Shown piece by piece: positions 1 to 64,000 of a DNA stretch of 64,000 nucleotides. This DNA is from an uncultured Actinomycetota bacterium (lineage in GTDB: Bacteria > Actinomycetota > Actinomycetes > JADGOV01): the NCBI GenBank assembly GCA_963814355.1, contig CAWFCZ010000018.1, positions 637,224-701,223 of the forward strand, given 5' to 3'. The position numbers and the translations under genes are program-made. How positions within the stretch are numbered: position 1 is the stretch's first letter; each line of letters opens with the position of its first letter. The notes beneath the pieces are model-generated. The model was not told the DNA's origin. It did no database searches and was given only the letters and a program-made list of their open reading frames with translations.

Positions 1-261
1 GGGTCGCGGTTTGAGTGGCACCAGCGTTGAGTCCAGAGATGACGATCGCGATCGGGATGACCAGGACGACGCGAAACAGTGTCGTCAACCGGTTGTGCTC
101 CTCGGGATAGTCCACCTCCAGGCGCGCGGGGTAGCTCGCCGCTACCGACTCGGTGGTCACAGGTTCTCCTCTCTGGTGGGAAATGGGGTCCTGCCGGCGT
201 TGATCCCGCCGAAAGCTGGTCCAGACTGGCACGCTTCAGACGCGTCGTGGCGAACTTCCCG

Positions 262-2476
262 TCAGGCTACGGAAAGCTCCGGCTCCGTGGTGGCAGGCGC
301 TGCGATGTCCAATGCGATGGGTGGGAGCGTGAAGCCCTTGAACGCCATCCAGAGGCCGACCGAGAGCTCCCACATCGCCACCGGAAAGGCCGCGATGCCC
401 GCCCAGGTCGAGAACTGGCCAAAGGCGCCGAACATCGTGGCGGTCGAGGACGCGATGAGCACGGGGGCGCCGATGAGTCCGAGCCTGGGGATGGCGCGAG
501 GAACGAGGCCGGACCGGTACATCAGTGAGCCGAGCAGGAGCGCGTTGACGCCGGAGAGGATGCCGGGGCCGACGAGGTACGCCCAGTTGTGGATCGCGAC
601 GAGGGCGTCGCCGGTGGTGGCCAGCGAGGCCCCGTCTGCTCCGGGGGTTCCGGCCAGGGCCGTTCCGCGCAGCACCGGGCCGTCTTGCGCCGACGCGAGA
701 CGCAACGCCTGCTCGTACGTGCGCATCGCGTCGCGGAGGCGACCTTGGGTGAGCCGGATGTCCGCCAGCGCGACCGCACAACCGAGGGTGTCGGCGATGT
801 ACCCGCCTCGCTCCAGCCTCGCTGTGCACTCGGCGTACATCCGGTGTCCGGCCTCGAGCTGCCCACTCGTCCAGTACGCAAGTCCGAGAAGGCCGGCGCC
901 GCCGCCACGCACCAGATGTGCGTCACTGCCGGCGAGCTCGAGCGCTCGTCGGGCGTGGGTCATGGTGGCGGCTATATCGCCGACGACCAACGCTCGCCCG
1001 GCCCGGTAGAGGGCTGCCAGCGACGGGAGCGCACGAAACTCGGCGTCGTCCACGACAACCATCGCATCCGGCGGGGCCGTTGGTGCCTCGGACAACCCTG
1101 CCGTCGGCTCCAGCCACCGCTCGGCGTCTCGGATCCGCTCCTCGACGCCCTCCAGCTGACCGGTGGTCAGCAACGCCCCGGCATAGTGGACGCTCAGCAC
1201 GGGCCTGCAGCGGAGCACGGGATCGGGAAGCGCCTGGAGCCAGGCGAGCGCGGTCGCCTCCTGCCGCTGTTGGCGCACGGCCGGTAAGGCCAGCTCGACG
1301 AGGTCCGCCGCTCGGGCGAAATCCTGAGCGGCAAGAGCGTGCCCAACCGCGTCGGAGAGGCGACCGTTGCGCTCGTACCAGGCGCTCGCCCGGCCGTGCA
1401 GCTCCGGCAGTCGGTCGGGCTGTTCCGAACGCAGACGCGCATTCAGCACGTCTGCGAACAGGCGGTGGTAGCGGTACCACTGGCGGTGGTCGTCGAGTGG
1501 GACCAGGAAAAGGTTCCCCCGGTCCAGCGCGCCCAGCATGGCTGTGCTGTCACGCTGGCCGGTGACGGCGTCGCAGAGCGGACCGCTCAGCCGACCGAGG
1601 ATGGAGGTCTGCAGCAGGAAGGCCTGTGCCCGGTCGGACTGTCGAGCCAGCCTCCTCGACCAAGTAGTCGACGACGTAGCGGTCGTCGCCCGAGAAGCCG
1701 GCGATGAAGGCGGTGGGGTCTTCCCGGCCCTGCATCGACAGAGCGGCCAACTGGAGGGCGGCAATCCAGCCTTCGGTCCGCCCCTCGAGGGCGGCGACGT
1801 CTTTGGGTGTCAGCCGCAGGCCCATCGTTCCGTTGAGGTAGGCCACGGCCTCCTCGGGGGTAAAGCGCAGATCGGCCGCGCGAGTCTCGACGAGCTGGCC
1901 GCGAGCCCTCAGCCGGGCCAGCGGCAGCAGGGGGTCGGCGCGGCCGGCGATCACCAGGTGCAGCCGCGCAGGCAAGTGGTCGAGCAGGAAGGCCATTTCC
2001 TCCTGCACATCGCGCGAGTCGATGACGTGGTAGTCGTCGAGCACCAGGACGATGTCGCTCGGCGTGGCGCCGAGGTCGTTGAGCAGCGTCGTGAGGACCG
2101 CCTGTATCGGGGGCGCCTGGGGTGCGTGCAGCAGAGCGAGCGCGCTCGCGCCCACCTCCGGCTTCACCGTCCGCAACGCGGCGATCACATACGTCCAGAA
2201 CGTCGTGGGGTCGTTGTCCTCCCGGTCTAGCGACAACCACGCGGCGCCGCGCGCATCAGAGTGCGCGGCGGGTCGCGCAGCCAGCCACTCCGCCAGCAGC
2301 GTCGTCTTGCCGAACCCGGCCGGTGCGGAGACGAGCACCAGCTTGGACAAGGTCCCCCGGTCAAGGCGCTCGCTCAGCCGCGGCCGCGGAACCAGACTCC
2401 CCTGCCACCTAGGGACGTAGAGCTTCGTCTCGAGCAGGGGGGACGGCACGACCGTCACGTGCTGCGAGCGCGCCAC
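262..2476 (-). pseudogene. MalT-like large ATP-dependent LuxR (LAL)-type regulator, truncated. AAA+ ATPase N-terminal part (1550-2476) plus TPR-like region (262-1764). A frameshift lies near 1550-1764. There is no LuxR HTH, and the C-terminus reads through into a DUF4386-like membrane fragment (about 262-500).
   Basis: Walker A motif GFGKTTLL and DDYHVID motif in the 1550-2476 ORF. Continuation in the 262-1764 ORF (LLQTSILGRLSGPLCDAV..WYRYHRLFADVL). The C-terminal residues RSGLVPRAIPRLGLIGAPVLIA resemble the end of DUF4386 proteins. Confidence 0.55.
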
Positions 2477-2701
2477 AGGCGGAGTCTAGGTCCCGATCGG
2501 CGCGTCGCTCCGGCGCCAGCGATCGACGGAGGATGGCCCGGTCGATCTGCCTCAGCACATTCTGGACGCTGAGCGCGCTCACCGGTGCGGCGCAGTTCTG
2601 TCAGGATTGCGGCGCCGGGGTGCCGAACACGACGAGTGCTGGGCCGAGAACCGGCGATCGGGTTGTGCGGCAGCCTCCTCGGCGGGAGCCAGGCGCCGAG
2701 G

Positions 2702-3405
2702 TCAGTCCTCCTTCGGCTGGTAGCGGTAGCCCATTCCTGGCTCGGTGAGCAGGTACCGGGGGCGGGACGGATTTTCTTCGAGCTTGCCGCGCAGCTGGGC
2801 CATGTACTGGCGTGGGTAGTGGGCGACGTCGGCGTGGTTCGGCCCGCGGATGTCGCGGATGAGTTCGCGTTGGGTGATGAGCCGGCCGGGTTGCGGAGCA
2901 GGATTTCGAGCAGGTGCCATTCGGTACGGGTCAGTCGGAGATCGGTTCGATCGCTCTTGCCGTCGCTGGCTGGCCGAGTGACTCGACGGTGAGCCAGGTC
3001 CACGTTGACCGAGCCCAGCGCGACCATGGGAGCGAGTTCGACTCCGCCGTGGCGGCGGGTGACGGCGCGAACGCGCGCAGCCAGCTCGTCGACATTGAAC
3101 GGCTTGGTGACGGAGTCATCGGCACCCGCGTCGAGCGCGCGGATCTTCTCTTTGCTGTTGAGCCGGCCGGAAAGGATCAGGATCGGGACCGGCGTCCAGC
3201 GACGTAGCTCGAGAATCACGTCGACGCCGTCCATGTCGGGCAGCCCGAGGTCGAGCACGATGAGGTCGGGATGTTCGCGGGCGGCCGCATCGAGGGCTTG
3301 ACGGTCGGCACTAGCGGTGAGGACGTCGTAGGACCGGGCCAGCAGGTTCACCCGCAACGCACGGAGGATTTGCGGTTCGTCGTCGACGACAAGGATCCTG
3401 GTCAC
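2702..3405 (-). pseudogene. kdpE: KdpE OmpR-family response regulator, frameshifted. Receiver domain at 2920-3405, winged-helix C-terminus at 2702-2920 in another frame.
   Basis: N-terminus MTRILVVDDEPQILRAL...DLGLPDMDG. The 2702-2920 ORF ends ...RPRYLLTEPGMGYRYQP, a typical OmpR/KdpE C-terminus. ATGA overlap with kdpD at 3402-3405. Confidence 0.7.
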
Positions 3406-5944
3406 GCCGTGGCCAGTTCGGTGACGTCGCCGCCTGGCCGCTGCGGGTGCGCGGAGCGCAGCCGGATGACCATGGTGAGCCCGCCGCCAGGTGTCTCCTC
3501 CGGCGTGAGCGCTCCGCCCATGACTTCGGTGAGCCCGCGGGCGAGAGCCAGGCCGAGGCCCACGCCGGTGGTGTTATCGGTGTCACCGAGGCGCTGGAAT
3601 GGGGTGAAGATGCGCTCCCAGTCCGTGTGCGGGACACCGGGGCCTTGGTCGATCACCCTCAGCTCCACATCGGCCCCGTGGGCGCTGCCGGACTGTCGCG
3701 GTGGTGTCGATGCCGGCGAATACCGCAGCGCGTTCGCGGTGACGTTGGCGATGACCCGCTCGAGCAGCGCCGGGTCGGCGAGTACCTCCGGCAGCACCGG
3801 GGGGAGTTCGATGCCGACATCCCGCGCGGCCGGTCCGAGCGCGTCGAGCGCGAGTGGGACGACCTCATCGAGGCGGGTCGGCTCGGGGAAGGCCGACAGA
3901 GCGCCGGCTTGCAGGCGGCTCATGTCGAGCAGGTTTTCCACCAGCCTGGCGAGCCGGTCGAGGGACTCCCGGGCTGTTGCGATCAACTCAGCGTGCTGCT
4001 CCTCCGTCCAGGCGATGGTTGCACTGGCCAGACTGTCGACCGCGGCCGTCGCCGAGGCGAGCGGCGAGCGCAGGTCGTGACTCACAGCGGCGAGCAGCGC
4101 AGCCCGCATCCGGTCGGCCTCGGCGAGCGGCTTCGCTGCCTGCGCCGCATCGGCAAGCTGCTGCTGCTCGAGTGCGGCCGCGGCCTGCGTCGCGAAGACC
4201 GTCAGTAGACGCTGCTCCTCGGCCCGGGGCCGGTGGCCGCGAATCACCAGCGCGACGCGGTCCTCGCCGATGGCGTTGCCGTCACCGTCCTCGGCGTGGC
4301 GCTCGGTGGTTCACCGAGGCTGGCGACGACCTTCCACTTCTCGATGGGCCCGTTTGGGACGCGTTCGAGCAGCGTGACCGCGTCAAGCGACAACGCCTCG
4401 CGGAGCCGGTCGATCAGCGCGGGCAGGGCAGCCTGCCCGCGAAGGACGCTGCCAGCGAGGGTGGCCAGAGTCTGCGACTCGGCGTTGGCTCGGGCCGCCT
4501 GCTGGGTACGTCGGGCGGCGAGATCGACCACCCAGCTGACCGTGGCCGCGACGAGAATGAACGCGACCAGGGCGATCACGTTGTCGCGTGCGGCGATCGT
4601 CCATCGATGGATCGGTGGCGTGAAGTAGTAGTTGAGCAGCAAGCTGCCGACGACCGCGGCCGCGATGCCGGGTAGGCGCCGCCGGCGAGCGAGACAGCGA
4701 CGACAGCGAGCAGGCACACCAGCAGGTCGCTGGTCAGGTTCAGCTCGGAACGCAGCTGGGCCAGCACAAGTGTGGTCAACGGCAGCAGAACCACCGCGAG
4801 TGCCGCACCGGGCCAACGCCGCCGGGCGCTCAGGCCGCCGGTCAGGTCGGGGAGACGCCTGCCGCGCCCGATCTGTTCATGGGTGACCATGTGCACGTCG
4901 ATGTCGCCGGACAGCCGCACAGTGGTCACGCCGATCCCGGCACCGGAGAAAAACGCAGCCAGGGCGGATCGGCGGGACGCGCCGACGACGAGCTGGGTGG
5001 CGTTCTCAGCCCGGGCGAAGTCGATGAGCGTTTGCGGCACGTTTTCGCCGACGATCTCGTGGTAGCCGCCGCCGAGCGACTCAAGCAGCCGACGCTGTTC
5101 GGCGAGATGGGCTGGGCTGGCGCCGGCGAGCCCGTCCGAAAGGACGACGTGCACGCCGAGAAGGTCGGCGCCACCGCGGGTGGCGATGCGCGCTGCCCGC
5201 CGGATCAACGTCTCCCCTTCCGGCCCACCGGTGAGCGCGACTACGACCCGCTCTCGGGTCTCCCATGTCCCTTCGATGTGATGGTCGCGGCGATATCTCT
5301 GCAATGACTCGTCGACCTTGTCGGCCAGCCACAGCAGCCAGCTCTCGTAGCGCGCTGAGGTTGCCAACCCGGAAGTAGTTGGCCATAGCCGCGTCGATCT
5401 TGTCGGCGGCGTAGATGTTGCCGTGCGCCATCCGCCGGCGCAAGGCTTCCGGAGTGATGTCGACGACCTCGACTTGGTCAGCGGCTCGGACAAACGCGTC
5501 CGGCACGGTCTCGCGCTGTCGGATGCCCGTTATCTTCTCGACGACATCGTTGACCGATTCGAGGTGCTGGATGTTGACCGTGGAGAGCACGGTGATCCCG
5601 GCGGCGAGCAGGCTCTCGATGTCCTGCCAGCGTTTCTCGTGCGCACAGCCAGGCACGTTGGTGTGAGCGAGTTCGTCCACGCAGACCACGTGCGGACGGC
5701 GCGCGATGACCGCGTCGACGTCCATCTCCTCGAACGTTGTCCCGCGGTAGTCGATGATCCGGCGGGGGACGACCTCGAGATCGCCGATCATTGACCGCGT
5801 GCGGGCCCGGCCGTGCGTCTCCACAAACCCGACGACGACGTCAGTCCCGCGAGACTTTCGGCGATGCGCCTCCCCGAGCCTCGCGTAGGTCTTTCCGACG
5901 CCCGGTGCGGCGCCGAGATAGATGCGCAACGTTCCGCAGGCCAT
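3402..5944 (-). pseudogene. kdpD: KdpD sensor histidine kinase, split into at least 4 reading-frame pieces: KdpD N-terminal domain 5081-5944, Usp/TM 4576-5493, TM/GAF 4244-4816, HisKA/HATPase 3402-4247.
   Basis: GAAPGVGKTY P-loop of the KdpD N-terminal domain. H-box SHDLRSPL. HATPase G-boxes DQGPGVP and GVGLGLAL. The pieces are colinear but in different frames. Confidence 0.75.
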
Positions 5945-5954
5945 GGCCGGGCCT

Positions 5955-6854
5955 CTATCGGGTCTGCAGCCGGTCGAGGGCGAGGTTGACCAGCAGCACG
6001 TTCACCGCGGGCTCACCCATGAAGCCCAGTGTCCTCGATGAGCTGTACTTGTTCACGAAGTCGAGCACCGTCGCCAGCGGAAGGCTGCGGACCCGGGCAA
6101 CGCGCGGGGCCTGCAGTCGGGCGTAGGCGACGGAGATGTCCGGGTCGAGCCCCGACCCGCTCGCGGTGACCGCGTCCGGTGGTACCGGGTTGGCCGGCCA
6201 GGCTCTTCCCGGCCCGCGCAGCGCGACGATGCGGCCGATGCGGTAGTTCTCGCCGAACGTCGCACACTGCACCGGGACACCGTCGAAGATCGCCAGGAAC
6301 AGTGTAGCCGGGCAGGCCTGATTCACGCTCACGACCCGTACCACCGCGCCGGCAATGCCCTGCGCGCGGATCACGGACAGGACCGCTCCTACCCCGTCCG
6401 GTGTGCAATAGGGCCTCAGGCCGTCGACTCTTTCGAGTTGGCCTACCGCGATGCTTCGTGCGCAGACCTGAGTCAGCAGTCCCTGCTTGCCGGTGTCGCC
6501 TTTGACGGACGGGTCGGGCGGCGTGTCAACGATCTCTTCCGGTCCGAGGTTCGAGGCGCTGGTGGCGGTCGGATCGTAGCCGTCACCGGCCGCCGAGGGG
6601 CGGGACTGGAAGTATTTCCGGATCGGGTTGCCCTTGCTGTCGGTGAAGGCCTGGCCGATCACCGCTGACCCGACGCCGCCGTTGGCGTCGATGAGGGACC
6701 CGTCCGCGCGGTGCTGCAGGCCAGGCATCTGCACGGCCGCGGTCACCGCAAGCGGGTAGGCGATGCCGAAGATGACCGTGAGGACGAATAGGGCGCGCAG
6801 TGCGGCGACGTGCCGGCGCAGCCAGGCGGGTAGTCGGATGAGCATCACAGTCAC
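5955..6854 (-). CDS. kdpC: K+-transporting ATPase subunit C (KdpC), apparently intact
   Basis: 299-aa ORF. N-terminal TM helix plus conserved KdpC motifs ([15 protein letters not shown]). Lies between kdpB and kdpD in the canonical order. Confidence 0.7.
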
Positions 6855-8954
6855 CGGATTCCGGGGATGAATTGCACCACGAGGTCGATCAGTTTGATGC
6901 CGAGGAACGGCACGACCAGCCCGCCGAGGCCGTAGAGGTAGAGGTTACGGCGCAGCATCGCCGAGGCGTTGCTGGGCCGGTAGCGCACCCCACGCAGCGC
7001 GAGTGGGATGAGCGCCACGATGATGAGCGCGTTGAAGACGACCGCGGCCAGGATTGCGCTCTCCGGCGAGTCCAGCCGGATGACGTTGAGCGTGTCCAGC
7101 CCCGGGTAGACCGCGGCGAACATCGCGGGGATGATCGCGAAGAACTTCGCGACGTCGTTCGCGATCGAAAAAGTCGTCGGTGACCGCGGGTGATGAGGAG
7201 TTGTTTGCCGATTTCGACGATCTCGATGAGCTTCGTAGGGTTGGAGTCAAGGTCGACCATGTTGCCGGCTTCTTTGGCCGCTGACGTACCGGTGTTCATC
7301 GCGACACCGACATCGGCCTGCGCCAGAGCGGGAGCGTCATTGGTACCGTCGCCCGTCATCGCGACGAGCTTGCCGCCCGCCTGCTCGCGACGGATCAGCG
7401 CCATCTTGTCCTGTGGTATCGCTTCGGCGAGGAAGTCATCGACTCCGGCCTCGTCAGCGATGGCCTTGGCGGTGAGCGGGTTGTCACCGGTGATCATGAC
7501 CGCGCGGATACCCATGGCGCGCAGCTCGTCGAAGCGTTCGCTGATGTCTTGCTTGACGATGTCCTTGAGGTGGATGACCCCGAGTACACGCGCGCCCGTG
7601 GGGCCCGTCGCCGCGACCACGAGCGGGGTACCGCCGGCGCTGGAGATCCCGTCCACGACCGGGCCGAGCTCGGCCGCCGGGACGCCGCCCGATTCGCGCA
7701 CCCAATCGCGGACCGCGCTCGACGCGCCCTTGCGGATCTGCCGGACGACGGCGTCGTCGGCCAGGTCGACGCCGCTCATCCGGGTCTGCGCGCTGAACGC
7801 GATGAACGTCGCCTGCCCGAGCTCGCCTTCGTGACGTTCCCGCAGCCCGTACCGGGTCTTGGCAAGCACGACGATCGAGCGGCCCTCTGGTGTCTCGTCG
7901 GCCAAGCTCGCCAGCTGGGCGGCGTCAGCCAATTCCGCTTCGCTGACGCCGGCGACCGGGATCAGCTCGACGGCTTCGCGGTTGCCGAGGGTGATGGTGC
8001 CGGTCTTGTCCAGCAGCAGGGTGTTGACGTCACCGGCGGCCTCGACCGCGCGGCCGGACATGGCGAGCACGTTGCGTTGCACAAGCCGGTCCATGCCGGC
8101 GATGCCGATGGCGGACAGCAGCGCACCGATCGTGGTCGGGATCAGACAGACCAGCAGCGAGACCAGCACGATGCCGGTGACACCGTGCGCGGTCAGCGCG
8201 CCCGAGTCGGGGACACCGGGTTGCTGCGCCTTCGAGAAGATTGCCAGCGGCTGCAGCGTCGCGACCGCGAGAAGGAAGATGATTGTCAACGACGCGAGGA
8301 GGATGTTCAGTGCGATCTCGTTCGGTGTCTTCTGCCGTGATGCTCCTTCGACGAGCGCGATCATCCGGTCGATGAAGCTCTCGCCCGGCTTCTGGGTGAT
8401 CTGCACGATGATCCGGTCGGACAGCACCCGGGTACCGCCGGTCACCGAGGAACGGTCCCCGCCGGACTCGCGGATAACCGGTGCCGACTCGCCGGTGATC
8501 GCGGACTCGTCGACACTGGCGATCCCCTCGACGACGTCGCCATGGCCTGGGATGGACTGGCCAGCCTCGACGATGACGATGTCACCTTGCTTCAGCCGGG
8601 TGGCGGGGACCTGCTCCTCCGGAATCCCGGCGATGTCGCGGCTTGGTGCCCACCGGCGAGCCGGCGGGCGACCGTCTGGGTCTTTGCGCGGCGCAGTGTC
8701 TCGGCCTGGGCCTTGCCGCGGCCTTCGGCGACGGCTTCGGCGAGGTTGGCGAACAGGACAGTCAGCCGTAGCCACGCGGCGGTGATGATCGCGAAGGCGG
8801 TGTGGTCGCGGATCGCCAGCCAGGTCGTGTAGATCGAGCCGATCTCCACGATGAACATGACCGGGTTCCTGTAAAGGGTTCGTGGGTCGAGCTTGCGGAA
8901 CGCGTCCGGGGTGGAGTGCCACAGCATCTTCGGGTCGAGTAACCCGCCCTGCAC
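6851..8954 (-). pseudogene. kdpB: K+-transporting P-type ATPase subunit B (KdpB) with two frameshifts, near 7150 and near 8640
   Basis: DKTGTIT phosphorylation motif, TGDN and [10 protein letters not shown] motifs in the 6889-8991 ORF. True N-terminus ([26 protein letters not shown]) in the 8592-8954 ORF. True C-terminus in the 6851-7123 ORF. Confidence 0.75.
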
Positions 8955-8999
8955 CCGACGTGGCCGACCCGGGGCATCTGCCGCGAGTCATACGTTGCG

Positions 9000-10680
9000 G
9001 CGGTCATCAGTGCAGCCCCTCTGACCCGGTTCCGCAGGTAGTGGGGTGGGGTGCGGCGTGGTGAGGTGACGAATGCCCTTGCTGGTAAGGAGAATCGTGG
9101 TGCTGAAGCCAGCGGTTCTCTGACCGGGAAGGGCACCCGTCCGGTGAGCAGACTACGACGGAAAGCACGTGGTTCCACCAGGGCCCGGGTTCGGCGCGCC
9201 GGGGTGCGGTTGGGACGGCCGGATCCGTCGCTGACCGGCGTCGCGGGTTTGGCGGGTGTGGATGAGCTGGTCGCCGCGTTGGGGGTGGTGCCGGCGTTGG
9301 ACGCGGGTATCGGGGCGGTCAAGTCCCGGGTCCGGGGCGCGACCGCCGGGCAGTTGGTGACCGGGTTGGCGGCGGCGCGGTGGTGCGGCGCCGAGTGGCT
9401 GTCCGGCTGTGACGGGCTGCGGGCCGACGCGGGCAGCGCGCTGCTGACCGAGGCGGCTGTCCCGGCGTCGACGACGGCCGGGTCGTTGATGCGCCGGTTC
9501 GGCCCGGGGCAGATCGCCGGGATCGAGACCGGGCTCGGTGTGGTCTATGACCGCTGGCTGGCGCTGGTGCCCGGCGCTACCCGTGCTCCGCTGGTCACCC
9601 GGGCGCCGAGGATCGACCTGGACGCCAGCGACGTCGAGGTCTACGGCCGGGCCAAGTGCCGGGTCGGCTACACCTACGCCGGGGTGAAGGCCGGCCGGGT
9701 ACATCTGGCGAGCTGGGCCGGCGCCGAGTTGCCGTTGGCGGCCGATCTGATCGCCGGCAACGAGGATGTCCGCCCGGACGCGCCGGCGCTGCTCCGCCGG
9801 GCGCTGGCCGTGCTGCCGGCGGCGGTGTGCGCCCGGCCGCGGCTGCGCGCGGATGCCGGCTACTTCGACGCCGCCCTCGCCCACGCCGCCCGGGACGCGG
9901 GCGTCGATTTCGCTATCGCCGCGAAGCGGAACCCGGCCGCGTGGCGGGCGTACGCGGGCATCGAGGAGACGGCCTGGCGCGACGCCCGGGACATGACCGG
10001 CGCGCAGGTCGCGTCGTGCGGCTACACCCCGGCCGGCTGGCCGGAAGGCACCTACACCATCGTGCGCCGGGTCCGCGTCGACGCCGAGACGATCAGCGCG
10101 GACCCGCGGTCGAGGCGACGGCGGACCATCGCCGCTGACCAGCTGCGCCTCGCGCTCAACCGGCTGGTCGACCATGCCTGGGCGGTCAGCTTCATCGTCA
10201 CCGACATCCCCGCCGACGACGCCGACCTGGTCGGGCTGGAAACCTGGTTCCGCAACCCGGGTCAGCGTCGAGGAACGCTTCCGGGAAGCCAAACTCGGCG
10301 CCGGGCTGTTCCACCTCCCCTCCGCCGACCACACCGTCAACACGGTCTGGACCTGGGCGGCGCTCCTCGCCGGCGCGCTCAACGTGATGCTCACCGGCCT
10401 GACCGGGGCGCAGCCCTACGTGCGCCACCCCGGCCGGGTGCACATCGACACCCTCCGCCGCCACCTACTCACCACCCCGGCACGGCTGATCCGCCACGCC
10501 CGCGGCCTGACCCTACGACTACCCCCCAACGCAACGCGGTCGAACAAACGAACGAAAAAAAAGACCTGACCCTACGACTACCCCCCAACCGCAACGCGGT
10601 CGAACACGTCCTGACCCGGCTGCGCGCACTCCCCGCCCCGGCCTACTGACCGACGACCCCGCCCCTACCACCGGAGACAC
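9000..10680 (+). mobile_element. IS1380-family insertion sequence occupying the position where kdpA should be. Its transposase carries a 1-bp homopolymer frameshift (about 10262) and a 3' tandem duplication. Element ends are not resolved.
   Basis: Transposase ORF 9051-10649 with N-terminal DPSLTGVAGL..ELVAALG motif and DDE-type core. C-terminal part ERFREAKLGAGLFHLPSADH..NTVWTWAALLA is in the 10174-10569 frame. The element sits between kdpB (start 8954) and kdpF (10883). Confidence 0.6.
10506..10606 (+). repeat. Tandem duplication (about 41-bp unit, 59-bp period, A-rich 18-bp linker) inside the 3' end of the IS1380 transposase gene
   Basis: cctgaccctacgactaccccccaacgcaacgcggtcgaaca occurs twice (10506-10546 and 10565-10606). 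The copies are separated by aacgaacgaaaaaaaaga. Confidence 0.8.
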
Positions 10681-10799
10681 CGGACACCACGCCGGACGAA
10701 CCGTCACGCCCAGACACACCCGCCACTATCCGGCCGCGCCAGCACCAAGATCACAGCCCTAACTGCGGAATTGGGTCAGACCGATCACGTTCTCCGCGG

Positions 10800-10883
10800 T
10801 CACAGCTTTTCCGCTCCTCGGACGATCAGTGCGAACACCGTGAAGATCGCAACGGTGAGCAGGATGAAGATGAGGTCACGCAT
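10800..10883 (-). CDS. kdpF: K+-transporting ATPase subunit F (KdpF), 27 aa, intact. Not in the ORF track.
   Basis: Minus-strand ATG at 10883. Translation MRDLIFILLTVAIFTVFALIVRGAEKL followed by TGA. Single hydrophobic helix typical of KdpF. Confidence 0.7.
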   Translation of the reverse strand: MRDLIFILLTVAIFTVFALIVRGAEKL

Positions 10884-10920
10884 GCCTTTCCCCTGTCATC
10901 TGTCGTTCGTTTGCAGGCAA

Positions 10921-10936
10921 GACTCGACGTCGAGTC
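10921..10936. promoter_or_regulatory. Perfect 16-bp palindrome GACTCGACGTCGAGTC, about 38 bp upstream of the kdpF start. Candidate operator within the 536-bp divergent kdpF/methyltransferase intergenic region.
   Basis: Seen directly in the sequence. Position relative to the kdpF ATG at 10883. Confidence 0.3.
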
Positions 10937-11419
10937 AGTTCGCGGAGATCAGCGCGCCGTAGGTGGAGCTGCAACGAGCGCGGTCGCGATCGTTCACCGC
11001 GCAGCCGTACAGCGCCAGCAGTCGCGTGAGATCGCCGCTGCCGTGCCAGCGCGACCGACGACGGGATGCGCGGCCCGTCGCTGTGCTGCTCGTCGACCCA
11101 CCCTCGCACGGCCTCTCCCCAACTCGCCAGACACCACCGTCCTTCAAGCAGTGAAGAAGTTGTCCAGCACCCACCGCAAATTCCCTGACGGACTCCTGAC
11201 GGGTCTCCGCGAAAATCAGGCGAGATCTTGACGGCGGTGTGACGCGGTGGCGGCACGCTCCCCGTACTCACCGGCAGCGATCCGTCTCGTCGTGGCACGC
11301 ACCGCATTCAGCCGGCGGAGCAGTCGGCCGGTGTCGAACGCGGCGACCGGGCCACCGTCGATACCCCTGGGGGTGTATGCTGTCGCGGGGCACCCAGAGA
11401 GCACGCGGAAGGGTGAAGG

Positions 11420-12052
11420 ATGGACGTCGCAACCTGGGACGCGCGGTACACCGGCAGCGACCTGGTCTGGGGAGCAACACCGAACCTCTTCGTCGCCGCC
11501 GAGTTCCAGGGTTACCCGCCCGGTCGGGCGCTGGACATCGCCTGCGGCGAGGGCCGCAACGCGATCTGGCTGGCCACACGCGGCTGGAAGGCCACCGGGA
11601 TCGATTTCTCCCGGGTGGGACTAGACCGCGCAGCCCATCTTGCCGCCGACGCGGGTGTCGCCGACCGGGTCGACTTCGTTGTCGGTGACGTGGTGGCGGG
11701 TCCGCTGCCTCCCGGGCCGTTCGACGCGGTCATCGTCGCCTACCTTCAGTTGCCCGCACCGCAGCGACGGGCAGCGCTGCGCCGCGCGGCGCAGGTCGTC
11801 GCACCGGGTGGGACGCTGCTCGTCGTCGGGCACGACACCACGAACCTCGTCGAGGGTGTCGGTGGGCCGCAGGATCCTGCGGTGCTCTTCACTCCGGAGG
11901 AGGTGCAGGCCGACCTCGCGGACCAGCCCGACCTCATAGCCGACAAGGCCGGGCGGGTGCGCCGGCCTGTGGCGACGCCGGACGGGGAACGGGCTGCGGT
12001 CGACGCGCTCGTGCGGGTCCGGCGGAGAACAGGCGGACGGAGCGGGCGATGA
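11420..12052 (+). CDS. Class I SAM-dependent methyltransferase
   Basis: LDIACGEGRNAIWLA (motif I, glycine-rich) and later motif LLVVGHD. 210 aa. Confidence 0.7.
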   Translation: MDVATWDARYTGSDLVWGATPNLFVAAEFQGYPPGRALDIACGEGRNAIWLATRGWKATGIDFSRVGLDRAAHLAADAGVADRVDFVVGDVVAGPLPPGPFDAVIVAYLQLPAPQRRAALRRAAQVVAPGGTLLVVGHDTTNLVEGVGGPQDPAVLFTPEEVQADLADQPDLIADKAGRVRRPVATPDGERAAVDALVRVRRRTGGRSGR

Positions 12053-12191
12053 CGTGCTGCGCCGCGGGGCTTGCCGCAGGCACGGCGAGGCTGTCCACGG
12101 CGATGCCGACGGGTCGCCGGGCACGGTCACGGTCCCGCTTCGACGACGCGAGCCGCCGGTGCTTCCCCGGTCGCACCGACCGCGTCGGAAC

Positions 12192-12710
12192 ATGCTGGAG
12201 GTAGCTGTGAACGTCTCCGGGCCGATGCCCATCGTTGCCGAGGCCTACCTCGATCGGCTCGTCGACGCCAATGCCCTGCCCTGGATCGAGCACGAGGTGC
12301 CGTTGGTTGGCGGGACGGGCACGCAGGCCGTGAAGCTGCTGCACGCTGATCCGGCGACCGGCGTCTACGCGATGCTCGCTCGTTATCCCAAGGGTCTAGT
12401 CATTCCCCGACATAAGCACCTGGCGCCAGCACATAGCTGGATCCTCCAGGGCGCCTGGCGCTTCGAGGAAAGCCGGCTGACCGCAACGTCTGGGTGCTAC
12501 TCGTATGAGGAGCTGGGCGCGATCCACACGATGCTCATCGAGGAAGACACCGTCGCGTTCCACGTCATCGGTGGGCCGCTGGTCTTCCACGATCCGGATG
12601 GCGGCGTCCGTGAGATGTGGGACTGGGAAAGCACCCAGATCGCGTGGCGGCGGTCGCTTGCCGACGTTGGACTGGCGCCCACTGCCTGGCGGCCCGCACC
12701 CCGCGGCTGA
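12192..12710 (+). CDS. Cupin-domain protein (ChrR-like cupin fold)
   Basis: IPRHKH..HSWILQGAW...EELGAIHT cupin motifs. Start probably ATG 12192 (MLEVAV...). The upstream part of the 12054 ORF is likely non-coding. Confidence 0.55.
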   Translation: MLEVAVNVSGPMPIVAEAYLDRLVDANALPWIEHEVPLVGGTGTQAVKLLHADPATGVYAMLARYPKGLVIPRHKHLAPAHSWILQGAWRFEESRLTATSGCYSYEELGAIHTMLIEEDTVAFHVIGGPLVFHDPDGGVREMWDWESTQIAWRRSLADVGLAPTAWRPAPRG

Positions 12711-13041
12711 CGCGACGATACGAGGGGCCTCCGCTCCCGGTCATTCCGGCCGAGATGCTTGATGAGGTCGAGTTCGGGCCGCCCGATGACCACCTTCCGG
12801 CGCGACGTCATACCACGCACGTCGTCCGCCGAGGGCGCTGGGACCCGGAATGGCGCACCCCTGGACATCGGTGTGGATTTCGTCGACGGGGGCTGGTCGC
12901 CGTTGCAGCACCAGTCGTGACGCGGCCCCGGCGTCGCGCTCATTCGGTGGCCACCACCGGTTAAATCTCGTGACCGTCCCGGGCAGGTCTCACGACCGCC
13001 CATTGGGCGGATTCTGGTGGCCCTTGACAGACGCCCCGGCT

Positions 13042-14949
13042 TCAGTAGCCGACTGTCCGGTAGCTCACCCGAGGCAGCGCGGGGCCGCCAGGTGACAGCG
13101 CAGTCCTGGCTTTTGACTCGTCTGCGAGCTCGGTGAGCAGGAAGGCCGTGACGTAATGCTTGATCACGGCGCGCGCCCGCGTGCGGTCCCACGCGGGGTC
13201 GTCGGAGAAGCCCATCGGAACGAGGGCCGTGATCCGGCGCAGGCGGTCGCAGCGACCCGAGAACACGAAGTGCTCGGCACCGTCGAGGCCGACCTCAACC
13301 TTGCGGATGCTGGATGCCCCTTCATACGCGAGCCGGGTGCTCCAGTCGTACGGCGAGTCGTCGTCGGCGGTGCCTCCAATGACCAGCAGTGGTGCGGTGA
13401 GGGACGCGAGTCCGGGCTCGCCGAACATCGCGGCGTCGCCTGCCAGCGACACCACGGCGTCGACCGGCCTTGGGCCGGCGACGGTCCCACGTGCGTTGGC
13501 GGCGACGACCTGGTCGAACCGCGGCTCCAGGGCGTCGCAGAGGAAGCCGATCGGGTTGTCGTCCTCACGGGCGGTGGCGCAGCCGGCGGTGAAGGCGTCG
13601 GCATCCAGGCGGGCGCCACCGGAGGCGAGCGCGGTGTAGCCGCCGTAGGAATGGCCCACGACGGCCACGGTCCCGGGGTCCACGAGACCGGCGAGGGCCC
13701 CAGCGGAATGGGCCTCGGACTCGACGTACGCCCGGGTCTGCGCGATGTCGTCGACGCGGTCGATCGCCGCGCGCCAGAGGGTCCGCGGGTCGAAGGTCTC
13801 CTCGTGTTGCGGCGCGACCACGACCATCCCGTGGGAGGCGAGGTGCTCGGCCAGCCAGGCGTAGCTGCCGGGCGTGATCGCGAACCCGGACGAGAGCACC
13901 ACCAGCGGGTAGGGGCCTTCGACGACGTCGGGTGCGGCGCCGAGCCGGCCGACCCCCTCGTAGGTGGCCAGTGCGGTCGACACGCTCGGGCCGAGCACGG
14001 TCAGCGCGTAGGAGTAGGTCATCGGGGACTCTGAGGCGGCCGACGCCGTCGCCGGGTACCACACGCTCATCTTGAGTGGGGCGCCTTGTTCGGGTCCGAT
14101 CCGGCGGACGCCGACGGGATGGTCCCCAGGAGCAGCATGACTCAGCCTGGAGTACGTCGACCCGGCCGCGACGAGGTCGGGGGTGGTGAACCCGAACAAG
14201 TAGGCACCAGCCTGCGCCACGAGCCCCGCGAGCACGAGACCGACGAGGCTCGCGACGAGAATGGCCTTGGCGATGGTGCGGCGGACGGCGTTCACGGCGG
14301 GCACCTCCTGACGAAGCGCGGGCTCAGATCCGGGCGTGCTCTGCACGAAATGGCCGACGCCCGCTAGGGCGAGCAGGATTCCGGGCAGCCGGGGCAGGAA
14401 GCCTGAGCGGTGGACGAGCCATCCGGTGAGCACCAGGGACAGCGCGAAGAAGAAGCCCCAGACGAGCACGATGTCGTCGTTCGCCTCCTGGAAGAGCAGC
14501 GCGAGGCCATCGCGTTGGTCGGCCTCGAATGCCGCGAGGTAGCCCGGGTTGGAGACGACCAGCAGGGTGACGACACTGGTGACCAGGCAGCCGGCGGCCA
14601 TCACGACAGCCTCGGCCACCCGTGCCAACGAGGCGGCAAGTGACATCGGCCGGCTGACTGGTCGCAGCAGGGCGTAGAGGACGGCGGCCAGTACGATCTC
14701 GACCAGCACGATCGTGGCCTCACCGGCCATCCCCCAGCGGAACAGGGTTTCCTGGGCACGGATGTTGTCGGCGGTGGCCGCGGCATCGCCGGGAACGACC
14801 AGACTCGACCGGACCAACGTCGACATCGGGTAGACCACGAAGATGGCGAGGTAGAGGCTGCCGGCCAGCTTGGTCAAACGGCGCAGCGGCGGGCGCTCCT
14901 GCGACGTCGGGATGACGGCGGTAGGCGTTGATGTAGTGGTGGCGGTCAT
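13042..14949 (-). CDS. Fusion protein: N-terminal DUF4386-like polytopic membrane domain plus C-terminal alpha/beta hydrolase (dienelactone hydrolase / PAF-acetylhydrolase-like)
   Basis: Several TM helices (LVHRSGFLPRLPGILLALAGVGHF). Nucleophile elbow GHSYGG. Start taken as ATG 14949 (MTATTTS...). Confidence 0.6.
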   Translation of the reverse strand: MTATTTSTPTAVIPTSQERPPLRRLTKLAGSLYLAIFVVYPMSTLVRSSLVVPGDAAATADNIRAQETLFRWGMAGEATIVLVEIVLAAVLYALLRPVSRPMSLAASLARVAEAVVMAAGCLVTSVVTLLVVSNPGYLAAFEADQRDGLALLFQEANDDIVLVWGFFFALSLVLTGWLVHRSGFLPRLPGILLALAGVGHFVQSTPGSEPALRQEVPAVNAVRRTIAKAILVASLVGLVLAGLVAQAGAYLFGFTTPDLVAAGSTYSRLSHAAPGDHPVGVRRIGPEQGAPLKMSVWYPATASAASESPMTYSYALTVLGPSVSTALATYEGVGRLGAAPDVVEGPYPLVVLSSGFAITPGSYAWLAEHLASHGMVVVAPQHEETFDPRTLWRAAIDRVDDIAQTRAYVESEAHSAGALAGLVDPGTVAVVGHSYGGYTALASGGARLDADAFTAGCATAREDDNPIGFLCDALEPRFDQVVAANARGTVAGPRPVDAVVSLAGDAAMFGEPGLASLTAPLLVIGGTADDDSPYDWSTRLAYEGASSIRKVEVGLDGAEHFVFSGRCDRLRRITALVPMGFSDDPAWDRTRARAVIKHYVTAFLLTELADESKARTALSPGGPALPRVSYRTVGY

Positions 14950-15320
14950 GGTTTTTCCTGGGGCTATTGGATGGACAGGTCCTCTCCTCGACTGTCGCGT
15001 TTGTTCATGTGCATTCCTCTCCTCTGAAATGGCTCGTGGATCGCGTGGCCTCCTCACCAACAGCACGCTGGGGGCCCGGGGGATGTACCGGGACCGGTAG
15101 AACACCACCCCGAGTAGCACCAGGTGGATGCCGACGAAGCCGAGAGCGGCGAGGAAGCCAGCGCTGAAGGCTGACCGGGGCATGGATCAGGTAGAGCGTC
15201 ACGGAGAGCGCGACGTCCACGGCCACGATCACGAGCCAGGCGATCAGGCTGAGATTGAACTGGGCGCGGGAGCCGGCGATGTTGTCGGCGGTTGCCGCGG
15301 CGTCAGGCGGGACTGGTAGT
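14950..15320 (-). pseudogene. Short remnant resembling the C-terminal end of another DUF4386-type membrane protein, read in frame upstream of the previous gene
   Basis: FLAALGFVGIHLVLLGVVFYRSRYIPRAPSVLL resembles the ..LVYRSGFVPR..LGVLL.. terminus of DUF4386 proteins. No start or functional context. Confidence 0.3.
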
Positions 15321-15325
15321 CGCAG

Positions 15326-16066
15326 TCATGCGGGATGCCGCGCTCTGGTGTGAGCCAGCGCGGACGGACTGTGACGGCCGACGATCGCCGGGGCTTCCTG
15401 CACCAGCTCGTCGTCGTCGATGGCCTCGACCATGAACAGCGCGAAGTCGACACGCCGGGTCAGGTTGCTGGCCAGTGCGGGGTCGCCGACGTGCCGGCGC
15501 CAGACCGGGAGCCCCTCGCTCTCACCCTCCTCGACGTCGCTGCAGCGCACCACGGTCCACCGACGTTCGCTCGCGAAGACCCGCCGGCAGGCCTCAACCT
15601 GGTCGTCGAGGTCCACCATCCGAGCCAGCCTGGCCAGCCGACCGAAGACCGCGCCGAAGACCCGCAGCTTCCAGGGATACACGTCCTTGCCGTCGCGGGT
15701 GATGTGCCAGCCGCAGGAGAAGATCAGCCGGGCGTCGGCATCGGCGAGATCGAGCACCGCCTGGGCCGTACCGGAGGCGTAGTGCTGCATGCCCCACGGC
15801 GCCAGCACGGTGAGCACCGCGTCGCAGCCGGCCACGGCGCGACCGATGACGTCGCGGTCGTCTGTCCGGCCCGGCACCACGGTGATCCGGTCGCCGAAGT
15901 CGGCGAGCTTCTCCACGCTCTCTTCCCGGCAGACGCCAACGACTCGGTGGCCGCGGTCGAGGCAGTTGCGCACCAGGTAACGGCCCAGCTTTCCGGAGGC
16001 CCCCACGATGCAGACCGTGCGAGGGCTGGTCGATTCGTGCGTCTCCCGGTTCGGGGGCGTCGTCAT
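15326..16066 (-). CDS. NmrA-like / atypical SDR NAD(P)H-binding protein
   Basis: N-terminal Rossmann motif VCIVGASGKLGRYLV. 246 aa. Confidence 0.65.
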   Translation of the reverse strand: MTTPPNRETHESTSPRTVCIVGASGKLGRYLVRNCLDRGHRVVGVCREESVEKLADFGDRITVVPGRTDDRDVIGRAVAGCDAVLTVLAPWGMQHYASGTAQAVLDLADADARLIFSCGWHITRDGKDVYPWKLRVFGAVFGRLARLARMVDLDDQVEACRRVFASERRWTVVRCSDVEEGESEGLPVWRRHVGDPALASNLTRRVDFALFMVEAIDDDELVQEAPAIVGRHSPSALAHTRARHPA

Positions 16067-16386
16067 GTGTCGCTCCCGACCTGTCCGTTGGCGCAGAGCA
16101 GGACGAGACCGGCCCAGATGTACCAGGCGATGACGCCGAGCCCGAAGAGCGTGGCGGGGTGACTATCCAGTTGGAAGGCCAGCGACTCGGCGGGATCCCC
16201 CCGCGTGCCGGTGAAGCCCGCGGGCGCCAGGTGGGCCACCGCCACACCGAAGCCGATCACGTAGGTGACGGTCTCCACAAGCGAGGGCCAGCCACCGGCT
16301 CGCTGCGCGGCCCGCGGGCGGTCCGTCGGCGTCCGGCCCGTGTGCACGGGAGTTGGTGCAGTGACAGTCAGATCGGGAGCGGTCAT
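16063..16386 (-). CDS. Small two-TM membrane protein, translationally coupled to the NmrA-like gene
   Basis: ATGA overlap at 16063-16066. Hydrophobic segments VTYVIGFGVAVAHLA and LFGLGVIAWYIWAGLVLL. Start ATG 16386. Confidence 0.45.
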   Translation of the reverse strand: MTAPDLTVTAPTPVHTGRTPTDRPRAAQRAGGWPSLVETVTYVIGFGVAVAHLAPAGFTGTRGDPAESLAFQLDSHPATLFGLGVIAWYIWAGLVLLCANGQVGSDT

Positions 16387-16649
16387 GGGCCTCCTTCGAT
16401 GAGCGGTGGGGAAAGCCGTGCATGTCCGAGTCTTGATGACGGTGGGTCGGTTGCCCATCGGGGCGCCACCTCAATTTCGTCGCAGCATGCGGTCGCGGGT
16501 GGTGTGTGGATGGGGTGGAGGCTGCATTGCGCGGGGCACATGGCGTGAGCGAGGCTGGATCAGTGAGCGCTTTCTTAACGCGCCCAGCGCTGGGCGCGAA
16601 AACCCATCGTCCGAACTGGGTGCGCCCAGCATCGTGGGGGCCATCGCTG

Positions 16650-17616
16650 TACATGCGCGTGGTTCTCGTCAACAGCTCCGTCCTGCTGCTGGCCGTCCTC
16701 GCCTTGGTCGTCACGCCGGTGACGGTGTCGTTCCCGATCGCGACCGAGCAGGGCCTGGTGCTGACGGTCGGGGCGGTGGTCATCGCCACCGCGAATGCGG
16801 TGCTGCTGCGTCTCAACTTCCGTGGACTCCGGGCAGTGGTTCGCCGCATGGAGACGATCGACGTGCTGAGACCCGAGGAGCTCCTGCCGGAGACCGGCGG
16901 CCCCGAGGCGAAATCGCTCATCGTCGGCTTCAACACGATGCTGGACCGTCTCGAGACCGAACGCCGGACGAGCGCCCGGCGGACGCTCAACGCCATCGAG
17001 AGCGACGCCGACGGATCGGTCGCGAGCCGCACGACGAGATCGGCCAGCGCCTGACCGGAACGCTGCTGGAACTGCAACGCCTGGCAGATGACCTACCTGA
17101 GCCGTTCAAGTCCGAGGTCGGGTCCATCCGGGAACAGCAACGTGCGACGCTGGACGAAGTCGGTGCCCTCGCGTGCAGATGCGCCCAGCCCTCCTGGACG
17201 ACCTCGGGCTGCTCAGCGCGGTCGACGCTCTGGCCGAATCGCTGGACGAACAATCCGTCCGGATCGAGACGTCGCTCCCTCGTGGCCTGAGCGCGCTTCC
17301 TCCGGATCTGGAGCTGGTCGTCTACCGCATCGCGCAGGAGGCGCTGACCAATGCGGTACGCCCCGCGGGGGCGTCCCGCATCGAGCTCGAACTTGAGGTG
17401 CGCGCCGGCCGGCTGACATTGCGGGTGACTGATGACGGCACCGGCTTGTCCGCCGCGACGTCGGAAGGACCTGGGATCCGGGGGATGCGCGAGCGAGCTC
17501 TCCTCGTCGGGGGTCGCCTGCACATTGGCCCGGCCGCAGCCGCGCGGCGACCCGGGCATCGAGGCACCACCGTCCGGCTCGACATTGCGGACCTCACCCC
17601 GGTCGCCCCCCGATGA
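16650..17616 (+). pseudogene. NarL-partner sensor histidine kinase (HisKA_3 + HATPase_c) with frameshifts near 17000 and 17170
   Basis: TM N-terminus (16506-17054 ORF). H-box region EPHDEIGQRLTG in the 16406-17290 frame. ATPase part ELVVYRIAQEALTNAVRPAGAS..DDGTG..GIRGMRERA in the 17173-17616 ORF. Confidence 0.65.
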
Positions 17617-18328
17617 CCGATTCCGGCGTGGCGCGGGTGCTGATCGCCGATGACCATGCCGTCGTCCGGGCGGGTCTCAGGGCGCTGATCGATCGGGAAC
17701 CGGATCTCGAGGTCGTGGCCGAAGCCGCTGACGGACGCCAAGCCCTGCAGATGGGCATGAGTGAGGATCTCGATCTCGCCATCCTCGACATTGCCATGCC
17801 GGGCCTGACCGGCTTGCAGGCCACCCGCGAGATCCGCCGCAGACGCGAGCTGCCGATCCTCATCCTCTCGATGTACGACCGTGAGCAGTACTTCTTTGAG
17901 GCGGTCGCGGCGGGCGCCGCAGGGTACGTGCTCAAGCGCCAGGGCGACCAGGACATCGTCGAAGCTTGCCGAGCCGCTATCGGCGGCGAGCCCTTCGTCT
18001 ATCCCAACGCCCTCAGCGCCCTCATGCGCCGGTACCTCGCCCTGGTCGACCACGGCCAGGACCCAGGTGCCGGACCTCTCACAGCCCGGGAGACCGAGGT
18101 CGTCAAGCTCATCGCGGAGGGGCACAGCTCCCAGGAGATCGCCGACTCTTGTGCATCAGCCTCAAGACGGTGGACCGGCACCGGACCAACCTGCTCGAGA
18201 AGCTCAACATGAACGACCGGGTCCAGGTCACCCGCTACGCCATCCGAGCCGGCTTGGTCGAACCATGCGTGCGCCGGCACGGCCTTGCTCGCGGTTCGTC
18301 GTCCAAACAGCGATCGATTCAATCTTGA
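17613..18328 (+). pseudogene. NarL/LuxR-family response regulator with a frameshift near 18140
   Basis: Receiver domain VLIADDHAVVRAGL..DLAILDIAMPG. LuxR HTH (TVDRHRTNLLEKLNMNDRVQVTRYAIRAGLV) is in the 17966-18328 frame. ATGA overlap with the kinase. Confidence 0.7.
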
Positions 18329-18542
18329 ACGTACCGACCGCACCCCACGAGCCCGACTGAGCAGCGTTTCCCCAGGTGAGCCGTGGAAGGTAGGCCTCCT
18401 CCTGACTGTCTCCGCACTCAGGCACTGGCTTCGACTGCCGATGTCGACGGCCATATCCAGTCGATGCCTGGGCCGCCGTTCGCCGAGGATTCCCGTGGAC
18501 GCTCGCAATCTCTGAGAGCGTGCACCGTCCTGGCCAACCTGG

Positions 18543-19898
18543 TCAGCCTGCGCCGGCAACCGGCCCCGCATCGGCGATCTTGGCGTTTAGGTCCTGTAGG
18601 GCCGCGAGGTAGATCTCGGAGAAGGTGGGGAAAGGCTGGATCGTGTCCAGCAGAACGCTGAGGCTGATCTCGGCGCGGATCGCGAGCGTGGCCTGCTGGA
18701 GCCATTCGCCTGCCTCCGGTCCGATTGCATAGGCGCCAGTCAGGCGAGCCCCATCGCTGAGCAGGGTGAGGAACCCGTCGGACTCGGCGTAATCGTGCAT
18801 GTACGTCGCCGTCTTCGCGACATCGGCGAGTCTGGCTGAGCCGGCGAAGGGCGCCGCCGTCGCACCCACGGCGGCGGCAGCCGGGTCTGTGAACACCACC
18901 CGTGGGACTGAGTCGTAGTTGGCCGTGACGGGATCGCCCAGGATGTTCGCGGCGACGACCCGGCCCTGGTACTTCCCGACGTGGGTCAGCGGCCAGATAC
19001 CGGTCACGTCGCCGATGGCCCACAGCCGGTCGCCCGCGCGAAGGTGTCCGTCTACCGGTATCCCTTGCTGAGTGGGCATGACCCCCACCGTCTCCAGCCC
19101 GATCCCCTCGGTCCGAGGACGTCGTCCGGTAGCGACGAGCAGGCGGTCGCCGCGGAGCTCGCGGCCGTCGTCCAGAACCAGCACGTAGTCGCCCCGCTCG
19201 CGGCGAGCACCAGTCGACTGGACGGCGAGGACGACGTCGATCCCGTCGCCCCGGAGCACGTCACTCAACGCCTCGCCAAGCTTTTGCGGCTCACGCGCCA
19301 GAAGGCGGTCGGCGCCCTCGACAAGGGTGACCTCGCCACCGAGCCGCTGGACCGCCTGGGCCATCTCGACGCCGACCGGGCCGCCCCCGAGCACCAACAG
19401 TCGCCCCGGTACCTCGGTCATGGCAGTTGCCTCGCGGTTTGTCCACAGGCCGTCGAGCTCGCGAAGCCCAGGGATCGGTGGGATGGCGGGATCCGACCCG
19501 GTTGCGAGCACCACGTGGCGCGCCCTGTAGCCGACACCGTCGACGTCGACGGCACCGGGCCCAGCCAGGCGGCCTCGGCCCCGGATCAGGTCGATGCCAT
19601 GGTCACGAAGCCACGTCTCCTGGCCGGAGTCGGAGTGACCGGACACCATGAAGTCCCGCCAGGCGAGAGCGGCGGGCACGTCGACCTCAGCGGTCGCTGC
19701 CGCCTGCCGCGCGGCGTGGACCGCCTCGCCGGGCCGCAGCAACGACTTGGACGGGATGCAGGCCCAGTACGAGCACTCCCCACCCACGAGCTCGCGCTCG
19801 ACCACTGCCACCCGCAGGCCACCGGCAGCCAGCGCGCCGGCGCAGTGCTCGCCCGGTGAACCTGCGCCGACGATGATCACGTCGTAGTCGGCGTTCAT
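18543..19898 (-). CDS. Class I pyridine-nucleotide-disulfide oxidoreductase (Lpd / mycothione-reductase / MerA-like flavoprotein without NmerA)
   Basis: [15 protein letters not shown] motif. Redox-active [13 protein letters not shown] disulfide. Second Rossmann motif [13 protein letters not shown]-terminal dimerisation-domain His/Pro region. Confidence 0.75.
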
Positions 19899-20207
19899 GC
19901 TGGCACGACCCGGCCGGACGTGGCCGTAGTCTTCGCGTTGCGCTTCCGGACACTCGTCATGACGGCCCTCCTCACATAGATTGAGTTCTGAACGATCCCG
20001 ACCTGCTACGGGACCGCTGCGTTTCGCGCCCGAGTATGCCCCTGGTTCGGGTCGACGAACTGGCCTCACCAGGGTCTTCCCCTGGCGCGAGCGGGCGGTC
20101 CCACCGCAAGGTGGAACTGCACCACCAGCTTGGGGGCCGATCGCACCCAGAGGAAGAGAGCACGCCGCGGGAGGTCGCTGGCGTGCGCACGAGAAGGGAT
20201 GTCAGCA

Positions 20208-20848
20208 TGGAGTACCTCGTGACGATGACCACCCGCGTTCCGGACGGCACCTCGGAGGCATCGGTTCGGGACATCCGGATCCGCGAGGCCGCTCGATCGG
20301 GCGAACTCGCTGCGCAGGGGCACCTGCTGCGTCTGTGGCGTCCGCCGGTGCGGCCGGGCGAATGGCGCACTCTCGGCCTGTTCGCAGCTGACGACGACGC
20401 CGCGCTCGACAAGGACCTCGCCTCGATGCCGCTGAGAGTGTGGCGGACCGATGAGGTGACGCCGCTGACGCCCCACCCGAATGACCCGCCAGCTCGACGT
20501 CGCCTGCCGGGGTCACCGGCACCGGAGGGCGGGGGCACCGAGTTCCTGACCACGTGGGTCCTCGACATCCCGGCGAGCACCCCCACCGACACTGTCGACG
20601 CCACGACCGTGCACGAGGCCGAGCGCGCACACCACCTGGCCGAGCGGGGCTACCTCCTGCGGCTGTGGCGGCTCCCGGGTGAGGGTCGAGCACTGGGTCT
20701 GTGGCGAGCCCGGGACTCCGCCGAGCTGCAAGCCCTGCTCGCGTCGCTGCCGATGAATGCGTGGCTACGGGTGCAGACGACACCACTCGCCCCGCACCCC
20801 AGCGACCCGCCGACCACGAGTCGCCCGACCAGGGAGGTCGGTTCGTGA
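20208..20848 (+). CDS. Protein with two tandem muconolactone Delta-isomerase-like (dimeric alpha+beta barrel) domains
   Basis: Two repeats of the pattern GHLLRLWR..G..LGLF.A.D...L...L.S.P......EVTPL.PHP. Confidence 0.55.
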
Positions 20849-21558
20849 CCTATCGGGACCAGAAGGTGGTCGTTGTCACTGGAGGTTCGCGGGGCATCGG
20901 AGCAGGCCTCGTGTCGGCCTACCGTCGGCGAGGCTGGGCGGTCGTGGCCACTTCCCGCACCATCAAGCCTGCTGGGGATCCGGCGGTGCTCACCGTCGAG
21001 GGAGACATCGCTGATCCCGTGACCGCCGACAGAGTCGTCACGGCGGCACTGGAAGGTTTCGGACGCATCGACACCCTCGTCAACAACGCCGGCGTCTTCA
21101 TCGCAAAGCCCTTTGCCGACTACAGCGACGAGGACTACGCGCTTGCCATGGGTGTCAACCTCACCGGATTCTTCTGGCTGACGCAACGCGTCATCGCCGA
21201 GATGCTCGAGCGACACAAGGGCCACATCGTCAACATCACCGCCACGCTCACCGACTACGCCAGCTCCGCCACACCCGCTGTCCTGACCTCACTGACCAAA
21301 GGCGGTCTCGCCTCAGCCACCAGATCGCTGGCCATCGAGTACGCCACCCGCGGCATCCGGGTCAACGCTGTGTCGCCGGGCGTCATCCAGACGCCGGAGC
21401 ACCCGCCGGAGACCTACGCTGGGCTCGCGGCACTTCACCCACTCGGCCGAGTCGGCCAAGTCAGCGACGTGGTCGACGGCATCCTCTACCTCGAGTCAGC
21501 CCCGTTCGTCACCGGAGAGATCCTGCACATCGACGGGGGCCAGATCGCGGGCCGCTGA
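20845..21558 (+). CDS. SDR-family oxidoreductase
   Basis: TGGSRGIG cofactor motif, NNAG, catalytic Y..xK region. GTGA overlap with the upstream gene. Confidence 0.75.
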   Translation: MTYRDQKVVVVTGGSRGIGAGLVSAYRRRGWAVVATSRTIKPAGDPAVLTVEGDIADPVTADRVVTAALEGFGRIDTLVNNAGVFIAKPFADYSDEDYALAMGVNLTGFFWLTQRVIAEMLERHKGHIVNITATLTDYASSATPAVLTSLTKGGLASATRSLAIEYATRGIRVNAVSPGVIQTPEHPPETYAGLAALHPLGRVGQVSDVVDGILYLESAPFVTGEILHIDGGQIAGR

Positions 21559-21614
21559 CCTGACCATCCGCCGTGCGACCGGCACTGTGCCGTCGACCGC
21601 CCTCAGGGGTCGGG

Positions 21615-23345
21615 TCACAAGTCCAGCACGAGCTCGGTGGTCGGCTTCGCCGAGCAGATCAGGAGCTCGTCGTCGCCGGGAGGTTCGAGCGGTGGCGTCT
21701 CGTACGACGCAGCGCCGGACAGCACAGCGGTGACACAGGTGTGGCAAACGCCGGTACGACACGACCACTGCGTCGGTAGGTCGCAAGCCTCGGCCAGCTC
21801 GAGCACCGAGGCGTAGGCGTTCGACCAGGTCGTGGTGAGTCCCGACCGGGCGAAGGTGACCCCGGGACCGGTGCCGGGCGGCCCGGATGGCTGATGCGGC
21901 GTCACCCCGTCGGCGCCGACCATACCGGGGTTGATCGGCGAACGCGAGCCGAATCGTTCGGTATGGATGTGGGTCCGGTCGATGCCGACCTCCGCGAGCG
22001 CGGCCGAGATGTCGTCCATGAACCGCTCGGGCCCACAGACATACACACTCGCGTCAGCGGGGAGGCCGAGACCCGCGATCACCTCCCGGTCGAGCCGTCC
22101 CTCCCTCAGGCCGGACTCGGGGGCGAGCGGCCCTCCCGGATTGGTGTAGTAGACCAGCGCGCGAGCCGACGGCAGTCGCCCGAGAAGGCCACCGACCTCG
22201 GCGGCGAAGGCATGGCTGCCCGCATCATGCGTGGTGTGGATCCACCACAAATGTCGCCGGCTGTGCTCACTCGCGAGCCGGTGGAGCATCGCCAGCAGCG
22301 GCGTCTGACCGATGCCCGCGGAGATGAGCAGCACGGGTTCGGGGCCCTGTTCCAGGACGAAGTTACCGCGCGGCGCTGCGACCTCGAGCCGGTCTCCGCG
22401 CTGCAGGTGCGTGGCGAGATGCGAGCTGACCAGCCCGTGCGCCTCACGCTTCACGCTGATCCGGTAGCGGCCGCCGTCCGGGTCACCCGACAGCGAGTAG
22501 GTCCGGACCGGGGTCGGCTCGCCTGCGCCGGGCACGCGGAGGGTGAGGAACTGGCCGGGCCGGTACGCCGGGAGCGCGCCGTCCCCGTCGAGCCGGAACG
22601 ACGTCACGGACGCGCTCTCGGGAACGACGTCGGTGACCGTGAGCGTCCGAAATCCGGCCCAGGCCGGCGGTGTTGCCGCTGGTACGCCGGCCGGGGCCTC
22701 CGCTCCGTGCTCCAGCATGCTCCGGAACGACTCGCGCCACCCCGGGCTCAACGCCGCGATGTCCAAGGCCGCCTTCAGCCGCTCCACGTCGTGCCCCGGC
22801 AGGTACAGCAGCGCGTCGACGTCGGCCACGCTCACCGCGCGGGGGACTCGTCGGGTGCGCACGATCTCGTCGCCCGCGGCGACGTGTCCCTCAGTCAGGA
22901 CGCGCAGGTAGAAGCCCGGACGATGGTGGGAGACCAACAGCGCGGGGAGCTGCGGTTCTCCCATCCGCATCCCCACCCGGAAGCAGGTGACGCGGGGCTG
23001 GGTGACCTCGAATTCCGCCTCGCCGATGCGGTAGCGGTCACCGATGCAGACCTCGTCGTCGTCGAGCCCTTCGACGGTGAGGTTCTCCCCGAACGCGCCG
23101 TGCTCGAGGTCGTCGCGGCCGAGGAACTCCTGCCAGTGCCGATAGGACCCGACCTGGTAAACGAGCAGGGCTCGCTGCTCGCCGCCGTGCCCGGCCAGGT
23201 CGCCTTGCCCGTCACCCTCGATGTTCAGGCGGCGGACCATGCGTGGCCCAGACACCGGCCGCTTCCAGATACCCGTGTGCACGGTGCGGCCTCGCCACGG
23301 CACGTCCTTCGGCATCCCGACGTTGACCGAGAGCACGGTTGCCAT
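21615..23345 (-). CDS. Three-domain fusion: MOSC domain, FAD/NAD(P)-binding ferredoxin-reductase-like domain and C-terminal 2Fe-2S ferredoxin
   Basis: N-terminus MATVLSVNVGMPKDVPWRGRTVHTGIWKRPV (MOSC). RTYSLS flavin-binding motif. C-terminal CRTGVCHTC..C cluster ligands. Confidence 0.7.
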   Translation of the reverse strand: MATVLSVNVGMPKDVPWRGRTVHTGIWKRPVSGPRMVRRLNIEGDGQGDLAGHGGEQRALLVYQVGSYRHWQEFLGRDDLEHGAFGENLTVEGLDDDEVCIGDRYRIGEAEFEVTQPRVTCFRVGMRMGEPQLPALLVSHHRPGFYLRVLTEGHVAAGDEIVRTRRVPRAVSVADVDALLYLPGHDVERLKAALDIAALSPGWRESFRSMLEHGAEAPAGVPAATPPAWAGFRTLTVTDVVPESASVTSFRLDGDGALPAYRPGQFLTLRVPGAGEPTPVRTYSLSGDPDGGRYRISVKREAHGLVSSHLATHLQRGDRLEVAAPRGNFVLEQGPEPVLLISAGIGQTPLLAMLHRLASEHSRRHLWWIHTTHDAGSHAFAAEVGGLLGRLPSARALVYYTNPGGPLAPESGLREGRLDREVIAGLGLPADASVYVCGPERFMDDISAALAEVGIDRTHIHTERFGSRSPINPGMVGADGVTPHQPSGPPGTGPGVTFARSGLTTTWSNAYASVLELAEACDLPTQWSCRTGVCHTCVTAVLSGAASYETPPLEPPGDDELLICSAKPTTELVLDL

Positions 23346-23567
23346 CGCCTCGCACCCCTTCCTGGGTGGTTGCGGCCATCATGCTCTCGACCCCGAGCAT
23401 CCCGACACGGGTCGGCAGCGCACCGGGGACGTGCGTTGTGGGTATCTGGCCTCCGGGACCGGACCAGTGAGTCTCCCTGGTGCGAGGCGGCGCTGTGGTG
23501 AGACGGCATACCCGAAGAGCGTTTGCACAGTTCAGCGCCATGTTTCAGTCACTACTACGACGTCTAG

Positions 23568-24988
23568 CTAGGGCCCGGCCGAGGCTGCCGAGCACCTGTA
23601 CGTACCTGGCATCGTGCGCGTCCAGGCCACTGTCGGGCAGGGCGGTCGAGAGCAGGTCGGCCGCCCGGGTTCCGTGGACGCCGGGGCGCCAGGTGGCGTC
23701 CTCGAACCCCATCGCCGCGACCAGTCGCAGGTCGGACGGCCGAGGAGCGCCAGCTGTTCGTAGATCTCCCGGGCACGGGGAAAGTTGCAGGACCGCACGT
23801 AGTCGGAGGCAGCCGCCAGCAGGAGGCTCGAGTGCTCCAGCTCTTCGCAGCCGGGCAGCGCAGCCGCGCGCTCGAACCAGCCGGCCGCCTCCTCGAACGC
23901 CAGGCTCTCCTCGGCCAGGCGACCCGCGTCACGGCTGTGCGCCAGTGCCCGGTCGTGGAAGCCGAGCGCGCTCGCAGCAAGGAAATGGTGAGCCAGGCGC
24001 GGGATCAGCGCGGTCGGCCGAGGCAGCCGTTCCAGGGCCTGGCCCGCGCACGCGTGGAGGTGGGCGAGCCGCGACGGCGGGGTGCGGTCGATTACGGCCT
24101 GCCGGGTCAACGAGTGGACGAAGGCGAAGCGGGCTCCGTGCTGATCGACCGGCTCGATCAGGCCCGGGGCGACGGCGGCGTCGACGAACTCCAGCGTGCG
24201 CCGACGGTCGGTCCCGCCGGCTGCGATGAGAGCCGCCAGCTCGAACTCGTCCCCAGGACCGCTGCCTGCTCCAGGATGTTCCGGACCGCCTCCCCCATGC
24301 CGGCGATCCGCCCTTCGACAGTGTCGCTGATCGAGGCCGGCACCCGGTGCCAAGACCGCAGGTCAGACACCGCACCACGGCGTTCCAGGTCCGCCCACAT
24401 CTCCCGGAGGAAGAACGGGTTGCCGCCGGTGCGGTCGCGCAGGAGCGCGGCGGCTGCGCGAGCCTGGTCCGGGGCGAGTCCGGTTCGCAAGGCCACGAAC
24501 TGCGCGATGGCGTCGGTGTCCAAGCCGTCCAGGTCGAGCCGTCGGACTCCCTCGAGCCGGTGCATGTCGGCCATCCAGAGGGAAAGCTCGTCGGACCGGT
24601 CGGGCCGGGTGGTGCGGAACGTCGCGATCAGCAGGATGCGGGCCTCGGTCGACGCGCTCGCCAGGTGCTGGAGCATGCCGAGCGAGGGGAGCTGCGCCCG
24701 CTGTAGATCCTCGAGCACCAGGACGAGCGGGCGGGTTTCCGCCAAGCGGGCGAACAGAACGCTCACGGCCTTGAACAGGTCACGCCGCTGGTCCGCGGCC
24801 CCAGGAGGTCCCTCGACGCTGCGCCGGTGCCGGTCGACCTTGACGGACAGCCGTCGCAGCAGCGCGCTCTCATCGTCGAGCACCTGGCTCAGGCTGCCGG
24901 GTGGGCTGTCCTGCATCAGCTGGTCGAGCAGGTCGGCGAACGGCTGGTAGGGGACGCCAGCCGGACGGGCAACGGCGGCAGGGGCCAC
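23568..24988 (-). pseudogene. Second LAL-type regulator fragment (24158-24988 and 23568-24353 in different frames) lacking the Walker A N-terminus and the LuxR HTH
   Basis: LVLVLEDLQ (Walker-B-like), GNPFFLRE motif and a TPR-like continuation. No P-loop and no HTH. Confidence 0.5.
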
Positions 24989-25031
24989 GACGTCACGTCG
25001 CGGTCATCCCCTGGCTGAAGTCGGCGCCCTG

Positions 25032-25293
25032 GCTCAAATCGGCGCCGAGGTCCCGTCGGGCAGGACGCGCCCGGTCACCTCGACGATCACATCGGCCGGC
25101 AGGTCGGCCCGCTCAGCCGCCATGCGGATCGCCTCCGGAGACGACGCCTCGTAGAGACACTAGGTCTTGCGTCGGTCCGCCGACAGGAACGAGTACAGCC
25201 AACTCACGCCTTGCTCATCGTTGATCCGGTTGATGCCGTCAGCCACCTCAGCGACGCCCTCGAGCGCCTGCGCGAAGCGACGCTCGACCATGA
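25032..25293 (-). pseudogene. DUF4242-family small protein with an in-frame amber codon (25151-25153)
   Basis: MPIFMVERRFAQALEGVAEVADGINRINDEQGVSWLYSFLSADRRKT-TAG-CLYEASSPEAIRMAAERADLPADVIVEVTG... The residues after the TAG continue in the same frame and match the family. Confidence 0.55.
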
Positions 25294-25423
25294 AGATCGG
25301 CATGGCGCCTCCCTGACTGCCCCGGTTTCGCGGCGGCGACCCGGCCGACAGACCTTCCCCGGCATCGACACTACGCCGGCTCATCGCCGGCGACCACAGA
25401 CCCACCGAGCCCACGCGCTGGCG

Positions 25424-26201
25424 CTACTTGACCGATCCGGCCATGACCCCCTGGACGAAGAACCGCTGGAAAGTCAGGAAGACCACGAGGGGGACCACCA
25501 GAGACGGGAACGCGCCCGGTGCGAGGATGTCGATGCTGCTCCCGAATTGGCGGGTCTGGCTTGCGAGGGCGACCGTGACCGGCTCGGTCGACTGGTTGCT
25601 GAAGACCAGGGCCACCAAGAGGTCGTTCCAGACCCACAGGAACTGGAAGATCCCGAGCGACGCGATGGCCGGCAAGCCCAGCGGAGTACGACGCGGACGA
25701 AGATCTCACGGCATCGGCCAGGCCACGGCTCGGCTGGTCGGCGTAGATGAGCTCGAAGGTGATGCCCGAGGCCAGGAACGAGATGGCCATGGGCATGAAG
25801 AGGACGGTCTTGAACACCGTGGCCCAGCGCACGTGCTCGGACAGGACCGCGAAGACCAGGCCGAGGATGGTGACGACCGTGGGTGCGACCACGACCCAGA
25901 TCACGTTGTTCTTCACCGCGCGCAGCGTCGAGGTGTCGGTGAAGATCTGGTGGTAGTTGCCCAGGCCGACGAACCGGCCGACCGCTCCGGCCGGCCCGTC
26001 GGCGAACAGGCTCCGCACGATTGTGTAGCCCAGGGGGTAGAGCAGGATCGCCGCCAGCAGGACCAGCGCCGGGGCCAGGAAGACGAGCGCCACCCACCGA
26101 CGCTCACCCGGCGGCCGCTGGAATGCCCCGGGTGCCGCCGGCGGCGGCGCCGGTTCGGCCACCGACTGCGCGCGGCCCAGGGCCGCCCGCGATGCCACCA
26201 C
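25424..26201 (-). pseudogene. Carbohydrate ABC transporter permease, frameshifted and internally deleted
   Basis: N-terminal half in the 25371-26201 ORF (VFLAPALVLLAAILLYPLGYTI..LGNY). C-terminal ..FLTFQRFFVQGVMAGSVK in the 25424-25675 ORF. The total length is too short for an intact permease. Confidence 0.55.
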
Positions 26202-26243
26202 GGCTGACCCTCCTTCGCGCCGTCGCGTAACCAGCCGAGTCGC

Positions 26244-27310
26244 CTACCAGCCGGTCACCGAGCTGGCGTCCTTCTCCAACTGGGTCTGCGCTTGGGCGAC
26301 GTTCCCGTTGCGCAGGAAGGTCTGCAGGACGGCCCATTCGCCCTTGTTGGGCGTCCCGCCGAAGTCGGCCGGCGCCTAGTCGGACATGTCGAAGCGGAAG
26401 TTGTCGCCGACGGAGACGATCTGCTGGCCCAGTTGGGCGGAGGTCGGGTCGGCGTACGCCGAGGAGGGACGTTCTTGTTGGCCGACAGGACCCCGCTGCC
26501 GGAGGCTCCGACCAGCACCTGAGCGGCCTTGGTGGAGGCGAGGAACTCCAGGAACGGCTGGACCGCAGGGTTCGAGGTGAAGCCCACGGCGAAGTCGCCG
26601 GCGGCCTCCAAGCCGGGGCGGATCCGCCGATCGAGGGGAATGCGAAGAACTTCGCCATCGCCCCGACGTGAGCCGGGTCCTTGTCACCGGTGATAGTCGT
26701 CGCGACGAACGAGGCCTCGTAGAACCATCGCGGAGTAGGGGCTGGCCTTGAACACGTTGTCGACGGAGCCGGTGAAGCCGACCTTCAGCGCATTGGTCGG
26801 GCTGCCGATGATCGCCTTGTCGCCCCAGATCTGCTTCAGCGTGGTCAGCGCGGTAGTGACGGATGGATCCGTCCACTTGATCTGATGGTGGGTCAGCTGG
26901 TCGTACTTGCTCAGTCCTGCCGTGCGCAGGTAGACGTTCTCGAACCAGTCGGTCAGGGTTCAGCCGTCTCCTCCGCCGACGGCGATCGGGACCGTGACGC
27001 CGGAGTTGCGCAGCGTCTGAGCGTCGGAGCTGAACTGGGTCCAGGTCTTGGGTAGCGACGTGATCCCAGCGGCCAGGAAGAGCTTGTCGTTGTACCAGAC
27101 CGTGGACTTGTCGGACGCATCCACCGGGACGCCGTAGAGCTTGCCGTTCACCGTCGCGAGCTTGGCCCACTCGGGCGAGAAGTTGGCCTTGACCTCCTGC
27201 TGGGCTGCCGGGTCGACCGGTTGCAGCTTGCCCGCGTTGCCGTACTGCGAGATCCTGCCTGGCTTGATGCTGTTGGTGGTCCTCCTCCTAGCCTCCTGCA
27301 GCCACTCCGG
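26244..27310 (-). pseudogene. ABC transporter sugar-binding protein, split over at least 3 frames
   Basis: Pieces at 26960-27541, 26376-27170 and 26255-26611. Conserved SBP C-terminus ..VLQTFLRNGNVAQAQTQLEKDASSVTGW ends at about 26244. Confidence 0.55.
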
Positions 27311-28025
27311 GCCTTCTCCCGCCCCGAGCACCGGCACTGCGAGCGGGGATTCGACCGCGGCAACCAGCTGCAGGAGCAGTACCTCGCGACCATCAAGGAC
27401 GTCCGCCCGTCGGTCGTCCTGATCCAAAGCAGCAAGGACCTGGGCTCGGGCGTCGTCCTCGAGCCAGGGCGACATCGTCACCAACGACCACGTCGTCGGC
27501 ACGGCAACGTCCATCCCGGTGACGCTCTCCGGGAGCTCCACCAGTCACCCCGCAACGCTCGTCGGCACCTATCCCCCGGACGACCTCGCCGTCATCCGGG
27601 TAAGCGGCGCCGGCACGCTGCGCCCGGCCCACTTCGCCAACTCCTCCAAGCTCGAGGTCCGGCGACATCGTCCTGGGCAGCGGCAACCCTCTGGGCCTGG
27701 CCAGCAGCGTGACCAACGGGATCATCTCCGCGCTCGGCCGGACCGTCAGCGAGGCGACGAGCGCGGACTCGCCCGGCGCCACCCTCCCCGACACCATCCA
27801 GACCAGCGCCGCAATCACCCTCGGCGGCGTCTGGTCGACCTCTCCGGCCAAGTCATGAGGATCCCGACGCTCGCGGCGACCGATCAGCGGCTCGGTGGGG
27901 GGCCGCGCCAAGCATCGGGTTTCGCTATCTCCAGCAACGTCGTCAAGGACATCGCCGCCCAGCTCGTGGCGGACGGCAAGGTCACCCGGTCGCACCGCGC
28001 CGCGCTGGGCATCCGACCTACCTGA
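27290..28025 (+). pseudogene. HtrA/DegP-like S1C serine protease, frameshifted at least twice
   Basis: SVVLIQSS..LGSGVVLE and ..DIVTNDHVV in one frame. GNPLGL..GIISALGR.. in a second frame. C-terminus ..VKDIAAQLVADGKVTRS. Confidence 0.5.
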
Positions 28026-28160
28026 CCCACACCAGGGCACGCCTTTCCCTGCCCGGCGCACTCGCCCGATGTGCGGTGACCGGACATCGCATGGCCCATC
28101 CGATCACGTCACCCGGCAGCTGGCGAGCCTGAGAACGGCCACCTCCAGGAAGTCTTGTCT

Positions 28161-28178
28161 GGCCGCGCGAAGGCGGCC
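28161..28178. promoter_or_regulatory. Palindrome GGCCGCgcgaagGCGGCC between putative -35 (CTTGTC) and -10 (TAGCGT) elements upstream of ydhR-like copy 1. A diverged copy sits upstream of the paralog at 31491-31508.
   Basis: Seen directly. Conserved in both copies of the segmental duplication. Confidence 0.35.
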
Positions 28179-28221
28179 TAGCGTGGGATAGGACGCGAGG
28201 TGGGAAGAGCGAGGTGGTTCC

Positions 28222-28524
28222 GTGATCATCCAGCTGGTGCGCTACAGATCAGAGCTCAGCTACGACGAGGTGCTGAATCGATTCCAGGAGCGCGTCGACA
28301 GCTATCGCGCCGTGCCTGGCCTCCTGCAGAAGTACTACGTCCACTACACGGAGAGCAACCAGTTCGGTGGCGTGTACGTCTGGGAATCCCAAGAAGCGCT
28401 GCAGAACTGGCGAGAAGGCAAGCTCGCAGACACCCTCGCCGAGACGTATCAGGTCACCGAGGGCCCGACCTCCGAAGGCGCCGAGGTCATGCTGGTCCTC
28501 CGCGGTGAGAGCGACTCGCTCTGA
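28222..28524 (+). CDS. YdhR-like putative monooxygenase (dimeric alpha+beta barrel), intact
   Basis: 100 aa. MIIQLVRY..YDEVLNRF..YYVHYTESNQFGGVYVWES.EALQNW. GTG start with GAGGTGG SD. Confidence 0.6.
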   Translation: MIIQLVRYRSELSYDEVLNRFQERVDSYRAVPGLLQKYYVHYTESNQFGGVYVWESQEALQNWREGKLADTLAETYQVTEGPTSEGAEVMLVLRGESDSL

Positions 28525-29408
28525 CCCGCGTTCCCCGGCGCATGAGCGTGGCGGAAGGCCTTCTCCTCCCTGGGGGTGCCGCGACTCTTGCCGATGCGCG
28601 TTCGGCCGCGAAACGTCGGTCACGCGCTCGCCACCGTCGACTCCTACGTCTCCCACTACTCCTGGTTCGAACGAGCCGCTTCCCTGATCGTTAACGCGGA
28701 GGGCGTCGACGCCTGAGGTTGTGCGATGCGAACCCGATGTGGTACTGCAACAGAAGTAAGAAGTGACACGACACCGAATCCTGTGGTTTCGATCGGTGTG
28801 CTGTCTCGTATCCGAAGGCGACGGCCCAGCCGAAGTCGCCGGATAGCGCCTCGGGTGGTCGTCCCACCGAAGGAGAACGATGTGGCCTGGGTGCAGTAGG
28901 CGTCGTCGTCCAGGTGCTCCAGGACGCAGTCAGCTCGCGGATTCAGTTCAACGAACGACGGTCGCAACGCGTTGGACCGGACGTCCAGAGCGCACTCGCG
29001 TACTAGCACAGACTGGACCGGATGGCCCGACACCCGTGAGCGCGAGCTGGGCCATATGGCACTCGCCCCGTTGAGCGAGCGGTCGTCCCCGGCATGTCGG
29101 CGCCCAGCGGGCGGCATGCGACGACCCGAAGACGCGTCTAGCGGCCGGGACCCGACCACGTCAGGTGGTTGGACCCGCCGCCGGCCGAGTGGATGTCGGA
29201 CTACGCAGGTCAACGTCCGGCGACTTCGAACACGTCGGTTCCCTCGACCAGGACGACGTTGCCGTCAGACTCGGGCTGGGCTACGTGGTGGAACGAGAGG
29301 GAGGGGGCGGCGCAGTTCGAGACGACGACGAGCAGGTCTGACCCTGGTCGCCCTTGACGAGGGTGGACGGCGGAGTTCAATGGAGGAGTGTGACGGGAAG
29401 GAGCGAGA

Positions 29409-29786
29409 ATGAGTGGCCTGGTACGCAAGTTAACCGACGGTGAGTTGCGGGAAGCCGAGGGGACGCCGGCCTTGATGCGGCGCATGGCGTTTGAAGGTGA
29501 CGGCCATTGGTTCGGACACGTGGCAGCGGCCCCCGCGACCATGTCCGGGTGGCACCACCACGGCGACAACGTGACGATGGGATACGTCCTCAAAGGGGGC
29601 ATCACCTTGGAGTTCGGGCCGGGCGGGAGCCAGCAGGTCGACGTCGGTGAGGGCGAGTACTTCGAGGTCCCCAAGAACACGGTGCATCGCGAAGGTAACA
29701 ACGCGCTCGAGATCGGCGAAGTCATTATCTCACGCGTGGGCGAGGGCCAACTCGTGTTTCCTACCGACGGCCCAGACGCGTCCTGA
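29409..29786 (+). CDS. Cupin-domain protein
   Basis: Strong SD (GGAAGGAGCGAGA-ATG). GWHHHGDNVTMGYVLKG...EYFEVPKNTVHREGN cupin motifs. Confidence 0.7.
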   Translation: MSGLVRKLTDGELREAEGTPALMRRMAFEGDGHWFGHVAAAPATMSGWHHHGDNVTMGYVLKGGITLEFGPGGSQQVDVGEGEYFEVPKNTVHREGNNALEIGEVIISRVGEGQLVFPTDGPDAS

Positions 29787-30059
29787 CTCACGCGCTATCG
29801 GCCGCTGCACCGACTCACCACGTGACCCTCGGCTCCAGGGGGCCGCTGCCACGAGCGCCTGGGTCCCGGGGTGAGCTCCACGTGGGCCTGTCATCGGGTG
29901 AGAGTCAGGTTGGGTCGCATCCAGCCGGGGATGACTAGGGAGCGCAGGATCACTTGATGTTGGTGATCGGAAGACTGCCGGCGTTTACGGCGGAGGGACG
30001 GTCCTGTTTGTGTGCCAACCGTCGCTGGACCAGGCTGCGGGACCGCGACACCATGGAAC

Positions 30060-31435
30060 GATGACGCGCGCCATCGCGGCCGATTATCTGGTGGTGGGAG
30101 CGGGCGCCATGGGGATGGCCTTCACCGACGCCCTGACCGACCACGCCGACGTTCGGGTGGCGCTAGTCGACCGCCGTCACAGCGCCAGTGGGCACTGGCT
30201 CGAGGCCTACCCGTTCGTCCGTTTGCACCAGGCGTCGGCGTTCTACGGGGTGGCTTCGATACTCCTCGGCGACGGTCAGGTGCAGGAGCACGGACCGGAG
30301 CAGGGCCTGCAGGAGCGGCCACCCAGGCGGAGGTTTGCGCCTACTACGCTCGGACGCTCGACCGGATGCTGGGCTCGGGCCGGGTGGAGTTCCACCCCAA
30401 CAGCGAGTATGTGGGCGGCCGCACGGTCGTCTCGCGGATCTCCGGTGAACGGTTCGAAGCGCCGGAGCGGTGTCGGGTCGTCGACGCCCGCTACCTGGCG
30501 CCCACCATTCCCGCCGAGGTGCCACCCCCCTTCGGCGTCGCCGAGGGCGCCCGGGTGGTGCCGGTCAACGCGCTAGCGGGGCTTGAGGAGGCACCGCGCC
30601 AGTACGTCGTCGTCGGATCCGGCAAGACCGCGACCGACGCGTGCATCTGGCTGCTGTCGCGCGGTGTGGACCCTGATTCGGTGTGTTGGGTGCGGCCCCG
30701 CGACCCGTGGATGCTCAACCGGGCCGTCATCCAGCCAGATCCCGCGGTCTTCTTGGGAACCGCAGCCGCATCATGCAGGCAGCCGAGGCGTCAACCTCGT
30801 TGGAGGACTTGTTCCTCCGGCTGGAGGATGCCGGCGTGATGCTACGCATCGATCAAACGGTGATGCCGACGATGGCCAAGACGCCGACGCTGGCGAAGTG
30901 GGAGCTCGAGCACCTTCGGGCACTTGAGAACGTGGTACGGCGCGGCCACATCCATAGCGTCGACCGGGGCAGGCTCAGCTTCGGTGACGGAGCTGTGGCC
31001 ATCGCCGACGATGCCCTGGTCGTACACTGTGCGGCCGAGGGCCTGAAGTATCCGCCGTTGGTTCCCGTCTGGCGACCCGAGGCGATCACGTTGCAGCCGA
31101 TCCGGGCCGGCTTCCCGTGCTTCGGCGCGGCAGTCATCGGGTACGTCGAGGGGACCCGCGTCGGGGACACCGAGAAGAACCGACTCTGTCCACCGACGCC
31201 ATACCCCGACTCGATGGCGCAGTGGGCGAGGATGAATGTCCTGGGCACCAAGGCGGCCGAGGCGTATTCGGCTGAGCCAGACATCAAAGAGTGGTCTGAC
31301 CGGGTCGCGATCAACCCGGCACGGATCCCACCCGGACATCCGGGATCGGCTGCCCTGGACAACGCACGCGAACGCTTGGCCAAACACACCCGGTCGGGAC
31401 TGGCCCAGCTCGCCAAGCTGAGTGAGCCGCGATGA
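30060..31435 (+). pseudogene. FAD/NAD(P)-binding oxidoreductase, frameshifted near 30300 and 30770
   Basis: DYLVVGAGAMGMA dinucleotide motif. Second motif YVVVGSGKTATDA in frame +3. C-terminal part in the 30683-31435 ORF. Confidence 0.55.
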
Positions 31436-31550
31436 CGCCAACGGGTCCCGGGCGAGCTTGAAACGGGGCACCAGCAGGCAGTTCTTGCCTGCTCGCGCGA
31501 AGGCGGCCTAGCGTCGATAGACCCCGAGGCGAGAGCGGCGAGGTGGTTCC

Positions 31551-31850
31551 GTGATCATCGAACTGGTGCGGTACGGAACAGAGCTCAGCCACGACGAGGT
31601 AGTGAATCGATTCCAGGACCGAGTTGACGCTACCGAGCCGTCCTTGGCCTCGTGCGGAAGTACCACGTCTACTACGTGGGGAGCAACCACTTCGGCGGCT
31701 TATAGGTTGGGAATCCCCCGAGGCGTTACGAACTGGCGAGAAGGCAAACTCGCAGAGACCCTCGCCGCGGCGTATCACGTTACCGACAGCCCGAACTCTG
31801 AAGAGTCCGAGGTGCTGCTGGTCCTCCATGGTCAGAGTGGTCCTTCTCTG
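31551..31850 (+). pseudogene. Degraded paralog of the YdhR-like gene. Part of an about 380-bp segmental duplication (28147-28530 vs 31477-31860).
   Basis: MIIELVRYGTELSHDEVVNRFQDRVD.. then frame loss and an in-frame TAG. The C-terminal ..NWREGKLAETLAAAYHVTDSPNSEESEVLLVLHGQS is recovered in another frame. The 5' flank cgcgcgaaggcggcctagcgt is shared with copy 1. Confidence 0.6.
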
Positions 31851-32538
31851 ACGTCCGCGGCCTGCGCACGGGCGTGGGGAACGCCTGGTTACGCCGTTGG
31901 GTGCGGGACTCTGCCGATGAGCGTTCACCCGCGTAGCGTCGGTGACGCACCTGGCACTGTCGACGTCCACTTCTCTCTCGTCCCGGTTCGGACGGGCTGC
32001 TCCCCACCGTTCAGCGGAGGGCGTCGACGCATGGAGCTGTGCGATCCGCCCCCCTTGTCGGCGCGGCGACCGAGAAGAGTCCAGCAAGGAGCGTGCTGGA
32101 TCCAGCCGGACGCCGCTGCGGAGTCGCCGCGCAGCGGCAACAGGAACACAAGGCCGATGGCAGCCTACGCAGCCCGGGTAGTCTTGCCTCGGCAACCAAC
32201 CGCTCGGGGGCGAACTCGAGCGCCCGGTCGGCCTGACCCAGCCACCACGTCGAGTCCTGCCAGGCGACCAGGTCATCGCCGGAGAGCTCGCAAAGCCGGT
32301 GAGCACGTGACCATGGCTCGTCGGCTCGGCGAACCCGACGCGCGGAGTGCGCCGCGCGTGCCCGCCGGAGCAACTCGGCCTGATCGCTCACCACCGATCG
32401 TCACCGACCAGCTTATGGACAAGGCCGCAGGGACTCACGACTGTCGCGTTGCGATGGTGAGGAACTTTCATCGACCGCGGAGACGATTGGGTATCCAATC
32501 CGATGCGGGTTCGGCGGTGGGTTCCTAGCGTCGGAGTC

Positions 32539-33499
32539 ATGGACACCGAGCACGTCATGACCCGAAGAGCCAGGAGGTCCCGCGACTCTGGCGATCCGGT
32601 CGCTGCCTTCCTCGATGCCGAGCAGCGGGTCCTCGACCTCTATCGGGTCACCGCGCATCGTCGGTACGTCGAGGTGCCGACGACCGGTGGTCAGGCGCAG
32701 GTGCTGGTGGTAGGTCAGGGGCCGCCGTTAGTGATGGTGATCGGCGGTGCTGTGCCGGCCGCGTTCTGGATCCCGCCGATGGCCCGGCTACCGGGCCGCT
32801 CGCTCTACGTGATCGAGCTGCCGGGGTTCGGGCTCACAGAATCCGGCCGTGTACCTCCCTGCGACGCTGCGGCGGACCGCTGCCGAGTATCTGGCCGGCG
32901 ACCTTGACGTCCTTGGCCTGGAAGCGACTCGCTTCGTGACCCAGTCGATGGGCTCCCTGTGCACTTCGTGGCTGGCGGCCGACCGGCCCGGGACGCTGAC
33001 GTCACAGGTGATGATTGGCTGCCCGGTGTTCTTCCTCGATACCTTGGCGGTGCTGCCGTTCCGGCTGGCCTCCGTTCCCGGCCTCGGGTCGATGCTGATG
33101 GGCCCGCAGAGGCCGTCGACAGCCAACCCCGAGCGGGCGATGCGGACGGTCGGAGAGGATCCGGTGGGGTTCGGCGAGCTCCGCGACGTTCTCCTCGCCG
33201 CGCAGCGGCCGCCGACGTGCACCCCGAGCCTGCTGGCCCTGATGTGTGCGGTGATGAACTGGACCCGACCGCGATCGCAGATCCTGAGCACGCCTGACCA
33301 GCTGCGGAGGATCGGCCATCCGGTGCCGCTGGTCTGGGGGCAACAGGACCGCTTCGGAAAGCCCGAGGCCGGTCGCCGGACCGCCGAGTTGATTTCGGGC
33401 TCCGACCTGCGCCTGGCGCCCGGCGGCCACACTCTCTGGTTCCACCCTGCTGACCAGGTCGCCGAACTAGCCCGCGAGCACCTGAAGGCTGGGTCATGA
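32539..33499 (+). pseudogene. Alpha/beta-hydrolase-fold protein with a frameshift near 32850
   Basis: N-terminal part 32503-32907 (VLVVGQGPPLVMVIGG). Nucleophile region TQSMGS and C-terminal part in the 32849-33499 ORF. Confidence 0.5.
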
Positions 33500-34099
33500 G
33501 CACCGACGGCCCGCTCGTGTTCGGCGCAGCCACGGTGGTCCTCTTCGTCGTCGTCATGACGCTCGAGGGCGTACGGAGGCCCGGGTACGTCGCGGCGTAC
33601 CACACGGGGAGCGAGCTTGAGCTCGGACCGGGCGGCTGGGTCCAGCGTGCGAACTTCCTCCCTGTGGGCTCGGGTTTCGCCGCCGTCGCGGTTGGAGTGC
33701 AGCGCACCCTCCAGACGACCGCCGGCGGTTCTGCTCGGCGTTGCGGCCCTGGGCCTGGTGATGGCCGCGATGTTCCCGCCGGACCCGGTTCGCGGATACC
33801 CGCCCGGCGGATCGAGCCGGACAGCCAGGCCCGAGACCCTGCACGCCAAGCTTCACGAGGTCAGTGGTCCGTTGATGACCCTGGCCCTGTTCGGGGCCTG
33901 CATCGCGGTCGCCCGACGGCTCGAAGGTCTGTGGGTGATCTACACGCTCGCGACCGCGCTCGTCGGCTCGGTCACCACCGTCTGGCTGATCGCCTCCTAT
34001 CGCCGTGACGCCGCCAATACCGGCCTGGTGCAACGGGCGCTGATCGCCACGTACTGGCTGTGGATCACGATGCTCAGCGTCCACCTCGTCATTGGCTGA
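33496..34099 (+). pseudogene. DUF998-like membrane protein with a frameshift near 33720
   Basis: Hydrophobic N-terminus (33496-34008 ORF) continues in the 33617-34099 frame (..TLALFGACIAVARRLEG..ATYWLWITMLSVHLVIG). ATGA overlap with the upstream gene. Confidence 0.4.
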
Positions 34100-34120
34100 C
34101 GACTCGAAGGAGAAGAGACC

Positions 34121-35224
34121 ATGACCAGCCAACACATCGAGACCCTCATCGTCGGCGCCGGACAGGCGGGTCTGGCCACCGGCTATCACCTGACCCGGCG
34201 TGGCCGGGAGGTGCTGATCGTCGACGGCTACCATCGGATTGGCGACAACTGGCGCTGCCATTACGACTCCTTGAAGCTCTACTCGCCGGCGAGGTTCGAC
34301 GGACTCCCGGGCATGGAGTTCCCCGGTGACCCGTGGCACTTCCCGGGCAAGGACGAGGTCGCCGACTTCCTCGAGGAGTACGCCGTGACCATGGAGCTGC
34401 CGGTGCGGCTACAGACCCAAGTGGACCGCGTGGTCCCCCGCGAATGCGGCGGGTTCACCGCCCATCTGGGGTCCGACCGGGTCGAGTGCGACAACCTGGT
34501 CGTGGCCACCGGCACCTTCGGCCGCACGCCTCGAGTGCCCGACCTCGCGGCGTCGCTCTCGCCGGAGATCCGGCAGCTCCACTCCGCGGAGTACAAGAAC
34601 CCGACCGAGCTCAAGCCCGGGACGACCCTAGTCGTCGGCGCCTCGCACTCCGGCTGCGACATCGCCTACGAGGTGGCCGCGGACCGGTCGACCCTACTGG
34701 TGGGACCCGACCGGGGCAACATCCCGTTGGAGTGGGACTCGGCCAGATTCAAGCTGGCCATGCCGGTTGCTGTCTTCGCCTGGAAGCACGTGCTCACCAG
34801 GCGTACGCCGATGGGTCGCAAGCAGATGCAGAAGGTGCGGCACCAGGGGGCGCCGAGCACCCGCGTGAAGCCGCACCACCTGGCCGAGCGGGGCGTGGAA
34901 CGCATCGAGCACAAGGTCACGGGCGTGTCCCCCTCCGGCAAGCCTGTGCTCAGCGATGGGCGGGTCCTCGACGTCGCCAACGTCGTCTGGGCGACCGGCT
35001 TCCGGCCGGACTTCCGCTGGGTCGAAGCGCCGATCACCGGCGACGACGGCTGGCCACGGGAGTACCGCGGCTTGGTCGAGGACGTGCCTGGACTGTTCTT
35101 CTGCGGGCTCTCGTTCCAGTTCTCGTTCAGCTCCATGGTCCTTCCCGGGGTCGGACAGGACGCGGCATACGTCGCCGGCAGGATCGACCAGCGTGCCGGG
35201 GCCCGAGCCCGAGTGACCGCCTGA
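34121..35224 (+). CDS. Flavin-containing monooxygenase (FMO / CzcO-like NAD(P)/FAD oxidoreductase), intact
   Basis: SD GAAGGAGAAGAG. LIVGAGQAGLATG FAD motif. VVGASHSGCDIA NADPH motif. ATGFRPD motif. Confidence 0.75.
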   Translation: MTSQHIETLIVGAGQAGLATGYHLTRRGREVLIVDGYHRIGDNWRCHYDSLKLYSPARFDGLPGMEFPGDPWHFPGKDEVADFLEEYAVTMELPVRLQTQVDRVVPRECGGFTAHLGSDRVECDNLVVATGTFGRTPRVPDLAASLSPEIRQLHSAEYKNPTELKPGTTLVVGASHSGCDIAYEVAADRSTLLVGPDRGNIPLEWDSARFKLAMPVAVFAWKHVLTRRTPMGRKQMQKVRHQGAPSTRVKPHHLAERGVERIEHKVTGVSPSGKPVLSDGRVLDVANVVWATGFRPDFRWVEAPITGDDGWPREYRGLVEDVPGLFFCGLSFQFSFSSMVLPGVGQDAAYVAGRIDQRAGARARVTA

Positions 35225-35305
35225 GGCCGCGTGCGAAGCCCGGTCGCAAGGCCGCACCTCGCCGACGGCGGACGTCATCGAGGCCCGCAGGAAGGACACC
35301 ATGTG

Positions 35306-36967
35306 GCTAGGCTCGAGGTGCACGAGGAGGTGGATGAGATGGAGGTTGTCCAGGATCTCCAACGGGCGCGGGAGGCATACGAGCGGCGCGACTGGGTGGC
35401 GGCGTATCGAGCCCTCTCCGACCTCGACGACACGGAGCTGAAGGCCGAGGACTTCCTGGCACTGCCACCACCGCCTACCTGCTCGGTCGGCGCAACGACT
35501 GTGTGCACGCGCTCTCCAGCGGGCGTATCAGGCGGCCGTGGGGTCCGGGGACCGGCAGGCGGGCGTTCGCGCGGCGTACCTGATGACCATCACCTTGTGG
35601 CAGGCGGGAGAGCTGGCCGTCGGCAATGGCTGGCAGGCCCGGGCCGGGCGGCTCCTGAGCGAGCTCGACAACGATGTGGCCGAGCGTGGCTACCTGCACG
35701 ACCTGGACATGATGGGGCACATCCTCTCCGGTGAGTTCGGTGAGGCGTTCCCACTGGCGCCACAGATCACCGACTGCGGTCGACACCACGACGAGCCGGA
35801 CCTGCTCGCGCTCGGACTGCACGCCGAGGGTCGGCTGATGCTCTATCGGGCTCAGTGGCCGATGGCCTGAAGCGGATGGACGAGGCGCTGGCTGGCGTCA
35901 TGGCTGGCGGGGTGACCGCGGTAACGGCCGGACGGGTCTATTGCTCCACGATCGAGGCCTGCCAGGAGGTCTCCGACTACGGCCGCGCCGGTGCGTGGAC
36001 CCACGCGCTGACCACGTGGTGCGAGAACCAGCCGGGGCTGGTCGCCTTCACCGGGCAATGTGCGACCCATCGGGGCCAACTGCTACGCCTGCACGGCGCG
36101 TACGCCGAGGGGGTCGAGGAACTCCAACGGGCGGTCGACCGATATCTGGCCGTCGGCGGCGACCCCGCCCTCGGACTCGCCCACTACGAGCTCGCCGAGA
36201 CCCACCGACTGCGCGGCGAGTACGACGACGCTGACGCTGGATACCGTCGTGCAGCCGAGCACGGTCATCCCTGCCAGCCGAGACGTGCGCTGCTCTGGTT
36301 GGCCAGCGGGCGACCTGATGCGGCGGCAGCGGCGGTACGTCGGCTGCTCGCCGAGCTCAAAGACCCCGTGCGCCGCTCGCAGATCCTGGCGGCGGCTGTG
36401 GAGGTGCAGTTGGCTACCGGCGACACCGATGGCGCCGCTCAGCTCTGCGAGGAGCTCCGGATGATCGGGGAGACGTTCGGCTGCACCGCCCTTCAGGCCG
36501 CGGGCGAGTACGCCCTCGCGACCGCCGAGCTGGCCCAGGGTGCACCCGAGCCGGCACTCCAGGCGGCACGCCGAGCGGTGGAGGGCTGGTCACAGCTCTC
36601 CGCTCCCTATGAGATAGCGCAGAGCCGGCGGGCAGTCGGCCAGGCGCTGCGCCTCCTCGGTGACGAGGAGTCAGCACTCGCCGACCTGACCGCCGCCAGG
36701 AAGACCTTCGCCGATCTCGGCGCCGGTCCAGCCGAACAGGAGACCGCCGCCCTGCTCGGGGAGGACAGCGCGCCCGGCGGGCTCAGCCCGCGTGAGCTCG
36801 AGGTGCTGCGGCTAGTTGCCGCCGGCAGGGCCAACTCGGAGATCGCCGCAGAGCTTGTGCTCTCGGAGAAGACCGTGTCGCGACACCTCTCCAACATCTT
36901 CTCCAAGCTCGATGTCGGTTCCCGGACCGCAGCGGCGGCATTCGCCTATGAGCACCGGTTGCTCTGA
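35306..36967 (+). pseudogene. LuxR-family regulator (TPR-like N-terminal region plus C-terminal LuxR HTH) with about 2 frameshifts
   Basis: Pieces at 35231-35734, 35538-35870 and 35855-36967. [46 protein letters not shown]. Confidence 0.55.
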
Positions 36968-37064
36968 ACCGGCGCAACAAACTCGGCTCGCTGGACGGGC
37001 ACAGCTCGTCGGTCAAATCAGGTGCAATCTCCAGCGAATGTGTCGTCGGGGTTAGGCTCCCGGT

Positions 37065-38222
37065 GTGGGCTCGGCGCGTGACGACAGCCACACAGCCCAG
37101 CAGGTTCGATTCTGCCGCGGCCGCGATGGCGTGCGCCTAGCCTATGCGTCTCATGGCAGTGGTCCTCCTCTGCTGATCAACTCCTGCTGGCTCAGCCATC
37201 TCGAGTACGACTGGCAGAGTCCGGTCTGGCGTCACTACTTGTCCGACCTCGGTTCCTTTGCGTCGGTGCTGCGCTACGACGAGCGCGGGTTCGGCTTGTC
37301 GGACTGGGACATCGATGACTTCTCCCTCGACGCCCGGCTGGCCGACCTGGAGTGCGTGGTGGACGCGGCCGGGCTTGACCGTTTCGCCCTGATGGGGATG
37401 TCCGGTGGCGCTCCCGTGGCTGTGTCCTACGCTGCGGCACACCCTGAACGGGTCACTCGCCTCGTGTTGCATGGCTCGGCCGTCGTGGGTTGCTTCGGCG
37501 AGACGGGCGACGAGGAGGCCGAAGAGGCCTTCCTGGCAATGATCCGAGCCGGCTGGGCACGCCCCGACAGCCTTTTCCGGCGCATGTTCACCAACATCTT
37601 CATCCCGAATGCCACCGAGGAACAGATGGTGTGGATGGATGAGCTGCAGCGGGTGTCGACCTCGACCGAGAACGCTGCCGCCGGACGCGCGGCCCGGCGC
37701 GCGATCGATGTGACGGCCGAACTACCCCGGATCACGGCGGAGACGCTCATCCTTCACGCTCGCGGAGACCGCGCGTCTCCGTTCCGTTGGGGTCGAGAGC
37801 TCGCGGCCAGGATCGCGCATTCCCGTCTGGTGGCGCTCGAGTCCGACAATCACATCCTGCTGGAGGGCGAACCGGCGTGGGAGGTCTTCCGCGACCAGGT
37901 GCGTGACTTCCTCCGTCGGGACGGACCAACCGCCCAGCCCACATCAACTCTCTCGCCACGGGAGCGCGACATCCTCATCGAGGCAGCCTCCGGGTACGGC
38001 AACGCCGAGATCGCTGCACGCCTCCACCTGAGCGGTCGCACGGTCGAGCGCCACCTTCAGAACGCCTACCTGAAGCTGGGCGTGTCCGGGAAGACCGCAC
38101 GCGCAGCGGCTGTCGCGGCACTCCTGGGCGACACCGCGACGAGAGGCAGGCTACGCGTTGACCGCCAGAGCGCCGACAACAGAGTCGTCAACTTGCGCGT
38201 TGCTGCCGATGCCGACACGTGA
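37065..38222 (+). CDS. Alpha/beta-hydrolase-fold domain fused to a C-terminal LuxR-type HTH (one-component regulator), intact
   Basis: Hydrolase core with GMSGG nucleophile elbow. C-terminal LSPRERDILIEAASGYGNAEIAARLHLSGRTVERHLQNAYLKL. Confidence 0.7.
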   Translation: MGSARDDSHTAQQVRFCRGRDGVRLAYASHGSGPPLLINSCWLSHLEYDWQSPVWRHYLSDLGSFASVLRYDERGFGLSDWDIDDFSLDARLADLECVVDAAGLDRFALMGMSGGAPVAVSYAAAHPERVTRLVLHGSAVVGCFGETGDEEAEEAFLAMIRAGWARPDSLFRRMFTNIFIPNATEEQMVWMDELQRVSTSTENAAAGRAARRAIDVTAELPRITAETLILHARGDRASPFRWGRELAARIAHSRLVALESDNHILLEGEPAWEVFRDQVRDFLRRDGPTAQPTSTLSPRERDILIEAASGYGNAEIAARLHLSGRTVERHLQNAYLKLGVSGKTARAAAVAALLGDTATRGRLRVDRQSADNRVVNLRVAADADT

Positions 38223-38271
38223 GTCGCGCTTCTACCATCGACGACCAAAGTCACTCGCACCAGGAGGACAC

Positions 38272-38751
38272 ATGGTCGCCACCCTCGCCGCAACCGAGAA
38301 GTTCACCAACGACCCCGCGTCGGCCCAGACACGTCCCGTTGTCTCGGCAGTCCTCGCCAACGGACACGCCCGCATCTCAGGGGGACCGTTCAACTGGGAT
38401 TCCGACCTGCCATCGGTCATCGGAGGCACCAACCATGCCCCCAGTCCAACCGCGTACCTACTCGGCGCGCTAGCCGGATGCGCGGTCACGTTCATCCACG
38501 ACACCCTCGCGCCGGAGTTCGAGGTCGTGATCGACGACGTGCGCGCCGAGTCCACCTGTAGCGCGGATCTCGCGGGCCTCGTGGCCCTGGGCGGCCACGA
38601 TCCCGCACTGACCGATCTGAGCCTGGCGATCCAGATCAGCTCGCCGAGTGATCCCGAACGCATCGCCGCGATGCGTCGTGCGTGGGAGGAGCGCTGCCCG
38701 ATCTATCTCGCGCTGCTGAGCCCCAACGCCGTAAGTCTCTCCTTCCGCTGA
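38272..38751 (+). CDS. OsmC/Ohr-family peroxiredoxin
   Basis: SD CAGGAGGACAC-ATG. ..AYLLGALAGCAVTFI.. and ..CPIYLAL.. OsmC cysteine motifs. Confidence 0.7.
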   Translation: MVATLAATEKFTNDPASAQTRPVVSAVLANGHARISGGPFNWDSDLPSVIGGTNHAPSPTAYLLGALAGCAVTFIHDTLAPEFEVVIDDVRAESTCSADLAGLVALGGHDPALTDLSLAIQISSPSDPERIAAMRRAWEERCPIYLALLSPNAVSLSFR

Positions 38752-39006
38752 CCGGCTCACGGATCACTGAGCAGCGCCGGAGCCGCCGGCGTTCGAGCTC
38801 TGCTCCTCCTCGGAAGCGGCGGGTTCGTCAGATTTTCTGTGTAAGGGGCATCGGCTAGTTGTGTTTAGCCCGGATGCACCGCGCAGCTGGGTGAGCGCGT
38901 GTAGTTGATCTTCGTTCGGTGGTTGGTTGTTGGGGGCGTGGCGAAGTTGCCGGTCTGCTCGGCTTTCCACTTGAGTCTCCGGTCGGGCCTGTCGGCGGTG
39001 GACGGG

Positions 39007-39662
39007 TCAGGCTCTGATGGGTGGTCCGGTCGCGGCGGTGAAGAGCCGTTGCCAGGGTTCGGCCCAGGGCCAGGCGGCGGGCAGCCGCAGGGTTGATCGG
39101 CGGGCTGATCGGGTGAGTCGGGCTGCGACGCTGATCAGCTGCCGGCGGATGGTCGCTGTCGTCGCCTTCGTATGAATGGTCGAGGCCAGCGTTCCGACTG
39201 CGCGGGTGAGGTTGAAGGCCATCGCGGCCAGGACGAGCCAGGCCGAGTTGGCGGCGAAGTGCCCCGACGGCAGGTGCGCGAGCGGCCCGTTCTTCAGATC
39301 GGCGATGACCTGCTCGATGATTGCGTGACGGCGGTGATCACGTTCGGCCTGGAGCATCGGCAGCGGGAGTCGGTGAACACCGCGTGGTGGCGCCAGACCC
39401 GGAACAGCTCACCTTGGGCGTTCACCTGGACGTGGTCGGGGTTCTGGTCACGGACTCGCCGCACGATCAGCCGTCCCGTGACCAGCCGGGATTTTGGTTT
39501 GGAGGTGAACGCGGTGAACGGCACCTCGGCGACCTCGGCATGGCGCGTCGATGACCCAGAAGCCCCCCTGGCACCAGGCCAGATTCGAGGTCCCGAGACC
39601 TTGAAGTGGATCCTCGAACTGCACGTTGAGCCCCGCACATACCGACCGACGACTAAGTCCAC
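39007..39662 (-). mobile_element. 5'-truncated IS1380-family transposase fragment (C-terminal about 220 aa, itself frameshifted). A different family member from the 9-10.7 kb copy.
   Basis: ..LIVRRVRDQNPDHVQVNAQGELFRVWRHHAVFTDS.. (39294-39662 ORF) and ..IEQVIADLKNGPLAHLPSGHFAANSAWLVLAAMAFNLTRA..TLRLPAAWPWA.. (39007-39357 ORF). Confidence 0.6.
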
Positions 39663-39840
39663 GCCAACCGCGAGCGCCCAACCTCAGCCCCCGTCGATCA
39701 TGGCGGGGGCTTCTTCATGTGCCTGGCTCCAATCCTCCACTCAGGCCCGTTCAACCCCTCCTCCAGACGTAGATCCCTCCACGGCCCACGCTCAGTGCAC
39801 CATGATCACTAGTAAATCGCTAGAAAATCCGGAAAGCAGA

Positions 39841-39868
39841 AGGGCCATGATCCGGAAATCATGGCCCT
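39841..39868 (-). terminator. Rho-independent-terminator-like hairpin just 3' of the tRNA (AGGGCCATGAT-ccggaa-ATCATGGCCCT, followed by a T-rich run on the minus strand)
   Basis: Perfect 11-bp inverted repeat. The minus-strand sequence after the stem is tttccggattttctagcgattt. Confidence 0.5.
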
Positions 39869-39882
39869 GACCTACACTTATG

Positions 39883-39959
39883 TGGTAGCGGGGGCAGGAT
39901 TTGAACCTGCGACCTCTGGGTTATGAGCCCAGCGAGCTACCGAGCTGCTCCACCCCGCG
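39883..39959 (-). tRNA. tRNA-Met (anticodon CAT), initiator-like. It has a 1:72 mismatch and three G-C pairs at the base of the anticodon stem. CCA is encoded.
   Basis: Reverse complement CGCGGGGTGGAGCAGCTCGGTAGCTCGCTGGGCTCATAACCCAGAGGTCGCAGGTTCAAATCCTGCCCCCGCTACCA folds as a cloverleaf. GGG/CCC pairs flank the CAU loop. Confidence 0.85.
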
Positions 39960-40006
39960 TCGACTCCCCCATCATAGGTCCGCGGGAACGCCCCGGCAAA
40001 CCGGAG

Positions 40007-42982
40007 TCAGCCCGGGGACGTCGTTCCGCTCGGCGTCGTGCCCGGCGACGTTGGGGGCGACGCCGCCGGCGAGGTGCCGGACGCAGCCGGGGAGGGCGCC
40101 GCGGGCGACGGGGTTGCCGTTGCTTTGGTCAGCGCCGAAAGCCGCTGCAGCGCCGCCTGCAGCCGGGTTTGGGCTGCGCCGTACGCGGTGAAGTCACCCG
40201 CTTTGAGGGCCGCCTGGCCGTCGGCGTACGCCTTGTTCGCCGTCGCGATCGCCGTCTTGACCGCCGCGTTGAGGTTGCCGGTCACCGGGCCCCCTCCGCC
40301 ACCGGTCGGCGGTGGCGTCACGGTAGTGGTCTTGAACACCTCGTCGAGCGCAGCAGCCAGCGTCGGCTTGTAGGAGATCACTCCGTTGAACTCGACCAGG
40401 ACCCGCTTCATGGTCGGGTAGGAGGTCGCTCCGGTGGACTTCACATAGACCGGCTCGATGTAGATCAAGCCTCCGCCGAGCGGCAGGGTCAGCAGGTTGC
40501 CGAGGTCCACGTCGGAACCGCCACGCCGCAGCAGGCTCAGCTCGGTCGCCGCCGGGGTGAAGGACTCGAAGTTGTTCGCCACCTGCCCGGGACCGTCGGC
40601 CTGGGTGTTGCTCGGCAGCTGCAGGACGATCATCTTCCCGTACGTCGGCGCCGCCGGGTCGCTGTCGACGGCGATGAAGGCCGCCATGTTCGGCCGGGCA
40701 TTGGCCACCAGGGCGGAGGTCAGGCGGAAGGACGCCCCCGACTCACCGGGCAGCCCCAAGGTCAGGTAGTACGGCGGCTGGTCCGCGCTGCCGGCCTGCT
40801 TGGTGGGATCCGGTGGCACCTTCCAATAGTCGCTGCCGGTGTAGAACGAAGCCGGGTCGCTGACGTGGAACTTGGTGAGCAGGTCGCGCTGCACCTTGAA
40901 GAGGTCTTCGGGGTACCGGAAATGGGCCCGCAACTCGGGCAAGATCGCCGAGGTGTCCTTGATGATCCCCGGGAAGGCCTTTGCCCAGGTTTCCAGGACC
41001 GGGTCCCTGGGGCCCCAGCGGTAGAGGCTTACCGTGCCGTCGTAGGCGTCGACGACGGCCTTGACCGAGTTGCGGATGTAGTTGACTTCGCTTCGCCCCT
41101 GGGCCGCCACCGAGGTCGAGGTACGGGTCAGGGCATCTGCCGTGATGTCCCCGAGCACCCGACGTTCGGAGTAGGGATAGCCGTCACTCGTGGTGTAACC
41201 GTCCAGGATCCAGACAATCTTTCCACCGACGACTGCCGGGTAAGGGTCGCCGTCGACGGTGAGCCAGGGCGCGACCTTCTGCACCCGGGCCCGCGGTTCA
41301 CGGATGTAGAGAATCTTGGAATCGGAGTTGACCCCGCTGGACAGGACGAGGTTCTTCTCCCGGAACCGGTAGGCGTACAGCAACTGCCGCAGCTTCGATC
41401 CCATGTCTACCCCGCCCTTGCCCTCATACGTGCTTTTCCGCTGCCCGCTGGCGTCGCTGGTGGGGTAATCCAGCTCGCGCGGGGTTGTCTTGCCGGGTGC
41501 TCCGACCACCGAGTACGTGGGTGAGTTCTCCCCGAAGTACACCCCAGGCTGGGTAACGTTCAGCTTGCCCTTGACCGGGATATCGCTCTCGTTGAACTGC
41601 GGCTTACCGTCGGTGTCGACCGTGTCACTCGGCGCAGCCACGATGCCGTACCCGTGGGTGTACACCAGATGCGAGTTGATCCAGTTCTGCTGGTTGGGCG
41701 TCAACCCGTCGACGTTGATGTCCCGGACGGCGACGACCTCCTCCTGGTTGGTGCGGCCCAGGTTGTACCGGTCGATGTCCAGCACATCGGGGAACTTGTA
41801 ATAGTTCTTGAAGCCCTGCAGCTGCTGGTAGGTCTGCTGCACGATGTTCGGGTCGAGCAGCCGGACGTTGGTCAGCGTGGGCTTGTTGGCCCGCAAAGCC
41901 TGCAGATCCTCGGACAGCGTCCCGCCGTAGTCTTTGAACACCACGTCGGAACCCGGCCGAATGCCGTAGGCGGCCCGGGTCGCGGCGATGTGACGCTGGA
42001 TGTAGACCCGCTCCTTGTCCACCTCACTCGGCTTGACCTGGAACTGCTGGATGACCGCCGGATATAGCCCGCCGATGAGCAGCGCGCACAGCGCCAGGAG
42101 CCCGAGCCCGATGGACGGCAGCGCCCAGCCCTTGGAAAAGACGTTGGCGAAGAACAGCCCGGCACAGATCAGCGCCACGAACATCAGGATCGTCTTTGCC
42201 GGCAGGACGGCGTTGATGTCGGTGTAGGAGGCACCGGTATTGACGAAGCCCCGGCGGGAGAACGACAGCCCGTAGCGGTCCAGCCAGTACGCCGCCGCCT
42301 TGAGCAGGACGAAGACGCCCAGCAGCACCGATAGGTGCGCCCGGGCCGCCGGGGTCAGCTTGTCGCCCGGGGATTGCAGCCGCAGCCCGCCGTAGAGGTA
42401 GTGGGTGGCGGCCGCGGCGAGCAGGCAGAGCACCACCACGAAGAACGCGAAGCCCAGCACGAACCGCTGAAACGGGTAGGTGAAGGTGAAGTAGGAGATG
42501 TCCTTGTGAAATTGCGGATCGGTCTGCCCGAAGGGGACGGCGTTACGCCACAGCAGCCAGGTGCTCCACCGCGAGGCGGCCGAGGAACCGGCCATCAGCC
42601 CAAGGAGGCCGAGCAGAGCCAGCAACACCCACCGGCGGTATGGGTCCAGTCCGACCCGGTAGCGCTCGAGTCCCTGCTGCTCCGGTGAGAGCGGGCGGAA
42701 CGGGGGCCGGAGCCGGTGGGCCACGACGATGTTCGCCCCGACCAGCAGCGCGGTGATCAGGCCGAAGACGGCGAAGAGCAGCAGACGGGTACGCCACTCG
42801 GTGGTGAAGACCTTGGAGAAGTTCACTGATCGGAACCACAACAGGTCGGTGTAGAAGGAGGTGAAGATGCTGCCCAGGACGAGGACCACGATGCCGGCCA
42901 CGACGATCGGGACCAGCAACTTGGGCCCGCGTCCGAGCCGAGGTCTCGGCAGGCGCTGGCCGGATGGCATACGAAAGGACAT
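40007..42982 (-). CDS. UPF0182-family large polytopic membrane protein (conserved actinobacterial, Rv3193c-like)
   Basis: About 990 aa. N-terminal multi-TM region, large extracytoplasmic domain, Pro/Ser/Thr-rich tail. Confidence 0.75.
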   Translation of the reverse strand: MSFRMPSGQRLPRPRLGRGPKLLVPIVVAGIVVLVLGSIFTSFYTDLLWFRSVNFSKVFTTEWRTRLLLFAVFGLITALLVGANIVVAHRLRPPFRPLSPEQQGLERYRVGLDPYRRWVLLALLGLLGLMAGSSAASRWSTWLLWRNAVPFGQTDPQFHKDISYFTFTYPFQRFVLGFAFFVVVLCLLAAAATHYLYGGLRLQSPGDKLTPAARAHLSVLLGVFVLLKAAAYWLDRYGLSFSRRGFVNTGASYTDINAVLPAKTILMFVALICAGLFFANVFSKGWALPSIGLGLLALCALLIGGLYPAVIQQFQVKPSEVDKERVYIQRHIAATRAAYGIRPGSDVVFKDYGGTLSEDLQALRANKPTLTNVRLLDPNIVQQTYQQLQGFKNYYKFPDVLDIDRYNLGRTNQEEVVAVRDINVDGLTPNQQNWINSHLVYTHGYGIVAAPSDTVDTDGKPQFNESDIPVKGKLNVTQPGVYFGENSPTYSVVGAPGKTTPRELDYPTSDASGQRKSTYEGKGGVDMGSKLRQLLYAYRFREKNLVLSSGVNSDSKILYIREPRARVQKVAPWLTVDGDPYPAVVGGKIVWILDGYTTSDGYPYSERRVLGDITADALTRTSTSVAAQGRSEVNYIRNSVKAVVDAYDGTVSLYRWGPRDPVLETWAKAFPGIIKDTSAILPELRAHFRYPEDLFKVQRDLLTKFHVSDPASFYTGSDYWKVPPDPTKQAGSADQPPYYLTLGLPGESGASFRLTSALVANARPNMAAFIAVDSDPAAPTYGKMIVLQLPSNTQADGPGQVANNFESFTPAATELSLLRRGGSDVDLGNLLTLPLGGGLIYIEPVYVKSTGATSYPTMKRVLVEFNGVISYKPTLAAALDEVFKTTTVTPPPTGGGGGPVTGNLNAAVKTAIATANKAYADGQAALKAGDFTAYGAAQTRLQAALQRLSALTKATATPSPAAPSPAASGTSPAASPPTSPGTTPSGTTSPG

Positions 42983-43110
42983 GGTCGATCCAACGTAGCG
43001 GCAACTGCGCCGCACCGTCCGCAACCGGGGCGCGAATCGCGGCCGAGCCGCAACCTCCGACCCGAAGGACGCCCCGGGGGGCAGCCGCCCATCGAGGCGT
43101 CACGTCCAGC

Positions 43111-44151
43111 TCAACACGTCGGCACCGGACGGCCGGCCCGCAGGTCGGCGAGCCGGGCCAGGGCCTCGGAGAGGGTGGCGACCCGCACCAACTCGAGGCC
43201 GCGGGGCCGGTTCCGCTTCGCCGCTGAGCAGTTCTCCACCGGGGTCAGGAAGACCGTGGCGCCGACGTGCCGGGCGGCGACGACCTTTTGCGCCACACCG
43301 CCGATCGGACCTACCTTGCCGGCCTCGTTGATCGTGCCAGTGCCGGCGATGTGCCGCCCACCGTTGAGTTCGCCCGGGGTGAGGGTGTCGATGATGCCGA
43401 GGGTGAACATCAGCCCGGCGCTGGGCCCGCCCACGTCCTTGAGATTGATGGACACCGTGAACGGCGGATCGGGCCGTTCGGTGGTCGAGACCCCGATGAT
43501 CGGCCGCTTCGGGTCCTGCGGATCGGGGATGGTGCCCAGCACCACACGCTGGGCCTTCCCGGCTCGGCGGATGTCCAACGACACCGAGTGCCCCGGCGTA
43601 CGTTGCCCGATCAAGGTGCGCAGGCTGGCGGCATCGGTGACCACTGTGCCGCCCACCCCGGTGATCACATCTCCGACCCGCAACCGGCCGTCGGCCGGGG
43701 CTCCCTTGGAGACCAGGGCCACCACGACCTGGATGCGGAACGGCACCTTGAGATTGGTCAGCGCCGCGGTGATGGCCTCCTGCTGGGAGTCGACCATTTC
43801 CTGGGTGTTCTGCTGCTCGACGACCTGCTCGCTCTCCCCCGGCGGATAGATCACGTCCTGCGGAAGCACCGCGGCGTGCGGGTCGAACCAGCCGACGAGG
43901 GCCTGGGCGAGCGTCAACTGGTCGGACGGGCCGCCGCGCACCCCCACCGTCGTGAGATCGAGGTGTCCGCTGGTCGGATAGGTCGCACGGCCCTTCACCG
44001 TGATGATCGGCGTGCCGTCGGCACGCTTGCCGAGAGTGTTGGTCACCGGACCGGGCACGAGCTCCACGTACCGCACGGGCAAGGTCAGTCCGACCAGCAG
44101 CAGGATCAACGCGACCGGGCCGGCGGAGAGCAAGGCCGGTCGAGACGACAT
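43111..44151 (-). CDS. Secreted PDZ-domain protein with a Lon-like (S16) C-terminal domain (Rv3194c-like)
   Basis: N-terminal TM/signal. PDZ-like region LRVGDVITGVGGTVVTDAASL. C-terminal Lon-protease-like segment ..DVGGPSAGLMFTLGIID. Confidence 0.65.
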   Translation of the reverse strand: MSSRPALLSAGPVALILLLVGLTLPVRYVELVPGPVTNTLGKRADGTPIITVKGRATYPTSGHLDLTTVGVRGGPSDQLTLAQALVGWFDPHAAVLPQDVIYPPGESEQVVEQQNTQEMVDSQQEAITAALTNLKVPFRIQVVVALVSKGAPADGRLRVGDVITGVGGTVVTDAASLRTLIGQRTPGHSVSLDIRRAGKAQRVVLGTIPDPQDPKRPIIGVSTTERPDPPFTVSINLKDVGGPSAGLMFTLGIIDTLTPGELNGGRHIAGTGTINEAGKVGPIGGVAQKVVAARHVGATVFLTPVENCSAAKRNRPRGLELVRVATLSEALARLADLRAGRPVPTC

Positions 44152-44171
44152 TCAGCCAGCGTACGGCCAGG

Positions 44172-44657
44172 TCAGGGGCTCCCGACCCACTCCGAGCCGC
44201 CGTCGGCGAATTGCTGATGCTTCCAGATCGGGACCTCGGCCTTCAAGCGGTCGATCAAGGACCGGCAGGCGTCGAGCGCAGCCCCGCGGTGTGCGCCGGC
44301 CACCGCCACCACGACAGCCAGGTCACCGACCGCCAGCTCACCCACCCGGTGGACCGCGGCGAGCCGCAGCACCGGGTATTCGGCACGAACCCGCTCGGAG
44401 ACCGCGCGCAGCGCCGAGATCGCTCCCGGATGTGCGGAGTAGCCCAGCGCGGACACCGACCGCCCGCCGTCCTGGTCGCGCACCACGCCGATGAATAGTG
44501 CGATACCGCCGGCCGCCGGGACGCCGACCGCCCGAAGCGCCTCGTCGACCGAGAGTGGGGTGTCGCGAATATCGATTAGCGCAAGAGCGCCGTCGGCCGG
44601 GGGATCGACGCGGGAGCCGACCGGGGAGCTGAGGTCACCGGGCGCCTCGGTATCCAT
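44172..44657 (-). CDS. moaE: Molybdopterin synthase catalytic subunit MoaE
   Basis: ..VAVAGAHRGAALDACRSLIDRLKAEVPIWKHQQFADGGSEWVG, the MoaE signature. Confidence 0.7.
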   Translation of the reverse strand: MDTEAPGDLSSPVGSRVDPPADGALALIDIRDTPLSVDEALRAVGVPAAGGIALFIGVVRDQDGGRSVSALGYSAHPGAISALRAVSERVRAEYPVLRLAAVHRVGELAVGDLAVVVAVAGAHRGAALDACRSLIDRLKAEVPIWKHQQFADGGSEWVGSP

Positions 44658-44723
44658 CGGGCGACCCTAGTCCCGAGAGGGTAGACCCGACCCGGCCGAC
44701 CTCGGCCCGGCTAGCGTGGAGCG

Positions 44724-46160
44724 ATGACGAATACGCCGTTTGGCTTCGGTCCGGGCAGTGGTAGCGGCGGCAACCAGCCGCCCGGCGGCGATCCCTTCGG
44801 CGGTCTCTTCGGTGGCGGCAACCCCGGTGACCTCGGGGCGGCCCTGCACCACTTCGCCGACCTGATGTCGTGGCAGGGCGGGCCGGTGAACTGGGACCTC
44901 GCCAAGCAGACAGCGCTGGCCGCCGCGGGAGCAGCCGACCCCGGCACCACGGCCGCAGAATCCGACGCCGTGGGCGAGGCGATCCGCCTCGCCGACATCT
45001 GGCTGGATGGCAGCACCGCGTTGCCTGCCGGCGTGACCGGGACCGAAGCGTGGAGCCGGCGACGCTGGGTCGAGGCCACTCTGGAGGTGTGGCGGGAACT
45101 CGTCGACCCGATCGCCGCCCGGGTGGTCGACGCGATGGGGTCTGCGCTGGGGGCTTCGATCGGTACCGCGTTGGGTGGCCTGGCCGGTGGCGAGTTGCCG
45201 CCTGAGCTGGCCCGAGCGCTGCCGTCGGCGGAGCCGGGTGCCGCACTGCCGGATCTGTCCCAGATCACCGGACCGTTGCTCGGCATGCTCCGTCAGATGG
45301 GCGGTGCCGTCTTCGGCACCCAGGTCGGGCAGGCCCTGGGCAGCCTGGCGACGGAGGTGGTGTCGGCGACCGACGTGGGCCTGCCGCTCGGGCCGGCCGG
45401 GCGAGCCGCCCTGCTGCCGACCAATGTGGCGGCCTTCGGGGCCGGCCTGGGGGTGCCGGCGGAGGAGGTGCGGATTTATCTGGCGTTGCGCGAGGCGGCC
45501 CACCACAGGCTGTTCAGCTCGGTGGGCTGGCTGCGGGCCCGGTTGCTCGGGGCGGTCGAGGCCTACGCCCGGGGCATCAACGTCGACATGGATGCCCTCC
45601 AGGCGGCGGTCGCCGACCTGGATCCGACTGACCCGGCCGCCTTGCAGGACGCGTTGACCGGTGGGATGTTCGAACCTCAGACGAGCCCGGAGCAGCAGGC
45701 AGCGCTCGCCCGGCTGGAGACCCTGCTCGCCCTGGTCGAGGGCTGGGTCGACGAGGTGGTGGCCGCCGCCGCGCAGGGCCACTTGCCGGCCGCCGCCGCG
45801 CTGCGCGAGACGGTTCGGCGGCGGCGGGCCAGCGGCGGCCCGGCGGAGGAGACCTTCGCCACGTTGGTCGGGCTGGAGTTGCGACCCCGACGGCTGCGGG
45901 AGGCCGCCGCGCTATGGGAAGCGCTAGGCACCGCTCGCGGGCCGGAGGGCCGGGACGCGGTGTGGGCGCATCCAGACCTGCTGCCGGCGGCGGCAGATCT
46001 GGATGACCCGGCCGGGTACGCGGCGGGCACCGACCGGCTGGACCTGAGCGCTCTGGAGGACACTACCGCTGCGACCGAGGCCGGCCCCTCCGACGCCGCA
46101 CAGGGGCCGCCCTCGGGCGAGGGGGACGTCCCACCCGAGGCAAATACGCCGCCAGCCTGA
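44724..46160 (+). CDS. DUF2342-family zinc-dependent metalloprotease
   Basis: Gly-rich N-terminus, ..LALREAAHHRLFSSVGWLR.. region typical of the family. 478 aa. Confidence 0.6.
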   Translation: MTNTPFGFGPGSGSGGNQPPGGDPFGGLFGGGNPGDLGAALHHFADLMSWQGGPVNWDLAKQTALAAAGAADPGTTAAESDAVGEAIRLADIWLDGSTALPAGVTGTEAWSRRRWVEATLEVWRELVDPIAARVVDAMGSALGASIGTALGGLAGGELPPELARALPSAEPGAALPDLSQITGPLLGMLRQMGGAVFGTQVGQALGSLATEVVSATDVGLPLGPAGRAALLPTNVAAFGAGLGVPAEEVRIYLALREAAHHRLFSSVGWLRARLLGAVEAYARGINVDMDALQAAVADLDPTDPAALQDALTGGMFEPQTSPEQQAALARLETLLALVEGWVDEVVAAAAQGHLPAAAALRETVRRRRASGGPAEETFATLVGLELRPRRLREAAALWEALGTARGPEGRDAVWAHPDLLPAAADLDDPAGYAAGTDRLDLSALEDTTAATEAGPSDAAQGPPSGEGDVPPEANTPPA

Positions 46161-46176
46161 TCGCGCTCGGTTCGGA

Positions 46177-46692
46177 TCAGTCCGCGTCGGGCGCCAGGGG
46201 TTCCTCCCGTGCCCCGCGCGCCACGGCCGTGGCGTATCCCTCCAGGTAGCCACGCGCCCGGGCGGCCTGCGGGTAGCGATCGACCAACCGCCAGAAGCGT
46301 GCATCGTGCTCAGCGATCAGCAAATGGGCCAGCTCGTGCACCAGGACATAGTCCAGGACCCAGCCGGGCATAGCGGCCAGCCGGTCGGAGACCCTGATCG
46401 TGCGCTCGCCGATCGTGCAGGACCCCCACCGGCTGTGCTGGTTGCCGACCCACCGGACGCTTGCCGGCGGCGGTGCTTGGGCCAGATGTCGCTCACGCAA
46501 CTCTGCGGTCCGTCGGGTCAGGCTCCCGTCGCTGAGCCGCCGCCGGTCCTCCCGGGCCGCCAGCCGGGACAGCATGGACTCCACCCAGCGCTGCTCTTCC
46601 ACGGCGGACAACCCGGCCGGCAGCCGGACTATCGTGCGGTCGCCATCGCGATAGGCCGATACGGTCCGCCGGCGTCGGGGGCTGCGGATCAC
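46177..46692 (-). CDS. YgjP-like (DUF45) metal-dependent hydrolase with HExxH
   Basis: ..WGSCT..ERTIRVSDRLAAMPGWVLDYVLVHELAHLLIAEHDARFW... Start assumed at GTG 46692. The long upstream extension of the ORF is non-coding repeat DNA. Confidence 0.55.
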   Translation of the reverse strand: MIRSPRRRRTVSAYRDGDRTIVRLPAGLSAVEEQRWVESMLSRLAAREDRRRLSDGSLTRRTAELRERHLAQAPPPASVRWVGNQHSRWGSCTIGERTIRVSDRLAAMPGWVLDYVLVHELAHLLIAEHDARFWRLVDRYPQAARARGYLEGYATAVARGAREEPLAPDAD

Positions 46693-46792
46693 TTCGACCC
46701 GCGACTCGGCAGGCTCCGGTGTCCACGACTGCTCGCTGGATTCTGGGCTCACCCGCGGAACGGTAGCCGAGCCGTCTGGCGCACTTTTCGTC

Positions 46793-46932
46793 GTCCACAG
46801 CCGGTTGGGTGTGTCAGTGCAGGTCGGGCGCACCGGCTCGGCGCAATTCACAGCTGCGTCCACAGCGGGTGTCGACGCCGTCCACAACCCCCGGGCGCTC
46901 GCTGTCCACGACCTCCACAGCGCTGTCCACAG
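46793..46932. repeat. Array of six GTCCACAG-like direct repeats (46793, 46858, 46880, 46904, 46913, 46925). Four of them are spaced about 21-24 bp apart. The array lies in the intergenic region upstream of the DUF45 gene.
   Basis: Seen directly: cGTCCACAGc, cGTCCACAGc, cGTCCACAAc, tGTCCACGAc, cTCCACAGc, tGTCCACAGg. Confidence 0.7.
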
Positions 46933-47090
46933 GTCGGGGGCCGGGTCGGTTGACGGCGGGGACCGAGCCCACTTAGCGTCGCTGGCGACGAAGCCCCTGG
47001 ATCCAGAGGTCGACGTTCGCAAGGGGAAGGCGAGCGGACGGGCGAAGGTACCGGGGGCTTCGGGGTGCCAGGGGTCGGGTCATAGTGGGC

Positions 47091-47903
47091 TCAGCGCCCG
47101 GAGAATGTCGGCCGCCGGTGCTGCCGCGCGGCTGCCACCCCCTCCCGCAGGTCTTCGGTGGTCAGCGTGACCGCCTGGGCCAGCGCCTCCCACTCCAGGG
47201 CGTCCGCCACCGAGGCGTGCCCCCCTCGCGCCAACGCGACCTTGGTCAGCCGGATCGCGACCGGACCCTGCGCCGCGATACTGCTGGCCACGGCGAGCAC
47301 CTCGGACAGCAGCCGGTCATCGGGCCGGACGCCGTTGAGCAGCCCCATGGCCGCTGCCTCCTGGGCATCCACCTGACGACCGGTGAAGAACAACTCCCGG
47401 GCTCGCGGCAAGCCGACTGCCATCGGCAGCAGCCAGGTCGCGGCCATGCCGGGATGCATGCCCAAGGTGGCAAAGGGCATCGCAAAATGCGCGGATTCGC
47501 CGCCGTAACGCAGGTCGCAGGCCAGCGCGAGGCACAGCCCGGCGCCGATCGCCGGTCCGTTCACGGCAGCCAAGACCGGAACCTCCAGTTCCCGGATCGA
47601 CAGCCAGTCCCGGTAGAACGCCGACATCCGATCGCGCTGGGCATCCACCGAGGCATCCGGCTCGCCGACGATCCAGGACAGGTCCCCGCCGGCGCAGAAC
47701 GCCGGAGGTGCCCCGGTGACCACGACGCACCGGACGCTCCGGTTCCCCTGCAGCGCGCCGACTTCCTGGACCCACGCGGCGGTCAGCTCGACGGTCATGG
47801 CGTTGCGCCGCTCCGGCAGCGCCAGGGTCAGTACGACCACGCCGTCGTCAAGGTGCTGTACGCGCAGCGGAGACCCCTCGGCCACCGGCACCTCCTGGTC
47901 CAT
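47091..47903 (-). CDS. Enoyl-CoA hydratase/isomerase (crotonase) family protein
   Basis: ..VVTGAPPAFCAGGDL.. oxyanion-hole motif. Start ATG 47903 (MDQEVPV...). Confidence 0.7.
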   Translation of the reverse strand: MDQEVPVAEGSPLRVQHLDDGVVVLTLALPERRNAMTVELTAAWVQEVGALQGNRSVRCVVVTGAPPAFCAGGDLSWIVGEPDASVDAQRDRMSAFYRDWLSIRELEVPVLAAVNGPAIGAGLCLALACDLRYGGESAHFAMPFATLGMHPGMAATWLLPMAVGLPRARELFFTGRQVDAQEAAAMGLLNGVRPDDRLLSEVLAVASSIAAQGPVAIRLTKVALARGGHASVADALEWEALAQAVTLTTEDLREGVAAARQHRRPTFSGR

Positions 47904-48029
47904 GAACGCACTCGCCCGGGCTGTAGGCGGAGAGTAGCCGCAACCGGCCCGACGGTCGCCCGGCGGGTCGGCAAGCCCGACACCGGAGGGGATTGCCGGT
48001 AAGGTGACGCCGAGTCGAGGAGGCTGAGC

Positions 48030-48182
48030 GTGGCAGATACCTACAACGGTTATTGCGTGAAATGCAAGGAGAAGCGTGACTTCGAGGGTGAGGTGCGCGA
48101 GACCGAATCCGGACGTCGCATGGCCCAGGGGCCATGTCCGGTCTGTGGGACCAAGATGAATCGCATCCTCGGCAAGGCCTGA
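48030..48182 (+). CDS. 50-aa zinc-ribbon mini-protein (DUF5679-like, CxxC..CxxC). Not in the ORF track.
   Basis: GGAGG SD then GTG. VADTYNGYCVKCKEKRDFEGEVRETESGRRMAQGPCPVCGTKMNRILGKA. Confidence 0.55.
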   Translation: MADTYNGYCVKCKEKRDFEGEVRETESGRRMAQGPCPVCGTKMNRILGKA

Positions 48183-48312
48183 CCGAACGGGACCACCGGC
48201 GCGGAAGGCCCGGAGCGGACGGCCAGGGGACCGGTGCCTGTGGATGACCGTCGGCACCTCGGAGACAACTTTGCCAGGGTGGCGGGGCCAAACCCCGGCA
48301 CCTGGAGTGCAC

Positions 48313-49335
48313 ATGCGTCCGGTCTTCACCACGGCCCTGCGGCGCCGCTGGCGTGACGAGGAGACCCTGCAGTTCGGGACGGACCCAGCGGTCGCGGTCG
48401 TGCTCACCGGACTGCGCCCGAGTGACCGTGCCGTCCTCGGCTTACTCGACGGCGTCCGCACTGAGGACGAGATTGTCGCGGCCGCCGCCGGTTGTGGAGT
48501 CGCACCCGGCGACGCGCGCCATCTGCTGGGCACCCTGCACCGGTCTGGCGTGTTGGAGGATGCGGGCTCCTCCGTCTCGCTACAGCTGACGCCCGCGGCG
48601 GATCGCGAACGGCTGCGGTGTGAACTGGCTCAACTCTCGCTGTCCTGCGCCGAACCGGGCGCTGCCTCCAGGGCGCTGAGCGCCCGGCGACACGCCCGGG
48701 TCCTCGTCCTCGGCGGGGGTCGACTCGGGGCGCCGATCGCGGCCCTGCTCGATGCGGGCGGGGTGGGCAGCGTCGAGGTGTGGGACCCGGTTCCGGCCGG
48801 CCCGGCAGACGCCGTGCCCGGCGGTCTTCGGAGCACAGACGTCGGCCGGCCCCGCCAGGACGCCGTTGTGGACCTGGTGAGCCGGGCTCGGATTCGCCGA
48901 CGCAGCGGCAGCCCGCTCGATGTCGCCCTCGTCGTCCTGGCGCCGCCACCGAGCCACGACGTCACCACGGCGGAACGGCTGCGGCGCGACGGCGTGCCGC
49001 ATCTCGCCGTCGACACCGTCGATGGCGCCGGCATCGTCGGTCCGCTGGTGCTGCCGGGCCGATCGGCGTGCCTACGCTGCCTGGAGGCGCACCGCCGGGA
49101 CCGGGATCCCACCTGGGTGGCCGCCGAGGGCGATGGTCGGCCGGAGACCGCCGGCAGCGCGCTGGCGGTGGCCATCGCTGCGCTGGCCACGATGCAAGCC
49201 CTGACCTTCCTCGACGAACCGCACACCGGTACCGTCCCGGCGACGCTCGATGGCACCCTGGAGCTACGGCCGCCGGATTGGCGGCTTCGCCGCCGTACCT
49301 GGCCACCGCACCCGGACTGCGGCTGCGCCGGCTGA
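48313..49335 (+). CDS. ThiF/MoeB-like E1-type adenylyltransferase-family protein
   Basis: Rossmann VLVLGGGRLGAPIAALLDAGGVGSVEVWD. CLRC and C-terminal CGC zinc motifs. Confidence 0.5.
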   Translation: MRPVFTTALRRRWRDEETLQFGTDPAVAVVLTGLRPSDRAVLGLLDGVRTEDEIVAAAAGCGVAPGDARHLLGTLHRSGVLEDAGSSVSLQLTPAADRERLRCELAQLSLSCAEPGAASRALSARRHARVLVLGGGRLGAPIAALLDAGGVGSVEVWDPVPAGPADAVPGGLRSTDVGRPRQDAVVDLVSRARIRRRSGSPLDVALVVLAPPPSHDVTTAERLRRDGVPHLAVDTVDGAGIVGPLVLPGRSACLRCLEAHRRDRDPTWVAAEGDGRPETAGSALAVAIAALATMQALTFLDEPHTGTVPATLDGTLELRPPDWRLRRRTWPPHPDCGCAG

Positions 49336-49369
49336 GGCGACGTGGGCCGGCAGGACGCAGAATGGAGCC

Positions 49370-50920
49370 GTGAGCGACCTTCCGCGGTGGGCCATCGGGC
49401 GATCGGCGAAGCTGGCCAGCCTGCCCCTCGGGTTCGCCGGGCGAGCGACGCTGGGAGTCGGCAAGCGCCTCGGCGGGCGCCCGGCCGAGATCGTGGCGAC
49501 GGAGGTGCAGCAACGCACCGCCGATCAGATCTTCCGTGTGCTGGGCGAGCTCAAGGGCGGAGCGATGAAGTTCGGGCAGGCGCTGTCCGTTTTCGAAGCT
49601 GCGCTGCCCGAAGACATCGCCGCGCCGTACCGGCAGGCCCTCACCAAACTCCAGGAGGCCGCGCCGCCGCTGCCCGCGGCGAGCGTGCACCGGGTCCTGG
49701 CCGAACAGCTCGGCGGTAACTGGCGCCGGCGCTTCCGTGCGTTCGACGACCGGCCGGCGGCTGCGGCTTCCATCGGCCAGGTACATCGCGCGGTGTGGGC
49801 CGACGGAACGACGGTGGCCGTGAAAATTCAGTACCCCGGCGCCGGGAAGGCGCTGCTCTCCGACCTCAACCAGCTGGCCCGGATCGCCCGGCTCTTCGCC
49901 GTCATCTCCCCCGGCCTCGACGTCAAGCCGCTCATCGCCGAACTCAAGGCCCGGGTCGCCGAGGAGCTGGACTACTCACTCGAGGCCGCCGCACAACGTG
50001 CGTTCGCGGAGGCATACGCGGACGATCCGGATTTCCGCGTGCCGCGAGTGGTCGCCAACGCCCGCCGCATACTCGTCACCGAATGGGTCGACGGTACGCC
50101 GCTGTCCGCGATCATTCGGGACGGGACTACGGGGGAGCGCGACCGGGCCGGGCTGCTGCTGGTCCGGTTCCTGTTCTCCGGCCCCAGCCGGGCCGGCATG
50201 CTGCACGCCGACCCGCACCCGGGAAACTTCCGGTTGTTGCCGGACGGACGGCTCGCGGTGATCGACTACGGTGCGGTGAACCGGCTGCCCGGCGGACTGC
50301 CCCCGCTCATCGGCGAGGCCACCCGGCTGGTGATGGTGGGCGACAGCGAGGCCGTGCTCACCCGGTTGCGCGGCGAAGGATTCGTCTCCCCCGATGTGCA
50401 CGTCGACCCGGAACCGATCCTCGATTATCTGCGGCCGATCATCGCACCGGTCACCCAGGAGACCTTCACGTTTTCCCGCGAGTGGCTGCGGGGCGAGGCG
50501 GTACGCCTGGCGGACCCGCGGTCACCGGCCGCGCAGTTGGGCCGCCAGTTGAACCTGCCGCCGTCCTACCTGCTCATTCACCGGGTCACCCTGGGCGGCG
50601 TGGGCGTGCTGTGCCAACTGGGCAGCACCGGAGCCTTTCGGGCCGAGATGGAACGCTGGCTACCCGGGTTCCGCGCGAGCCCGGTCGCCGAGCCGAAGCT
50701 GAAGCGGCCGCGGGCGCCCCGGCGCGTTCCCACGCCGGAGCAGACCGCGATCGTCGAACCGCCGGTGGAGGACACTGTGCTGAGCCCTCCGGCGGATACA
50801 TCCTCGGCGCCCCGGTCAGTGCACAGCGGCCAGCGCCAGGCGCGCCCGACCGGACGCGCTCTCCGCTCGCCGCTGCCATCGGCGAGCGGCGACGACGCGA
50901 GCCGACCGACTGTCCAGTAG
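49370..50920 (+). CDS. ABC1/UbiB-family atypical protein kinase (Rv3197-like)
   Basis: ..LGELKGGAMKFGQALSV.., ..AASIGQVHRAVWADGTTVAVKIQYPG.., ..HADPHPGNF.. motifs. Start GTG 49370. Confidence 0.75.
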   Translation: MSDLPRWAIGRSAKLASLPLGFAGRATLGVGKRLGGRPAEIVATEVQQRTADQIFRVLGELKGGAMKFGQALSVFEAALPEDIAAPYRQALTKLQEAAPPLPAASVHRVLAEQLGGNWRRRFRAFDDRPAAAASIGQVHRAVWADGTTVAVKIQYPGAGKALLSDLNQLARIARLFAVISPGLDVKPLIAELKARVAEELDYSLEAAAQRAFAEAYADDPDFRVPRVVANARRILVTEWVDGTPLSAIIRDGTTGERDRAGLLLVRFLFSGPSRAGMLHADPHPGNFRLLPDGRLAVIDYGAVNRLPGGLPPLIGEATRLVMVGDSEAVLTRLRGEGFVSPDVHVDPEPILDYLRPIIAPVTQETFTFSREWLRGEAVRLADPRSPAAQLGRQLNLPPSYLLIHRVTLGGVGVLCQLGSTGAFRAEMERWLPGFRASPVAEPKLKRPRAPRRVPTPEQTAIVEPPVEDTVLSPPADTSSAPRSVHSGQRQARPTGRALRSPLPSASGDDASRPTVQ

Positions 50921-51027
50921 CGCCCTGCGCTCGGCGTCGCGCCGGCGGGCCCTGGCCAGGTCTTCATGCAACAGCGACATCGTGGTACTCCTGCCTGGTT
51001 GATTGTTCGTGGACACAGCCGCATGGG

Positions 51028-51300
51028 TCACGCGGCAACCTCTTTGCGTGGCCGACCCCGGGGGCGCTTGCGCGCGTGCACGGCGCCGGCCAGAATCAGC
51101 TCCCCGCCCCAGACACCCCACGGCTCCTGGCGTTCAAGCGCGGTCAGCAGGCATTGGGACTGGACGGGGCAGGGGACGCAGACCGCCTTTGCGCGCTCGA
51201 CGTCGGCGGGTGATTCGGCGAAGAACAAATCGGGATCAACACCCTTGCAGGGCAGGGTTGCGCCCTTGCGTTGGCTCGGGCCGGACTGGACCTGTTTCAT
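51028..51300 (-). CDS. whiB7: WhiB7 (WhiB-like Fe-S transcription factor with C-terminal AT-hook)
   Basis: LPCKGVDPDLFF..C..CPVQSQC..EPWGVWGGE core and C-terminal RKRPRGRPRK AT-hook. About 91 aa from ATG 51300. Confidence 0.85.
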   Translation of the reverse strand: MKQVQSGPSQRKGATLPCKGVDPDLFFAESPADVERAKAVCVPCPVQSQCLLTALERQEPWGVWGGELILAGAVHARKRPRGRPRKEVAA

Positions 51301-51367
51301 GATCGGGTGCCACCTCCTCGTGGACTCGGTTCTTGGAGGGGTGAATCGCGGATTTGAGACAGCGAAA

Positions 51368-51397
51368 GGCCGTGAATCCCGGTTGGGTTTCACGGCC
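51368..51397 (-). terminator. Leader attenuator hairpin within the whiB7 5' UTR (GGCCGTGAA-12 nt-TTCACGGCC, then a U-rich tract)
   Basis: Perfect 9-bp stem. Minus-strand downstream sequence tttcgctgtctc. Located between the uORF and the whiB7 start. Confidence 0.6.
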
Positions 51398-51502
51398 TGG
51401 AGGCGCAGCTTCGGAGGAGGACTATCCGGAGGGTCTCCAGGCAGCGGGCCGCGCCGGGCCGACGAACACGGTCGGCAAGAGCCGCACGTTCGACCCGCCG
51501 GT

Positions 51503-51583
51503 CACTCGGTTACGGGCAGCGGCGCGGTTGGCCATCAGGTCCGCGCGCAGCCCGGCGCGCTTCGGCGCGATGATGTTCCGCAT
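51503..51583 (-). CDS. whiB7 leader uORF (26 aa, MRNIIAPKRAGLRADLMANRAAARNRV) with GGGAGG SD
   Basis: SD plus ATG plus ORF sit upstream of the hairpin. Upstream is an AT-rich stretch (gagaaaaattcg) next to a TTGCTC -35-like hexamer. Confidence 0.5.
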
Positions 51584-51705
51584 CGAGGCACCTCCCTATG
51601 CTGCGCGGCGTGCGGCGGCCCGATGCCGCCGTGATGTGAGCAGTACGGTACGGGTCCGAGCGCCTGTGAGCAAACGAATTTTTCTCAGCGCCGGACCGAT
51701 CCCGC

Positions 51706-53769
51706 CTAGCTGCTCCGCTCGGCGGGGCCGGCATCGGCTACCACCATCTCGGAGCCCACCCCGTCGGAGCCCACCACGGCCAGCACGCCCGGGCCGTAGT
51801 CGTGCAGCTTCCGCGCTCCGATGCCGCCGATGGCCGCCAGCTCGGCCAGGGTTCCCGGCTTGACCCGCGCGATGGCGCCCAGCGTCGCGTCGGTGAATAC
51901 GCAGAAAGCCGGCTGCTTGCGCTCTCTCGCCTGTTCCAGGCGCCACCGCCGAAGCCGCTCGAACAGCGCACCGTCCGCCGGGGCTGCCGGCCGGTGTCCG
52001 GGCCCTTCCCGATTCCGGCCCCGGGAGGGCGGGGTCGGCCGTAGGCCATCCAGGAACCGGCTCGGCGACCGCCCCCGCCGCCCACCCGGGGCCCTGGACA
52101 GTGCCCAGGACAGGGCGAGATGGCGCTGCGCCCGGGTGATGCCCACGTAGAACAGCCGCCGCTCTTCGGCGATCTGGGCGTCGGTGGTGGCATAGCTGAT
52201 CGGCAGCGTGCCCTCGGTCAGCCCGACCAGGAAGACGGCGTCCCACTCCAGACCCTTTGCGGCGTGTAGGGATGCCAGCGCGACCCCGTCGACCGGTGGC
52301 GCGTCCTGAGCCGCCGCCCGCTGGGCCAGTTCGGCGGCGAAAGCGGGCAGGTCGGTCTCGGGCTCGGCAGCCGCCATGTCTTCCGCGAGACGCACGATGG
52401 CGCCCACCGACTCCCAGCGCTCCCGCGCGGCTCCGGGGCTCGCCGGCGGTGTCCGGGACCAGCCGGCCGAGGACAGCACCGCCTCGACATCGGCGACCAA
52501 CCGGCCGCTCGACCCGCCGGCGTCCCCTGCCGAGCTCGGGGCCGGCTCCTCTCCGAACCGGCCGGCGGCCCGCAGCAACACCATTGCCCGGCGCACCTCG
52601 GGTCGTTCGAAGAACCGCTCCGCGCCGCGGAGCAGGTACGGCACCCCGGCGTCGGCAAACGCCTGCTCGTAGGCCTGAGACTGGGCGTTGATCCGGTACA
52701 GCACGGCGATGTCCCTGGCCGCCGTCCCGCCAGTGATCAACCGTTGGCAGGCGGCGGCGGTGGCGGCCGCCTCGGCGGGCTCGTCGGGATACTCGCGAAA
52801 GGTCGGCGGCGGGCCGGCGGGCCGCTGCGCGGTCAGCGGCAGGCGCTCACCGACCGGCCCGCGGTTGCGGACCGCATTGGCGAGGGCAACGACCTCCGGG
52901 GTCGAACGGTAGTCCCTGACGAGCCGTACCACGGTGGCGTTCGGGAAGCGCCGCGGAAACTCCAGCAGGTACGACGACCGGGCGCCGGTGAAGGTGTAGA
53001 TCGTCTGGCCGGCGTCGCCGACCACGCAGAGGTCGTCCCGGTCGCCGAGCCAGGCGTCGAGCAACTGCTGTTGCAAGGGGTTGACGTCCTGGTACTCGTC
53101 CACTACGAAGTACCGGTAACGGCCACGGACCTCGGCCGCGACGTGCCGGTTGTCCGAGATCACCCCGGCCGCCAGCAGCAGCAGGTCTTCGAAGTCCACC
53201 ACTCCTACGGCGGTCTTGACCTCCTCGTACGCGGCCGCCACGGCGGCCACCTCATCGGGTGGTAGCGGCGGCTGACGGCCGGCCCGAGCGGCGGCCGAGG
53301 AGTAGGCCGTGGGCGCGGTGAGCGATGCCTTGGCCCACTCGAGCTCCCCGGTCAGGTCACGCAGCACGGTTCCGCCCACCGGGCGGTGCAGGGTGGTTGA
53401 CGCCGCCTGGGCCACCAGCCGAAGTTTGCTGTCGACCACCCTCGGCAGGGCGACGCCGAGCGCCTTGGGATAGAAGTAGCCGAGCTGACGCAGAGCGGCG
53501 GAGTGGAAGGTCCTGGCCTGCACCCCCGGCACGCCGAGTGCCCGCAGCCTGGTGCGCATTTCGGCCGCCGCCCTGGTGGTGAAGGTCACGGCCTGAATCT
53601 CCGATACCGGCACGGCCCCGGAGTGCACTGCGTAGGCGATCCGCGCGGTGATCGCCCGCGTCTTGCCCGTGCCAGCTCCGGCGAGTACGCAGACCGGACC
53701 GCGAACGGCTTCGGCGACGGCCCGCTGCTCGCCGTCCAAGCCGGCCAACAGGTCGGCGCACACACTCAC
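51706..53769 (-). CDS. uvrD2: ATP-dependent DNA helicase UvrD2 (UvrD-like with C-terminal HRDC domain)
   Basis: GAGTGKT Walker A, UvrD motifs, C-terminal ..AFCVFTDATLGAIA..LAELAAIGGIG.. HRDC. Adjacent to whiB7 as in mycobacteria. Confidence 0.85.
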   Translation of the reverse strand: MSVCADLLAGLDGEQRAVAEAVRGPVCVLAGAGTGKTRAITARIAYAVHSGAVPVSEIQAVTFTTRAAAEMRTRLRALGVPGVQARTFHSAALRQLGYFYPKALGVALPRVVDSKLRLVAQAASTTLHRPVGGTVLRDLTGELEWAKASLTAPTAYSSAAARAGRQPPLPPDEVAAVAAAYEEVKTAVGVVDFEDLLLLAAGVISDNRHVAAEVRGRYRYFVVDEYQDVNPLQQQLLDAWLGDRDDLCVVGDAGQTIYTFTGARSSYLLEFPRRFPNATVVRLVRDYRSTPEVVALANAVRNRGPVGERLPLTAQRPAGPPPTFREYPDEPAEAAATAAACQRLITGGTAARDIAVLYRINAQSQAYEQAFADAGVPYLLRGAERFFERPEVRRAMVLLRAAGRFGEEPAPSSAGDAGGSSGRLVADVEAVLSSAGWSRTPPASPGAARERWESVGAIVRLAEDMAAAEPETDLPAFAAELAQRAAAQDAPPVDGVALASLHAAKGLEWDAVFLVGLTEGTLPISYATTDAQIAEERRLFYVGITRAQRHLALSWALSRAPGGRRGRSPSRFLDGLRPTPPSRGRNREGPGHRPAAPADGALFERLRRWRLEQARERKQPAFCVFTDATLGAIARVKPGTLAELAAIGGIGARKLHDYGPGVLAVVGSDGVGSEMVVADAGPAERSS

Positions 53770-53899
53770 CCGACCATCCTCTCAGCCGGGCGGGGACCGG
53801 CCAGCGCGGTGGATCCGCGAGCCGGGAAGTTCAGCCCCGCTCGCCCGGTTGACGCCAGTGATGCCGCCATCGAAACCGTCGCAGCCTCTTGGAGCCAGT

Positions 53900-54163
53900 G
53901 TGGACCAGGGCAGTCATGATCGACAGCTTGTGATCTACAGCACGGTCTGGTGCGGCTACTGCACCCGCTTGAAGCGACAGCTGGAGCGGGCCGGCGTCCC
54001 CTTCCGCAACGTCGACATCGAGCAAGATCCGGCCGCTGCCGCCTTTGTCGAGCAGGCGAACGGGGGGAGCCAGACGGTACCGACGGTGCATTTGCCGGAC
54101 GGCGCGACGATGACCAATCCCAGTTTCGCCCAACTTCAGCGGGCCATGGCCCAGCCCGCATAA
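53900..54163 (+). CDS. Mycoredoxin / glutaredoxin-like protein
   Basis: ..VIYSTVWCGYCTRLK.. CGYC active site and ..TVPTV.. motif. Start tentatively GTG 53900. Confidence 0.7.
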   Translation: MDQGSHDRQLVIYSTVWCGYCTRLKRQLERAGVPFRNVDIEQDPAAAAFVEQANGGSQTVPTVHLPDGATMTNPSFAQLQRAMAQPA

Positions 54164-54194
54164 GGTCTGCGAAAACTCCTTCTATGGTCCACCA

Positions 54195-55160
54195 TTGGAC
54201 CCTGACTGGTCGTCAAACGCGGCCGGTCATGAACCATGGCTGCTCGCCGATCCGGCGTGCGGCCCACCTCGTAAACCGGTGGTGACGGGCGTGACGATCG
54301 CGGCGGGGTTGGACTCTCCGGTGGTCACGGCGGCGCTGACCGCGACCGCCACGGTCACCGGGATGGAGGTCGTCTTCATCGGTGGGCTCACCGAGGAAGA
54401 CTTCACCTTCCAGCGGGTGCTCGGGCACTGGGAGGGCCTCGCCGAAGGCCTCACCCGCCCCCGTGCCGACTCGTTCTGCGCCCGGCTGCTGGCCGGCGGC
54501 CCCACCGCCACCGCCGATGCTCGGTCTGAGCCGGCCTATGCCTCGGTGACCCAAGTAGCTCACCGCGAGGTGCGGTCCTACGTTGGCGTCCCGATCCGGG
54601 ACGCCACGGGTTGCGTCCTGGGCACGCTGTGCGCGGTCGACTCCTCCTCGGTCCCGGTCACCGACGGGGCGGTCGCCATTCTGCGCGATCTCGCAGACCT
54701 GATTGCGGTCCACCTGCGCACGGTGCCGCCGCCCGGCGTCGTGATTCGCCGGACCGGCCTCGGCTGGCAGGTGGAAAGCAACCCGGGCGAGGCGGCGGAC
54801 GGCGCAACGGCGCCGGAGTCCGACTTGGTCACCGCTCTGACGCTTGCCGACCTGGTGGCCGCCGAAGTGCCGCCCAGCCCGCCGCGGCGCCCGGAGACGG
54901 AACTGGACGAGGTCGGGCGGCTTCGCATCCTGGTCGACCAGTTGGAACACGCCCTGACCGCTCGGGTCGCGGTCGAACAGGCCATTGGAGTGCTCTGCGA
55001 GCGCTACCGTCTGGCGCCGCGAGCGGCCTTCGACCGACTCCGCAGGGCGGCCCGCTCGCGTGGGCGGCGGGTGCACCACCTAGCCGGGGAAGTCGTGGCT
55101 TCCTCCTCGAGGGCCGGGATCCCGTTGCCGCCCGAGTTGGCGCCGCGCCGACTGTCCTAG
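54195..55160 (+). CDS. GAF-domain plus ANTAR-domain RNA-binding regulator (start uncertain)
   Basis: GAF-like region (..VRSYVGVPIRDATGCVLGTLCAVD..). C-terminal ANTAR ..RVAVEQAIGVLCERYRLAPRAAFDRLRRAARSRGRRVHHLAGEVV. Confidence 0.6.
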   Translation: MDPDWSSNAAGHEPWLLADPACGPPRKPVVTGVTIAAGLDSPVVTAALTATATVTGMEVVFIGGLTEEDFTFQRVLGHWEGLAEGLTRPRADSFCARLLAGGPTATADARSEPAYASVTQVAHREVRSYVGVPIRDATGCVLGTLCAVDSSSVPVTDGAVAILRDLADLIAVHLRTVPPPGVVIRRTGLGWQVESNPGEAADGATAPESDLVTALTLADLVAAEVPPSPPRRPETELDEVGRLRILVDQLEHALTARVAVEQAIGVLCERYRLAPRAAFDRLRRAARSRGRRVHHLAGEVVASSSRAGIPLPPELAPRRLS

Positions 55161-56084
55161 CGTTGCCGGTCGGCCCGACCCGCTCGCCCGGTCGCCGTTA
55201 TCCACCCACCGCCGCAGCAGCCAGTGCGCGATCGACACGGCTGACGGGGTGCCGGCGCTGCCGTCGAGGATCTCCGTGCGGTGGAACCAGTACGCCTCGG
55301 CCAGTTCAGCAGGATCCGGCCGCAGCTGCGCGTAGTCGGCGCGTGCGGTGAAGCCGAGCATCAGGCTGGACGGCAATGGCCAGGGCTGGCTACCGGCGTA
55401 GCGGATCTCCGTGACCTCGAGGCCCACTTCCTCGGCCACCTCCCGGGCCACCGCCTGCTCCAGGGACTCGCCGGCCTCGACGAAGCCGGCCAGAATGCTG
55501 AACCGGCCGGCCGGCCAGGACTGACCCCGACCGAGTACCACCCGGTCCCCGCCGTCATGCACCAACATGATCACGGCCGGGTCGAGCCGGGGAAAGTATT
55601 CCGAGCCGTCCGCCGGGCAGCGCCGGACCGACCCACCGGCGGCACTCTGCGTCCGTGCGCCACACCGCGGACAGTGCGGCATCGTGGCATGCCAGTTCGC
55701 CACAGCCACGGCGTGGGTGAGCAGGCCAGCGTGGCGATCGTCGAGGAGTGCCCCGACATCGCGCAACCCCATGAGCCGGGCGGCGCCCGCCGGGGCACCC
55801 GGCAGCGGCCCGGCCACCGCGAAGTATGCCGTCCCCGCGTCCTCCCCCAGGTACAGCCGCTCGCCGCGCGGCATCCGTCCGGGAGCGTCCAGCACGAGAC
55901 TCGGTGGATCTGCCGAAATGTCGACCAGCGCCCGCCCGTCGTCAATGACGAACGCCCGGGTGGACGAGTCGCCCCAGGCGCGAGCCAGGTACGCCTCGTC
56001 CGTGCGCCGGTGTGTCGCCCGGTTGACACCGCGCCTGGCCAACGCCGGCGGAGGATCCGGCGGCGGGGCGGCCGTGCTGACCAT
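55080..56084 (-). CDS. nudC: NADH pyrophosphatase NudC (Nudix), with a C-terminal extension that overlaps the 3' end of the ANTAR gene by about 80 bp
   Basis: CPRCG..C zinc ribbon. Nudix box ..GFVEAGESLEQAVAREVAEEVG... Confidence 0.75.
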   Translation of the reverse strand: MVSTAAPPPDPPPALARRGVNRATHRRTDEAYLARAWGDSSTRAFVIDDGRALVDISADPPSLVLDAPGRMPRGERLYLGEDAGTAYFAVAGPLPGAPAGAARLMGLRDVGALLDDRHAGLLTHAVAVANWHATMPHCPRCGARTQSAAGGSVRRCPADGSEYFPRLDPAVIMLVHDGGDRVVLGRGQSWPAGRFSILAGFVEAGESLEQAVAREVAEEVGLEVTEIRYAGSQPWPLPSSLMLGFTARADYAQLRPDPAELAEAYWFHRTEILDGSAGTPSAVSIAHWLLRRWVDNGDRASGSGRPATLGQSARRQLGRQRDPGPRGGSHDFPG

Positions 56085-56182
56085 CTTCGGGCTATCCCCG
56101 CTGGCACGGCCGTCAAGCACGCCGGGCGCGCCGCCGGTCTCGATGACTCGGCCGCGACGAGAAACGCGGCTAACGTTCGGGG

Positions 56183-57079
56183 GTGCGCCTGGCCACGTTC
56201 AACCTGCTGCACGGTCGATCCGTCGAGGACCAGACCGTCGACCCGGATCGCCTTCGAGCTGCCGCGAACCAGCTGGACGCGGACGTTGTGTGCCTTCAGG
56301 AAGTGGACTTCCGGCAAAGCCGGTCCCATCACCACGACTTGACCCAGGTGGTCGCGGACGCGATGGATGCGCCGGCGTGGCGCTTCGAGCCGACCCTGGT
56401 CGGCGTACCGGGTGGCGCCTGGCGCAAACCGGGTCGGCACGCCTGCGCGGCTCACAGTTCGGACAGTGCGCCCGGCGCGGATGGCCCGCTGGGTCCTGGC
56501 GGGGGCGATTATGGCTCGAGGCAACCGATGGAGGCGGCGTACGGCGTCGGCCTGGTTTCCCGCCATCCGGTACGCCAGTGGCAGGGCATCCGATTTGCGC
56601 CCGCCCCGATCCGGGCCCCCGTCCTGATGCCCGGCACCGGCCGGCCGATGCTGCTGGTCGACGAGCCCCGGGCCGGGCTCGCCGCCGTCCTCGACACACC
56701 GGAGGGGCCGCTGACCGTGGTCTGTACGCATCTGTCCTTCGTGCCCGGCTGGAACGTGCGCCAGTTACGACAGTTGACTGCGGCGGTTGCCGACCTGCCC
56801 GAACCGCTGGTCCTGCTCGGCGACCTTAATCTGCCCGGGTCGGTACCCCGGCTGGTCACCGGCTGGCAGCAACTAGCCCGGGTGGCGACCTATCCCGCGT
56901 GGCAACCGCGAGTCCAGCTCGACCACGCGCTGGCCCGGGAGCCGGGTTGGACGCCGACCACGGTGGACGCGGTACGCCTTCCCCTGTCCGATCACCGCGC
57001 CCTGCTGATCGACACACCGTTGCCGACTCCGGGCCGGCGCGTGTCGACCTCGCCTTTTCAGCGGCGCATGGGAAGGTAA
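56183..57079 (+). CDS. Endonuclease/exonuclease/phosphatase (EEP)-family protein
   Basis: ..ATFNLLHG..DVVCLQEVD.. N-terminus. C-terminal ..LSDHRAL... GTG start. Confidence 0.65.
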   Translation: MRLATFNLLHGRSVEDQTVDPDRLRAAANQLDADVVCLQEVDFRQSRSHHHDLTQVVADAMDAPAWRFEPTLVGVPGGAWRKPGRHACAAHSSDSAPGADGPLGPGGGDYGSRQPMEAAYGVGLVSRHPVRQWQGIRFAPAPIRAPVLMPGTGRPMLLVDEPRAGLAAVLDTPEGPLTVVCTHLSFVPGWNVRQLRQLTAAVADLPEPLVLLGDLNLPGSVPRLVTGWQQLARVATYPAWQPRVQLDHALAREPGWTPTTVDAVRLPLSDHRALLIDTPLPTPGRRVSTSPFQRRMGR

Positions 57080-57171
57080 CCGGGATAGGTCAATCGTGGG
57101 GGGAGCCGCCGGTGCGTCACGGTCGCGCCGCTCACACTCCGCGGTGCCGCGAACCCGCGGATCTCGCCGTG

Positions 57172-58290
57172 AGGTTGGGATCCGGTGTGTTCGCCGGCGC
57201 GCTCGCCGCCGGACTGCTGTCCTGTTCTGCGGCCGGATCGGACCGCCCGACCGTCGCCGACGCCCGCGCCTCGCCGGTCGGTACTCCCGCCGCAGGGCGC
57301 AGCCAACCCTCGACCCTGCCGGTTGACCCGTCCCACAGGCGGTCGGACCGACCCAACACCACGGTGCGACTCGCCTTCGGTGGTGACGTGCACTTCGAAG
57401 GCGCCGACCGGGCCCGGTTAGCGGCGAACCCGGCCACCGCGTTCGGTCCGGTCGCCACCCTGCTGCGTGCGGCCGACCTCGCGATGGTGAATCTGGAGAC
57501 GGCGGTCACCACGCGCGGCACACCGGCGGCGAAACGATTCGTTTTCCGTGCTCCGCCGGCGGCCTTCGCGGCCCTGCGCGCGGCGGGGGTCGACGTGGTC
57601 ACCCAGGCCAACAACCACGGCATGGACTACGGCCCGGTCGGATTACGCGACTCGCTGGCCGCTGCCAAGGCGGCCGGCTTCCCGGTGGTCGGCATCGGTA
57701 CGGACGCCGGCGGAGCCTTCGCACCGTGGACCACGACGATTCGTGGGGAACGGATCGCGGTCCTCGGTGCCACCCAGGTGCTGGACGCCAATCTTGTCTC
57801 GGCGTGGACGGCGGGACCGGACAAGCCGGGGCTGGCATCGGCGAAAGACGTCCCTCGAATGCTCGATGCGGTCCGTGCCGCCCGGGCCAGCGCGGATGTC
57901 GTGGTGGTCTACCTGCATTGGGGCACCGAGATGCACAGCTGCCCGACCGACGCCCAGCAGAACCTGGCGAAAGCCGTGGCCGCCGCCGGCGCCGACGTCA
58001 TCGTCGGCTCGCACGCCCATGTACTGCTCGGTGGCGGTCGGCTGGGCGCCAGCTACGTCGATTACGGGCTGGGCAACTTCGTCTTCTACGCCCGTAGCGG
58101 GCCGACCCTCTCCTCCGGCGTGCTGACGCTCACCCTCGACGGGCGGACGGTACGCTCCGCCCGCTTCGACCCGGCCCGAATATCCGGCGGAGTGCCGGTG
58201 CCGCTCACCGGCGCCGCAGCGGCGGCCGCGGGGCGCGCCTGGCAGCGGCTACGGGACTGTTCCGGACTGCAACCCGTTCCCTCGTCGTGA
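57172..58290 (+). CDS. CapA/PGA_cap-family metallophosphatase lipoprotein (start uncertain, 57113 or 57172)
   Basis: Lipobox AAGLLSC. ..ANNHGMDYG.. and ..GSHAHVL.. CapA motifs. Confidence 0.6.
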   Translation, partial: RLGSGVFAGALAAGLLSCSAAGSDRPTVADARASPVGTPAAGRSQPSTLPVDPSHRRSDRPNTTVRLAFGGDVHFEGADRARLAANPATAFGPVATLLRAADLAMVNLETAVTTRGTPAAKRFVFRAPPAAFAALRAAGVDVVTQANNHGMDYGPVGLRDSLAAAKAAGFPVVGIGTDAGGAFAPWTTTIRGERIAVLGATQVLDANLVSAWTAGPDKPGLASAKDVPRMLDAVRAARASADVVVVYLHWGTEMHSCPTDAQQNLAKAVAAAGADVIVGSHAHVLLGGGRLGASYVDYGLGNFVFYARSGPTLSSGVLTLTLDGRTVRSARFDPARISGGVPVPLTGAAAAAAGRAWQRLRDCSGLQPVPSS

Positions 58291-61200
58291 CCCGTTCGGT
58301 GAGCCTGACACTCCGGCGTCGCCTGGCTCCTCCGCAGGCGCCGCCGCGCACACGGGCAGCGCCTCGACCAGCCGGCGTAGCCCGGTCTCGTCGAGGAGGT
58401 CGATGGGTGTGACCGTGACGTTGTCCCGCACATAGTGGAAGCCCGCGCGCACCCGATCTGGACGAACCCGCTTCAGCTGTGCCCATGCCAGCCGGTAGGC
58501 GGCCAGTTGCACCGCAGCCGCGCCCGCCCCGGCCGTCGACGGCTGCGCCCCGGTCTTCCAGTCGATCACCGTCCAGCCACCGTCCGCGTCGGCGAAGACC
58601 GCGTCCATCCGGCCTCGGACGGCGGCTCCGCCGATCCGGGTGTCGAAGGGCACTTCCACCTCGACCGGTGTCCGGGTCCACCAAGCACTGCGCGAGAAGG
58701 CGTGCTGCAGCACGGCCAACTCGGCATCGGCAGCCGCGCCTTCGTCGCCGGCACCGGCAAGCTCATCGAGGTCCAGCAGTTTTAGCTGGCCGTAGAAGGT
58801 TTCCAGCCAGGCGTGGAAGGCGGTACCCCGGCGGGCGGCCGGAGTCGGGCGTTGGGGCAGCGGGCGACGCAACGCCCGGGCCAGCGACTCCGGGTCATCA
58901 GCCAGCCGGACCAAATGGGTGACGCTGAGGCGGTCCGGTACCACTACCTCGCGGACGGCGCCGGCCTCCTCGGCTGCCGTGTCACGTTCAGCACGCAGCA
59001 GCCGAGCCTCCGCCGCCCACCGTTGGGCCAGGCGGGCGTCCTCGGCACCGCCCGGGTACTCGCCGCCGCGCCCGTCGTCGACTGCCGCGCCCATGGTGAT
59101 CTGCGGCGATTGCGAGGCGGCCTCGACGGCCCGGGCCGCCTCGCGCAGCGCCTCGTAGGCCGGGCCGCCCGGCGGTTCCGGCCACTGCGCGGTCGGTGGG
59201 CTCGCGTGCTGCGGATTGGAAGCGTCGGCTGCCGGCTCCGGGCACCAGTGCGTCGGGGCCGCGCCGCCGGCCGCCTGCGACGCGGCCGTGATCTCGGTGA
59301 GGAAGACCGACGGGCCGAGCCGGCTCTTGCCCTCCCCCCACCAGAAGCCGGAACACAGCACGACCCGCGATGCCCTGGTCAGCGCCACATAAGCCAGTCG
59401 TCGCTCCTCCAACTCCTCCCGCTCGCCGACGGCCGAGTCGAAGGCGCCGGCATCGGCGGCGGTGAGACCGGCGAGATGAGGGAGGTCGGCGGCATCGCCA
59501 CGCAGCGGAAAGGGCAGCAGCTTCGCGTTGTGCGTCCACTTCGTACTGACTCTCGGGCGGGCCGGAAAGATCGCCGAGGACCCGCCCGACGCCAGCCCGG
59601 GAACCGCTACTACCGGCCACTCCAGGCCCTTCGCTGCGTGCACCGTCAGAATCTTCACGCTGTCCCCAGAACCGACCCGCCCGGTTTCGAGGCCGAATTC
59701 CTCCTCCTCCGCCGCCCTGAGGTAGGCCAGGAAGGCCCGCAGCGACGGCTCCTCCGCCTCGCCGGCGAACTCGACGGTGGCATCGGAGAACGCGTCGAGA
59801 TCGGCCCGGGCGGAGATCGCATCCGCGCCGCCCCGAGCGGCGACCTCGACATCAAGACCGAGGGTACGTTCCACGTCAGCCACCAGATCCGGCAATGGTT
59901 GATCCACCCGCTGGCGCAGTGCGGCGATCTCGTCCCCGAAGGCCCGCAGTCGGGCGTACGCCGTGACCGAGAACGCCGTGTCCGGCCCAGGGTCGTCCAC
60001 TGCCTCGACGAGGCTTCCCAGCCGTCCCTCGTCCGACGCCGCGACCACCTCGGCTACCGAGTCGGCGCCAGCCGCTTTGCCTTCCGCGCGCGCCGTCGAC
60101 TCGTCTTCGGCGGTCCCGTCCCGAGCCAGCCACCGAGCCCGATCGCCGAGCGCCACCAGATCACGGGCACCGACCCGCATCCGGGGAGCGGTGAGCAGCC
60201 GGATCACGGCGTCGTTGGCCGAGGTGTCCTCCAGAATTCGCAGGACGGAGATCACATCGAGTACGTCGGGGACAGTGAGCAGCCCACCCAGCCCGACCAC
60301 CTCGACCGGGACCTGCCGAGACTCCAGGGCGCGGCGCAGCAAGGGAAACTGAGACCGCTTCCGGCAGAGGACTGCAACATCACCTGCAGTGAGCGCAGCC
60401 TCGGCCGGCACCGAGCCATCCGACCCCGAGCCGGCCGGCACCGAGGCGGCAAGGAGCCCGGCGATCCGGTCCGCGACCCAGTCCGCCTCGGCCATGGTGG
60501 TCTCCAACAGCGCGCACTCGACGCGACCTCGACCCCGCCCGTTCTCGGTCGGGCGAAGCGCCGGCACGTCGGGGTCGCTGGCCCGCAGTGGTTGCGCCAG
60601 CCGGTTGGCGACGCCGAGGATTGCCTCGGCGTTGCGGAAACTGGTCGCCAGGTGGCGCACCGGAACCGCTCGCCCGGCAGCGGCGAAGTGCTGCGGGAAC
60701 CGGCGCAGGCCGCCGGCACCGGCCCCCCGCCAGCCGTAGATCGACTGGCACGGATCACCGACCGCCGTCACGGGATGGCCATCGCCGTAGAGCGCCCGAA
60801 GCAGTTCTCGCTGGGCATGCCCGGTGTCCTGGTACTCATCGAGCAGGACGACCGGGTACCGCGAGCGCTCGATCCGGGCGACCTCAGGGTGTCGGAGGGC
60901 GATCCTGGCGGCCAGGGCTACCTGGTCGCCGTAGTCGATGACGCCGCGGGCGGCCTTGGCGGCCAGGTAGCCCTCGACCAACGGCAGCAGCGCCCGCGTG
61001 ATCGCCGTGGTGGCCGCCAGCCTGGTGACCATCGGCGACCTGCCCTCGTAGCTGGCCACTCGGGCGGCCCAGCGCTCGATCTCGGCGCGCAACTCGCCAG
61101 GCGTGCGCAGGTGCTCGGCCAGTTCACCCGCGAGTGCCAGTACCGCATCGGTCACCCACGGCGGCCCGTTGGGCACGTCGTCCATCGGGCCGGCGTAGGC

Positions 61201-61653
61201 ACCGACGACACCGGCCGCCAACTGCCACTGCACCGCCGGAGGGATCAGTCGGGCGCCGGGTTCGGCGGCCTCCCGAAGCGCATGCTCGGCGACCAGCCGC
61301 CCGGCATAGGCGTGATACGTCGACACAGCCGGCTGCCCGTCGGGGTCACCGTCCGCCGCCCCGAGCAGGCCGCGAACCCGCAGGGCGTCGAGCCGGCGGC
61401 GGACCCGAACGGACAGCTCGCTGGCCGCCTTCCGGGTGAATGTCAGCCCGAGCACGCCTTCAGGGGCGACCAGGCCGTTGGCCACCAGCCAGACGACTCG
61501 GGAAGCCATCGTCGAGGTCTTGCCGGAACCGGCGCCGGCGATCACACCAGCCGGTGACAGCGGCGCCGCGATCACCGCGGCCTGCTCCGCCGTCGGACAT
61601 TCCACCCCGAGGCGGTCGGCCAGCTCGCTCGGCGAGTACCGGATAGGCGTCAT
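58249..61653 (-). CDS. adnB: AdnB-type helicase-nuclease subunit (UvrD-like ATPase plus RecB-like nuclease)
   Basis: GAGSGKTSTM Walker A, UvrD helicase motifs, C-terminal nuclease motif ..DAVFADADGGWTVIDWKTG... Start ATG 61653, an ATGA overlap with adnA. The upstream 240 codons of the 58249-62373 ORF are out-of-gene. Confidence 0.8.
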   Translation of the reverse strand: MTPIRYSPSELADRLGVECPTAEQAAVIAAPLSPAGVIAGAGSGKTSTMASRVVWLVANGLVAPEGVLGLTFTRKAASELSVRVRRRLDALRVRGLLGAADGDPDGQPAVSTYHAYAGRLVAEHALREAAEPGARLIPPAVQWQLAAGVVGAYAGPMDDVPNGPPWVTDAVLALAGELAEHLRTPGELRAEIERWAARVASYEGRSPMVTRLAATTAITRALLPLVEGYLAAKAARGVIDYGDQVALAARIALRHPEVARIERSRYPVVLLDEYQDTGHAQRELLRALYGDGHPVTAVGDPCQSIYGWRGAGAGGLRRFPQHFAAAGRAVPVRHLATSFRNAEAILGVANRLAQPLRASDPDVPALRPTENGRGRGRVECALLETTMAEADWVADRIAGLLAASVPAGSGSDGSVPAEAALTAGDVAVLCRKRSQFPLLRRALESRQVPVEVVGLGGLLTVPDVLDVISVLRILEDTSANDAVIRLLTAPRMRVGARDLVALGDRARWLARDGTAEDESTARAEGKAAGADSVAEVVAASDEGRLGSLVEAVDDPGPDTAFSVTAYARLRAFGDEIAALRQRVDQPLPDLVADVERTLGLDVEVAARGGADAISARADLDAFSDATVEFAGEAEEPSLRAFLAYLRAAEEEEFGLETGRVGSGDSVKILTVHAAKGLEWPVVAVPGLASGGSSAIFPARPRVSTKWTHNAKLLPFPLRGDAADLPHLAGLTAADAGAFDSAVGEREELEERRLAYVALTRASRVVLCSGFWWGEGKSRLGPSVFLTEITAASQAAGGAAPTHWCPEPAADASNPQHASPPTAQWPEPPGGPAYEALREAARAVEAASQSPQITMGAAVDDGRGGEYPGGAEDARLAQRWAAEARLLRAERDTAAEEAGAVREVVVPDRLSVTHLVRLADDPESLARALRRPLPQRPTPAARRGTAFHAWLETFYGQLKLLDLDELAGAGDEGAAADAELAVLQHAFSRSAWWTRTPVEVEVPFDTRIGGAAVRGRMDAVFADADGGWTVIDWKTGAQPSTAGAGAAAVQLAAYRLAWAQLKRVRPDRVRAGFHYVRDNVTVTPIDLLDETGLRRLVEALPVCAAAPAEEPGDAGVSGSPNGSRRGNGLQSGTVP

Positions 61654-64000
61654 CGGCTGTCCCGGACACCTTCGGGCTGCAGCGGACAGCTGGTCCGGGC
61701 GGCACAGTTTCGGCAGTGGTCGTTGACGCTGGCTCGAAAGCGTGGGCCGGCCATCTCCGCGGTCACCACCTCGAGCAGATCGGACACCCAACCCGGATCC
61801 GGGTCTTCGGCGAGTGGCGGCTGGCGCTGCCCGGCAGCGGTCCGCTTGTAGGAGCACTTGCCCAGCTGAACCAGTTCCGCTCCGCCGGGCGTGGTCAGGC
61901 CGCGGTCGGCGAAGGCACCCAACGCGACGGCCAACTGGTACACGCCCAGCTGGGGATGCCGGGCGAGCTCGGCGTCCTTCGGTTTGCTGCTCCCTGTCTT
62001 GAGGTCCACCACCACTGCGCGGCCGTCGGCGTCCCGCTCCAGCCGGTCGACCCGCCCCCGGAGCACCGCATCCCCGGACGGCACCTCGAACGGTGCCTCC
62101 ACCGCGAGCAGACGCCGGTCGTTGCCTCGATGCCAGGCCAGGAACTTGCCCAACTGCTCGACCGCCAGCGTGCGCTGCGCCCGGGCATACCAGGGGCTGC
62201 CGAACTCCAGCCGCGCCCAGACCGCGTCGAGACCCCGGATCAAGGCCCGTTCGTCGACCTGCGGGTCGGCCGCCAACGAGGCGAGCGCGTGGACGACATT
62301 GCCCACCTGTTGCGGCGGCCCGCCCGGTCCCCCGCCACCGGCCGCCCGCTCCAGCAGCCAGCGCAGCGGGCACCGGCTGACGCCCTCGACCGCAGACGGC
62401 GACACGGTCATCGTCATCCCCGGCGCAGTTACCGGCTCGGTGCTCGACAGGGCCGTGAGGGCATGCCAGTGCGCCGGCGAGGCACCGGCGACCCCGGCGG
62501 CGGCCAACTCAGCCAACTGTCTGGCGGCGGCCGCCCGCAACGGCTCGGAACGGGCGCCGTCGACCAGCACGGCGCGCAACTCGGCGACCAGCGAGGGCAG
62601 ACTCAGCGGCCTGGGCGGCGCGGCGGGCGCCGCGTCGTAGCCGGGAAGCAACTCGTCGAGGAAGCGAGAGGGCCGTTGCTCGACGTCCTCCACCCCGCCG
62701 ACGGCGGTCACGATCAACCGGGTGCGGGCCCGGGTGACGGCGACGTAGAACAACCGCCGCTCCTCGACCAGCAGCGCCTGGCGCGCGCCCCTACCGGACG
62801 GGTCCCCCCCGGCGATGGCCGCGACCAGGTCCTCGCTGCCCAGTACGGAGCCGCGGGGGCGCAGGTCCGGCCAGCTCCCGTCCTGTACCCCGGCCACCAC
62901 GACGACGTCCCACTCCAACCCCTTGGAGCGGTGCGCGGTGAGCAGCCGTACCGCGTCGCCGCTGGGCGCCTGCTCGGCCAGGCTGTCCCCGGGTATCTCC
63001 CGGTGCAGCACGTCCTCGAGGAACAGCACCGCGCTGGCCCCCGGCAGCCGGTCGGTGAACCTGGCCGCCGCATCGAACAGGGCCAGTACGGCATCCAACG
63101 CCCGATCGGCCGCCGCGCCGAGTGCGCCACCGGCGGCGGAGGCCGCCTCCCAACGAGCCGCCAGCCGGCTGGCGGCCCACACCGCCCAGAGCACGTCCTC
63201 GGCGGTCCCGCCCGACCTCCCGGCCTCCGCAGCCGCGGCGAGCAGCCCCGCCACCCGATCCAGCGCGCCGCGCACCTCCAGCGGCACCGCGGCGCGCTTT
63301 CCCGGGTCGCGCAGCAGATCGGCCATGGGCTCCGCCCGGACGGTACCGAGGGCCGGCACCGGTCCGTCGCCGGGTGGGCCACCGCCGCGCGGCGGGCCGG
63401 CGGGGGATGGGCCGGCGTCAACGACCGGCGCACTGGACGCAGGATCGGGCAGGGTCCTCCGCAACCGTCGCAGTCCGACCGCGTCGAGACGACCCAGCGG
63501 GCCGGTGAGCAATTCGGCGGCGGCTGGCTCGGTGAGAGTTTCCGGCCTCAGCGCGCACCGCAGCGCCAGCAAGAGCGGCCGGACCGCCGGGTCACCGGCC
63601 AGGGGCGCCTCGTCACCGGCGACGGCCGTGGGCACACCTGCGGCCGCCAGGGCGCGCCGCAGCACCGGCAGGGCGGCGGGGGCGGAGCGGACGAGGACGG
63701 CCATCCGGGCCCACGGCACGCCGTCGAGCAAGTGCGCCCGGCGCAGTTCGTGGGCGATCAGGGCCGCTTCGGCCGTCCGGCTGGCGGCCAGCCGCACGGT
63801 CACCGTCCCGGTGGGCCGGCCGACCGTCGCCAGCTCGCGATGGGTCCGACTAACGCGACCGGCGGGCAGCCGGGCGGCGACCCGGCGGGAGGCGGCCAGC
63901 AGGGTGGCACCGCTGCGCCGGCAGGTCCGCAAGGCGACCACCGCTGCCGGCCGGCCGGCAGCGGTGCGGAACCGATGAGGGAAGTCCAGCACGTTGCGCA
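61650..64000 (-). CDS. adnA: AdnA-type helicase-nuclease subunit, 5' end beyond the window (partial)
   Basis: Degenerate UvrD-like motor domain. C-terminal RecB-like nuclease ..RVDRLERDADGRAVVVDLKTG.. and C-terminal Cys cluster CRNCAARTSC. Confidence 0.75.
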   Translation of the reverse strand, partial: RNVLDFPHRFRTAAGRPAAVVALRTCRRSGATLLAASRRVAARLPAGRVSRTHRELATVGRPTGTVTVRLAASRTAEAALIAHELRRAHLLDGVPWARMAVLVRSAPAALPVLRRALAAAGVPTAVAGDEAPLAGDPAVRPLLLALRCALRPETLTEPAAAELLTGPLGRLDAVGLRRLRRTLPDPASSAPVVDAGPSPAGPPRGGGPPGDGPVPALGTVRAEPMADLLRDPGKRAAVPLEVRGALDRVAGLLAAAAEAGRSGGTAEDVLWAVWAASRLAARWEAASAAGGALGAAADRALDAVLALFDAAARFTDRLPGASAVLFLEDVLHREIPGDSLAEQAPSGDAVRLLTAHRSKGLEWDVVVVAGVQDGSWPDLRPRGSVLGSEDLVAAIAGGDPSGRGARQALLVEERRLFYVAVTRARTRLIVTAVGGVEDVEQRPSRFLDELLPGYDAAPAAPPRPLSLPSLVAELRAVLVDGARSEPLRAAAARQLAELAAAGVAGASPAHWHALTALSSTEPVTAPGMTMTVSPSAVEGVSRCPLRWLLERAAGGGGPGGPPQQVGNVVHALASLAADPQVDERALIRGLDAVWARLEFGSPWYARAQRTLAVEQLGKFLAWHRGNDRRLLAVEAPFEVPSGDAVLRGRVDRLERDADGRAVVVDLKTGSSKPKDAELARHPQLGVYQLAVALGAFADRGLTTPGGAELVQLGKCSYKRTAAGQRQPPLAEDPDPGWVSDLLEVVTAEMAGPRFRASVNDHCRNCAARTSCPLQPEGVRDSR

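Follow-up and report, generated by a model that had tools for sequence, protein, structure and literature searches.

Gene decay in an accessory segment beside the initiator tRNA of an actinobacterium

Features of the window

The host is a high-GC soil actinobacterium of a Frankiaceae-like lineage. The window, i.e. the whole stretch of DNA analysed here (64,000 nucleotides), holds the following features, given with the means by which each was assigned.

262–2485, minus strand: LAL#1, LAL-type regulator pseudogene (Pfam coordinates, tiling)
2702–9007, minus strand: remnant kdp operon (tblastn and nucleotide alignments against intact operons in relatives L082 and L081; Pfam)
9020–10780, plus strand: IS1380a, IS1380-family element (inverted-repeat search, sequence, Pfam)
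10800–10883, other side of IS1380a: kdpF-like ORF (position and resemblance alone)
11420–16066: methyltransferase, ChrR-like cupin, DUF4386(1–176)-hydrolase ORF, and NmrA-like reductase, all uninterrupted (Pfam, NCBIfam)
16440–18328, plus strand: NarL-type two-component pair (tiling, Pfam, NCBIfam)
18543–23345: redox cluster of pyridine-nucleotide disulphide oxidoreductase, double muconolactone-isomerase protein, SDR, and MOSC-FNR-ferredoxin protein, uninterrupted (Pfam)
23545–25303, minus strand: LAL#2, LAL-type (STAND/LuxR) regulator remnant, with DUF4242-like fragment (Pfam, NCBIfam, tiling)
25160–25303, minus strand: DUF4242-like fragment, 47 codons, preceding LAL#2 (assignment of the earlier note)
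25427–26204, minus strand: fused remnant of two ABC permease genes (comparison with the L085 operon)
26247–27262, minus strand: alpha-glucoside-type ABC substrate-binding protein (SBP) pseudogene (alignments to intact orthologues)
27604–27858, plus strand: HtrA/Do-family serine protease fragment (NCBIfam HtrA models)
30055–31435, plus strand: FAD-dependent oxidoreductase pseudogene (tblastn and nucleotide alignment, intact L094 orthologue)
31516–32058, plus strand: decayed duplicate of a ydhR-like segment (repeat search, pairwise alignment)
32503–34099, plus strand: PcaD-like alpha/beta hydrolase pseudogene, then DUF998 pseudogene (NCBIfam, Pfam)
35231–36967, plus strand: LuxR/GerE regulator with TPR region, pseudogene (tiling, Pfam, NCBIfam)
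39007–39683, minus strand: IS1380b, IS1380-family transposase remnant (Pfam, NCBIfam, tiling)
39883–39959, minus strand: initiator tRNA-Met (CAT) (ARAGORN; Rfam 63.6 bits)
40007–64000: conserved actinobacterial core block, all genes intact (synteny in 70–80 loci), with UPF0182, PDZ-Lon protease, MoaE, Zincin_2, YgjP, ECH, DUF5679, ThiF-like, ABC1, WhiB, UvrD2, glutaredoxin, GAF-ANTAR, NudC, EEP, PGA_cap, and two UvrD/PD-(D/E)XK helicase-nucleases

The kdp operon has lost kdpA entirely, with intact KdpA finding no tblastn match anywhere in the window, and IS1380a occupies the exact position of that gene. The element is bounded by imperfect terminal inverted repeats (9020–9048 and 10752–10780), no target-site duplication was found, and its transposase carries one frameshift (~10252) that divides DDE_Tnp_1_4 between two frames. 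The kdpF-like ORF beyond it was matched neither by tblastn with the KdpF of L082 (E ≤ 1e-3) nor by Pfam. The open reading frame of kdpC is intact, with kdpB carrying three frame-disrupting deletions, kdpD three frameshifts (one 2-nt and two 1-nt deletions), and kdpE one (a 1-nt deletion). The loss of kdpA and its replacement by IS1380 do not appear in the earlier note's list of broken genes.

The SBP pseudogene lacks its first ~114 codons and is further interrupted by three frameshifts (+1 at 26724, −1 at 26619, and −1 at 26468) and two nonsense codons (TGG to TGA at 26960–26962, and CAG to TAG at 26376–26378), which fall on conserved W and Q positions, with the alignments continuing across both stops. 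It retains 72% identity to intact proteins of 450 aa, the closest of which belong to the same lineage. The ATPase gene expected upstream of SBP from the operon context of L085 is absent. The neighbouring permease gene, described earlier as frameshifted, is indeed disrupted, however the lesion is a ~1.5 kb internal deletion that fuses two permease genes, joining aa 15–176 (of 469) of permease 1, ending at 25707, to aa 212–297 (of 297) of permease 2, beginning at 25684.

The left segment also holds broken regulators. LAL#1 has a frameshift near 1645, and its TPR_MalT match stops at profile position 119 of 336, where it is joined to the C-terminal half of DUF4386 (109–210). LAL#2 is truncated at both ends and carries two frameshifts (three frames in the tiling), with AAA_16 beginning at profile position 63, a partial NCBIfam match, and no GerE domain found by Pfam. 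The NarL-type histidine kinase contains two frame switches of the 1-nt-deletion type, placing HisKA_3, HATPase_c, and the N-terminal membrane part in three different frames, and its response regulator has one frameshift (~18150) within the GerE helix-turn-helix, leaving GerE positions 2–27 and 27–57 in two frames. The LuxR regulator with the TPR region, which ends in a C-terminal GerE domain, switches frame near 35480 and 35850 (tiling frames 2/0/2), with the L053 homologue aligned in two different frames.

Among the enzymes, the HtrA remnant comprises ~57 of 500 residues, matching only profile positions 305–360 of 502, and the FAD oxidoreductase carries two 1-nt deletions (~30318 and ~30769). 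The ydhR-like duplicate is 83% identical to the segment at 28187–28740, and its ydhR paralogue (31516–31837) has accumulated a TAG and three 1-nt deletions; for that many deletions in 322 nt, the regional rate gives P = 0.002. One frameshift each interrupts the PcaD-like hydrolase (near 32840; the repaired halves match the PcaD/PcaDC models at 25–109 and 187–251) and DUF998 (near 33728; profile positions 2–69 and 64–184 lie in separate frames). The DUF4242-like piece of 47 residues has no match in Pfam or NCBIfam. IS1380b retains the C-terminal third alone, with one frameshift, matching DDE_Tnp_1_4 at positions 324–426 of 435 and transpos_IS1380 at positions 269–419 of 419.

The earlier note had also proposed a subset of intact cargo genes. 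The ORFs at 11420–16066 and 18543–23345 are open, some products of those in 11420–16066 have exact copies in the protein collection, and the redox-cluster genes are also neighbours in the metagenomic relatives L086, L088, and L094, at 70–89% identity. The DUF4386-hydrolase ORF is uninterrupted, however its DUF4386 module is incomplete (1–176 of 210) and DUF4386 fragments flank it at ~15005–15325; judged from this arrangement, the ORF may itself be a fusion product.

Asymmetry about the initiator tRNA

Approximately 20 genes are broken in 1–39.9 kb, as determined by codon-likelihood tiling, Pfam and NCBIfam scans, and comparison with intact orthologues, and every one of the at least 17 genes previously listed as frameshifted, truncated, or stopped was confirmed by these means. 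The 32.8 kb of coding DNA in this segment carries 24 frameshifts and two nonsense codons, a lesion rate of ~0.8 per kb of coding DNA, and the region contains at least nine structural lesions. In the right segment (40–64 kb) neither frameshifts nor nonsense codons occur in 22.9 kb of coding DNA, and a partition of 24 frameshifts against 0 has P = 3e-6 if frameshifts fall uniformly on coding DNA. The right-hand genes are all intact, as had been claimed, with those at 40–53 kb each aligning to their L083 orthologues in one full-length HSP, and those at 51.7–64 kb having complete Pfam domains in one frame.

The tRNA has the C1:A72 mismatch and GGG/CCC anticodon stem of an initiator, and its linkage to the UPF0182 gene is kept in 67 of 80 related loci. 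Comparison of synteny with close relatives bears out the placement of the segment's start at the tRNA 3' end, as nucleotide homology ends at window position 39851 (L083) or 39882 (L001), 0–30 nt beyond it, and the IS1380 fragment reported beside the tRNA, IS1380b, lies ~200 nt away. None of the left-side genes is found beside the initiator tRNA in any relative, and in every lineage compared the initiator tRNA marks the end of a conserved synteny block, one that is deeply conserved in actinobacteria.

Genuine lesions and possible consensus errors

Frameshifts are the sole type of break in ten left-side genes, so that the pseudogene status of these depends on base-level accuracy. The source, one contig of 1.27 Mb in NCBI/ENA that lacks protein names, is for these reasons probably a long-read MAG, and as long-read metagenome bins below ~40-fold coverage retain indel errors (Sereika et al. 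2022, PMC9262707), some of the frameshift-only genes could reflect consensus errors and some frameshifts may be errors of long-read sequencing. Furthermore, the read depth of a strain-specific region in such a MAG can fall below that of the shared core, resulting in more consensus indels. The earlier note's case against uniform error holds in that the asymmetry exceeds chance, but is weaker than stated, since region-specific depth could mimic it.

Extended to most of the frameshifts, this explanation would leave fewer genuine structural pseudogenes beneath long-read consensus errors in a low-depth, strain-specific region, which we consider unlikely. It is favoured by the absence of the same left-segment proteins from independent assemblies in the protein collection, by the even density of frameshifts over the left-side genes, by the retained codon bias and lack of acceleration in KdpD, and by the predominance of the 1-nt-deletion class (17 of 24 frameshifts in the tiling, against 7 others), nanopore errors too being typically deletions. 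The many single-base, mostly deletion breaks in conserved genes on a long contig resemble the frameshift artefacts of nanopore metagenomes (Sereika et al. 2022, PMC9262707), however the breaks observed here lie outside long homopolymers, occur together with deletions of kilobase size and with nonsense codons, are more frequent than expected in structurally dead genes, and are lacking from the adjacent 24 kb. The homopolymer context of frameshifts, which the earlier note proposed to inspect, was determined for the 12 indels that were placed by alignment to orthologues. Nine of these are 1-nt deletions, two are longer deletions (2 nt and 7 nt), and the last is a 1-nt insertion; none lies within a G/C run of at least 5, such runs occurring at 1.2–1.6 per kb.

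The replacement of kdpA, the ~1.5 kb permease deletion, the loss of the 5' end of SBP, the truncation of both LAL regulators, with LAL#1 fused to half of a DUF4386 gene, the gene fragments, and the two nonsense substitutions cannot be read errors of the indel type, and the clustered deletions of the ydhR paralogue are likewise counted as independent of read error. As only about 2.5–2.9% of substitutions in the left region create a stop, two to three nonsense codons imply many neutral mutations, and with this many true lesions in the region true frameshifts are also to be expected. Additionally, genes and operons that are structurally dead hold 14 frameshifts compared with 8.8 expected (P = 0.026; P = 0.006 with the ydhR paralogue included), an enrichment which indicates that the decay is real. 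Gene decay in 1–39.9 kb is thus genuine and of an ordinary kind for DNA that is dispensable, and the finding is an ordinary one.

Origin of the decaying region

The reading we favour, with a probability of about 0.7, is that 1–39.9 kb is a lineage-specific dispensable region following the initiator tRNA, in recent and essentially neutral decay. The region carries accessory modules typical of a Frankiaceae-like lineage, namely a kdp operon for potassium uptake together with its KdpDE regulators, an ABC importer of the alpha-glucoside type, a NarL-type two-component system, regulators of the LAL/LuxR type, and small enzymes of redox metabolism and aromatic catabolism. Through the activity of IS1380 and through internal deletions, kdpA, the permeases, the 5' end of SBP, both LAL regulators, and HtrA were removed or truncated, after which deletion-biased small indels and GC>AT nonsense substitutions built up to the present lesion rate, with none in the adjacent core. 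The intact codon bias makes the decay appear young, as does the lack of any excess of amino-acid change in KdpD: the repaired protein is full length and 84% identical to those of intact relatives, with the same lineage closest, a relative-rate difference of ~0, and 7 singleton replacements against 1–17 in the other sequences. Frameshifts are spread among the left-side genes as a uniform random process would spread them, with no overdispersion (P = 0.21 and 0.58), so that open ORFs on the left need not be under selection; most are probably chance survivors rather than demonstrably selected cargo.

The earlier note had interpreted the segment as a decaying island at the tRNA. Of this interpretation, a non-syntenic accessory region with genuine pseudogenes and a boundary at the tRNA is supported, whereas the marks of an integrative element are lacking, so that support for an island is partial. 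It is improbable that the cargo was brought by a mobile element which inserted at the 3' end of tRNA-fMet and now decays, with the integrase and distal attachment repeat of this element left of the window or deleted. The abrupt loss of synteny, the absence of the left-side genes from this position in relatives, and the adjoining IS fragment would all agree with such an event, as would the recurrence of 45 nt from the tRNA 3' half, in direct orientation, 8.1 kb downstream in relative L013, and the integrase or transposase genes that flank the kdp operons of relatives. However, searches of the 39.9 kb and a comparison of composition point the other way, with no integrase or recombinase detected in the 39.9 kb by Pfam and NCBIfam scans, no further occurrence of the tRNA 3' end (TTCAAATCCTGCCCCCGCTACCA) within the same 39.9 kb at up to 3 mismatches, and a tetranucleotide signature and GC3 not distinct from the core (left-right r = 0.53 compared with left-left 0.50; GC3 of the broken genes 0.87, equal to that of the core). 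Furthermore, the closest homologues are found in the same lineage and are about as similar as those of core genes, and the region downstream of the tRNA varies across all lineages compared, with the first large ORF next to the initiator tRNA encoding an integrase in 0 of 10 relatives. The segment thus resembles tRNA-associated genomic islands and integrative elements in that variable DNA, missing from relatives, starts at a tRNA 3' end, but differs from them in lacking an integrase, a flanking direct repeat, and a compositional signature over 39.9 kb, and in that the initiator tRNA is a general synteny breakpoint in related lineages.

Reductive evolution of the whole genome, in which case the window would contrast an essential core with dispensable genes rather than an island with its chromosome, is likewise doubtful: about half of the genes in the 40 kb are disrupted, far above the norm for free-living bacteria (PMC522871, PMC11229322), the classes lost are those of sensing, regulation, and transport, IS copies are present, and the intact right side contains only genes conserved across Actinomycetes, however all 19 right-side genes in the 64-kb window are intact, including PGA_cap, EEP, GAF-ANTAR, and ECH, which are unlikely to be essential.

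Recent decay of a dispensable region also has parallels in known systems. The pseudogene clusters of "failed" accessory genes in flexible or horizontally acquired regions described by Liu et al. 2004 (PMC522871) similarly combine disabled regulators, transporters, and IS elements in a non-syntenic region beside an intact core, the genes being broken variously by frameshifts, truncation, nonsense codons, and the action of IS elements, differing from the present case in that the composition here equals that of the core and the closest homologues belong to the same lineage. The IS-driven decay of Mycobacterium leprae and M. lepraemurium (PMC5646247, PMC6211624) likewise concerns high-GC actinobacteria with multiply disrupted genes beside intact conserved ones, in which deletions and IS elements take part. 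Whilst the pseudogenes of M. leprae are old and heavily eroded, decay in the single 40 kb segment seen here is young and has preserved both protein identity and codon bias.

Frame breaks to one side of the initiator tRNA

The left segment of the window (1-39.9 kb), next to tRNA-fMet, is genuinely a flexible region dense in pseudogenes, and a young one. Flexible regions rich in pseudogenes beside a conserved core are of a well-known kind (PMC522871). The biological importance of this one is small and its general interest low, the kind being already familiar; for annotation, it means that about 20 of the genes here are pseudogenes or remnants.

The window was tiled with a codon-likelihood model, with the tiles scanned against Pfam and NCBIfam and, where possible, compared with intact metagenomic orthologues. 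The intact references, taken from loci of relatives (L-numbers), were L082 and L081 for kdpB, kdpD, and kdpE, L094 for the FAD oxidoreductase, L053 for the LuxR regulator, and L085 for the permeases and SBP, an alpha-glucoside-type ABC substrate-binding protein pseudogene (26247-27262, minus strand). All of the genes listed as disrupted in an earlier note, which was made from the sequence alone, proved to be disrupted by these means. The left side carries 24 frame switches and two in-frame stops in 32.8 kb of coding sequence, and the right side, over 22.9 kb, carries neither, an asymmetry with P = 3e-6 for uniform placement.

The features at the boundary and to its right are as follows.

Features of the boundary and the conserved block (window positions)
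39883-39959, minus strand: tRNA-Met of the initiator type, the sole tRNA in the window
40-64 kb, first genes: UPF0182, PDZ-Lon protease, MoaE, Zincin_2, YgjP, enoyl-CoA hydratase, DUF5679, ThiF-like
40-64 kb, further genes: ABC1 kinase, WhiB, UvrD2 with HRDC, glutaredoxin, GAF-ANTAR, NudC
40-64 kb, last genes: EEP nuclease, PGA_cap, two UvrD/PD-(D/E)XK helicase-nucleases

The 40-64 kb side is an actinobacterial conserved block, with synteny in 70-80 loci. Each gene between 40 and 53 kb gives a single full-length alignment to its L083 orthologue, free of internal stops, and the genes at 51.7-64 kb have complete Pfam domains in a single frame. The GC content of the window (69-72%) is that of a high-GC actinobacterium, and by the UPF0182 protein (40007-43024, minus strand) the nearest species representative, at 77% identity, belongs to a Frankiaceae MAG, with all other matches in the species-representative collection at 56% identity or below. 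Metagenomic proteins match it at up to 90, 86, and 84% identity, and the closest relatives reach a protein identity of only 84-90%. Exact copies of eight window proteins occur in the protein collection, with the 50-aa DUF5679 protein also present on five further contigs and the other seven on one single contig only. The source of the window is probably a long-read metagenome-assembled genome.

The tRNA boundary and the island reading

The tRNA bears the marks of an initiator, with a C1:A72 mismatch and three G:C pairs in the anticodon stem, and is followed by a hairpin terminator; an Rfam scan for riboswitches and other RNAs, for example 5' of kdp, matched the tRNA alone. The order UPF0182 to tRNA-Met is conserved in 67 of 80 related loci. 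Homology to the two closest relatives runs out at window positions 39851 (L083) and 39882 (L001), which places its end 0-30 nt past the 3' end of the tRNA (39883), with the L083 sequence departing straight after the tRNA.

The earlier note had proposed a decaying island integrated at the tRNA 3' end. The boundary at that end is borne out, and in none of the 80 related loci does any left-side gene lie within 10 kb of the tRNA. Furthermore, in the related long-read MAG locus L013, 45 nt from the 3' half of the tRNA recur 8.1 kb downstream (tRNA-Met at 12995-13069, with its 3' 45 nt repeated at 21124-21167), and the kdp operons of relatives lie between integrase or transposase genes. An integrated genomic island is possible but rather unlikely; neither an integrase nor a distinct composition was found in the left segment. 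No integrase or recombinase family was detected in the 39.9 kb by Pfam and NCBIfam scanning of all coding tiles (gaps between tiles of at most 1.2 kb), and the 23-mer of the tRNA 3' end (TTCAAATCCTGCCCCCGCTACCA) has no second copy in the window at up to three mismatches, although the window may end before the far boundary is reached on the left.

The compositional comparison proposed in the same note likewise gives no island signature in the left segment, as GC3 and tetranucleotides are alike on both sides, with tetranucleotide correlations of 0.53 between left and right and 0.50 within the left, GC3 of 0.82-0.87 on the left against 0.865 in the core, and GC of 0.69 against 0.72. For kdpD, SBP, and the MOSC cluster, the best homologues (72-89% identity) belong to the same lineage. 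Additionally, the genes downstream of the tRNA are conserved within genera only and differ among all lineages compared, and the first large ORF past the tRNA is an integrase in none of ten relatives, the neighbours there being a GntR regulator, aminotransferase, MFS transporter, acyltransferase, epimerase, sigma factor, LuxR regulator, and one rve transposase. Since downstream content varies between lineages and no integrase comes first in these ten relatives, the tRNA behaves as a general synteny-block edge.

The tRNA-Met locus is also a frequent assembly break point among relatives, with many contigs ending at or within ~100 nt of it, and Streptomyces and Actinoallomurus carry an additional tRNA-Met copy 1-2.9 kb downstream (the loci concerned are L002, L014, L015, L020, L024, L032, L036, L073, L078, L080, and L084). 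In L013, the block between the repeats (P-type ATPase, G6PD-like, MarR, and ClC-like ORFs) also falls into several frames. The loci L019 and L055 contain, 1-7 kb past the tRNA, ~6 kb at 57-59% GC with hardly any long ORFs, in surroundings of ~70% GC; these blocks probably mark an rRNA operon following the tRNA rather than an island.

Loss of kdpA and other structural lesions

The kdp operon retains kdpB, kdpC, kdpD, and kdpE at 72-89% protein identity to the intact kdpFABCDE of L082, and in the same order. A full, ordered kdpFABCDE set is not present in the window: kdpA has no tblastn match at all with L082 as the reference, and a short kdpF-like ORF is present to which KdpF of L082 gave no tblastn match. 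The exact place of kdpA is occupied by a 1.76 kb IS1380 element (9020-10780), lying 20 nt from the stop of the kdpF-like ORF and 12 nt from the start of kdpB. Its terminal inverted repeats (9020-9048 and 10752-10780) are imperfect, with 79% complementarity over 29 nt, and its transposase is read in two frames, matching the Pfam family DDE_Tnp_1_4 at positions 22-301 and 329-418 of 435. No target-site duplication borders the element (flanks gcagcccc to the left and ccgatcac to the right), which fits a deletion or recombination following insertion. As kdpA is gone, the kdp system is non-functional.

Within the 3' end of this transposase (10507-10606), a stretch of ~40 nt, ctgaccctacgactaccccccaa(c)cgcaacgcggtcgaaca, is present as two tandem copies that differ by a single C and have the A-rich spacer aacgaacgaaaaaaaaga between them, so that the transposase C-terminus is duplicated. 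Among the closest relatives, the intact kdpFABCDE operon has two phage-type integrase genes at its flanks in a P0003-carrying relative (175 kb contig) and transposases in L082, and mobility of the kdp module in the lineage of the window is conceivable.

Compared with the intact sugar-transporter operon of L085, residues 15-176 of permease 1 are joined to residues 212-297 of permease 2; the junction is a ~1.5 kb deletion and the "ABC permease" a deletion chimera. In SBP the first ~114 codons are missing, as is the ATPase gene upstream, with stops at 26960-26962 (TGA) and 26376-26378 (TAG) where all close homologues have Trp and Gln. The first of the two LAL-type regulator remnants has its MalT-type TPR region broken off at position 119 of 336, where the latter half of a DUF4386 gene takes over, and the second is missing both ends. 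HtrA is reduced to ~57 residues, the tRNA-proximal IS1380 remnant to its last third, and a duplicate of the ydhR segment (83%) has accumulated three single-base deletions and a TAG within 322 nt. The nonsense codons at Trp and Gln positions, the 1.5 kb permease deletion, and the exchange of kdpA for IS1380 lie beyond indel-type read error.

Four separate pieces of DUF4386 genes are found, within 262-650 and 13042-15325, which suggests recombination or deletion between DUF4386 paralogues.

Pieces of DUF4386 genes (window positions)
262-650: profile positions 109-210, fused to the first LAL-type remnant
Start of the ORF at 13042-15183: C-terminal piece
Module of profile positions 1-176: fused to a PETase/chlorophyllase-like hydrolase
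15005-15325: profile positions 26-73

Two genes each contain a pair of opposite frame shifts, the second of which brings back the initial reading frame: SBP (26619-26724; +1 then -1, 105 nt apart) and the LuxR-TPR gene (35480-35850; ~370 nt apart).

Sequencing error and the age of the decay

The earlier note held that uniform sequencing error would not produce the asymmetry; when the assembly is a long-read metagenome one, a contrast between core and accessory regions is insufficient alone, and excluding error in such assemblies requires lesions that read error cannot produce. Ten genes are disrupted by frameshifts only (kdpE, kdpD, kdpB, the NarL-type kinase and regulator, the FAD oxidoreductase, the alpha/beta hydrolase, DUF998, LuxR-TPR, and the IS1380 element at 9020-10780), and some of these could be consensus artefacts, given the probable long-read source and the lower depth at which a strain-specific region can be covered relative to the shared core. 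Nanopore bins at low coverage retain indels (PMC9262707), and such indels could explain some of the frameshift-only genes.

The contexts of the indels, however, speak against this. Mapping of 12 frame breaks on nucleotide alignments gave nine 1-nt deletions, one 2-nt and one 7-nt deletion, and one 1-nt insertion, with none of the 12 inside a G/C run of at least 5, such runs occurring at 1.2-1.6 per kb. Frame arithmetic assigns 17 of all 24 frame switches to the 1-nt-deletion class and 7 to the +1/-2 class. Frameshifts are moreover enriched in structurally dead genes or operons (14 against 8.8 expected, P = 0.026; P = 0.006 when the ydhR paralogue is included), as decay predicts because older pseudogenes gather more lesions, whilst read error predicts no enrichment. 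Because of these contexts, this enrichment, and the numerous error-independent lesions within the same region, we regard consensus error as an unlikely explanation for most of the frameshifts.

The decay of the left segment appears young, since KdpD is unaccelerated and close to intact proteins and the broken genes have kept their GC3 (0.87, the core value). Once repaired, KdpD matches intact proteins over its full length at 84% identity, with no extra amino-acid change detectable on the branch of the window in a relative-rate test, and with 7 singleton replacements at otherwise invariant columns compared with 1-17 in the other sequences. The lack of acceleration in KdpD is compatible with either young decay or sequence error. 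In these genes, a stop would result from about 2.5-2.9% of substitutions, making 2-3 nonsense codons beside ~24 frameshifts compatible with neutral evolution, a step that draws on generic indel-to-substitution ratios.

It is conceivable, if quite improbable, that the entire 40 kb block, open ORFs included, has recently become selectively neutral in an uncultured Frankiaceae-like lineage, which could mark an early stage of a niche shift or genome reduction. The basis of this reading is the uniform frameshift density, together with the loss of potassium uptake, sugar import, and several signal-transduction regulators; if true, the contig would capture a soil actinobacterium at a rarely seen, very young stage of decay.

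The proposition that scattered frameshift-free genes exclude a uniform process was rejected, with simulation fitting a uniform one (P = 0.21 for untouched length; chi-square P = 0.58). Among the redox genes at 18543-23345 and 30055-31435, those for the pyridine-nucleotide oxidoreductase, the double muconolactone-isomerase protein, the SDR, the MOSC-FNR-ferredoxin protein, and the FAD oxidoreductase also adjoin one another in the metagenomic loci L086, L088, and L094, at 59-89% identity, and may form a small conserved redox or aromatic-catabolism cluster.

Follow-up and report, generated by a model that had tools for sequence, protein, structure and literature searches.

An IS1380-family element in place of kdpF and kdpA in a probably decayed kdp locus of an uncultured actinobacterium

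In Escherichia coli and Mycobacterium tuberculosis, the KdpFABC complex and its regulators KdpDE are encoded in the order kdpF-A-B-C-D-E with stop codons overlapping start codons. Insertion sequences (IS) of the IS1380 family (NF033539; Pfam DDE_Tnp_1_4) are elements of about 1.7 kb with a single DDE transposase gene and short inverted repeats, and generate target duplications of 4-5 bp. That dispensable transport operons suffer IS-mediated deletions and decay into pseudogenes is textbook knowledge, and IS expansion with pseudogene build-up under relaxed selection is known from Mycobacterium ulcerans, Shigella and Yersinia pestis. In the DNA analyzed here, called the window (the whole stretch, 64 kb), a locus with the gene order and the overlapping stops and starts of the described kdp systems contains such an element. 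A functional KdpFABC complex cannot be encoded at this locus, where 18 nt of kdpA and 28 nt of kdpF remain and kdpB, kdpD and kdpE are frameshifted. We consider it very probable that the kdp(F)ABC-kdpDE locus is dead, having lost kdpF and kdpA by an IS-associated deletion and then decayed under relaxed selection.

The locus was analyzed by Pfam and NCBIfam profile searches and by tblastn of the 64 kb with the intact orthologues of three relatives as queries, and lesions were placed by DNA alignment of the window to three relatives with intact genes. The host is a high-GC actinobacterium, and its nearest relatives are Mycobacteriales and Frankiaceae MAGs. The following features were obtained:

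2702..3405, minus strand: kdpE pseudogene; Response_reg and Trans_reg_C in different frames
3402..5944, minus strand: kdpD pseudogene; four tblastn segments in alternating frames
5955..6854, minus strand: kdpC, intact, 299 aa; TIGR00681 with 155.7 bits (cutoff 152.55)
6851..9007, minus strand: kdpB pseudogene; central piece matched by TIGR01497 (701 bits); tblastn similarity in three segments, each in another frame
9007..9024, minus strand: kdpA remnant, last 18 nt; stop overlaps the kdpB ATG (TGATG), as in relatives
9025..10775, plus strand (transposase): IS1380-family element, defective, 1751 bp; NF033539 matches, inverted repeats and sister copies
10250..10262, plus strand: transposase +1 frameshift (AACC[C]GGGTC); frame switch at 10256/10257
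10506..10564, plus strand: 59-nt insertion near the transposase 3' end; repeat families D5 and D6
10776..10803, minus strand: remnant of the true kdpF, first 28 nt; similarity to KdpF N-termini of relatives
10800..10883, minus strand: 27-codon small ORF, intact, product MRDLIFILLTVAIFTVFALIVRGAEKL; homologues in relatives

Thus kdpE, kdpD, kdpC, kdpB, the IS1380-family element and the 27-codon ORF follow one another along the minus strand by ascending coordinate, and the order given in a preliminary description of this DNA (kdpF-IS1380-kdpB-kdpC-kdpD-kdpE) stands except for its first label, the 27-codon ORF having been misnamed. Up to ~38 kb, the window holds many decayed accessory genes, the kdp locus among them; an intact housekeeping cluster occupies 40-64 kb.

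The gene for the K+-conducting subunit, kdpA, had been described as missing, and tblastn with three KdpA proteins (two of 553 aa, the third a longer stop-to-stop ORF) found no KdpA similarity in the whole 64 kb at E<=1e-3. The final 18 nt of the gene, with its stop codon, nevertheless persist (TCA GAG GGG CTG CAC TGA, SEGLH*) and correspond to the kdpA end of relatives (...GCG GA(A/G) GGC (C/T)TG CAC TGA, AEGLH*), which overlaps kdpB in the same manner. From the kdpF start to the kdpA stop, relatives L002, L004 and L005 have 1751 nt, of which the window retains 28 + 18 nt. Hence about 1705 bp, from kdpF codon 10 to the sixth-last kdpA codon, are missing and the 1751-bp element stands instead; the similar sizes of element and lost DNA appear to be a coincidence.

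At the 5' end of the operon, the ORF at 10800-10883 had been taken for an intact kdpF. This assignment had to be rejected, as the ORF matched no Pfam or NCBIfam model, those for kdpF (TIGR02115) included, and a different ORF of the relatives passes that model instead. In relatives, kdpA is preceded by two small ORFs, the first of which is the homologue of the 27-codon ORF and likewise matched no profile model, while the second (e.g. MTADNLIGLILAIATGIFLVVALLFPERF) passes TIGR02115 with 27.6 bits (cutoff 26.85). In the window, the 27-codon ORF ends in a stop codon overlapping the GTG with which the true kdpF begins, and of this kdpF GTG ACC GCG GAG AAC GTG ATC GGT CTG A (VTAENVIGL) is left before the IS cuts it; this resembles the KdpF start of relatives (VTAENLIGL... 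in L002). The gene for the small subunit KdpF is incomplete at this locus. Homologous 27-codon ORFs with a stop overlapping the kdpF start occur in 60 of the 70 loci of relatives, with the consensus MADVVFVLLTIAVFAVLGLVVRAVERL. The product, a putative membrane peptide, might serve as a so far undescribed fifth component of Kdp or as a leader peptide with a regulatory role. In the locus described here, this ORF is the only surviving part of the operon's 5' end. For annotation, it should be kept in mind that the first small ORF in actinobacterial kdp operons is not kdpF.

The inserted element is a member of the IS1380 family by its DDE transposase, homologous to NF033539 and PF13701. Two transposase pieces on the plus strand match NF033539 with 119 and 54 bits and span model positions 6-299 and 333-418 of 419; each stays below the whole-protein cutoff of 180 bits only because the gene is split. 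The closest proteins are 56-76% identical, apart from a 99% identical copy of the same IS (P0001), and the few homologues with names are all called IS1380 family transposase (57-68% identity). The element had been placed at about 9000-10680 in the position of kdpA; these coordinates are corrected here, its ends, defined from the copies L081 (99.3% identical) and L084, lying at 9025 and 10775. There it carries the inverted repeats CCCGGTTCCGCAG.../...CTGCGGAATTGGG with the pattern CCC(G/A)(G/A)TTCCGCAG. L084, located on another contig, is flanked by a clean 5-bp TCTGA duplication, and removal of its core together with one TCTGA yields a continuous full-length HTH_67 protein, residues 5-270 of which align to positions 1-264 of the 268-position model.

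The element lacks the single uninterrupted transposase ORF of an autonomous IS. The +1 frameshift at ~10256 separates ...ETWFRN from RVSVEERFREAKLG..., where intact homologues have EAWFRSRVSIEERFREAKLG, and is identical in sequence in L081 and L084, i.e. in all three copies seen. The IS lineage thus seems to have reached at least three sites with the same transposase frameshift, which would imply that it was mobilised in trans or that the frameshift is bypassed by recoding. The 59-nt insertion, composed of a 41-nt imperfect duplicate and 18 nt of A-rich filler (AACGAACGAAAAAAAAGA), is absent from L081 and L084 and among the three copies thus specific to that in the window. A TCWGA sequence adjoins the left end of all three copies seen, which suggests a target preference of this IS; we found no description of such a preference.

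The flanks of the window copy, TCTGA (9020-9024) and TCAGA (10776-10780), are not direct repeats of each other, which is what a deletion would lead one to expect, and point to an IS-associated deletion instead of a simple insertion. Such non-matching flanks, in contrast to the clean duplication around L084, are typical of IS-mediated deletions or of two IS copies having recombined. In this scenario, an IS copy would have inserted into the kdp operon at a TCWGA target, and the intervening DNA would have been lost when one IS end transposed intramolecularly to a second TCWGA site (adjacent deletion) or, alternatively, when two direct IS copies recombined. One could also assume an IS-independent deletion between TCWGA microhomologies which joined the truncated kdpF and kdpA, later insertion of the IS at the junction, and mutation of one copy of the target duplication. 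The flanking 5-mers indeed differ at the central base only, and the joined flanks read ...GTGATCGGTCTGA followed directly by GGGGCTGCACTGA, with a single TCWGA. However, this needs three independent events (deletion, insertion exactly at the scar and point mutation) compared to one well-known IS-mediated event, and since TCWGA adjoins the left end of all three copies, two different TCWGA sites are just what an IS-mediated deletion should leave; we regard the IS-independent deletion as very improbable. After an IS-associated deletion, the pump would be functionless, with KdpA (the K+ path) and KdpF gone and kdpBC transcription interrupted, and the dedicated sensor-regulator pair would be left without a target. 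Under relaxed selection, 1-2-nt deletions and damaging substitutions would then build up. The IS may have come first or the regulators may have decayed first.

In kdpB, kdpD and kdpE, all six 1-2-nt lesions placed by DNA alignment to the three intact relatives are deletions specific to the window. The counts reported before (at least two frameshifts in kdpB, at least three in kdpD and one in kdpE, with kdpC intact) were confirmed and could be refined. In kdpB, 1 nt each is deleted at ~8653 and ~7183, and there is a further N-terminal frame break between the conserved ATG at 9007 and the GTG at 8954 (VQGGLLDPK), which are 53 nt apart, compared to 63 nt in L005. Although kdpB is no longer a single P-type ATPase ORF, its homology is clear, with tblastn segments 84-87% identical to L005 KdpB and the motifs DKTGT, TGDN and one 10-residue motif still readable. 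Deletions of 2 nt at ~5338 and of 1 nt at ~4670 and ~4300 distribute the KdpD, Usp, DUF4118, HisKA and HATPase_c domains of kdpD across four ORFs, and in kdpE a 1-nt deletion at ~2888 separates the receiver domain from Trans_reg_C. Hence no adjacent intact kdpD and kdpE are present, with all domains recognisable. In contrast, kdpC is of full length, with residues 1-298 aligning to relatives at 72-75% identity and no private replacements at invariant columns. At ~1.1 lesions per kb, a stretch of 900 nt would escape any lesion with a probability of roughly 0.35, and their being short targets would suffice to explain why kdpC and the 84-nt ORF upstream have stayed intact.

A contig of 1,268,737 nt, as the source of the window, almost certainly stems from a long-read metagenome assembly, sister contigs bear Flye-style names, and such assemblies have indel errors. 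It could thus be argued that the IS and the loss of kdpA are genuine while the six or seven small frameshifts are consensus errors, such as may arise where coverage is low or strains vary, and that kdpB, kdpD and kdpE are intact in the organism. The kind of lesion fits this, as all are 1-2-nt deletions of which four or five of six touch short C/G runs, and all frame-breaking lesions are indels: no nonsense codon occurs, and no in-frame stop is found in kdpB, kdpD and kdpE repaired by padding the deletions. Several of the deletions, however, are at runs of just 2-4 nt, that at 7183 (GGT[G]CAC) is outside any run, and other CCCGGG-type contexts within the IS leave the reading frame undisturbed. 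Furthermore, ten other long ORFs (20.4 kb) are free of frameshifts despite more C/G runs of at least 3 nt per kb (40.5 vs 29.5 in kdpB/D/E), and the Pfam matches listed for UPF0182, Zincin_2, DUF4386, Pyr_redox_2 and the UvrD N-terminal and PD-(D/E)XK domains cover the model from end to end. With the frameshift rate of the kdp genes, this set should contain 22.7 frameshifts (P(0) ~1e-10), a contrast which is inflated by the ORFs having been picked as long and reading through. Also the contiguous 40-64 kb block showed no convincing frame switch.

The repaired proteins carry an excess of private replacements at columns otherwise invariant among 57-71 relatives, namely 7 in KdpB, 5 in KdpD and 2 in KdpE (e.g. 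TPEDK to IPQDK and GALTTF to G?PTTF), compared to means of 0.70, 0.81 and 0.25, respectively, in the relatives. Neighbouring genes show fusions and truncations, i.e. a MalT-like/DUF4386 fusion, an ABC-permease fusion (recognized by eye, no Pfam match) and a solute-binding-protein fragment, which are kinds of lesions that base-calling cannot create. Finally, a separately assembled contig (L083, Logan assembly of run ERR11571143) is identical base for base to positions 2288-3933 (1646 nt, 100%) including the kdpE frameshift, and encodes the same frameshifted 316-aa kdpE product; this comparison covers one of seven kdp sites, and the run is possibly not independent short-read data. Taken together, the frameshifts are most likely biological, and an origin of all of them in assembly errors is improbable. 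Comparing the distribution of lesions with read-through ORFs, counting private substitutions where relatives are invariant and consulting a second assembly thereby offer a read-free way to separate true decay from long-read assembly error. The earlier proposal of an IS-associated kdpA loss followed by relaxed selection is thus supported by the non-matching flanks, the excess of private replacements and the frameshift-free comparison ORFs. Its further statement that high-affinity K+ uptake is non-functional holds for the present locus only; a second kdp locus may exist elsewhere in the genome, as several relatives have two (L070/L080, L031/L038 and L033/L052) and the analysis covered 64 kb of the 1.27-Mb contig. 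The decay suggests that the present high-affinity K+ scavenging system has become dispensable to this uncultured lineage and, together with the many neighbouring pseudogenes, hints at an accessory genome being shed.

As ordinary gene decay, a known phenomenon, the decayed kdp locus itself is not novel; there is a small chance that the conserved, translationally coupled 27-codon ORF upstream of actinobacterial kdpF and the frameshifted IS lineage with its TCWGA preference are new. Compared to KdpFABC/KdpDE of E. coli and M. tuberculosis, the locus shares the KdpB motifs, the KdpD domain architecture (KdpD/Usp/DUF4118/HisKA/HATPase_c) and the KdpE receiver with Trans_reg_C. It differs by its kdpA and kdpF remnants and frameshifted kdpB, kdpD and kdpE and, together with its relatives, by the additional 27-codon ORF ahead of kdpF and by a KdpC which, with 299 aa, is long compared to the 182-position Pfam model. 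The element resembles other IS1380 members in its single transposase gene, size, inverted repeats and, in the sister copy L084, 5-bp target duplication, but has a split transposase, the 59-nt insertion and TCWGA at its left end, and marks a deletion instead of a simple insertion. As in M. ulcerans, Shigella and Y. pestis, intact housekeeping genes are mixed with IS-disrupted, frameshifted, truncated and fused accessory genes, a likeness seen here in 64 kb of the present genome.

The kdp genes lie on the minus strand of the window (GC content ~70%) and were assigned with Pfam and NCBIfam models. Lesions were mapped by DNA alignment of the window to the loci of three relatives with intact kdp genes (L002, L004 and L005), and all frame changes mapped in this way were deletions private to the window.

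Genes of the kdp locus (minus strand) and frame-breaking deletions
kdpE: Response_reg and Trans_reg_C, in two frames; deletion of 1 nt at ~2888
kdpD: KdpD, Usp, DUF4118, HisKA and HATPase_c, distributed over four ORFs; deletions of 2 nt at ~5338, 1 nt at ~4670 and 1 nt at ~4300
kdpC: single ORF of 299 aa; TIGR00681 at 155.7 bits (cutoff 152.55)
kdpB: central piece matching TIGR01497 (701 bits), N- and C-terminal pieces in other frames; deletions of 1 nt at ~8653 and 1 nt at ~7183
27-codon ORF, 10800-10883: last in the locus, beyond a plus-strand transposase

Relatives were represented by 80 loci obtained from a KdpC scan with one genome per species, the nearest being Mycobacteriales and Frankiaceae MAGs (72-75% identity). 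In L002, L004 and L005, kdpA, kdpB, kdpC, kdpD and kdpE are uninterrupted, encoding 553 aa (KdpA) and 722 aa (KdpB) in L004 and L005, and 299-301, 847 and 227-233 aa (KdpC, KdpD and KdpE) in all three. When the relatives' proteins were searched against the window by tblastn, KdpB matched in three frames, KdpD in four and KdpE in two, KdpC was found whole, and the KdpA queries from the three reference loci gave no match anywhere in the 64 kb. These results bear out the preliminary description, which had reported kdpA as missing without any KdpA-like frame, kdpB, kdpD and kdpE as frameshifted, and kdpC as intact; it was largely correct, and only its kdpF identity and its IS coordinates had to be revised. 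Padding of the deletion sites restored full-length proteins without a stop codon. At the start of kdpB, the conserved ATG at 9007 overlaps the kdpA stop codon (TGATG). From this ATG to the conserved VQGGLLDPK there are 53 nt in the window vs 63 nt in L005, so that the two are out of frame with each other; GTG 8954 could be used as a replacement start. Rfam detected one tRNA only in the window and no riboswitch upstream of the operon.

The transposase is encoded in two pieces on the plus strand, and the sole model matched was the IS1380 family NF033539 (119 and 54 bits; model positions 6-299 and 333-418 of 419). Two further copies of the element were present on contigs of the ENA assembly ERZ25039495, one 99.3% identical and 3′-truncated (L081), the other complete and located inside an HTH_67 gene (L084); neither the window nor the 80 relatives' loci contain any other copy or inverted-repeat match. 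In L084, a core CCCGG...TTGGG is flanked by direct TCTGA repeats, and removal of this core and one TCTGA yields a continuous HTH_67 match (residues 5-270 to model positions 1-264 of 268; 282 bits). Since excision restores the host gene, the IS proper corresponds to window positions 9025-10775 (1751 bp) with a 5-bp duplication, and these ends replace the earlier placement at about 9000-10680. A longer element, TCTGACCC...GGGTCAGA (9020-10780), with perfect terminal repeats was rejected, because L084 would then be without target duplication and HTH_67 out of frame. TCWGA adjoins the left end in all three copies, which suggests a target preference of the IS. The 13 nt of left flank, GCAGCCCCTCTGA, are common to the window (9012-9024) and L084 (3604-3616), although the hosts differ (kdpA and HTH_67); the target preference may be extended, or the junction may have formed through microhomology.

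Nor is the element intact. All three copies, which occupy three different sites, have a +1 frameshift in common in their transposase gene (AACC[C]GGGTC, ~10256), and homologous transposases are uninterrupted at the equivalent position. Programmed frameshifting was rejected here: we judged AAC CCG GGT not to be a slippery +1 site, and the shared frameshift was therefore treated as a plain mutation. The copies differ among themselves by about 0.7%, and it seems that the IS spread while defective, perhaps in trans, or that its copies were homogenised. A 59-nt insertion at 10506-10564, present in the window copy only, consists of a 41-nt imperfect duplicate and the A-rich 18-mer AACGAACGAAAAAAAAGA, an odd filler given a genome GC content of 70%; the insertion may either be genuine and templated or have arisen locally as an artefact of assembly at a repeat.

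In the window, the IS is flanked by TCTGA (9020-9024) and TCAGA (10776-10780), which are reverse complements of each other and form no direct repeat. Further outwards, nucleotides 1-28 of kdpF are retained on one side and the last 18 nt of kdpA on the other (TCA GAG GGG CTG CAC TGA, where the relatives encode AEGLH*). As the span from kdpF start to kdpA stop is 1751 nt in L002, L004 and L005 and only these flanks were kept, about 1705 nt are missing. The lack of a direct repeat and the missing DNA led us to reject simple IS insertion; judged from these flanks, the junction very probably arose by an IS-mediated adjacent deletion or by recombination between two direct IS copies. The IS length (1751 bp) and the kdpF-kdpA span (1751 nt) agree, but no mechanism was found for this and it was treated as coincidence.

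For locating frame switches, a GC-phase Viterbi segmentation of the window was used. It recovered all kdp frame switches and placed additional candidates exclusively in the first ~38 kb.

Further regions of the window with lesions, with a possible fusion or without clear coding phase
262-2476 (-), directly downstream of kdpE: pseudogene formed by truncation and fusion; MalT/LuxR-type regulator (AAA_16 + TPR_MalT), frameshifted at ~1651 and joined directly at its 3′ part to model positions 109-210 of 210 (the C-terminal half) of a DUF4386 membrane protein
13042-15183 (-): one 713-aa ORF with DUF4386 and alpha/beta-hydrolase (chlorophyllase/PETase-like); natural architecture or another fusion
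16646-18285 (+): second decayed two-component system; HisKA_3/HATPase_c kinase with two apparent frame switches (~17013 and ~17171), NarL-type regulator with a frameshift at ~18146 inside the GerE domain
23570-27854 (-): remnants only, in the following four pieces
23570-24956 (-): AAA_16 regulator, N-terminally truncated and frameshifted
25438-26202 (-): ABC-permease N-terminus apparently deletion-fused to the C-terminus of a second permease (by eye; no Pfam match)
26974-27544 (-): solute-binding-protein fragment, model positions 57-149 of 307
27545-27854 (-): unidentified coding-like segment, also with a frame switch
30060-34092 (+): FAD/NAD-binding oxidoreductase with frame switches at ~30316 and ~30756, alpha/beta hydrolase (Abhydrolase_1) with a frameshift at ~32836, DUF998 protein with a frameshift at ~33720
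28522-30059, 31267-32606 and 38750-39880: 1-1.5 kb each, no clear coding phase, long ORFs without Pfam match; possibly genes in an advanced state of decay, or else unknown content

The source contig of 1.27 Mb implies a long-read MAG, and it is therefore a fair question whether the kdp frameshifts are assembly errors rather than biology. Five lines of evidence favour biology, namely lesion distribution, substitutions, neighbouring lesions, a second assembly and sequence context. Lesion distribution was assessed with ten other long ORFs, several of which have Pfam matches spanning the whole model. They comprise the UPF0182, PDZ/Lon-like protease, Zincin_2, ABC1 kinase, UvrD2 (with HRDC) and two AdnAB-like helicase-nuclease genes of an intact housekeeping block (40007-63992), which adjoins tRNA-Met (39883-39959) and is in marked contrast to the decay at 0.3-38 kb, as well as a MOSC/FNR-type reductase, a disulphide reductase and a DUF4386-hydrolase ORF. 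These ORFs, picked because they read through, contain no frameshift in 20.4 kb, whereas the kdp rate of 1.11 per kb would predict 22.7 (P(0) ~1e-10); C/G runs of 3 or more number 40.5 per kb in them vs 29.5 in kdpB, kdpD and kdpE. Private replacements, i.e. window residues of the repaired proteins that differ at columns invariant in all other sequences, amounted to 7 in KdpB, 5 in KdpD, 2 in KdpE and 0 in KdpC, vs means of 0.70, 0.81, 0.25 and 0.23 in the relatives; the KdpB count was equalled only by one much more divergent KdpB.

The lesions of neighbouring genes cannot, by their nature, stem from base-calling; they include the MalT-like regulator fused to the DUF4386 tail, the two ABC permeases that look fused by eye, the solute-binding-protein fragment and the AAA_16 regulator without its N-terminus. 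Frameshifts within single Pfam domains (GerE, DUF998 and Abhydrolase_1) belong here too, and the hydrolase and the DUF998 protein, once repaired, each show a single domain across the junction. The frameshifted 316-aa kdpE product was present in the Logan assembly of run ERR11571143 (platform not established), where a contig of 1646 nt corresponds to window 2288-3933 with zero mismatches and zero gaps. The second-assembly comparison applies to kdpE only, since searches by exact product were unsuccessful for KdpC (299, 297 and 296 aa), for the N-terminal ORF of KdpD, for the central (700 aa, and the 518-aa call P0257) and C-terminal ORFs of KdpB, and for the methyltransferase. Several of the deletions are at runs of just 2-4 nt, and that at ~7183 lies outside any run. 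We consider the kdp frameshifts very probably genuine.

Without KdpA and KdpF, and with the operon interrupted, the pump would be lost, and KdpD and KdpE would then be dispensable too, because they regulate only this operon. The kdp genes have 14 private replacements and 6-7 indels over 5.4 kb, on the order of what a neutral time similar to the IS divergence would produce; this suggests that IS activity and decay of the locus were roughly contemporaneous. That kdpC (900 nt) and the 84-nt ORF have survived is compatible with chance. Several relatives in the 80-locus scan have two kdp loci and the window covers 64 kb, so the organism may retain a second copy elsewhere. An IS-associated deletion followed by decay, as originally proposed, is supported by the non-duplicated flanks, the missing ~1705 nt and the frame-breaking deletions; the locus is a clean but ordinary example of such a deletion with subsequent pseudogene decay.

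The small ORFs require a different reading. Relatives have two of them upstream of kdpA, and the one adjoining kdpA (e.g. MTADNLIGLILAIATGIFLVVALLFPERF) scores 27.6 bits with the kdpF model TIGR02115, above its cutoff of 26.85. In the window, the true kdpF starts at GTG 10803 (VTAENVIGL) and runs for 28 nt up to the edge of the IS. The kdpF initially described as intact was MISIDENTIFIED, and the ORF at 10800-10883 is a homologue of the relatives' other, outer small ORF, for which no Pfam or NCBIfam model matched. This hydrophobic 27-codon ORF (consensus MADVVFVLLTIAVFAVLGLVVRAVERL) is most variable at third codon positions; its stop codon overlaps the kdpF start in 60 of 70 relatives' loci, and in L002, L004 and L005 it lies about 86 nt upstream of kdpA. 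We found no description of an extra small ORF upstream of kdpF in the literature searched, including two reviews, and no close precedent; in Actinomycetota it may encode a leader peptide or a small protein associated with Kdp that has not been described before.

Follow-up and report, generated by a model that had tools for sequence, protein, structure and literature searches.

Reduction of N-oxygenated substrates is the activity found in every MOSC protein assayed to date (PMC10637980). The MOSC Moco N-reductases YiiM and YcbX of Escherichia coli and mARC of eukaryotes depend on a flavin plus iron–sulfur or haem electron chain that starts from NAD(P)H (PMC10637980). An architecture in which YiiM is joined to flavin and 2Fe-2S modules is on record, exemplified by UniProt Q89NR8; the review that places it among the poorly studied MOSC proteins reports no assay of it (PMC10637980). 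Muconolactone isomerases (MIases) are homodecamers, and alpha+beta barrels originate through dimerisation or through duplication and fusion (PMC4835899). The PF02426 family includes CatC, the muconolactone Delta-isomerase, and ClcF, the 5-chloromuconolactone dehalogenase (PDB codes: 4fpi, 3znj, and 3zo7), both with subunits of ~94 aa. Class I flavoprotein disulfide reductases of the MerA and RclA types, and lipoamide dehydrogenase (LipDH), combine FAD, NAD, and dimerisation domains with a CxxxxC disulfide.

Relatives of all three groups lie side by side in the window, the 64,000-nucleotide stretch of DNA that we analysed. Four redox genes cluster at positions 18543–23345, arranged as three transcription units: a PNDR gene on the minus strand, divergent from a MIase2–SDR operon on the plus strand, and a MOSC-FNR-2Fe2S gene on the minus strand, convergent with the operon.

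18543..19898, (-): PNDR, a class I pyridine-nucleotide disulfide oxidoreductase, 451 aa (Pfam)
19899..20206, no strand: divergent intergenic region between PNDR and MIase2–SDR, 308 bp (sequence)
20207..20848, (+): MIase2, a tandem muconolactone-isomerase-like protein, 213 aa (PF02426 twice)
20845..21558, (+): SDR, non-canonical and of classical type, 237 aa (Pfam, motifs)
21615..23345, (-): MOSC fusion, YiiM-type MOSC + 3-alpha + FAD_binding_6 + NAD_binding_1 + 2Fe-2S ferredoxin, 576 aa (Pfam)

On balance, we take this to be a recurring redox cluster with a proposed role in reductive detoxification, not controlled by the NarL-type system next to it; NAD(P)H-driven detoxification is its likeliest function. 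A preliminary description had already pointed to redox and detoxification, which is the most reasonable reading. It had counted five intact enzyme genes between 16406 and 23345; intact they are, but there are only four. Pfam bears out all its domain assignments, with small coordinate errors such as a MIase start at 20208 instead of 20207. None of the four enzymes reaches an NCBIfam equivalog cut-off, and PNDR and SDR have non-canonical active sites.

The MOSC fusion, called at 21615–23345 from the outset, matches MOSC (1.1e-34) and YiiM_3-alpha (2.4e-14), followed by the redox part: FAD_binding_6 (9.4e-10), NAD_binding_1 (4.6e-10), and Fer2 (1.7e-07). It carries the MOSC cysteine (TQPRVTCF) along with RTYS, GIGQTP, and CxxxxCxxC...C motifs; with the NCBIfam YiiM model NF008577 it reaches 104.5 bits, where the cut-off is 294. 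The MOSC domain, YiiM 3-alpha, and conserved cysteine are shared with YiiM, YcbX, and mARC; the difference is that here the whole chain, an FNR-like FAD/NAD module plus a plant-type 2Fe-2S domain, is fused onto a YiiM-type MOSC. From these domains we predict that the protein holds its own complete electron chain from NAD(P)H to Moco. Electrons would run from NAD(P)H to FAD, to 2Fe-2S, and on to Moco, where an N-oxygenated compound would undergo two-electron reduction, as in YiiM, YcbX, and mARC.

PNDR was rightly described as a class I flavoprotein disulfide reductase with a CxxxxC site at 18543–19898: it matches Pyr_redox_2 (4.5e-56) and Pyr_redox_dim (3.4e-12), and its redox motif is a CSYWAC disulfide. 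Its best matches in the PDB and NCBIfam are LipDH and the MerA core, with no NCBIfam cut-off reached (best MerA, 295.9 bits versus 454). The active-site loop, GGECSYWAC, is unusual. Where lipoamide dehydrogenase has its catalytic His (HPHPTLSE), PNDR has Phe (QPFPTFSE) and MerA has Tyr (FPYLTMVE). Both features are family traits. Across 21 sequences (20 loci plus the window), GGECSY[WYF]AC[IV]PSK is present in 21/21, Phe replaces the His in 20/21, and QPFPTFSE itself occurs in 19/21. Unlike MerA, PNDR has neither an NmerA domain nor a C-terminal Cys pair. A bulky disulfide is an unlikely substrate, because the acid–base His is missing, as in MerA; the FAD and Cys–Cys center may instead reduce a small oxidant, a metal, or a quinone.

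MIase2 matches PF02426 over two stretches (6.7e-55), and its AlphaFold model (pLDDT 85.7) shows two alpha+beta domains of ferredoxin-like fold with a disordered linker between them (residues 97–108), in line with the two tandem barrels first proposed. Among PDB folds, ClcF matches best (3zo7/4fpi; TM(target) 0.83–0.89). Each half has the CatC/ClcF fold at ~30% identity, and both keep the LWR and PL..HP motifs and the equivalent of Glu27 (E27 and E137), the residue mutated in the ClcF E27A–substrate crystal structure (3zo7). Mean column identity is higher in the N-half (91%) than in the C-half (80%). CatC and ClcF are homodecamers of small subunits; MIase2 has two domains in one chain and would be a fused pseudo-dimer of the MIase barrel. 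Also unlike CatC and ClcF, it has no catechol or chlorocatechol pathway context and is paired with a Tyr-less SDR. Its architecture had been thought unusual, but is neither unusual nor rare: the family is large, already bears an NCBI name, and is present in at least 451 species genomes.

SDR matches adh_short_C2 (1.2e-44), and its start and the MIase2 stop codon overlap by 4 nt, in what would be a translationally coupled operon; this GTGA overlap, reported at 20845, is real and spans 20845–20848. Gene callers give the same overlap in related contigs. The protein retains TGxxxGIG, NNAG, and the catalytic Lys, but the catalytic Tyr is Val and the catalytic Ser is Ala or Thr, losses that are family-wide among 32 orthologs aligned to E. 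coli FabG. With residues normally needed for carbonyl reduction missing, SDR may be no reductase at all, a point against the reading we prefer. The nearest solved structure, 3UN1 (317 bits), a structural-genomics "probable oxidoreductase," aligns end to end and has the same substitutions, including that of the YxxxK tyrosine, and the same ...LTKGGL motif. No function has, to our knowledge, been established for 3UN1, and we therefore transfer none to SDR. In MIase2, the conserved Glu could act as a proton shuttle for a double-bond shift or tautomerisation of an unsaturated lactone or enone, the product passing to the NAD(P)H-binding SDR made from the same mRNA. The four enzymes together would reductively detoxify oxidised or electrophilic small molecules.

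The intergenic region at 19899–20206 contains a 23-nt imperfect inverted repeat (20024–20046/20068–20090), for which no conservation was found beyond the sister lineage. Identity with that lineage is 91%, equal to that of the flanking coding DNA. The region yielded no Rfam match and no sigma-70 or terminator consensus.

The preliminary description had proposed comparing gene neighborhoods, and the reductase–MIase2–SDR–MOSC set does co-occur repeatedly in other Actinomycetota. We seeded one survey on the tandem MIase (80 genomes/loci, with SDR and PNDR counted over 75). An SDR ortholog (~70% identity) is present in 33/75 loci, directly downstream of MIase2 in 30; PNDR is present in 21/75 and the MOSC-FNR-2Fe2S fusion in 7/80. 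All four genes occur together at four of the 80 loci, all distant (L007 and L009 from Acidimicrobiales, L040 and L053 from Actinomycetes MAGs), spanning two actinobacterial classes. A sister lineage has the identical arrangement, with 89% DNA identity across 18675–23502. A second, independent survey seeded on the MOSC fusion covered 80 mostly short contigs and returned as partners an AhpC-like protein (8), PNDR (7), VOC (~17), LAL (9), SDR (4), and MIase2 (2). The cluster, ordinary though uncharacterised, is one local combination from a gene pool whose members turn up repeatedly, and in shifting arrangements, in soil Actinomycetota. The pool comprises the His-less PNDR, the tandem MIase, the Tyr-less SDR, the MOSC-FNR-2Fe2S fusion, a small VOC/glyoxalase-like protein, and a single-Cys AhpC/TSA-like redoxin; a nitronate-monooxygenase-like protein, a PcaD-like hydrolase, and DUF4331 join occasionally. 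Its usual neighbor is a large AAA_16-LuxR (LAL) regulator, beside MIase2 in 24/80 loci.

Several observations weigh against our reading. The window holds no cognate LAL regulator. The PcaD-like hydrolase found beside MIase2 in 14–17 loci suits catabolism just as well as it does detoxification. Around half of MIase2 loci have neither SDR nor PNDR, making the association partial, and most MOSC-fusion loci are partner-free, many of those contigs being just 2–6 kb. In Rhodococcus, the MIase2 operon differs: TetR, epimerase-like, MIase2, Zn-ADH, MFS, glyoxalase-like, TPMT-like.

The best-surviving alternative, though an unlikely one, is a catabolic branch: an aromatic or lactone carbon source would yield a muconolactone-like intermediate for MIase2 and a lactone hydrolase to process, with SDR, PNDR, and the MOSC fusion as accessory redox steps. 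The catalytic Glu kept in both MIase halves fits this, as does an alpha/beta hydrolase just upstream of MIase2 in 14–17 other loci, with PcaD, the 3-oxoadipate enol-lactonase, as its best NCBIfam match (89.7 bits). That score is far under the cut-off of 255.85, however, and typical of generic alpha/beta hydrolases, and no such hydrolase adjoins the module in the window. MIase2 also falls below the CatC equivalog cut-off (83.2 versus 130.6 bits). No ring-cleavage dioxygenase, cycloisomerase, CoA-transferase, or thiolase appears among the commonest Pfam-annotated recurrent neighbors (top 30), and the VOC partners, being small and of a single module, differ from extradiol dioxygenases of ~300 aa.

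Rather improbable, in our view, is that MIase2–SDR modifies or inactivates butenolide or gamma-butyrolactone-type signals or antibiotics under LAL-type control, with PNDR and the MOSC fusion as unrelated neighbors. MIase chemistry does act on butenolide rings, the LAL regulators and lactonase-like alpha/beta hydrolases are frequent neighbors, and the Rhodococcus TetR/MFS operon is typical of small-molecule resistance. But this idea comes wholly from fold chemistry, the annotated neighbors include no AfsA-type or other biosynthetic genes, and the MOSC fusion has PNDR, VOC, and redoxin as recurrent partners whether or not MIase2 is present, which points to a broader redox theme.

We give an equally small chance to functionally unrelated neighbors, their synteny reflecting shared descent or genomic-island co-transfer rather than a pathway. 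The rarity of the full set, the variable order and orientation, and the ~70% identity of all components across classes, which could be recent horizontal transfer of blocks, would all suit that explanation. Against it, two independent seeds return the same partners in differing orders and orientations, which speaks for selection for proximity and not frozen synteny, and the 4-nt MIase2/SDR overlap is found in 30 loci from two classes.

To the left of the proposed reductive detoxification cluster lies a different unit.

16563..17616, (+): pseudogene of a HisKA_3/HATPase_c kinase, two frameshifts, outside the module (tblastn, Pfam)
17613..18328, (+): pseudogene of a NarL/FixJ-type response regulator, one -1 frameshift inside the GerE helix-turn-helix (tblastn, Pfam)
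13042..16386, (-): conserved two-component partners, partly decayed, including DUF4386 fragments (gene order in relatives, tblastn on the window, Pfam)
16117–16386, (-): remnant of a 246-aa unknown protein
15326–16066, (-): intact NmrA-like gene
13042–15183, (-): 713-aa ORF, DUF4386 fused to a PETase/chlorophyllase-like hydrolase

An intact 351-aa Nocardioides ortholog matches the kinase in three frames by tblastn (16563–17006, 17024–17173, and 17176–17607), moving its start from the earlier 16406 to 16563 and placing frameshifts near 17006–17024 and at 17173–17176. The regulator shifts near 18143–18158; once repaired to 218 aa, it has intact 218-aa homologs at 84–89% identity. That both genes are frameshifted, as first noted, is borne out, and the frameshifts are probably real. 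They lie close together, with three in 1.7 kb versus none in 4.8 kb of module coding sequence; truncations and deletions in neighboring genes accompany them; and a 199-aa truncated regulator is in the public record (P0163). Over 19764–22825, an independent Logan assembly agrees at 100% identity; none was found that covers the kinase and regulator. In this genome, two kinase frameshifts, one regulator frameshift, and truncated neighbors mark the whole two-component/NmrA–DUF4386–hydrolase unit as decaying.

Intact orthologs of the pair (79–89% identity; 84–89% in Nocardioides and Kribbella) always adjoin NmrA or ADH, DUF4386, and PETase-like genes, and have no PNDR or MIase nearby. In Nocardioides sp. 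GXQ0305 (L088), L089, and metagenome contigs, the pair is divergent to unk246–NmrA–DUF4386–DUF4386–PETase-like. Gene order in these relatives places the two-component system with the NmrA–DUF4386–hydrolase genes, not with the module. That the module is the pair's regulon, left unregulated by its inactivation, is very improbable and largely refuted. The preliminary description had placed the module "under" the NarL-type system, and the two do adjoin in the window, with both pair genes broken, but intact orthologs never adjoin PNDR or MIase2, their usual partners sit on the pair's far side in the window, the regulator and PNDR genes are convergent, and a kinase/regulator pair of any kind lies within 7 kb at only 1/80 MIase2 loci, with 35–38% identity.

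The recurring redox cluster can be compared with the quinone and electrophile regulons of the MhqR/YodB type in Bacillus. There, MarR-type regulators govern VOC/glyoxalase-like proteins, NAD(P)H reductases, and alpha/beta hydrolases that act against electrophiles, with no MIase or MOSC components. Because there is no relationship at the sequence level, the likeness is one of analogy only: the pool from which our cluster is drawn resembles these regulons in its mix of enzymes, with a LAL-type regulator where they have a MarR-type one.

The redox cluster of the window consists of four enzyme genes between 18543 and 23345. Every domain named in the preliminary description was upheld by Pfam profile searches. 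That description counted five intact enzyme genes in the interval; there are only four. Its call of the muconolactone-isomerase-like gene stands, except that the start lies one base away, at 20207 and not 20208.

Genes of the redox cluster, with their Pfam matches.
18543-19898, minus strand: PNDR, a class I pyridine-nucleotide disulfide oxidoreductase (Pyr_redox_2, 4.5e-56; Pyr_redox_dim, 3.4e-12)
20207-20848, plus strand: MIase2, a tandem muconolactone-isomerase-like (MIase) protein (PF02426, 6.7e-55, two stretches)
20845-21558, plus strand: SDR (adh_short_C2, 1.2e-44)
21615-23345, minus strand: MOSC-FNR-2Fe2S fusion (MOSC, PF03473, 1.1e-34; YiiM_3-alpha, PF03475, 2.4e-14; FAD_binding_6, 9.4e-10; NAD_binding_1, 4.6e-10; Fer2, 1.7e-07)

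Gene orientation gives three transcription units. A 308-bp spacer separates the PNDR gene from the divergent MIase2 and SDR genes, and the MOSC gene converges on the SDR gene across a gap of 56 bp. MIase2 and SDR are translationally coupled: the GTGA start/stop overlap reported earlier is genuine (20845-20848) and is preceded by a Shine-Dalgarno-like GGGAGG. The 308-bp leader gave no Rfam match to a riboswitch or other RNA element down to E = 1. A consensus scan for promoters and terminators was likewise blank, which is uninformative because the host is an actinobacterium and the window has a GC content of about 69%. Between PNDR and MIase2 lies an imperfect 23-nt inverted repeat (20024-20090; 78% complementary, 21-nt spacer, CCCTGG...CCAGGG core). 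We rejected it as a conserved operator, since it is kept only in a sister lineage whose DNA is about 90% identical throughout; it was not systematically found upstream of MIase2 in other loci.

What might these enzymes do? The AlphaFold model of MIase2 (pLDDT 85.7) has two beta-alpha-beta-beta-alpha-beta domains joined by a disordered linker at residues 97-108, and its top fold matches in the PDB are ClcF/MIase subunits, with TM(target) of 0.83-0.89. E27 aligns with E27 of ClcF, the residue mutated in the E27A-substrate crystal structure. The second half has E137 at the corresponding position, and neither residue varies among 20 homologs. Both halves also retain LWR and PL..HP motifs. Mean column identity is 91% in the N-terminal half and 80% in the C-terminal half, with 55 and 25 invariant positions, respectively. 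Alpha+beta barrels arise through dimerisation or through duplication and fusion, and MIases assemble as homodecamers (PMC4835899), so MIase2 is best read as a fused pseudo-dimer. It is not canonical CatC (EC 5.3.3.4), an identity ruled out on motif and cut-off grounds. It carries the PF02426 domain in two copies, but CatC is a homodecamer of single-domain subunits of about 95 aa whereas MIase2 is a 213-aa tandem fusion, and it scores 83.2 bits against the CatC equivalog TIGR03221 (NCBIfam), below the cut-off of 130.6. One rival reading is a catabolic lactone branch. Some related loci do carry a weak PcaD-like hydrolase, but no catA, catB or pcaD genes of the beta-ketoadipate pathway were found in the module or among the annotated recurrent neighbor clusters, and we consider such a role improbable.

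The SDR has the classical cofactor motif, TGGSRGIG and NNAG, with the equivalents of N86 and N110 conserved. The Ser-Tyr-Lys triad of classical SDRs is not preserved in this family of 32 orthologs: Val stands in for Tyr151 in 29 and Ala or Thr for Ser138 in 30; the catalytic Lys is kept in 31. The closest structure, PDB 3UN1 (317 bits), has the same Tyr and Ser changes.

PNDR shows all the parts of a class I flavoprotein disulfide reductase, namely FAD and NAD Rossmann domains, a dimerisation domain and the CxxxxC motif. Its active-site loop, GGECSY[WYF]AC[IV]PSK, is present in all 21 family sequences (20 loci and the window). In the HPT.SE motif, Phe takes the place of the catalytic His in 20 of these 21 (QPFPTFSE in 19), with the Glu of the dyad retained; at the same position lipoamide dehydrogenases read HPHPTLSE and MerA reads FPYLTMVE. 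The nearest solved relatives are indeed lipoamide dehydrogenases and the MerA core, yet both identities, and with them mercury resistance, were ruled out by motifs and cut-offs. PNDR scores 295.9 bits against the MerA equivalog, below the 454 cut-off, and reaches no NCBIfam cut-off; the C-terminal Cys pair, the NmerA domain and a mer operon are absent. Together with the Phe for His, these features indicate from sequence that PNDR is neither MerA nor, probably, a disulfide reductase of the conventional kind.

The MOSC fusion combines the MOSC domain, its cysteine in TQPRVTCF, with a YiiM-type 3-alpha domain, the RTYS and GIGQTP motifs of an FNR module and a plant-type CxxxxCxxC...C 2Fe-2S site. 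Against the YiiM equivalog NF008577 (NCBIfam) it scores 104.5 bits, below the 294 cut-off. A 2023 review notes the same YiiM, flavin and 2Fe2S architecture, with UniProt Q89NR8 as an example, and states that every MOSC protein yet assayed is a reductase of N-oxygenated compounds (PMC10637980). The fusion is predicted to be a Moco-binding N-reductase. As a self-sufficient enzyme, it would pass electrons from NAD(P)H through FAD and 2Fe-2S to Moco and reduce an N-hydroxylated or similarly oxygenated compound. MIase2, through its Glu, may catalyze a double-bond shift or tautomerisation of an unsaturated lactone or enone, the product of which would pass to the SDR with its NAD(P)H-binding site. 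A small oxidant, a metal or a quinone would be the substrate reduced by the His-less PNDR. We lean, though not strongly, toward reading the four enzymes together as a reductive detoxification set, which in other genomes would be under a large AAA_16-TPR-LuxR (LAL-type) regulator. Another rival, modification of a butenolide signal or antibiotic, we regard as unlikely, less probable still than the catabolic branch.

The alternative that the four genes are functionally unrelated neighbors is best addressed by looking at other genomes. A search with the MIase2 protein returned 5,674 matches; the best 120 are all 200-251 aa long, 65-89% identical and named 'muconolactone Delta-isomerase family protein' by NCBI. 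At least 451 species-representative genomes encode a relative, so the tandem architecture, earlier thought unusual, belongs to a large family that is already catalogued. Neighborhoods were counted at the best 80 genome loci of these 451 or more, 75 of which were informative for SDR and PNDR.

Cluster orthologs beside MIase2.
SDR: about 70% identity, 33 of 75 informative loci, directly downstream on the same strand in 30
PNDR: about 70% identity, 21 of 75 informative loci, mostly immediately upstream on the same strand
MOSC-FNR-2Fe2S fusion: 51-57% identity, 7 of 80 loci

Two Acidimicrobiales MAGs (L007 and L009, as a single string of PNDR, MIase2, SDR and MOSC) and two Actinomycetes MAGs (L040 and L053) have the complete set of four genes together. 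The sister lineage (L082-L087 and L090; MIase2 89% identical) has the same divergent and convergent arrangement as the window, to which its DNA is 89.1% identical over 18675-23502. The homology ends 157 bp upstream of the MOSC start, and the flanks beyond differ.

Clustering of all ORFs around MIase2 in the 80 loci brought in further partners: a small VOC/glyoxalase-like protein (25 loci), an LAL regulator of about 950 aa (AAA_16-LuxR, 24), an AhpC/TSA-like redoxin whose one conserved cysteine lies in CPK.H (22), DUF4331 (21) and an alpha/beta hydrolase (17) whose best match, below threshold, is the PcaD enol-lactonase. Nitronate-monooxygenase-like and GH15 proteins also recur. The 200-aa redoxin (L008 6327-6929, L072 4887-5489 and 18 similar) is about 80% identical across distant MAGs. 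Its lone conserved Cys lies in RG..CPK.HQQ, without the Thr/Ser of the peroxiredoxin PxxxTxxC signature, and it matches no NCBIfam model. A second context, seen at L014, L025, L027, L028, L051, L055, L078 and others, places LAL, the PcaD-like hydrolase and DUF4331 just upstream of MIase2 (at about 10001), without PNDR; L055 does carry an SDR. DUF4331 has, to our knowledge, no known function. The MIase2 operon of Rhodococcus differs, on a similar theme, and encodes TetR, epimerase/NmrA-like, MIase2, Zn-ADH, MFS, glyoxalase-like and TPMT-like methyltransferase proteins. The last of these (L002, 14000-14701) offers a possible thematic link to the window, where a TPMT/TehB-like methyltransferase gene is followed by one for a ChrR-cupin protein (11417-12710, plus strand).

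A second, independent seed, the MOSC fusion, was run as a metagenome scan of 80 mostly short contigs. It returned VOC (about 17), LAL (9), redoxin (8), PNDR (7), SDR (4) and MIase2 (2). Co-location of reductase, MIase2, SDR and MOSC thus recurs in other genomes from both seeds. The same families, in varying order and orientation, argue for a functionally linked, reshuffling gene pool and not frozen synteny. The cluster is very likely a genuine conserved unit, and we give the idea of unrelated neighbors little credence, about as little as the butenolide one.

The preliminary description placed the module under the adjacent HisKA_3 kinase and NarL-type regulator (16563-18328). These genes are broken, and more badly than it reported. 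An intact 351-aa kinase from Nocardioides sp. GXQ0305 matches the window in three frames (16563-17006, 17024-17173 and 17176-17607), and therefore there are two frameshifts and the true start is 16563. The regulator matches in two (17613-18158 and 18143-18265), which implies one -1 shift within the GerE helix-turn-helix. Repaired by one base, it is 218 aa long and has intact 218-aa homologs, 84-89% identical, in Nocardioides, Kribbella and Nocardioidaceae MAGs. These homologs suggest, but do not prove, that the window derives from a relative of the Nocardioides/Kribbella family.

In Nocardioides the pair is divergent to genes for a 246-aa protein, an NmrA-like protein, two DUF4386 proteins and a PETase/chlorophyllase-like hydrolase; two further contigs with an orthologous pair have DUF4386, ADH and the same hydrolase as neighbors. 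No PNDR or MIase gene lies near the intact orthologous pairs in the contigs examined. The same partner genes sit to the left of the kinase in the window, likewise damaged (unit 13042-18328): the 246-aa gene retains only the first 83 codons, one DUF4386 gene survives in pieces and the second continues in frame into the hydrolase, giving an ORF of 713 aa. NmrA alone appears fully intact. Because intact orthologs of the pair adjoin those same genes and never PNDR or MIase, gene order assigns the two-component system to this left-hand unit, which appears to be decaying as a whole and is only adjacent, and convergent, to the redox cluster. A kinase/regulator pair falls within 7 kb of MIase at only 1 of the 80 seeded loci, where the pair is paralogous (35-38% identity). 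That the module is the regulon of its neighbor, as adjacency had tempted one to assign it, is now very hard to believe, and we are confident in the opposite.

The frameshifts are probably genuine, and uniform sequencing error was judged unlikely. They are clustered, all three falling within 1.7 kb, whereas the 4.8 kb of coding sequence in the module has none, and they go along with deletions in neighboring genes. Elsewhere in the window, ORFs of 1031 and 1420 aa are uninterrupted. The public record, moreover, holds a truncated 199-aa regulator product (P0163), and over 19764-22825 an independent assembly from Logan matches at 100% identity. Independent confirmation is limited to this module region: no assembly spanning the pseudogenes was found, and exact-product look-ups of the truncated regulator, PNDR and the NmrA gene gave no match.

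Although LAL regulators adjoin 24 of 80 and 9 of 80 related loci, none cognate to the module is present in the window. What the window does hold looks like a regulator-gene graveyard, with LAL-type AAA_16/TPR/LuxR remnants at 262-2485 (minus), 23568-25003 (minus; AAA_16 model positions 63-167 only) and 35442-36967 (plus; TPR and GerE, no N-terminal ATPase domain). The remnant at 23568-25003 was rejected as a decayed cognate: the only parts of the window that LALs of related loci match are GerE domains at other places, and the AAA_16 part of the remnant (24158-25003) hits those loci only weakly (27-37% identity) and in unrelated places. In ORF 262-1809 a MalT-like TPR region, itself truncated (model 4-119 of 336), runs into the C-terminal half of DUF4386. 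At 26684-27544 (minus), an SBP_bac_1 fragment (model 57-156 of 307) stops at 26960-26962 and the frame stays open onward (26684-26959), a piece without a Pfam match; it is possibly a nonsense-mutated pseudogene. A DDE-family transposase ORF of 535 aa (9042-10649, plus) lies about 8 kb from the module and adjoins kdpB/kdpC-like genes (5955-9003). The transposase and the many pseudogenes mark the region as plastic. An ORF at 37056-38222 (plus) couples a complete alpha/beta-hydrolase domain to a C-terminal GerE/LuxR DNA-binding domain, and is followed by an OsmC-like gene (38074-38751). The sole tRNA gene, tRNA-Met (CAT), is at 39883-39959 (minus), not beside the module.

More speculatively, and we hold this loosely, the LAL-linked pool of His-less PNDR, small VOC, single-Cys redoxin, tandem MIase, Tyr-less SDR and MOSC-FNR-2Fe2S could be an undescribed stress regulon of soil Actinomycetota against one class of natural toxin, such as N-hydroxylated/N-oxide compounds or butenolide-type antibiotics. 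The coupled MIase2 and SDR would then perform an isomerase-plus-hydride-transfer reaction known for neither parent family. For the present this is a gene-neighborhood observation that generates hypotheses, a lead for enzymology that would not surprise a specialist. Every domain family is already known, and the tandem MIase and MOSC fusion architectures are catalogued; our literature search found no paper that characterises the tandem MIase, either of the two subfamilies (Tyr-less SDR and Phe-for-His PNDR) or the association among them. Should the functional link hold, the cluster would be an entry point to four large, little-studied enzyme subfamilies common in soil Actinomycetota. Three would be a disulfide reductase without its acid-base His, an SDR without its catalytic Tyr and a fused MIase; the fourth, a fused MOSC reductase independent of external electron partners, would be a simple model for the chemistry of mARC and YiiM.

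Follow-up and report, generated by a model that had tools for sequence, protein, structure and literature searches.

An origin-like array of candidate DnaA boxes phased to the promoter of a predicted hairpin small RNA in several actinobacterial orders

DnaA-box clusters outside oriC and promoters regulated by DnaA are both already known. In Escherichia coli, DnaA regulates a group of double-box promoters that includes nrdA, polA, purH, rne and dnaA, and ChIP-seq combined with mutagenesis demonstrated that double DnaA boxes are required for DnaA binding in vivo (Stringer, Fitzgerald & Wade 2024, PMC11317965). The 9-mer that DnaA binds with high affinity is TTGTCCACA in Mycobacterium tuberculosis and Streptomyces coelicolor and TTATCCACA in E. 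coli (PMC4285127), and the reference consensus is TT(G/A)TCCACA (PMC4285127 Table 1). Several DnaA-box clusters (DBCs) of Bacillus subtilis also regulate a neighboring gene (PMC3245932), and a non-oriC cluster that restrains initiation in S. coelicolor is reported in work cited by PMC5742627. The small products of replication and cell-cycle control form a second point of comparison. In B. subtilis, sda is a DnaA-activated checkpoint gene, and its product, Sda, is a protein. Caulobacter CcnA, a cell-cycle ncRNA located at the origin, presumably has CtrA rather than DnaA as its activator (PMC8959179).

Here, we analyzed a stretch of 64,000 nucleotides of DNA from an uncultured actinobacterium (the window, at its full length) and describe a module that consists of an array of candidate DnaA boxes, a sigma-70-type promoter and a predicted hairpin RNA. 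As at the E. coli double-box promoters, 9-mers of the same orientation lie 2-3 bp apart upstream of a promoter, and the downstream 9-mer is usually followed by G. However, DnaA is the transcription factor of the E. coli promoters, whereas its role here is read from sequence alone; the module also differs in having 6-8 boxes per ~140 bp on a lattice, a putative small RNA (sRNA) product and an actinobacterial host. As in E. coli oriC, high-affinity boxes flank weaker boxes of the same orientation with an 11-bp period (PMC4285127, PMC5742627), and the IHF site in the R1/low-affinity array/R2-R4 arrangement of oriC lies where the module has a box-free gap with a conserved motif, which is an analogy and not a result. 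Unlike oriC, the module has neither an unwinding element nor a dnaA/dnaN context, and a promoter takes the place of the DUE at its end. It shares with datA, DARS1, DARS2, the B. subtilis DBCs and D78 the character of an intergenic DnaA-box cluster away from oriC; in contrast to these loci, it is strictly single-orientation, phased, fixed to the promoter of the predicted sRNA and kept across orders. D78 of S. coelicolor, reportedly described as a non-origin DnaA-box cluster by Smulczyk-Krawczyszyn in 2006, is said to lie close to oriC, whereas our module is found in the whiB7-uvrD2 region. Similar to sda and CcnA, the module would yield a small regulatory product from a promoter that reads the state of a replication or cell-cycle master regulator, but neither of them has sequence or structure in common with the hairpin RNA. 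What appears to be new is an origin-like, single-orientation, lattice-phased array that several actinobacterial orders have locked to the promoter of a dedicated structured sRNA with no counterpart in Rfam. The literature that we searched contained no description of this hairpin RNA or of a DnaA-controlled sRNA.

The array is located between two genes of the minus strand, as the original prediction had stated and as the Pfam assignments agree: a YgjP-like/DUF45 metallopeptidase gene (46177-46752), which starts with GTG at 46752 and is divergent from the predicted RNA, and an enoyl-CoA hydratase (ECH) gene (47091-47900), which is convergent with the RNA and has its stop codon ~25 nt past the hairpin. 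On the DUF45 side, Pfam domains identify genes for UPF0182 (40007-43099, minus strand), a PDZ/Lon-like protein (43111-44151, minus), MoaE (44172-44666, minus) and Zincin_2 (44715-46160, plus). The ECH side encodes DUF5679 (48030-48182), a ThiF-like protein (48244-49335) and ABC1 (49250-50920) on the plus strand, followed on the minus strand by a WhiB7-type protein with an AT-hook tail (51028-51393) and UvrD2 with an HRDC domain (51706-53769). This is a conserved actinobacterial whiB7-uvrD2 neighborhood and not the dnaA-dnaN region. A 281-aa ORF (46177-47022) that runs through the array, reading the repeats as LWT, had already been called an artefact, and we reached the same view, because the DUF45 homologues align from the GTG at 46752; the longer frame is an over-extension.

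Six repeat copies had been counted within 46793-46932. By reading the sequence and by pattern search, we found five exact YGTCCACRR copies on the plus strand, starting at 46792, 46857, 46879, 46903 and 46924. The sixth would be either a variant, CCTCCACAG (46912-46920, plus strand), or an exact match at 46720, which lies outside that range, within the DUF45 coding sequence, and off the 11-bp lattice of the array. A further weak copy, CAATTCACAG, occupies 46844-46853 of the plus strand, so that the exact, variant and weak copies of the array are all on the same strand. The predicted spacing of 21-24 bp was reproduced (22, 24 and 21 bp from start to start), but its reading as a repeat of about two helical turns was not, since the underlying period is a single turn of 11 bp and the longer distances are double steps. 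The original prediction had also named a similar motif density elsewhere, as a product of base composition, as what would speak against it. The 64-kb window contains 8 occurrences of GTCCACA compared with 8.8 expected, and 4 of the 8 fall within these 140 bp on one strand. We simulated 1000 first-order Markov windows and scored the largest same-strand cluster in 140 bp: the observed 5 copies were never reached (0/1000), while maxima of 4 for GTCCAC and 3 for TCCACA appeared in 2 and 4 of the 1000 windows, respectively. With the motif at chance frequency in the window and half of its occurrences here, base composition does not explain the array. A compositional artefact is ruled out by this frequency together with a cluster density unmatched in the simulations, and a chance origin of the cluster is excluded.

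The repeats closely resemble DnaA boxes. The consensus of 106 exact TCCACA boxes in 29 distinct modules is T(T/C)(G>C>A)TCCACA with a trailing G; most E. coli double-box sites likewise end in ...CCACAg (PMC11317965). The perfect 9-mers TTGTCCACA and TTATCCACA occur at homologous positions in relatives, in which perfect TTGTCCACA/TTATCCACA pairs are also found 2-3 bp apart. The boxes of the window match 7-8 of the 9 positions of the strict consensus, which comes from M. tuberculosis, S. coelicolor and E. coli, and the first two box positions are only weakly conserved in the lineage of the window (30% invariant). Both the window boxes and the family consensus thus fall among degenerate DnaA-box 9-mers; five same-strand copies per 140 bp are clustered beyond chance, and boxes B and A form a same-orientation pair with a 3-bp gap, within the 2-3 bp of double boxes. 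The consensus, the perfect 9-mers of relatives, the 11-bp lattice, the double boxes and the misfit to MtrA motifs together lead us to identify the repeated GTCCACAG motifs as putative DnaA boxes, to which DnaA would bind. The comparison with known actinobacterial regulators that had been proposed earlier thus gave a match to the DnaA-box consensus and none to the MtrA motifs. The original prediction was sound in seeing a phased array for a multimer-binding protein; the alternatives that we discard are the binding site of a local unknown regulator and a plasmid-type iteron.

The architecture of the array, in which all boxes lie on the plus strand, can be followed from its distal end. Candidate box G (TCGTCCACA, 46791-46799, with a trailing G at 46800) starts 159 bp upstream of the -35 element and 132 bp (12 x 11) from box A, and a box near -160 is kept in nearly all modules. 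Adjoining box G is a short T-rich tract (46785-46788, plus strand), which reads TTTCTTT in most relatives, and ~29 nt to its right lies a non-box motif, CAGGTCG (46820-46826, plus strand), which reads C(A/T)GGTCAG in relatives and occupies the only box-free gap of the array. Both the tract and the motif are kept whatever the left neighboring gene is, and GCAGGTC is invariant among the window and two metagenomic loci (L001 and L002). The motif is possibly a bending-protein site or a promoter element. Beyond the gap, the weak DnaA-like box F (CAATTCACA, followed by G; 46844-46852) takes lattice position -106, and relatives have a box or a weak box at -105/-106. Candidate box E (GCGTCCACA, followed by G; 46856-46864) at -94 is kept across lineages. 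Candidate box D (CCGTCCACA, 46878-46886) at -72 is the best-conserved internal site, with an offset of -44/-45 in 35 of 38 modules and -43 in the other 3. The DnaA-like box C (CTGTCCACG, 46902-46910) starts at -48, compared with -50/-51 in most other lineages. Finally, the weak candidate box B (ACCTCCACA, followed by G; 46911-46919) forms a double box with candidate box A (CTGTCCACA, 46923-46931, with G at 46932), which is promoter-proximal and ends 18 nt before the -35 element; of the 38 modules, 31 have a box at an offset of -12 and 34 have one at -11/-12.

These positions are maintained well beyond the window. Box starts at about -27, -39, -50, -72, -94, -106 and -160 relative to the -35 element are kept across orders, and the strongest periodicity of pairwise box spacings is 11.0 bp. 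When the proximal box is taken as the anchor of an 11-phase lattice, 4 of the 11 phases account for 89% of the 209 further boxes (≥5/6 match). A module has about 6-7 same-orientation boxes on this lattice, with a good box at either end and weaker ones between, and its promoter-proximal pairs are 11-12 bp apart from start to start, in the same orientation and mostly with a trailing G. When the window, L001 and L002 are aligned three ways, 76% of positions are invariant in the box cores (TCCACA with the base that follows it), versus 37% in the inter-box spacers (p = 1.6e-5).

To the right of the array, a sigma-70-type promoter (46950-46979, plus strand) is formed by a -35 hexamer TTGACG (46950-46955), an 18-nt spacer and a -10 hexamer TAGCGT (46974-46979). 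Its hexamers are invariant at 12 of 12 positions among the window, L001 and L002, compared with 3 of 18 in the spacer, and TTGACn-17/18-TAGCGT is present at the same place in all modules. A strict consensus scan for promoters and terminators made no call here, as it recognizes neither TAGCGT-type -10 elements nor terminators that lack a tail. From the end of the proximal box to the -35 element, 31 of the 38 modules have a gap of 17-19 nt, 6 have one of 28-29 nt and a single module has one of 8 nt. The allowed gaps differ by whole helical turns, which points to a face-of-helix coupling with RNA polymerase; such quantization is expected of a protein that faces the polymerase from one side, whereas a titration site has no reason for it. 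The array lies wholly upstream of the -35 element, with the center of the proximal box near -58, and this position fits class-I-type activation. Activation is therefore probably the direction of regulation, and placement at a helically quantized distance fits it better than the cooperative repressor sites that had been suggested. Nevertheless, near-consensus promoters such as this one are more typically repressed than activated, and for this reason repression by an extended DnaA complex is possible.

The predicted small RNA of ~80 nt (46986-47066, plus strand) has a 5′ end placed from the -10 element and an approximate 3′ end. It would be a single long hairpin (46989-47062, ~75 nt) with the apical loop AAGGGGAAG at 47021-47029. 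The window sequence 46985-47070 folds with -45.6 kcal/mol (z = -4.24 versus dinucleotide shuffles), and the homologues all share the hairpin fold at -47 to -74 kcal/mol and an invariant apical loop, A(A/G)GGGGAAG. When 18 distinct apical regions were aligned without gaps, compensatory changes affected 8 of the 10 pairs of the apical helix and 88.9% of cells were paired; the covariation score was equaled in none of 500 shuffles, and slid controls pair in 27-38%. Compensatory changes extend to the basal stem, namely GCCCCCGG/CCGGGGGC, GCUCCCGG/CCGGGAGC in Kribbella and GCUCUCGAG/CUCGAGAGC in the locus L190. Covariance-model matches in relatives have E values of 1e-8 to 1e-15, and the segment downstream of the promoter is invariant at 66 of 84 positions among the window, L001 and L002. 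Together with its own promoter, this covarying structure has the makings of a structured sRNA, which is presumably transcribed and would have targets; the loop complement CCTTCCCCTT was not enriched in the window when we searched for such targets. We place the RNA on the plus strand because of the promoter, the G-U pairs, the mean advantage of 4.6 kcal/mol for the plus-strand fold (which is more stable in only 20 of 29 cases) and the homologue in L190 (54% GC), where UUUUU follows the hairpin. In Nocardioides, a single C-A position would form a pair on the opposite strand only, so the hairpin complement may additionally act as a terminator for the convergent gene. A small protein encoded in the RNA region was ruled out by a 1-nt indel in L002 and by the lack of a start codon in the window. 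The covariance models of Rfam 15 gave no match at E≤1 in 44000-50000 and only noise of ≤14 bits at E≤10 in 46960-47100; the one gathering-level match in the window is a tRNA.

The module of box array, promoter and hairpin RNA was found in at least 38 distinct loci, comprising 30 distinct modules from the fetched loci and the window and 8 from metagenomes among the matches listed. It occurs in the lineage of the window, Frankiales (two MAGs), Nocardioides, Kribbella, uncultured Actinomycetota and metagenomes. In L001 and L002, whose DUF45 proteins are 81% and 74% identical to that of the window, synteny and boxes are kept, and all three loci have TTGACG, a 17-18 nt spacer, TAGCGT and then ~85 nearly invariant nt to the right of the array. 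A scan of a genome collection with the DUF45 family yielded 80 loci; in this set, the RNA segment accompanies the box cluster in Nocardioides, Kribbella, two Frankiales MAGs and several uncultured Actinomycetota. Conservation of the array upstream of DUF45 orthologs, which the original prediction had led one to look for, did not hold in general, as an unfiltered covariance-model search within ±10 kb revealed neither the RNA segment nor the cluster near DUF45 in Streptomyces, Kitasatospora, Streptosporangiales and Thermobifida. Absence from the DUF45 loci of these four actinobacterial groups rules out the array as a DUF45-upstream feature. In a metagenome scan with a 14-mer of the loop, 8 of the 120 matches listed were true RNAs and the others were mostly chance; among these listed matches, all 8 RNAs have 3-5 TCCACA boxes upstream, and 108 usable stretches with the 14-mer but without the RNA have 0 or 1 box. 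Thus, the array accompanies every RNA instance (30/30 distinct modules and, among the matches listed, 8/8 from metagenomes). This co-occurrence and the variable gene neighbors indicate that the unit is array, promoter and RNA, not the DUF45 upstream region. Nor is the module tied to the hydratase gene: ECH is adjacent in 14 fetched loci, 12 with the RNA module and 2 (L038 and L050) with ECH beside DUF45 but no module, and many RNA-bearing loci, such as that of Kribbella, have no ECH nearby.

Overall, we consider it likely that the repeats constitute an oriC-like DnaA oligomerization array that controls a previously uncatalogued hairpin sRNA of ~80 nt. In the putative mechanism, the double box next to the promoter and the distal box would be bound by DnaA first, and cooperative occupancy of the weaker lattice sites by ATP-DnaA would follow. 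The filament built in this way would run along one face of the DNA, at a distance of one, two or three turns of the helix from the -35 element, and would control the polymerase at the sRNA promoter, with activation as the favored sign. Replication status would then probably control the hairpin RNA, and the sRNA level would report the replication-initiation potential of the cell. Box G, over the -35 region of the divergent and putatively leaderless DUF45 promoter, would probably add co-regulation of DUF45. A more ambitious formulation, in which an oriC-like ATP-DnaA sensor common to several actinobacterial orders is wired to a promoter in place of an unwinding element and has as its output an undescribed sRNA with the invariant AAGGGGAAG loop, is offered tentatively, as conceivable rather than probable.

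The array could instead be mainly a replication-control locus of the datA/DARS/B. subtilis DBC/Streptomyces D78 kind, which titrates, inactivates or reactivates DnaA while the adjacent promoter modulates or clears the DnaA complex or is incidental. At least 7 boxes over 140 bp exceed the usual need of a promoter, good boxes flank weaker ones as in oriC-type oligomerization regions, and a bending protein could have its site in the conserved non-box motif between box G and the array, as IHF does in datA and oriC. Moreover, two loci (L054 and L012) keep perfect boxes and lack the RNA, so an RNA-independent role of the boxes is possible. There is precedent for non-oriC clusters that restrain initiation in B. 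subtilis (PMC3245932), and transcription modulates datA (PMC10950094). However, a direct link to transcription is favored by the helically quantized distance to the -35 element and by the strict association of array and RNA, and titration loci usually lie near the origin. We therefore regard a mainly replication-controlling array as unlikely, although such a role could coexist with transcriptional control by analogy with several B. subtilis clusters (PMC3245932).

It is still less probable that the direct repeats with their 11-bp period serve another regulator, such as an OmpR/PhoB-family protein (MtrA, PhoP or another), and not DnaA. Same-orientation repeats of 10-12 bp upstream of the -35 element are typical of such activators, and this geometry is indeed shared with MtrA and PhoP sites; a CACAG-like core occurs in the M. 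tuberculosis sites of both, and the CACAG core here resembles the M. tuberculosis MtrA box GTCACAGCG. However, TCCACA with its two Cs is present in all 106 exact boxes and GTCACA never substitutes for it, which distinguishes the boxes from sites with GTCACA, GTnACC or TCACAGC. The S. coelicolor MtrA motif, (G/T)T(G/A)ACC-N5-GT(G/T)AC, is also unlike them, and the boxes form no direct repeats of either this motif or GTCACAGCG. Additionally, G/A/C at position 3 and T/C at positions 1-2 is the degeneracy of DnaA boxes, and many relatives have 9/9 DnaA boxes. No conserved regulator gene was found beside the module.

We also considered that the array is an operator of DUF45, in which case the leftward promoter would be the target of a cooperatively binding repressor or activator and the hairpin would simply be the terminator of the convergent hydratase gene. 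The DUF45 gene has a -10 element, TACCGT (46760-46765, minus strand), 7 nt before the GTG, and the arrangement TA(C/G)CGT-7 nt-GTG recurs in L001 and L002, which suggests that the DUF45 mRNA is probably leaderless. Box G covers the -35 region of this promoter (about -39 to -47). In five lineages (window, L001, L002, Kribbella and L058), box G is 24-26 nt from the DUF45 -10 element and a -35 consensus is missing there, so DnaA probably also affects DUF45 through box G. In many loci, the hairpin directly adjoins the stop codon of the hydratase gene, and one stem position in Nocardioides would pair better on the minus strand. Nevertheless, 6 of the 7 boxes lie 90-180 bp from the DUF45 start and are phase-locked to the sRNA promoter, and the array is missing at DUF45 in the four groups named above. 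The gene that the module faces in Nocardioides is of the PHP/HhH (PolX-like) kind; we found no convincing leftward -35/-10 for it within the distal sub-module, and DUF45 is ~1.3 kb away. The hairpin, for its part, has an invariant loop and its own conserved promoter, and in Kribbella there is no convergent gene. A DUF45 operator is thus very improbable as the main role of the array.

A replication origin or its relic (a secondary oriC or plasmid iterons), which the dense single-orientation array of initiator boxes on an 11-bp lattice might bring to mind, can practically be dismissed, because dnaA, dnaN and rep are absent from a neighborhood of DUF45, ECH, ThiF-like, ABC1, WhiB7 and UvrD2 genes, there is only a T tract of 4-7 nt in place of an AT-rich unwinding element and 72% GC in the 2-kb bin containing the array, and the module is chromosomal, has no mobile context and is syntenic across genera and orders.

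The regulation of DnaA activity in Actinobacteria, and the coupling of replication initiation to the remainder of the cell cycle, are poorly understood. To our knowledge, these bacteria lack the Hda, SeqA, YabA and Sda systems of model organisms. The module provides a testable experimental entry to actinobacterial replication control, as Nocardioides and Kribbella are culturable, and it adds an RNA family that is missing from Rfam. In the reading that we propose, the cooperative binding logic of an origin would be re-used as a transcriptional switch. If this reading is true, the hairpin RNA would carry replication-initiation status into post-transcriptional control, as the equivalent in RNA form of the Sda checkpoint in B. 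subtilis, and the same array could feed back on the availability of DnaA in a similar manner to datA.

Two elements flanking the distal DnaA box are conserved together with the array of DnaA boxes. Directly to its left lies a T-rich tract, TTTCTTT in most relatives (window 46785-46788), and about 29 nt to its right lies a non-box motif, C(A/T)GGTCAG (46820-46826). Both were also found at equivalent positions in L013, L009 and other relatives' loci, and they are retained whether the left neighbour is the DUF45 gene or a PHP/HhH gene. When the window was scanned in 2-kb bins, the cumulative GC skew peaked near the array, at about 44000-48000, which may merely be an effect of gene orientation.

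DnaA-box clusters lacking the predicted hairpin RNA were found at two loci. In a Nocardioides MAG (L054, reverse strand of 1-420), three perfect TTATCCACA boxes occur along with CAGGTCA, and neither the promoter nor the hairpin is present at this cluster. In a Micromonosporaceae MAG (L012, 2420-2500), two copies of TTATCCACAgg and two weaker boxes lie 3′ of DUF5679 and 5′ of a ThiF-like gene. Among loci that carry the RNA, those of Kribbella (L003-L031) have a second small hairpin, GGAAAGGGGUUUCC, directly 3′ of it, and GAUAAC in the 5′ arm marks one RNA subfamily (L058, L173, L199 and L190). The only Rfam match at gathering level within the window was a tRNA-Met (CAT) at 39883-39959 on the minus strand.

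The start of the DUF45 gene (46177-46752, minus strand) is called differently between sources. The DUF45 protein of the source record (P0004) has 132 aa, and the array is read through by P0003, at 256 aa, as well as by an ORF of 281 aa in the window. Homology supports a 191-aa protein starting at the GTG at 46752. The gene appears to be leaderless: TACCGT stands 7 nt ahead of this GTG. A box-like 9-mer within its coding sequence, GTGTCCACG (46719-46727), lies off the 11-bp lattice and is probably there by chance; in Kribbella, ATGTCCAC(G/A) also falls within DUF45, but in another codon position.

The plus strand at 48030-48182 encodes a DUF5679-like zinc-ribbon protein of 50 aa (CVKC...CPVC); in L001, L002 and L012 it is conserved alongside the hydratase or ThiF-like genes. 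Further along, the product of 51028-51393 (minus strand) was recognised from its translation as a WhiB7-type protein, which bears a C-terminal AT-hook (RGRPRK) as well as the WhiB cysteine motif. Its gene is flanked by uvrD2 and the ABC1 kinase-like gene, which confirms the conserved whiB7-uvrD2 neighbourhood.
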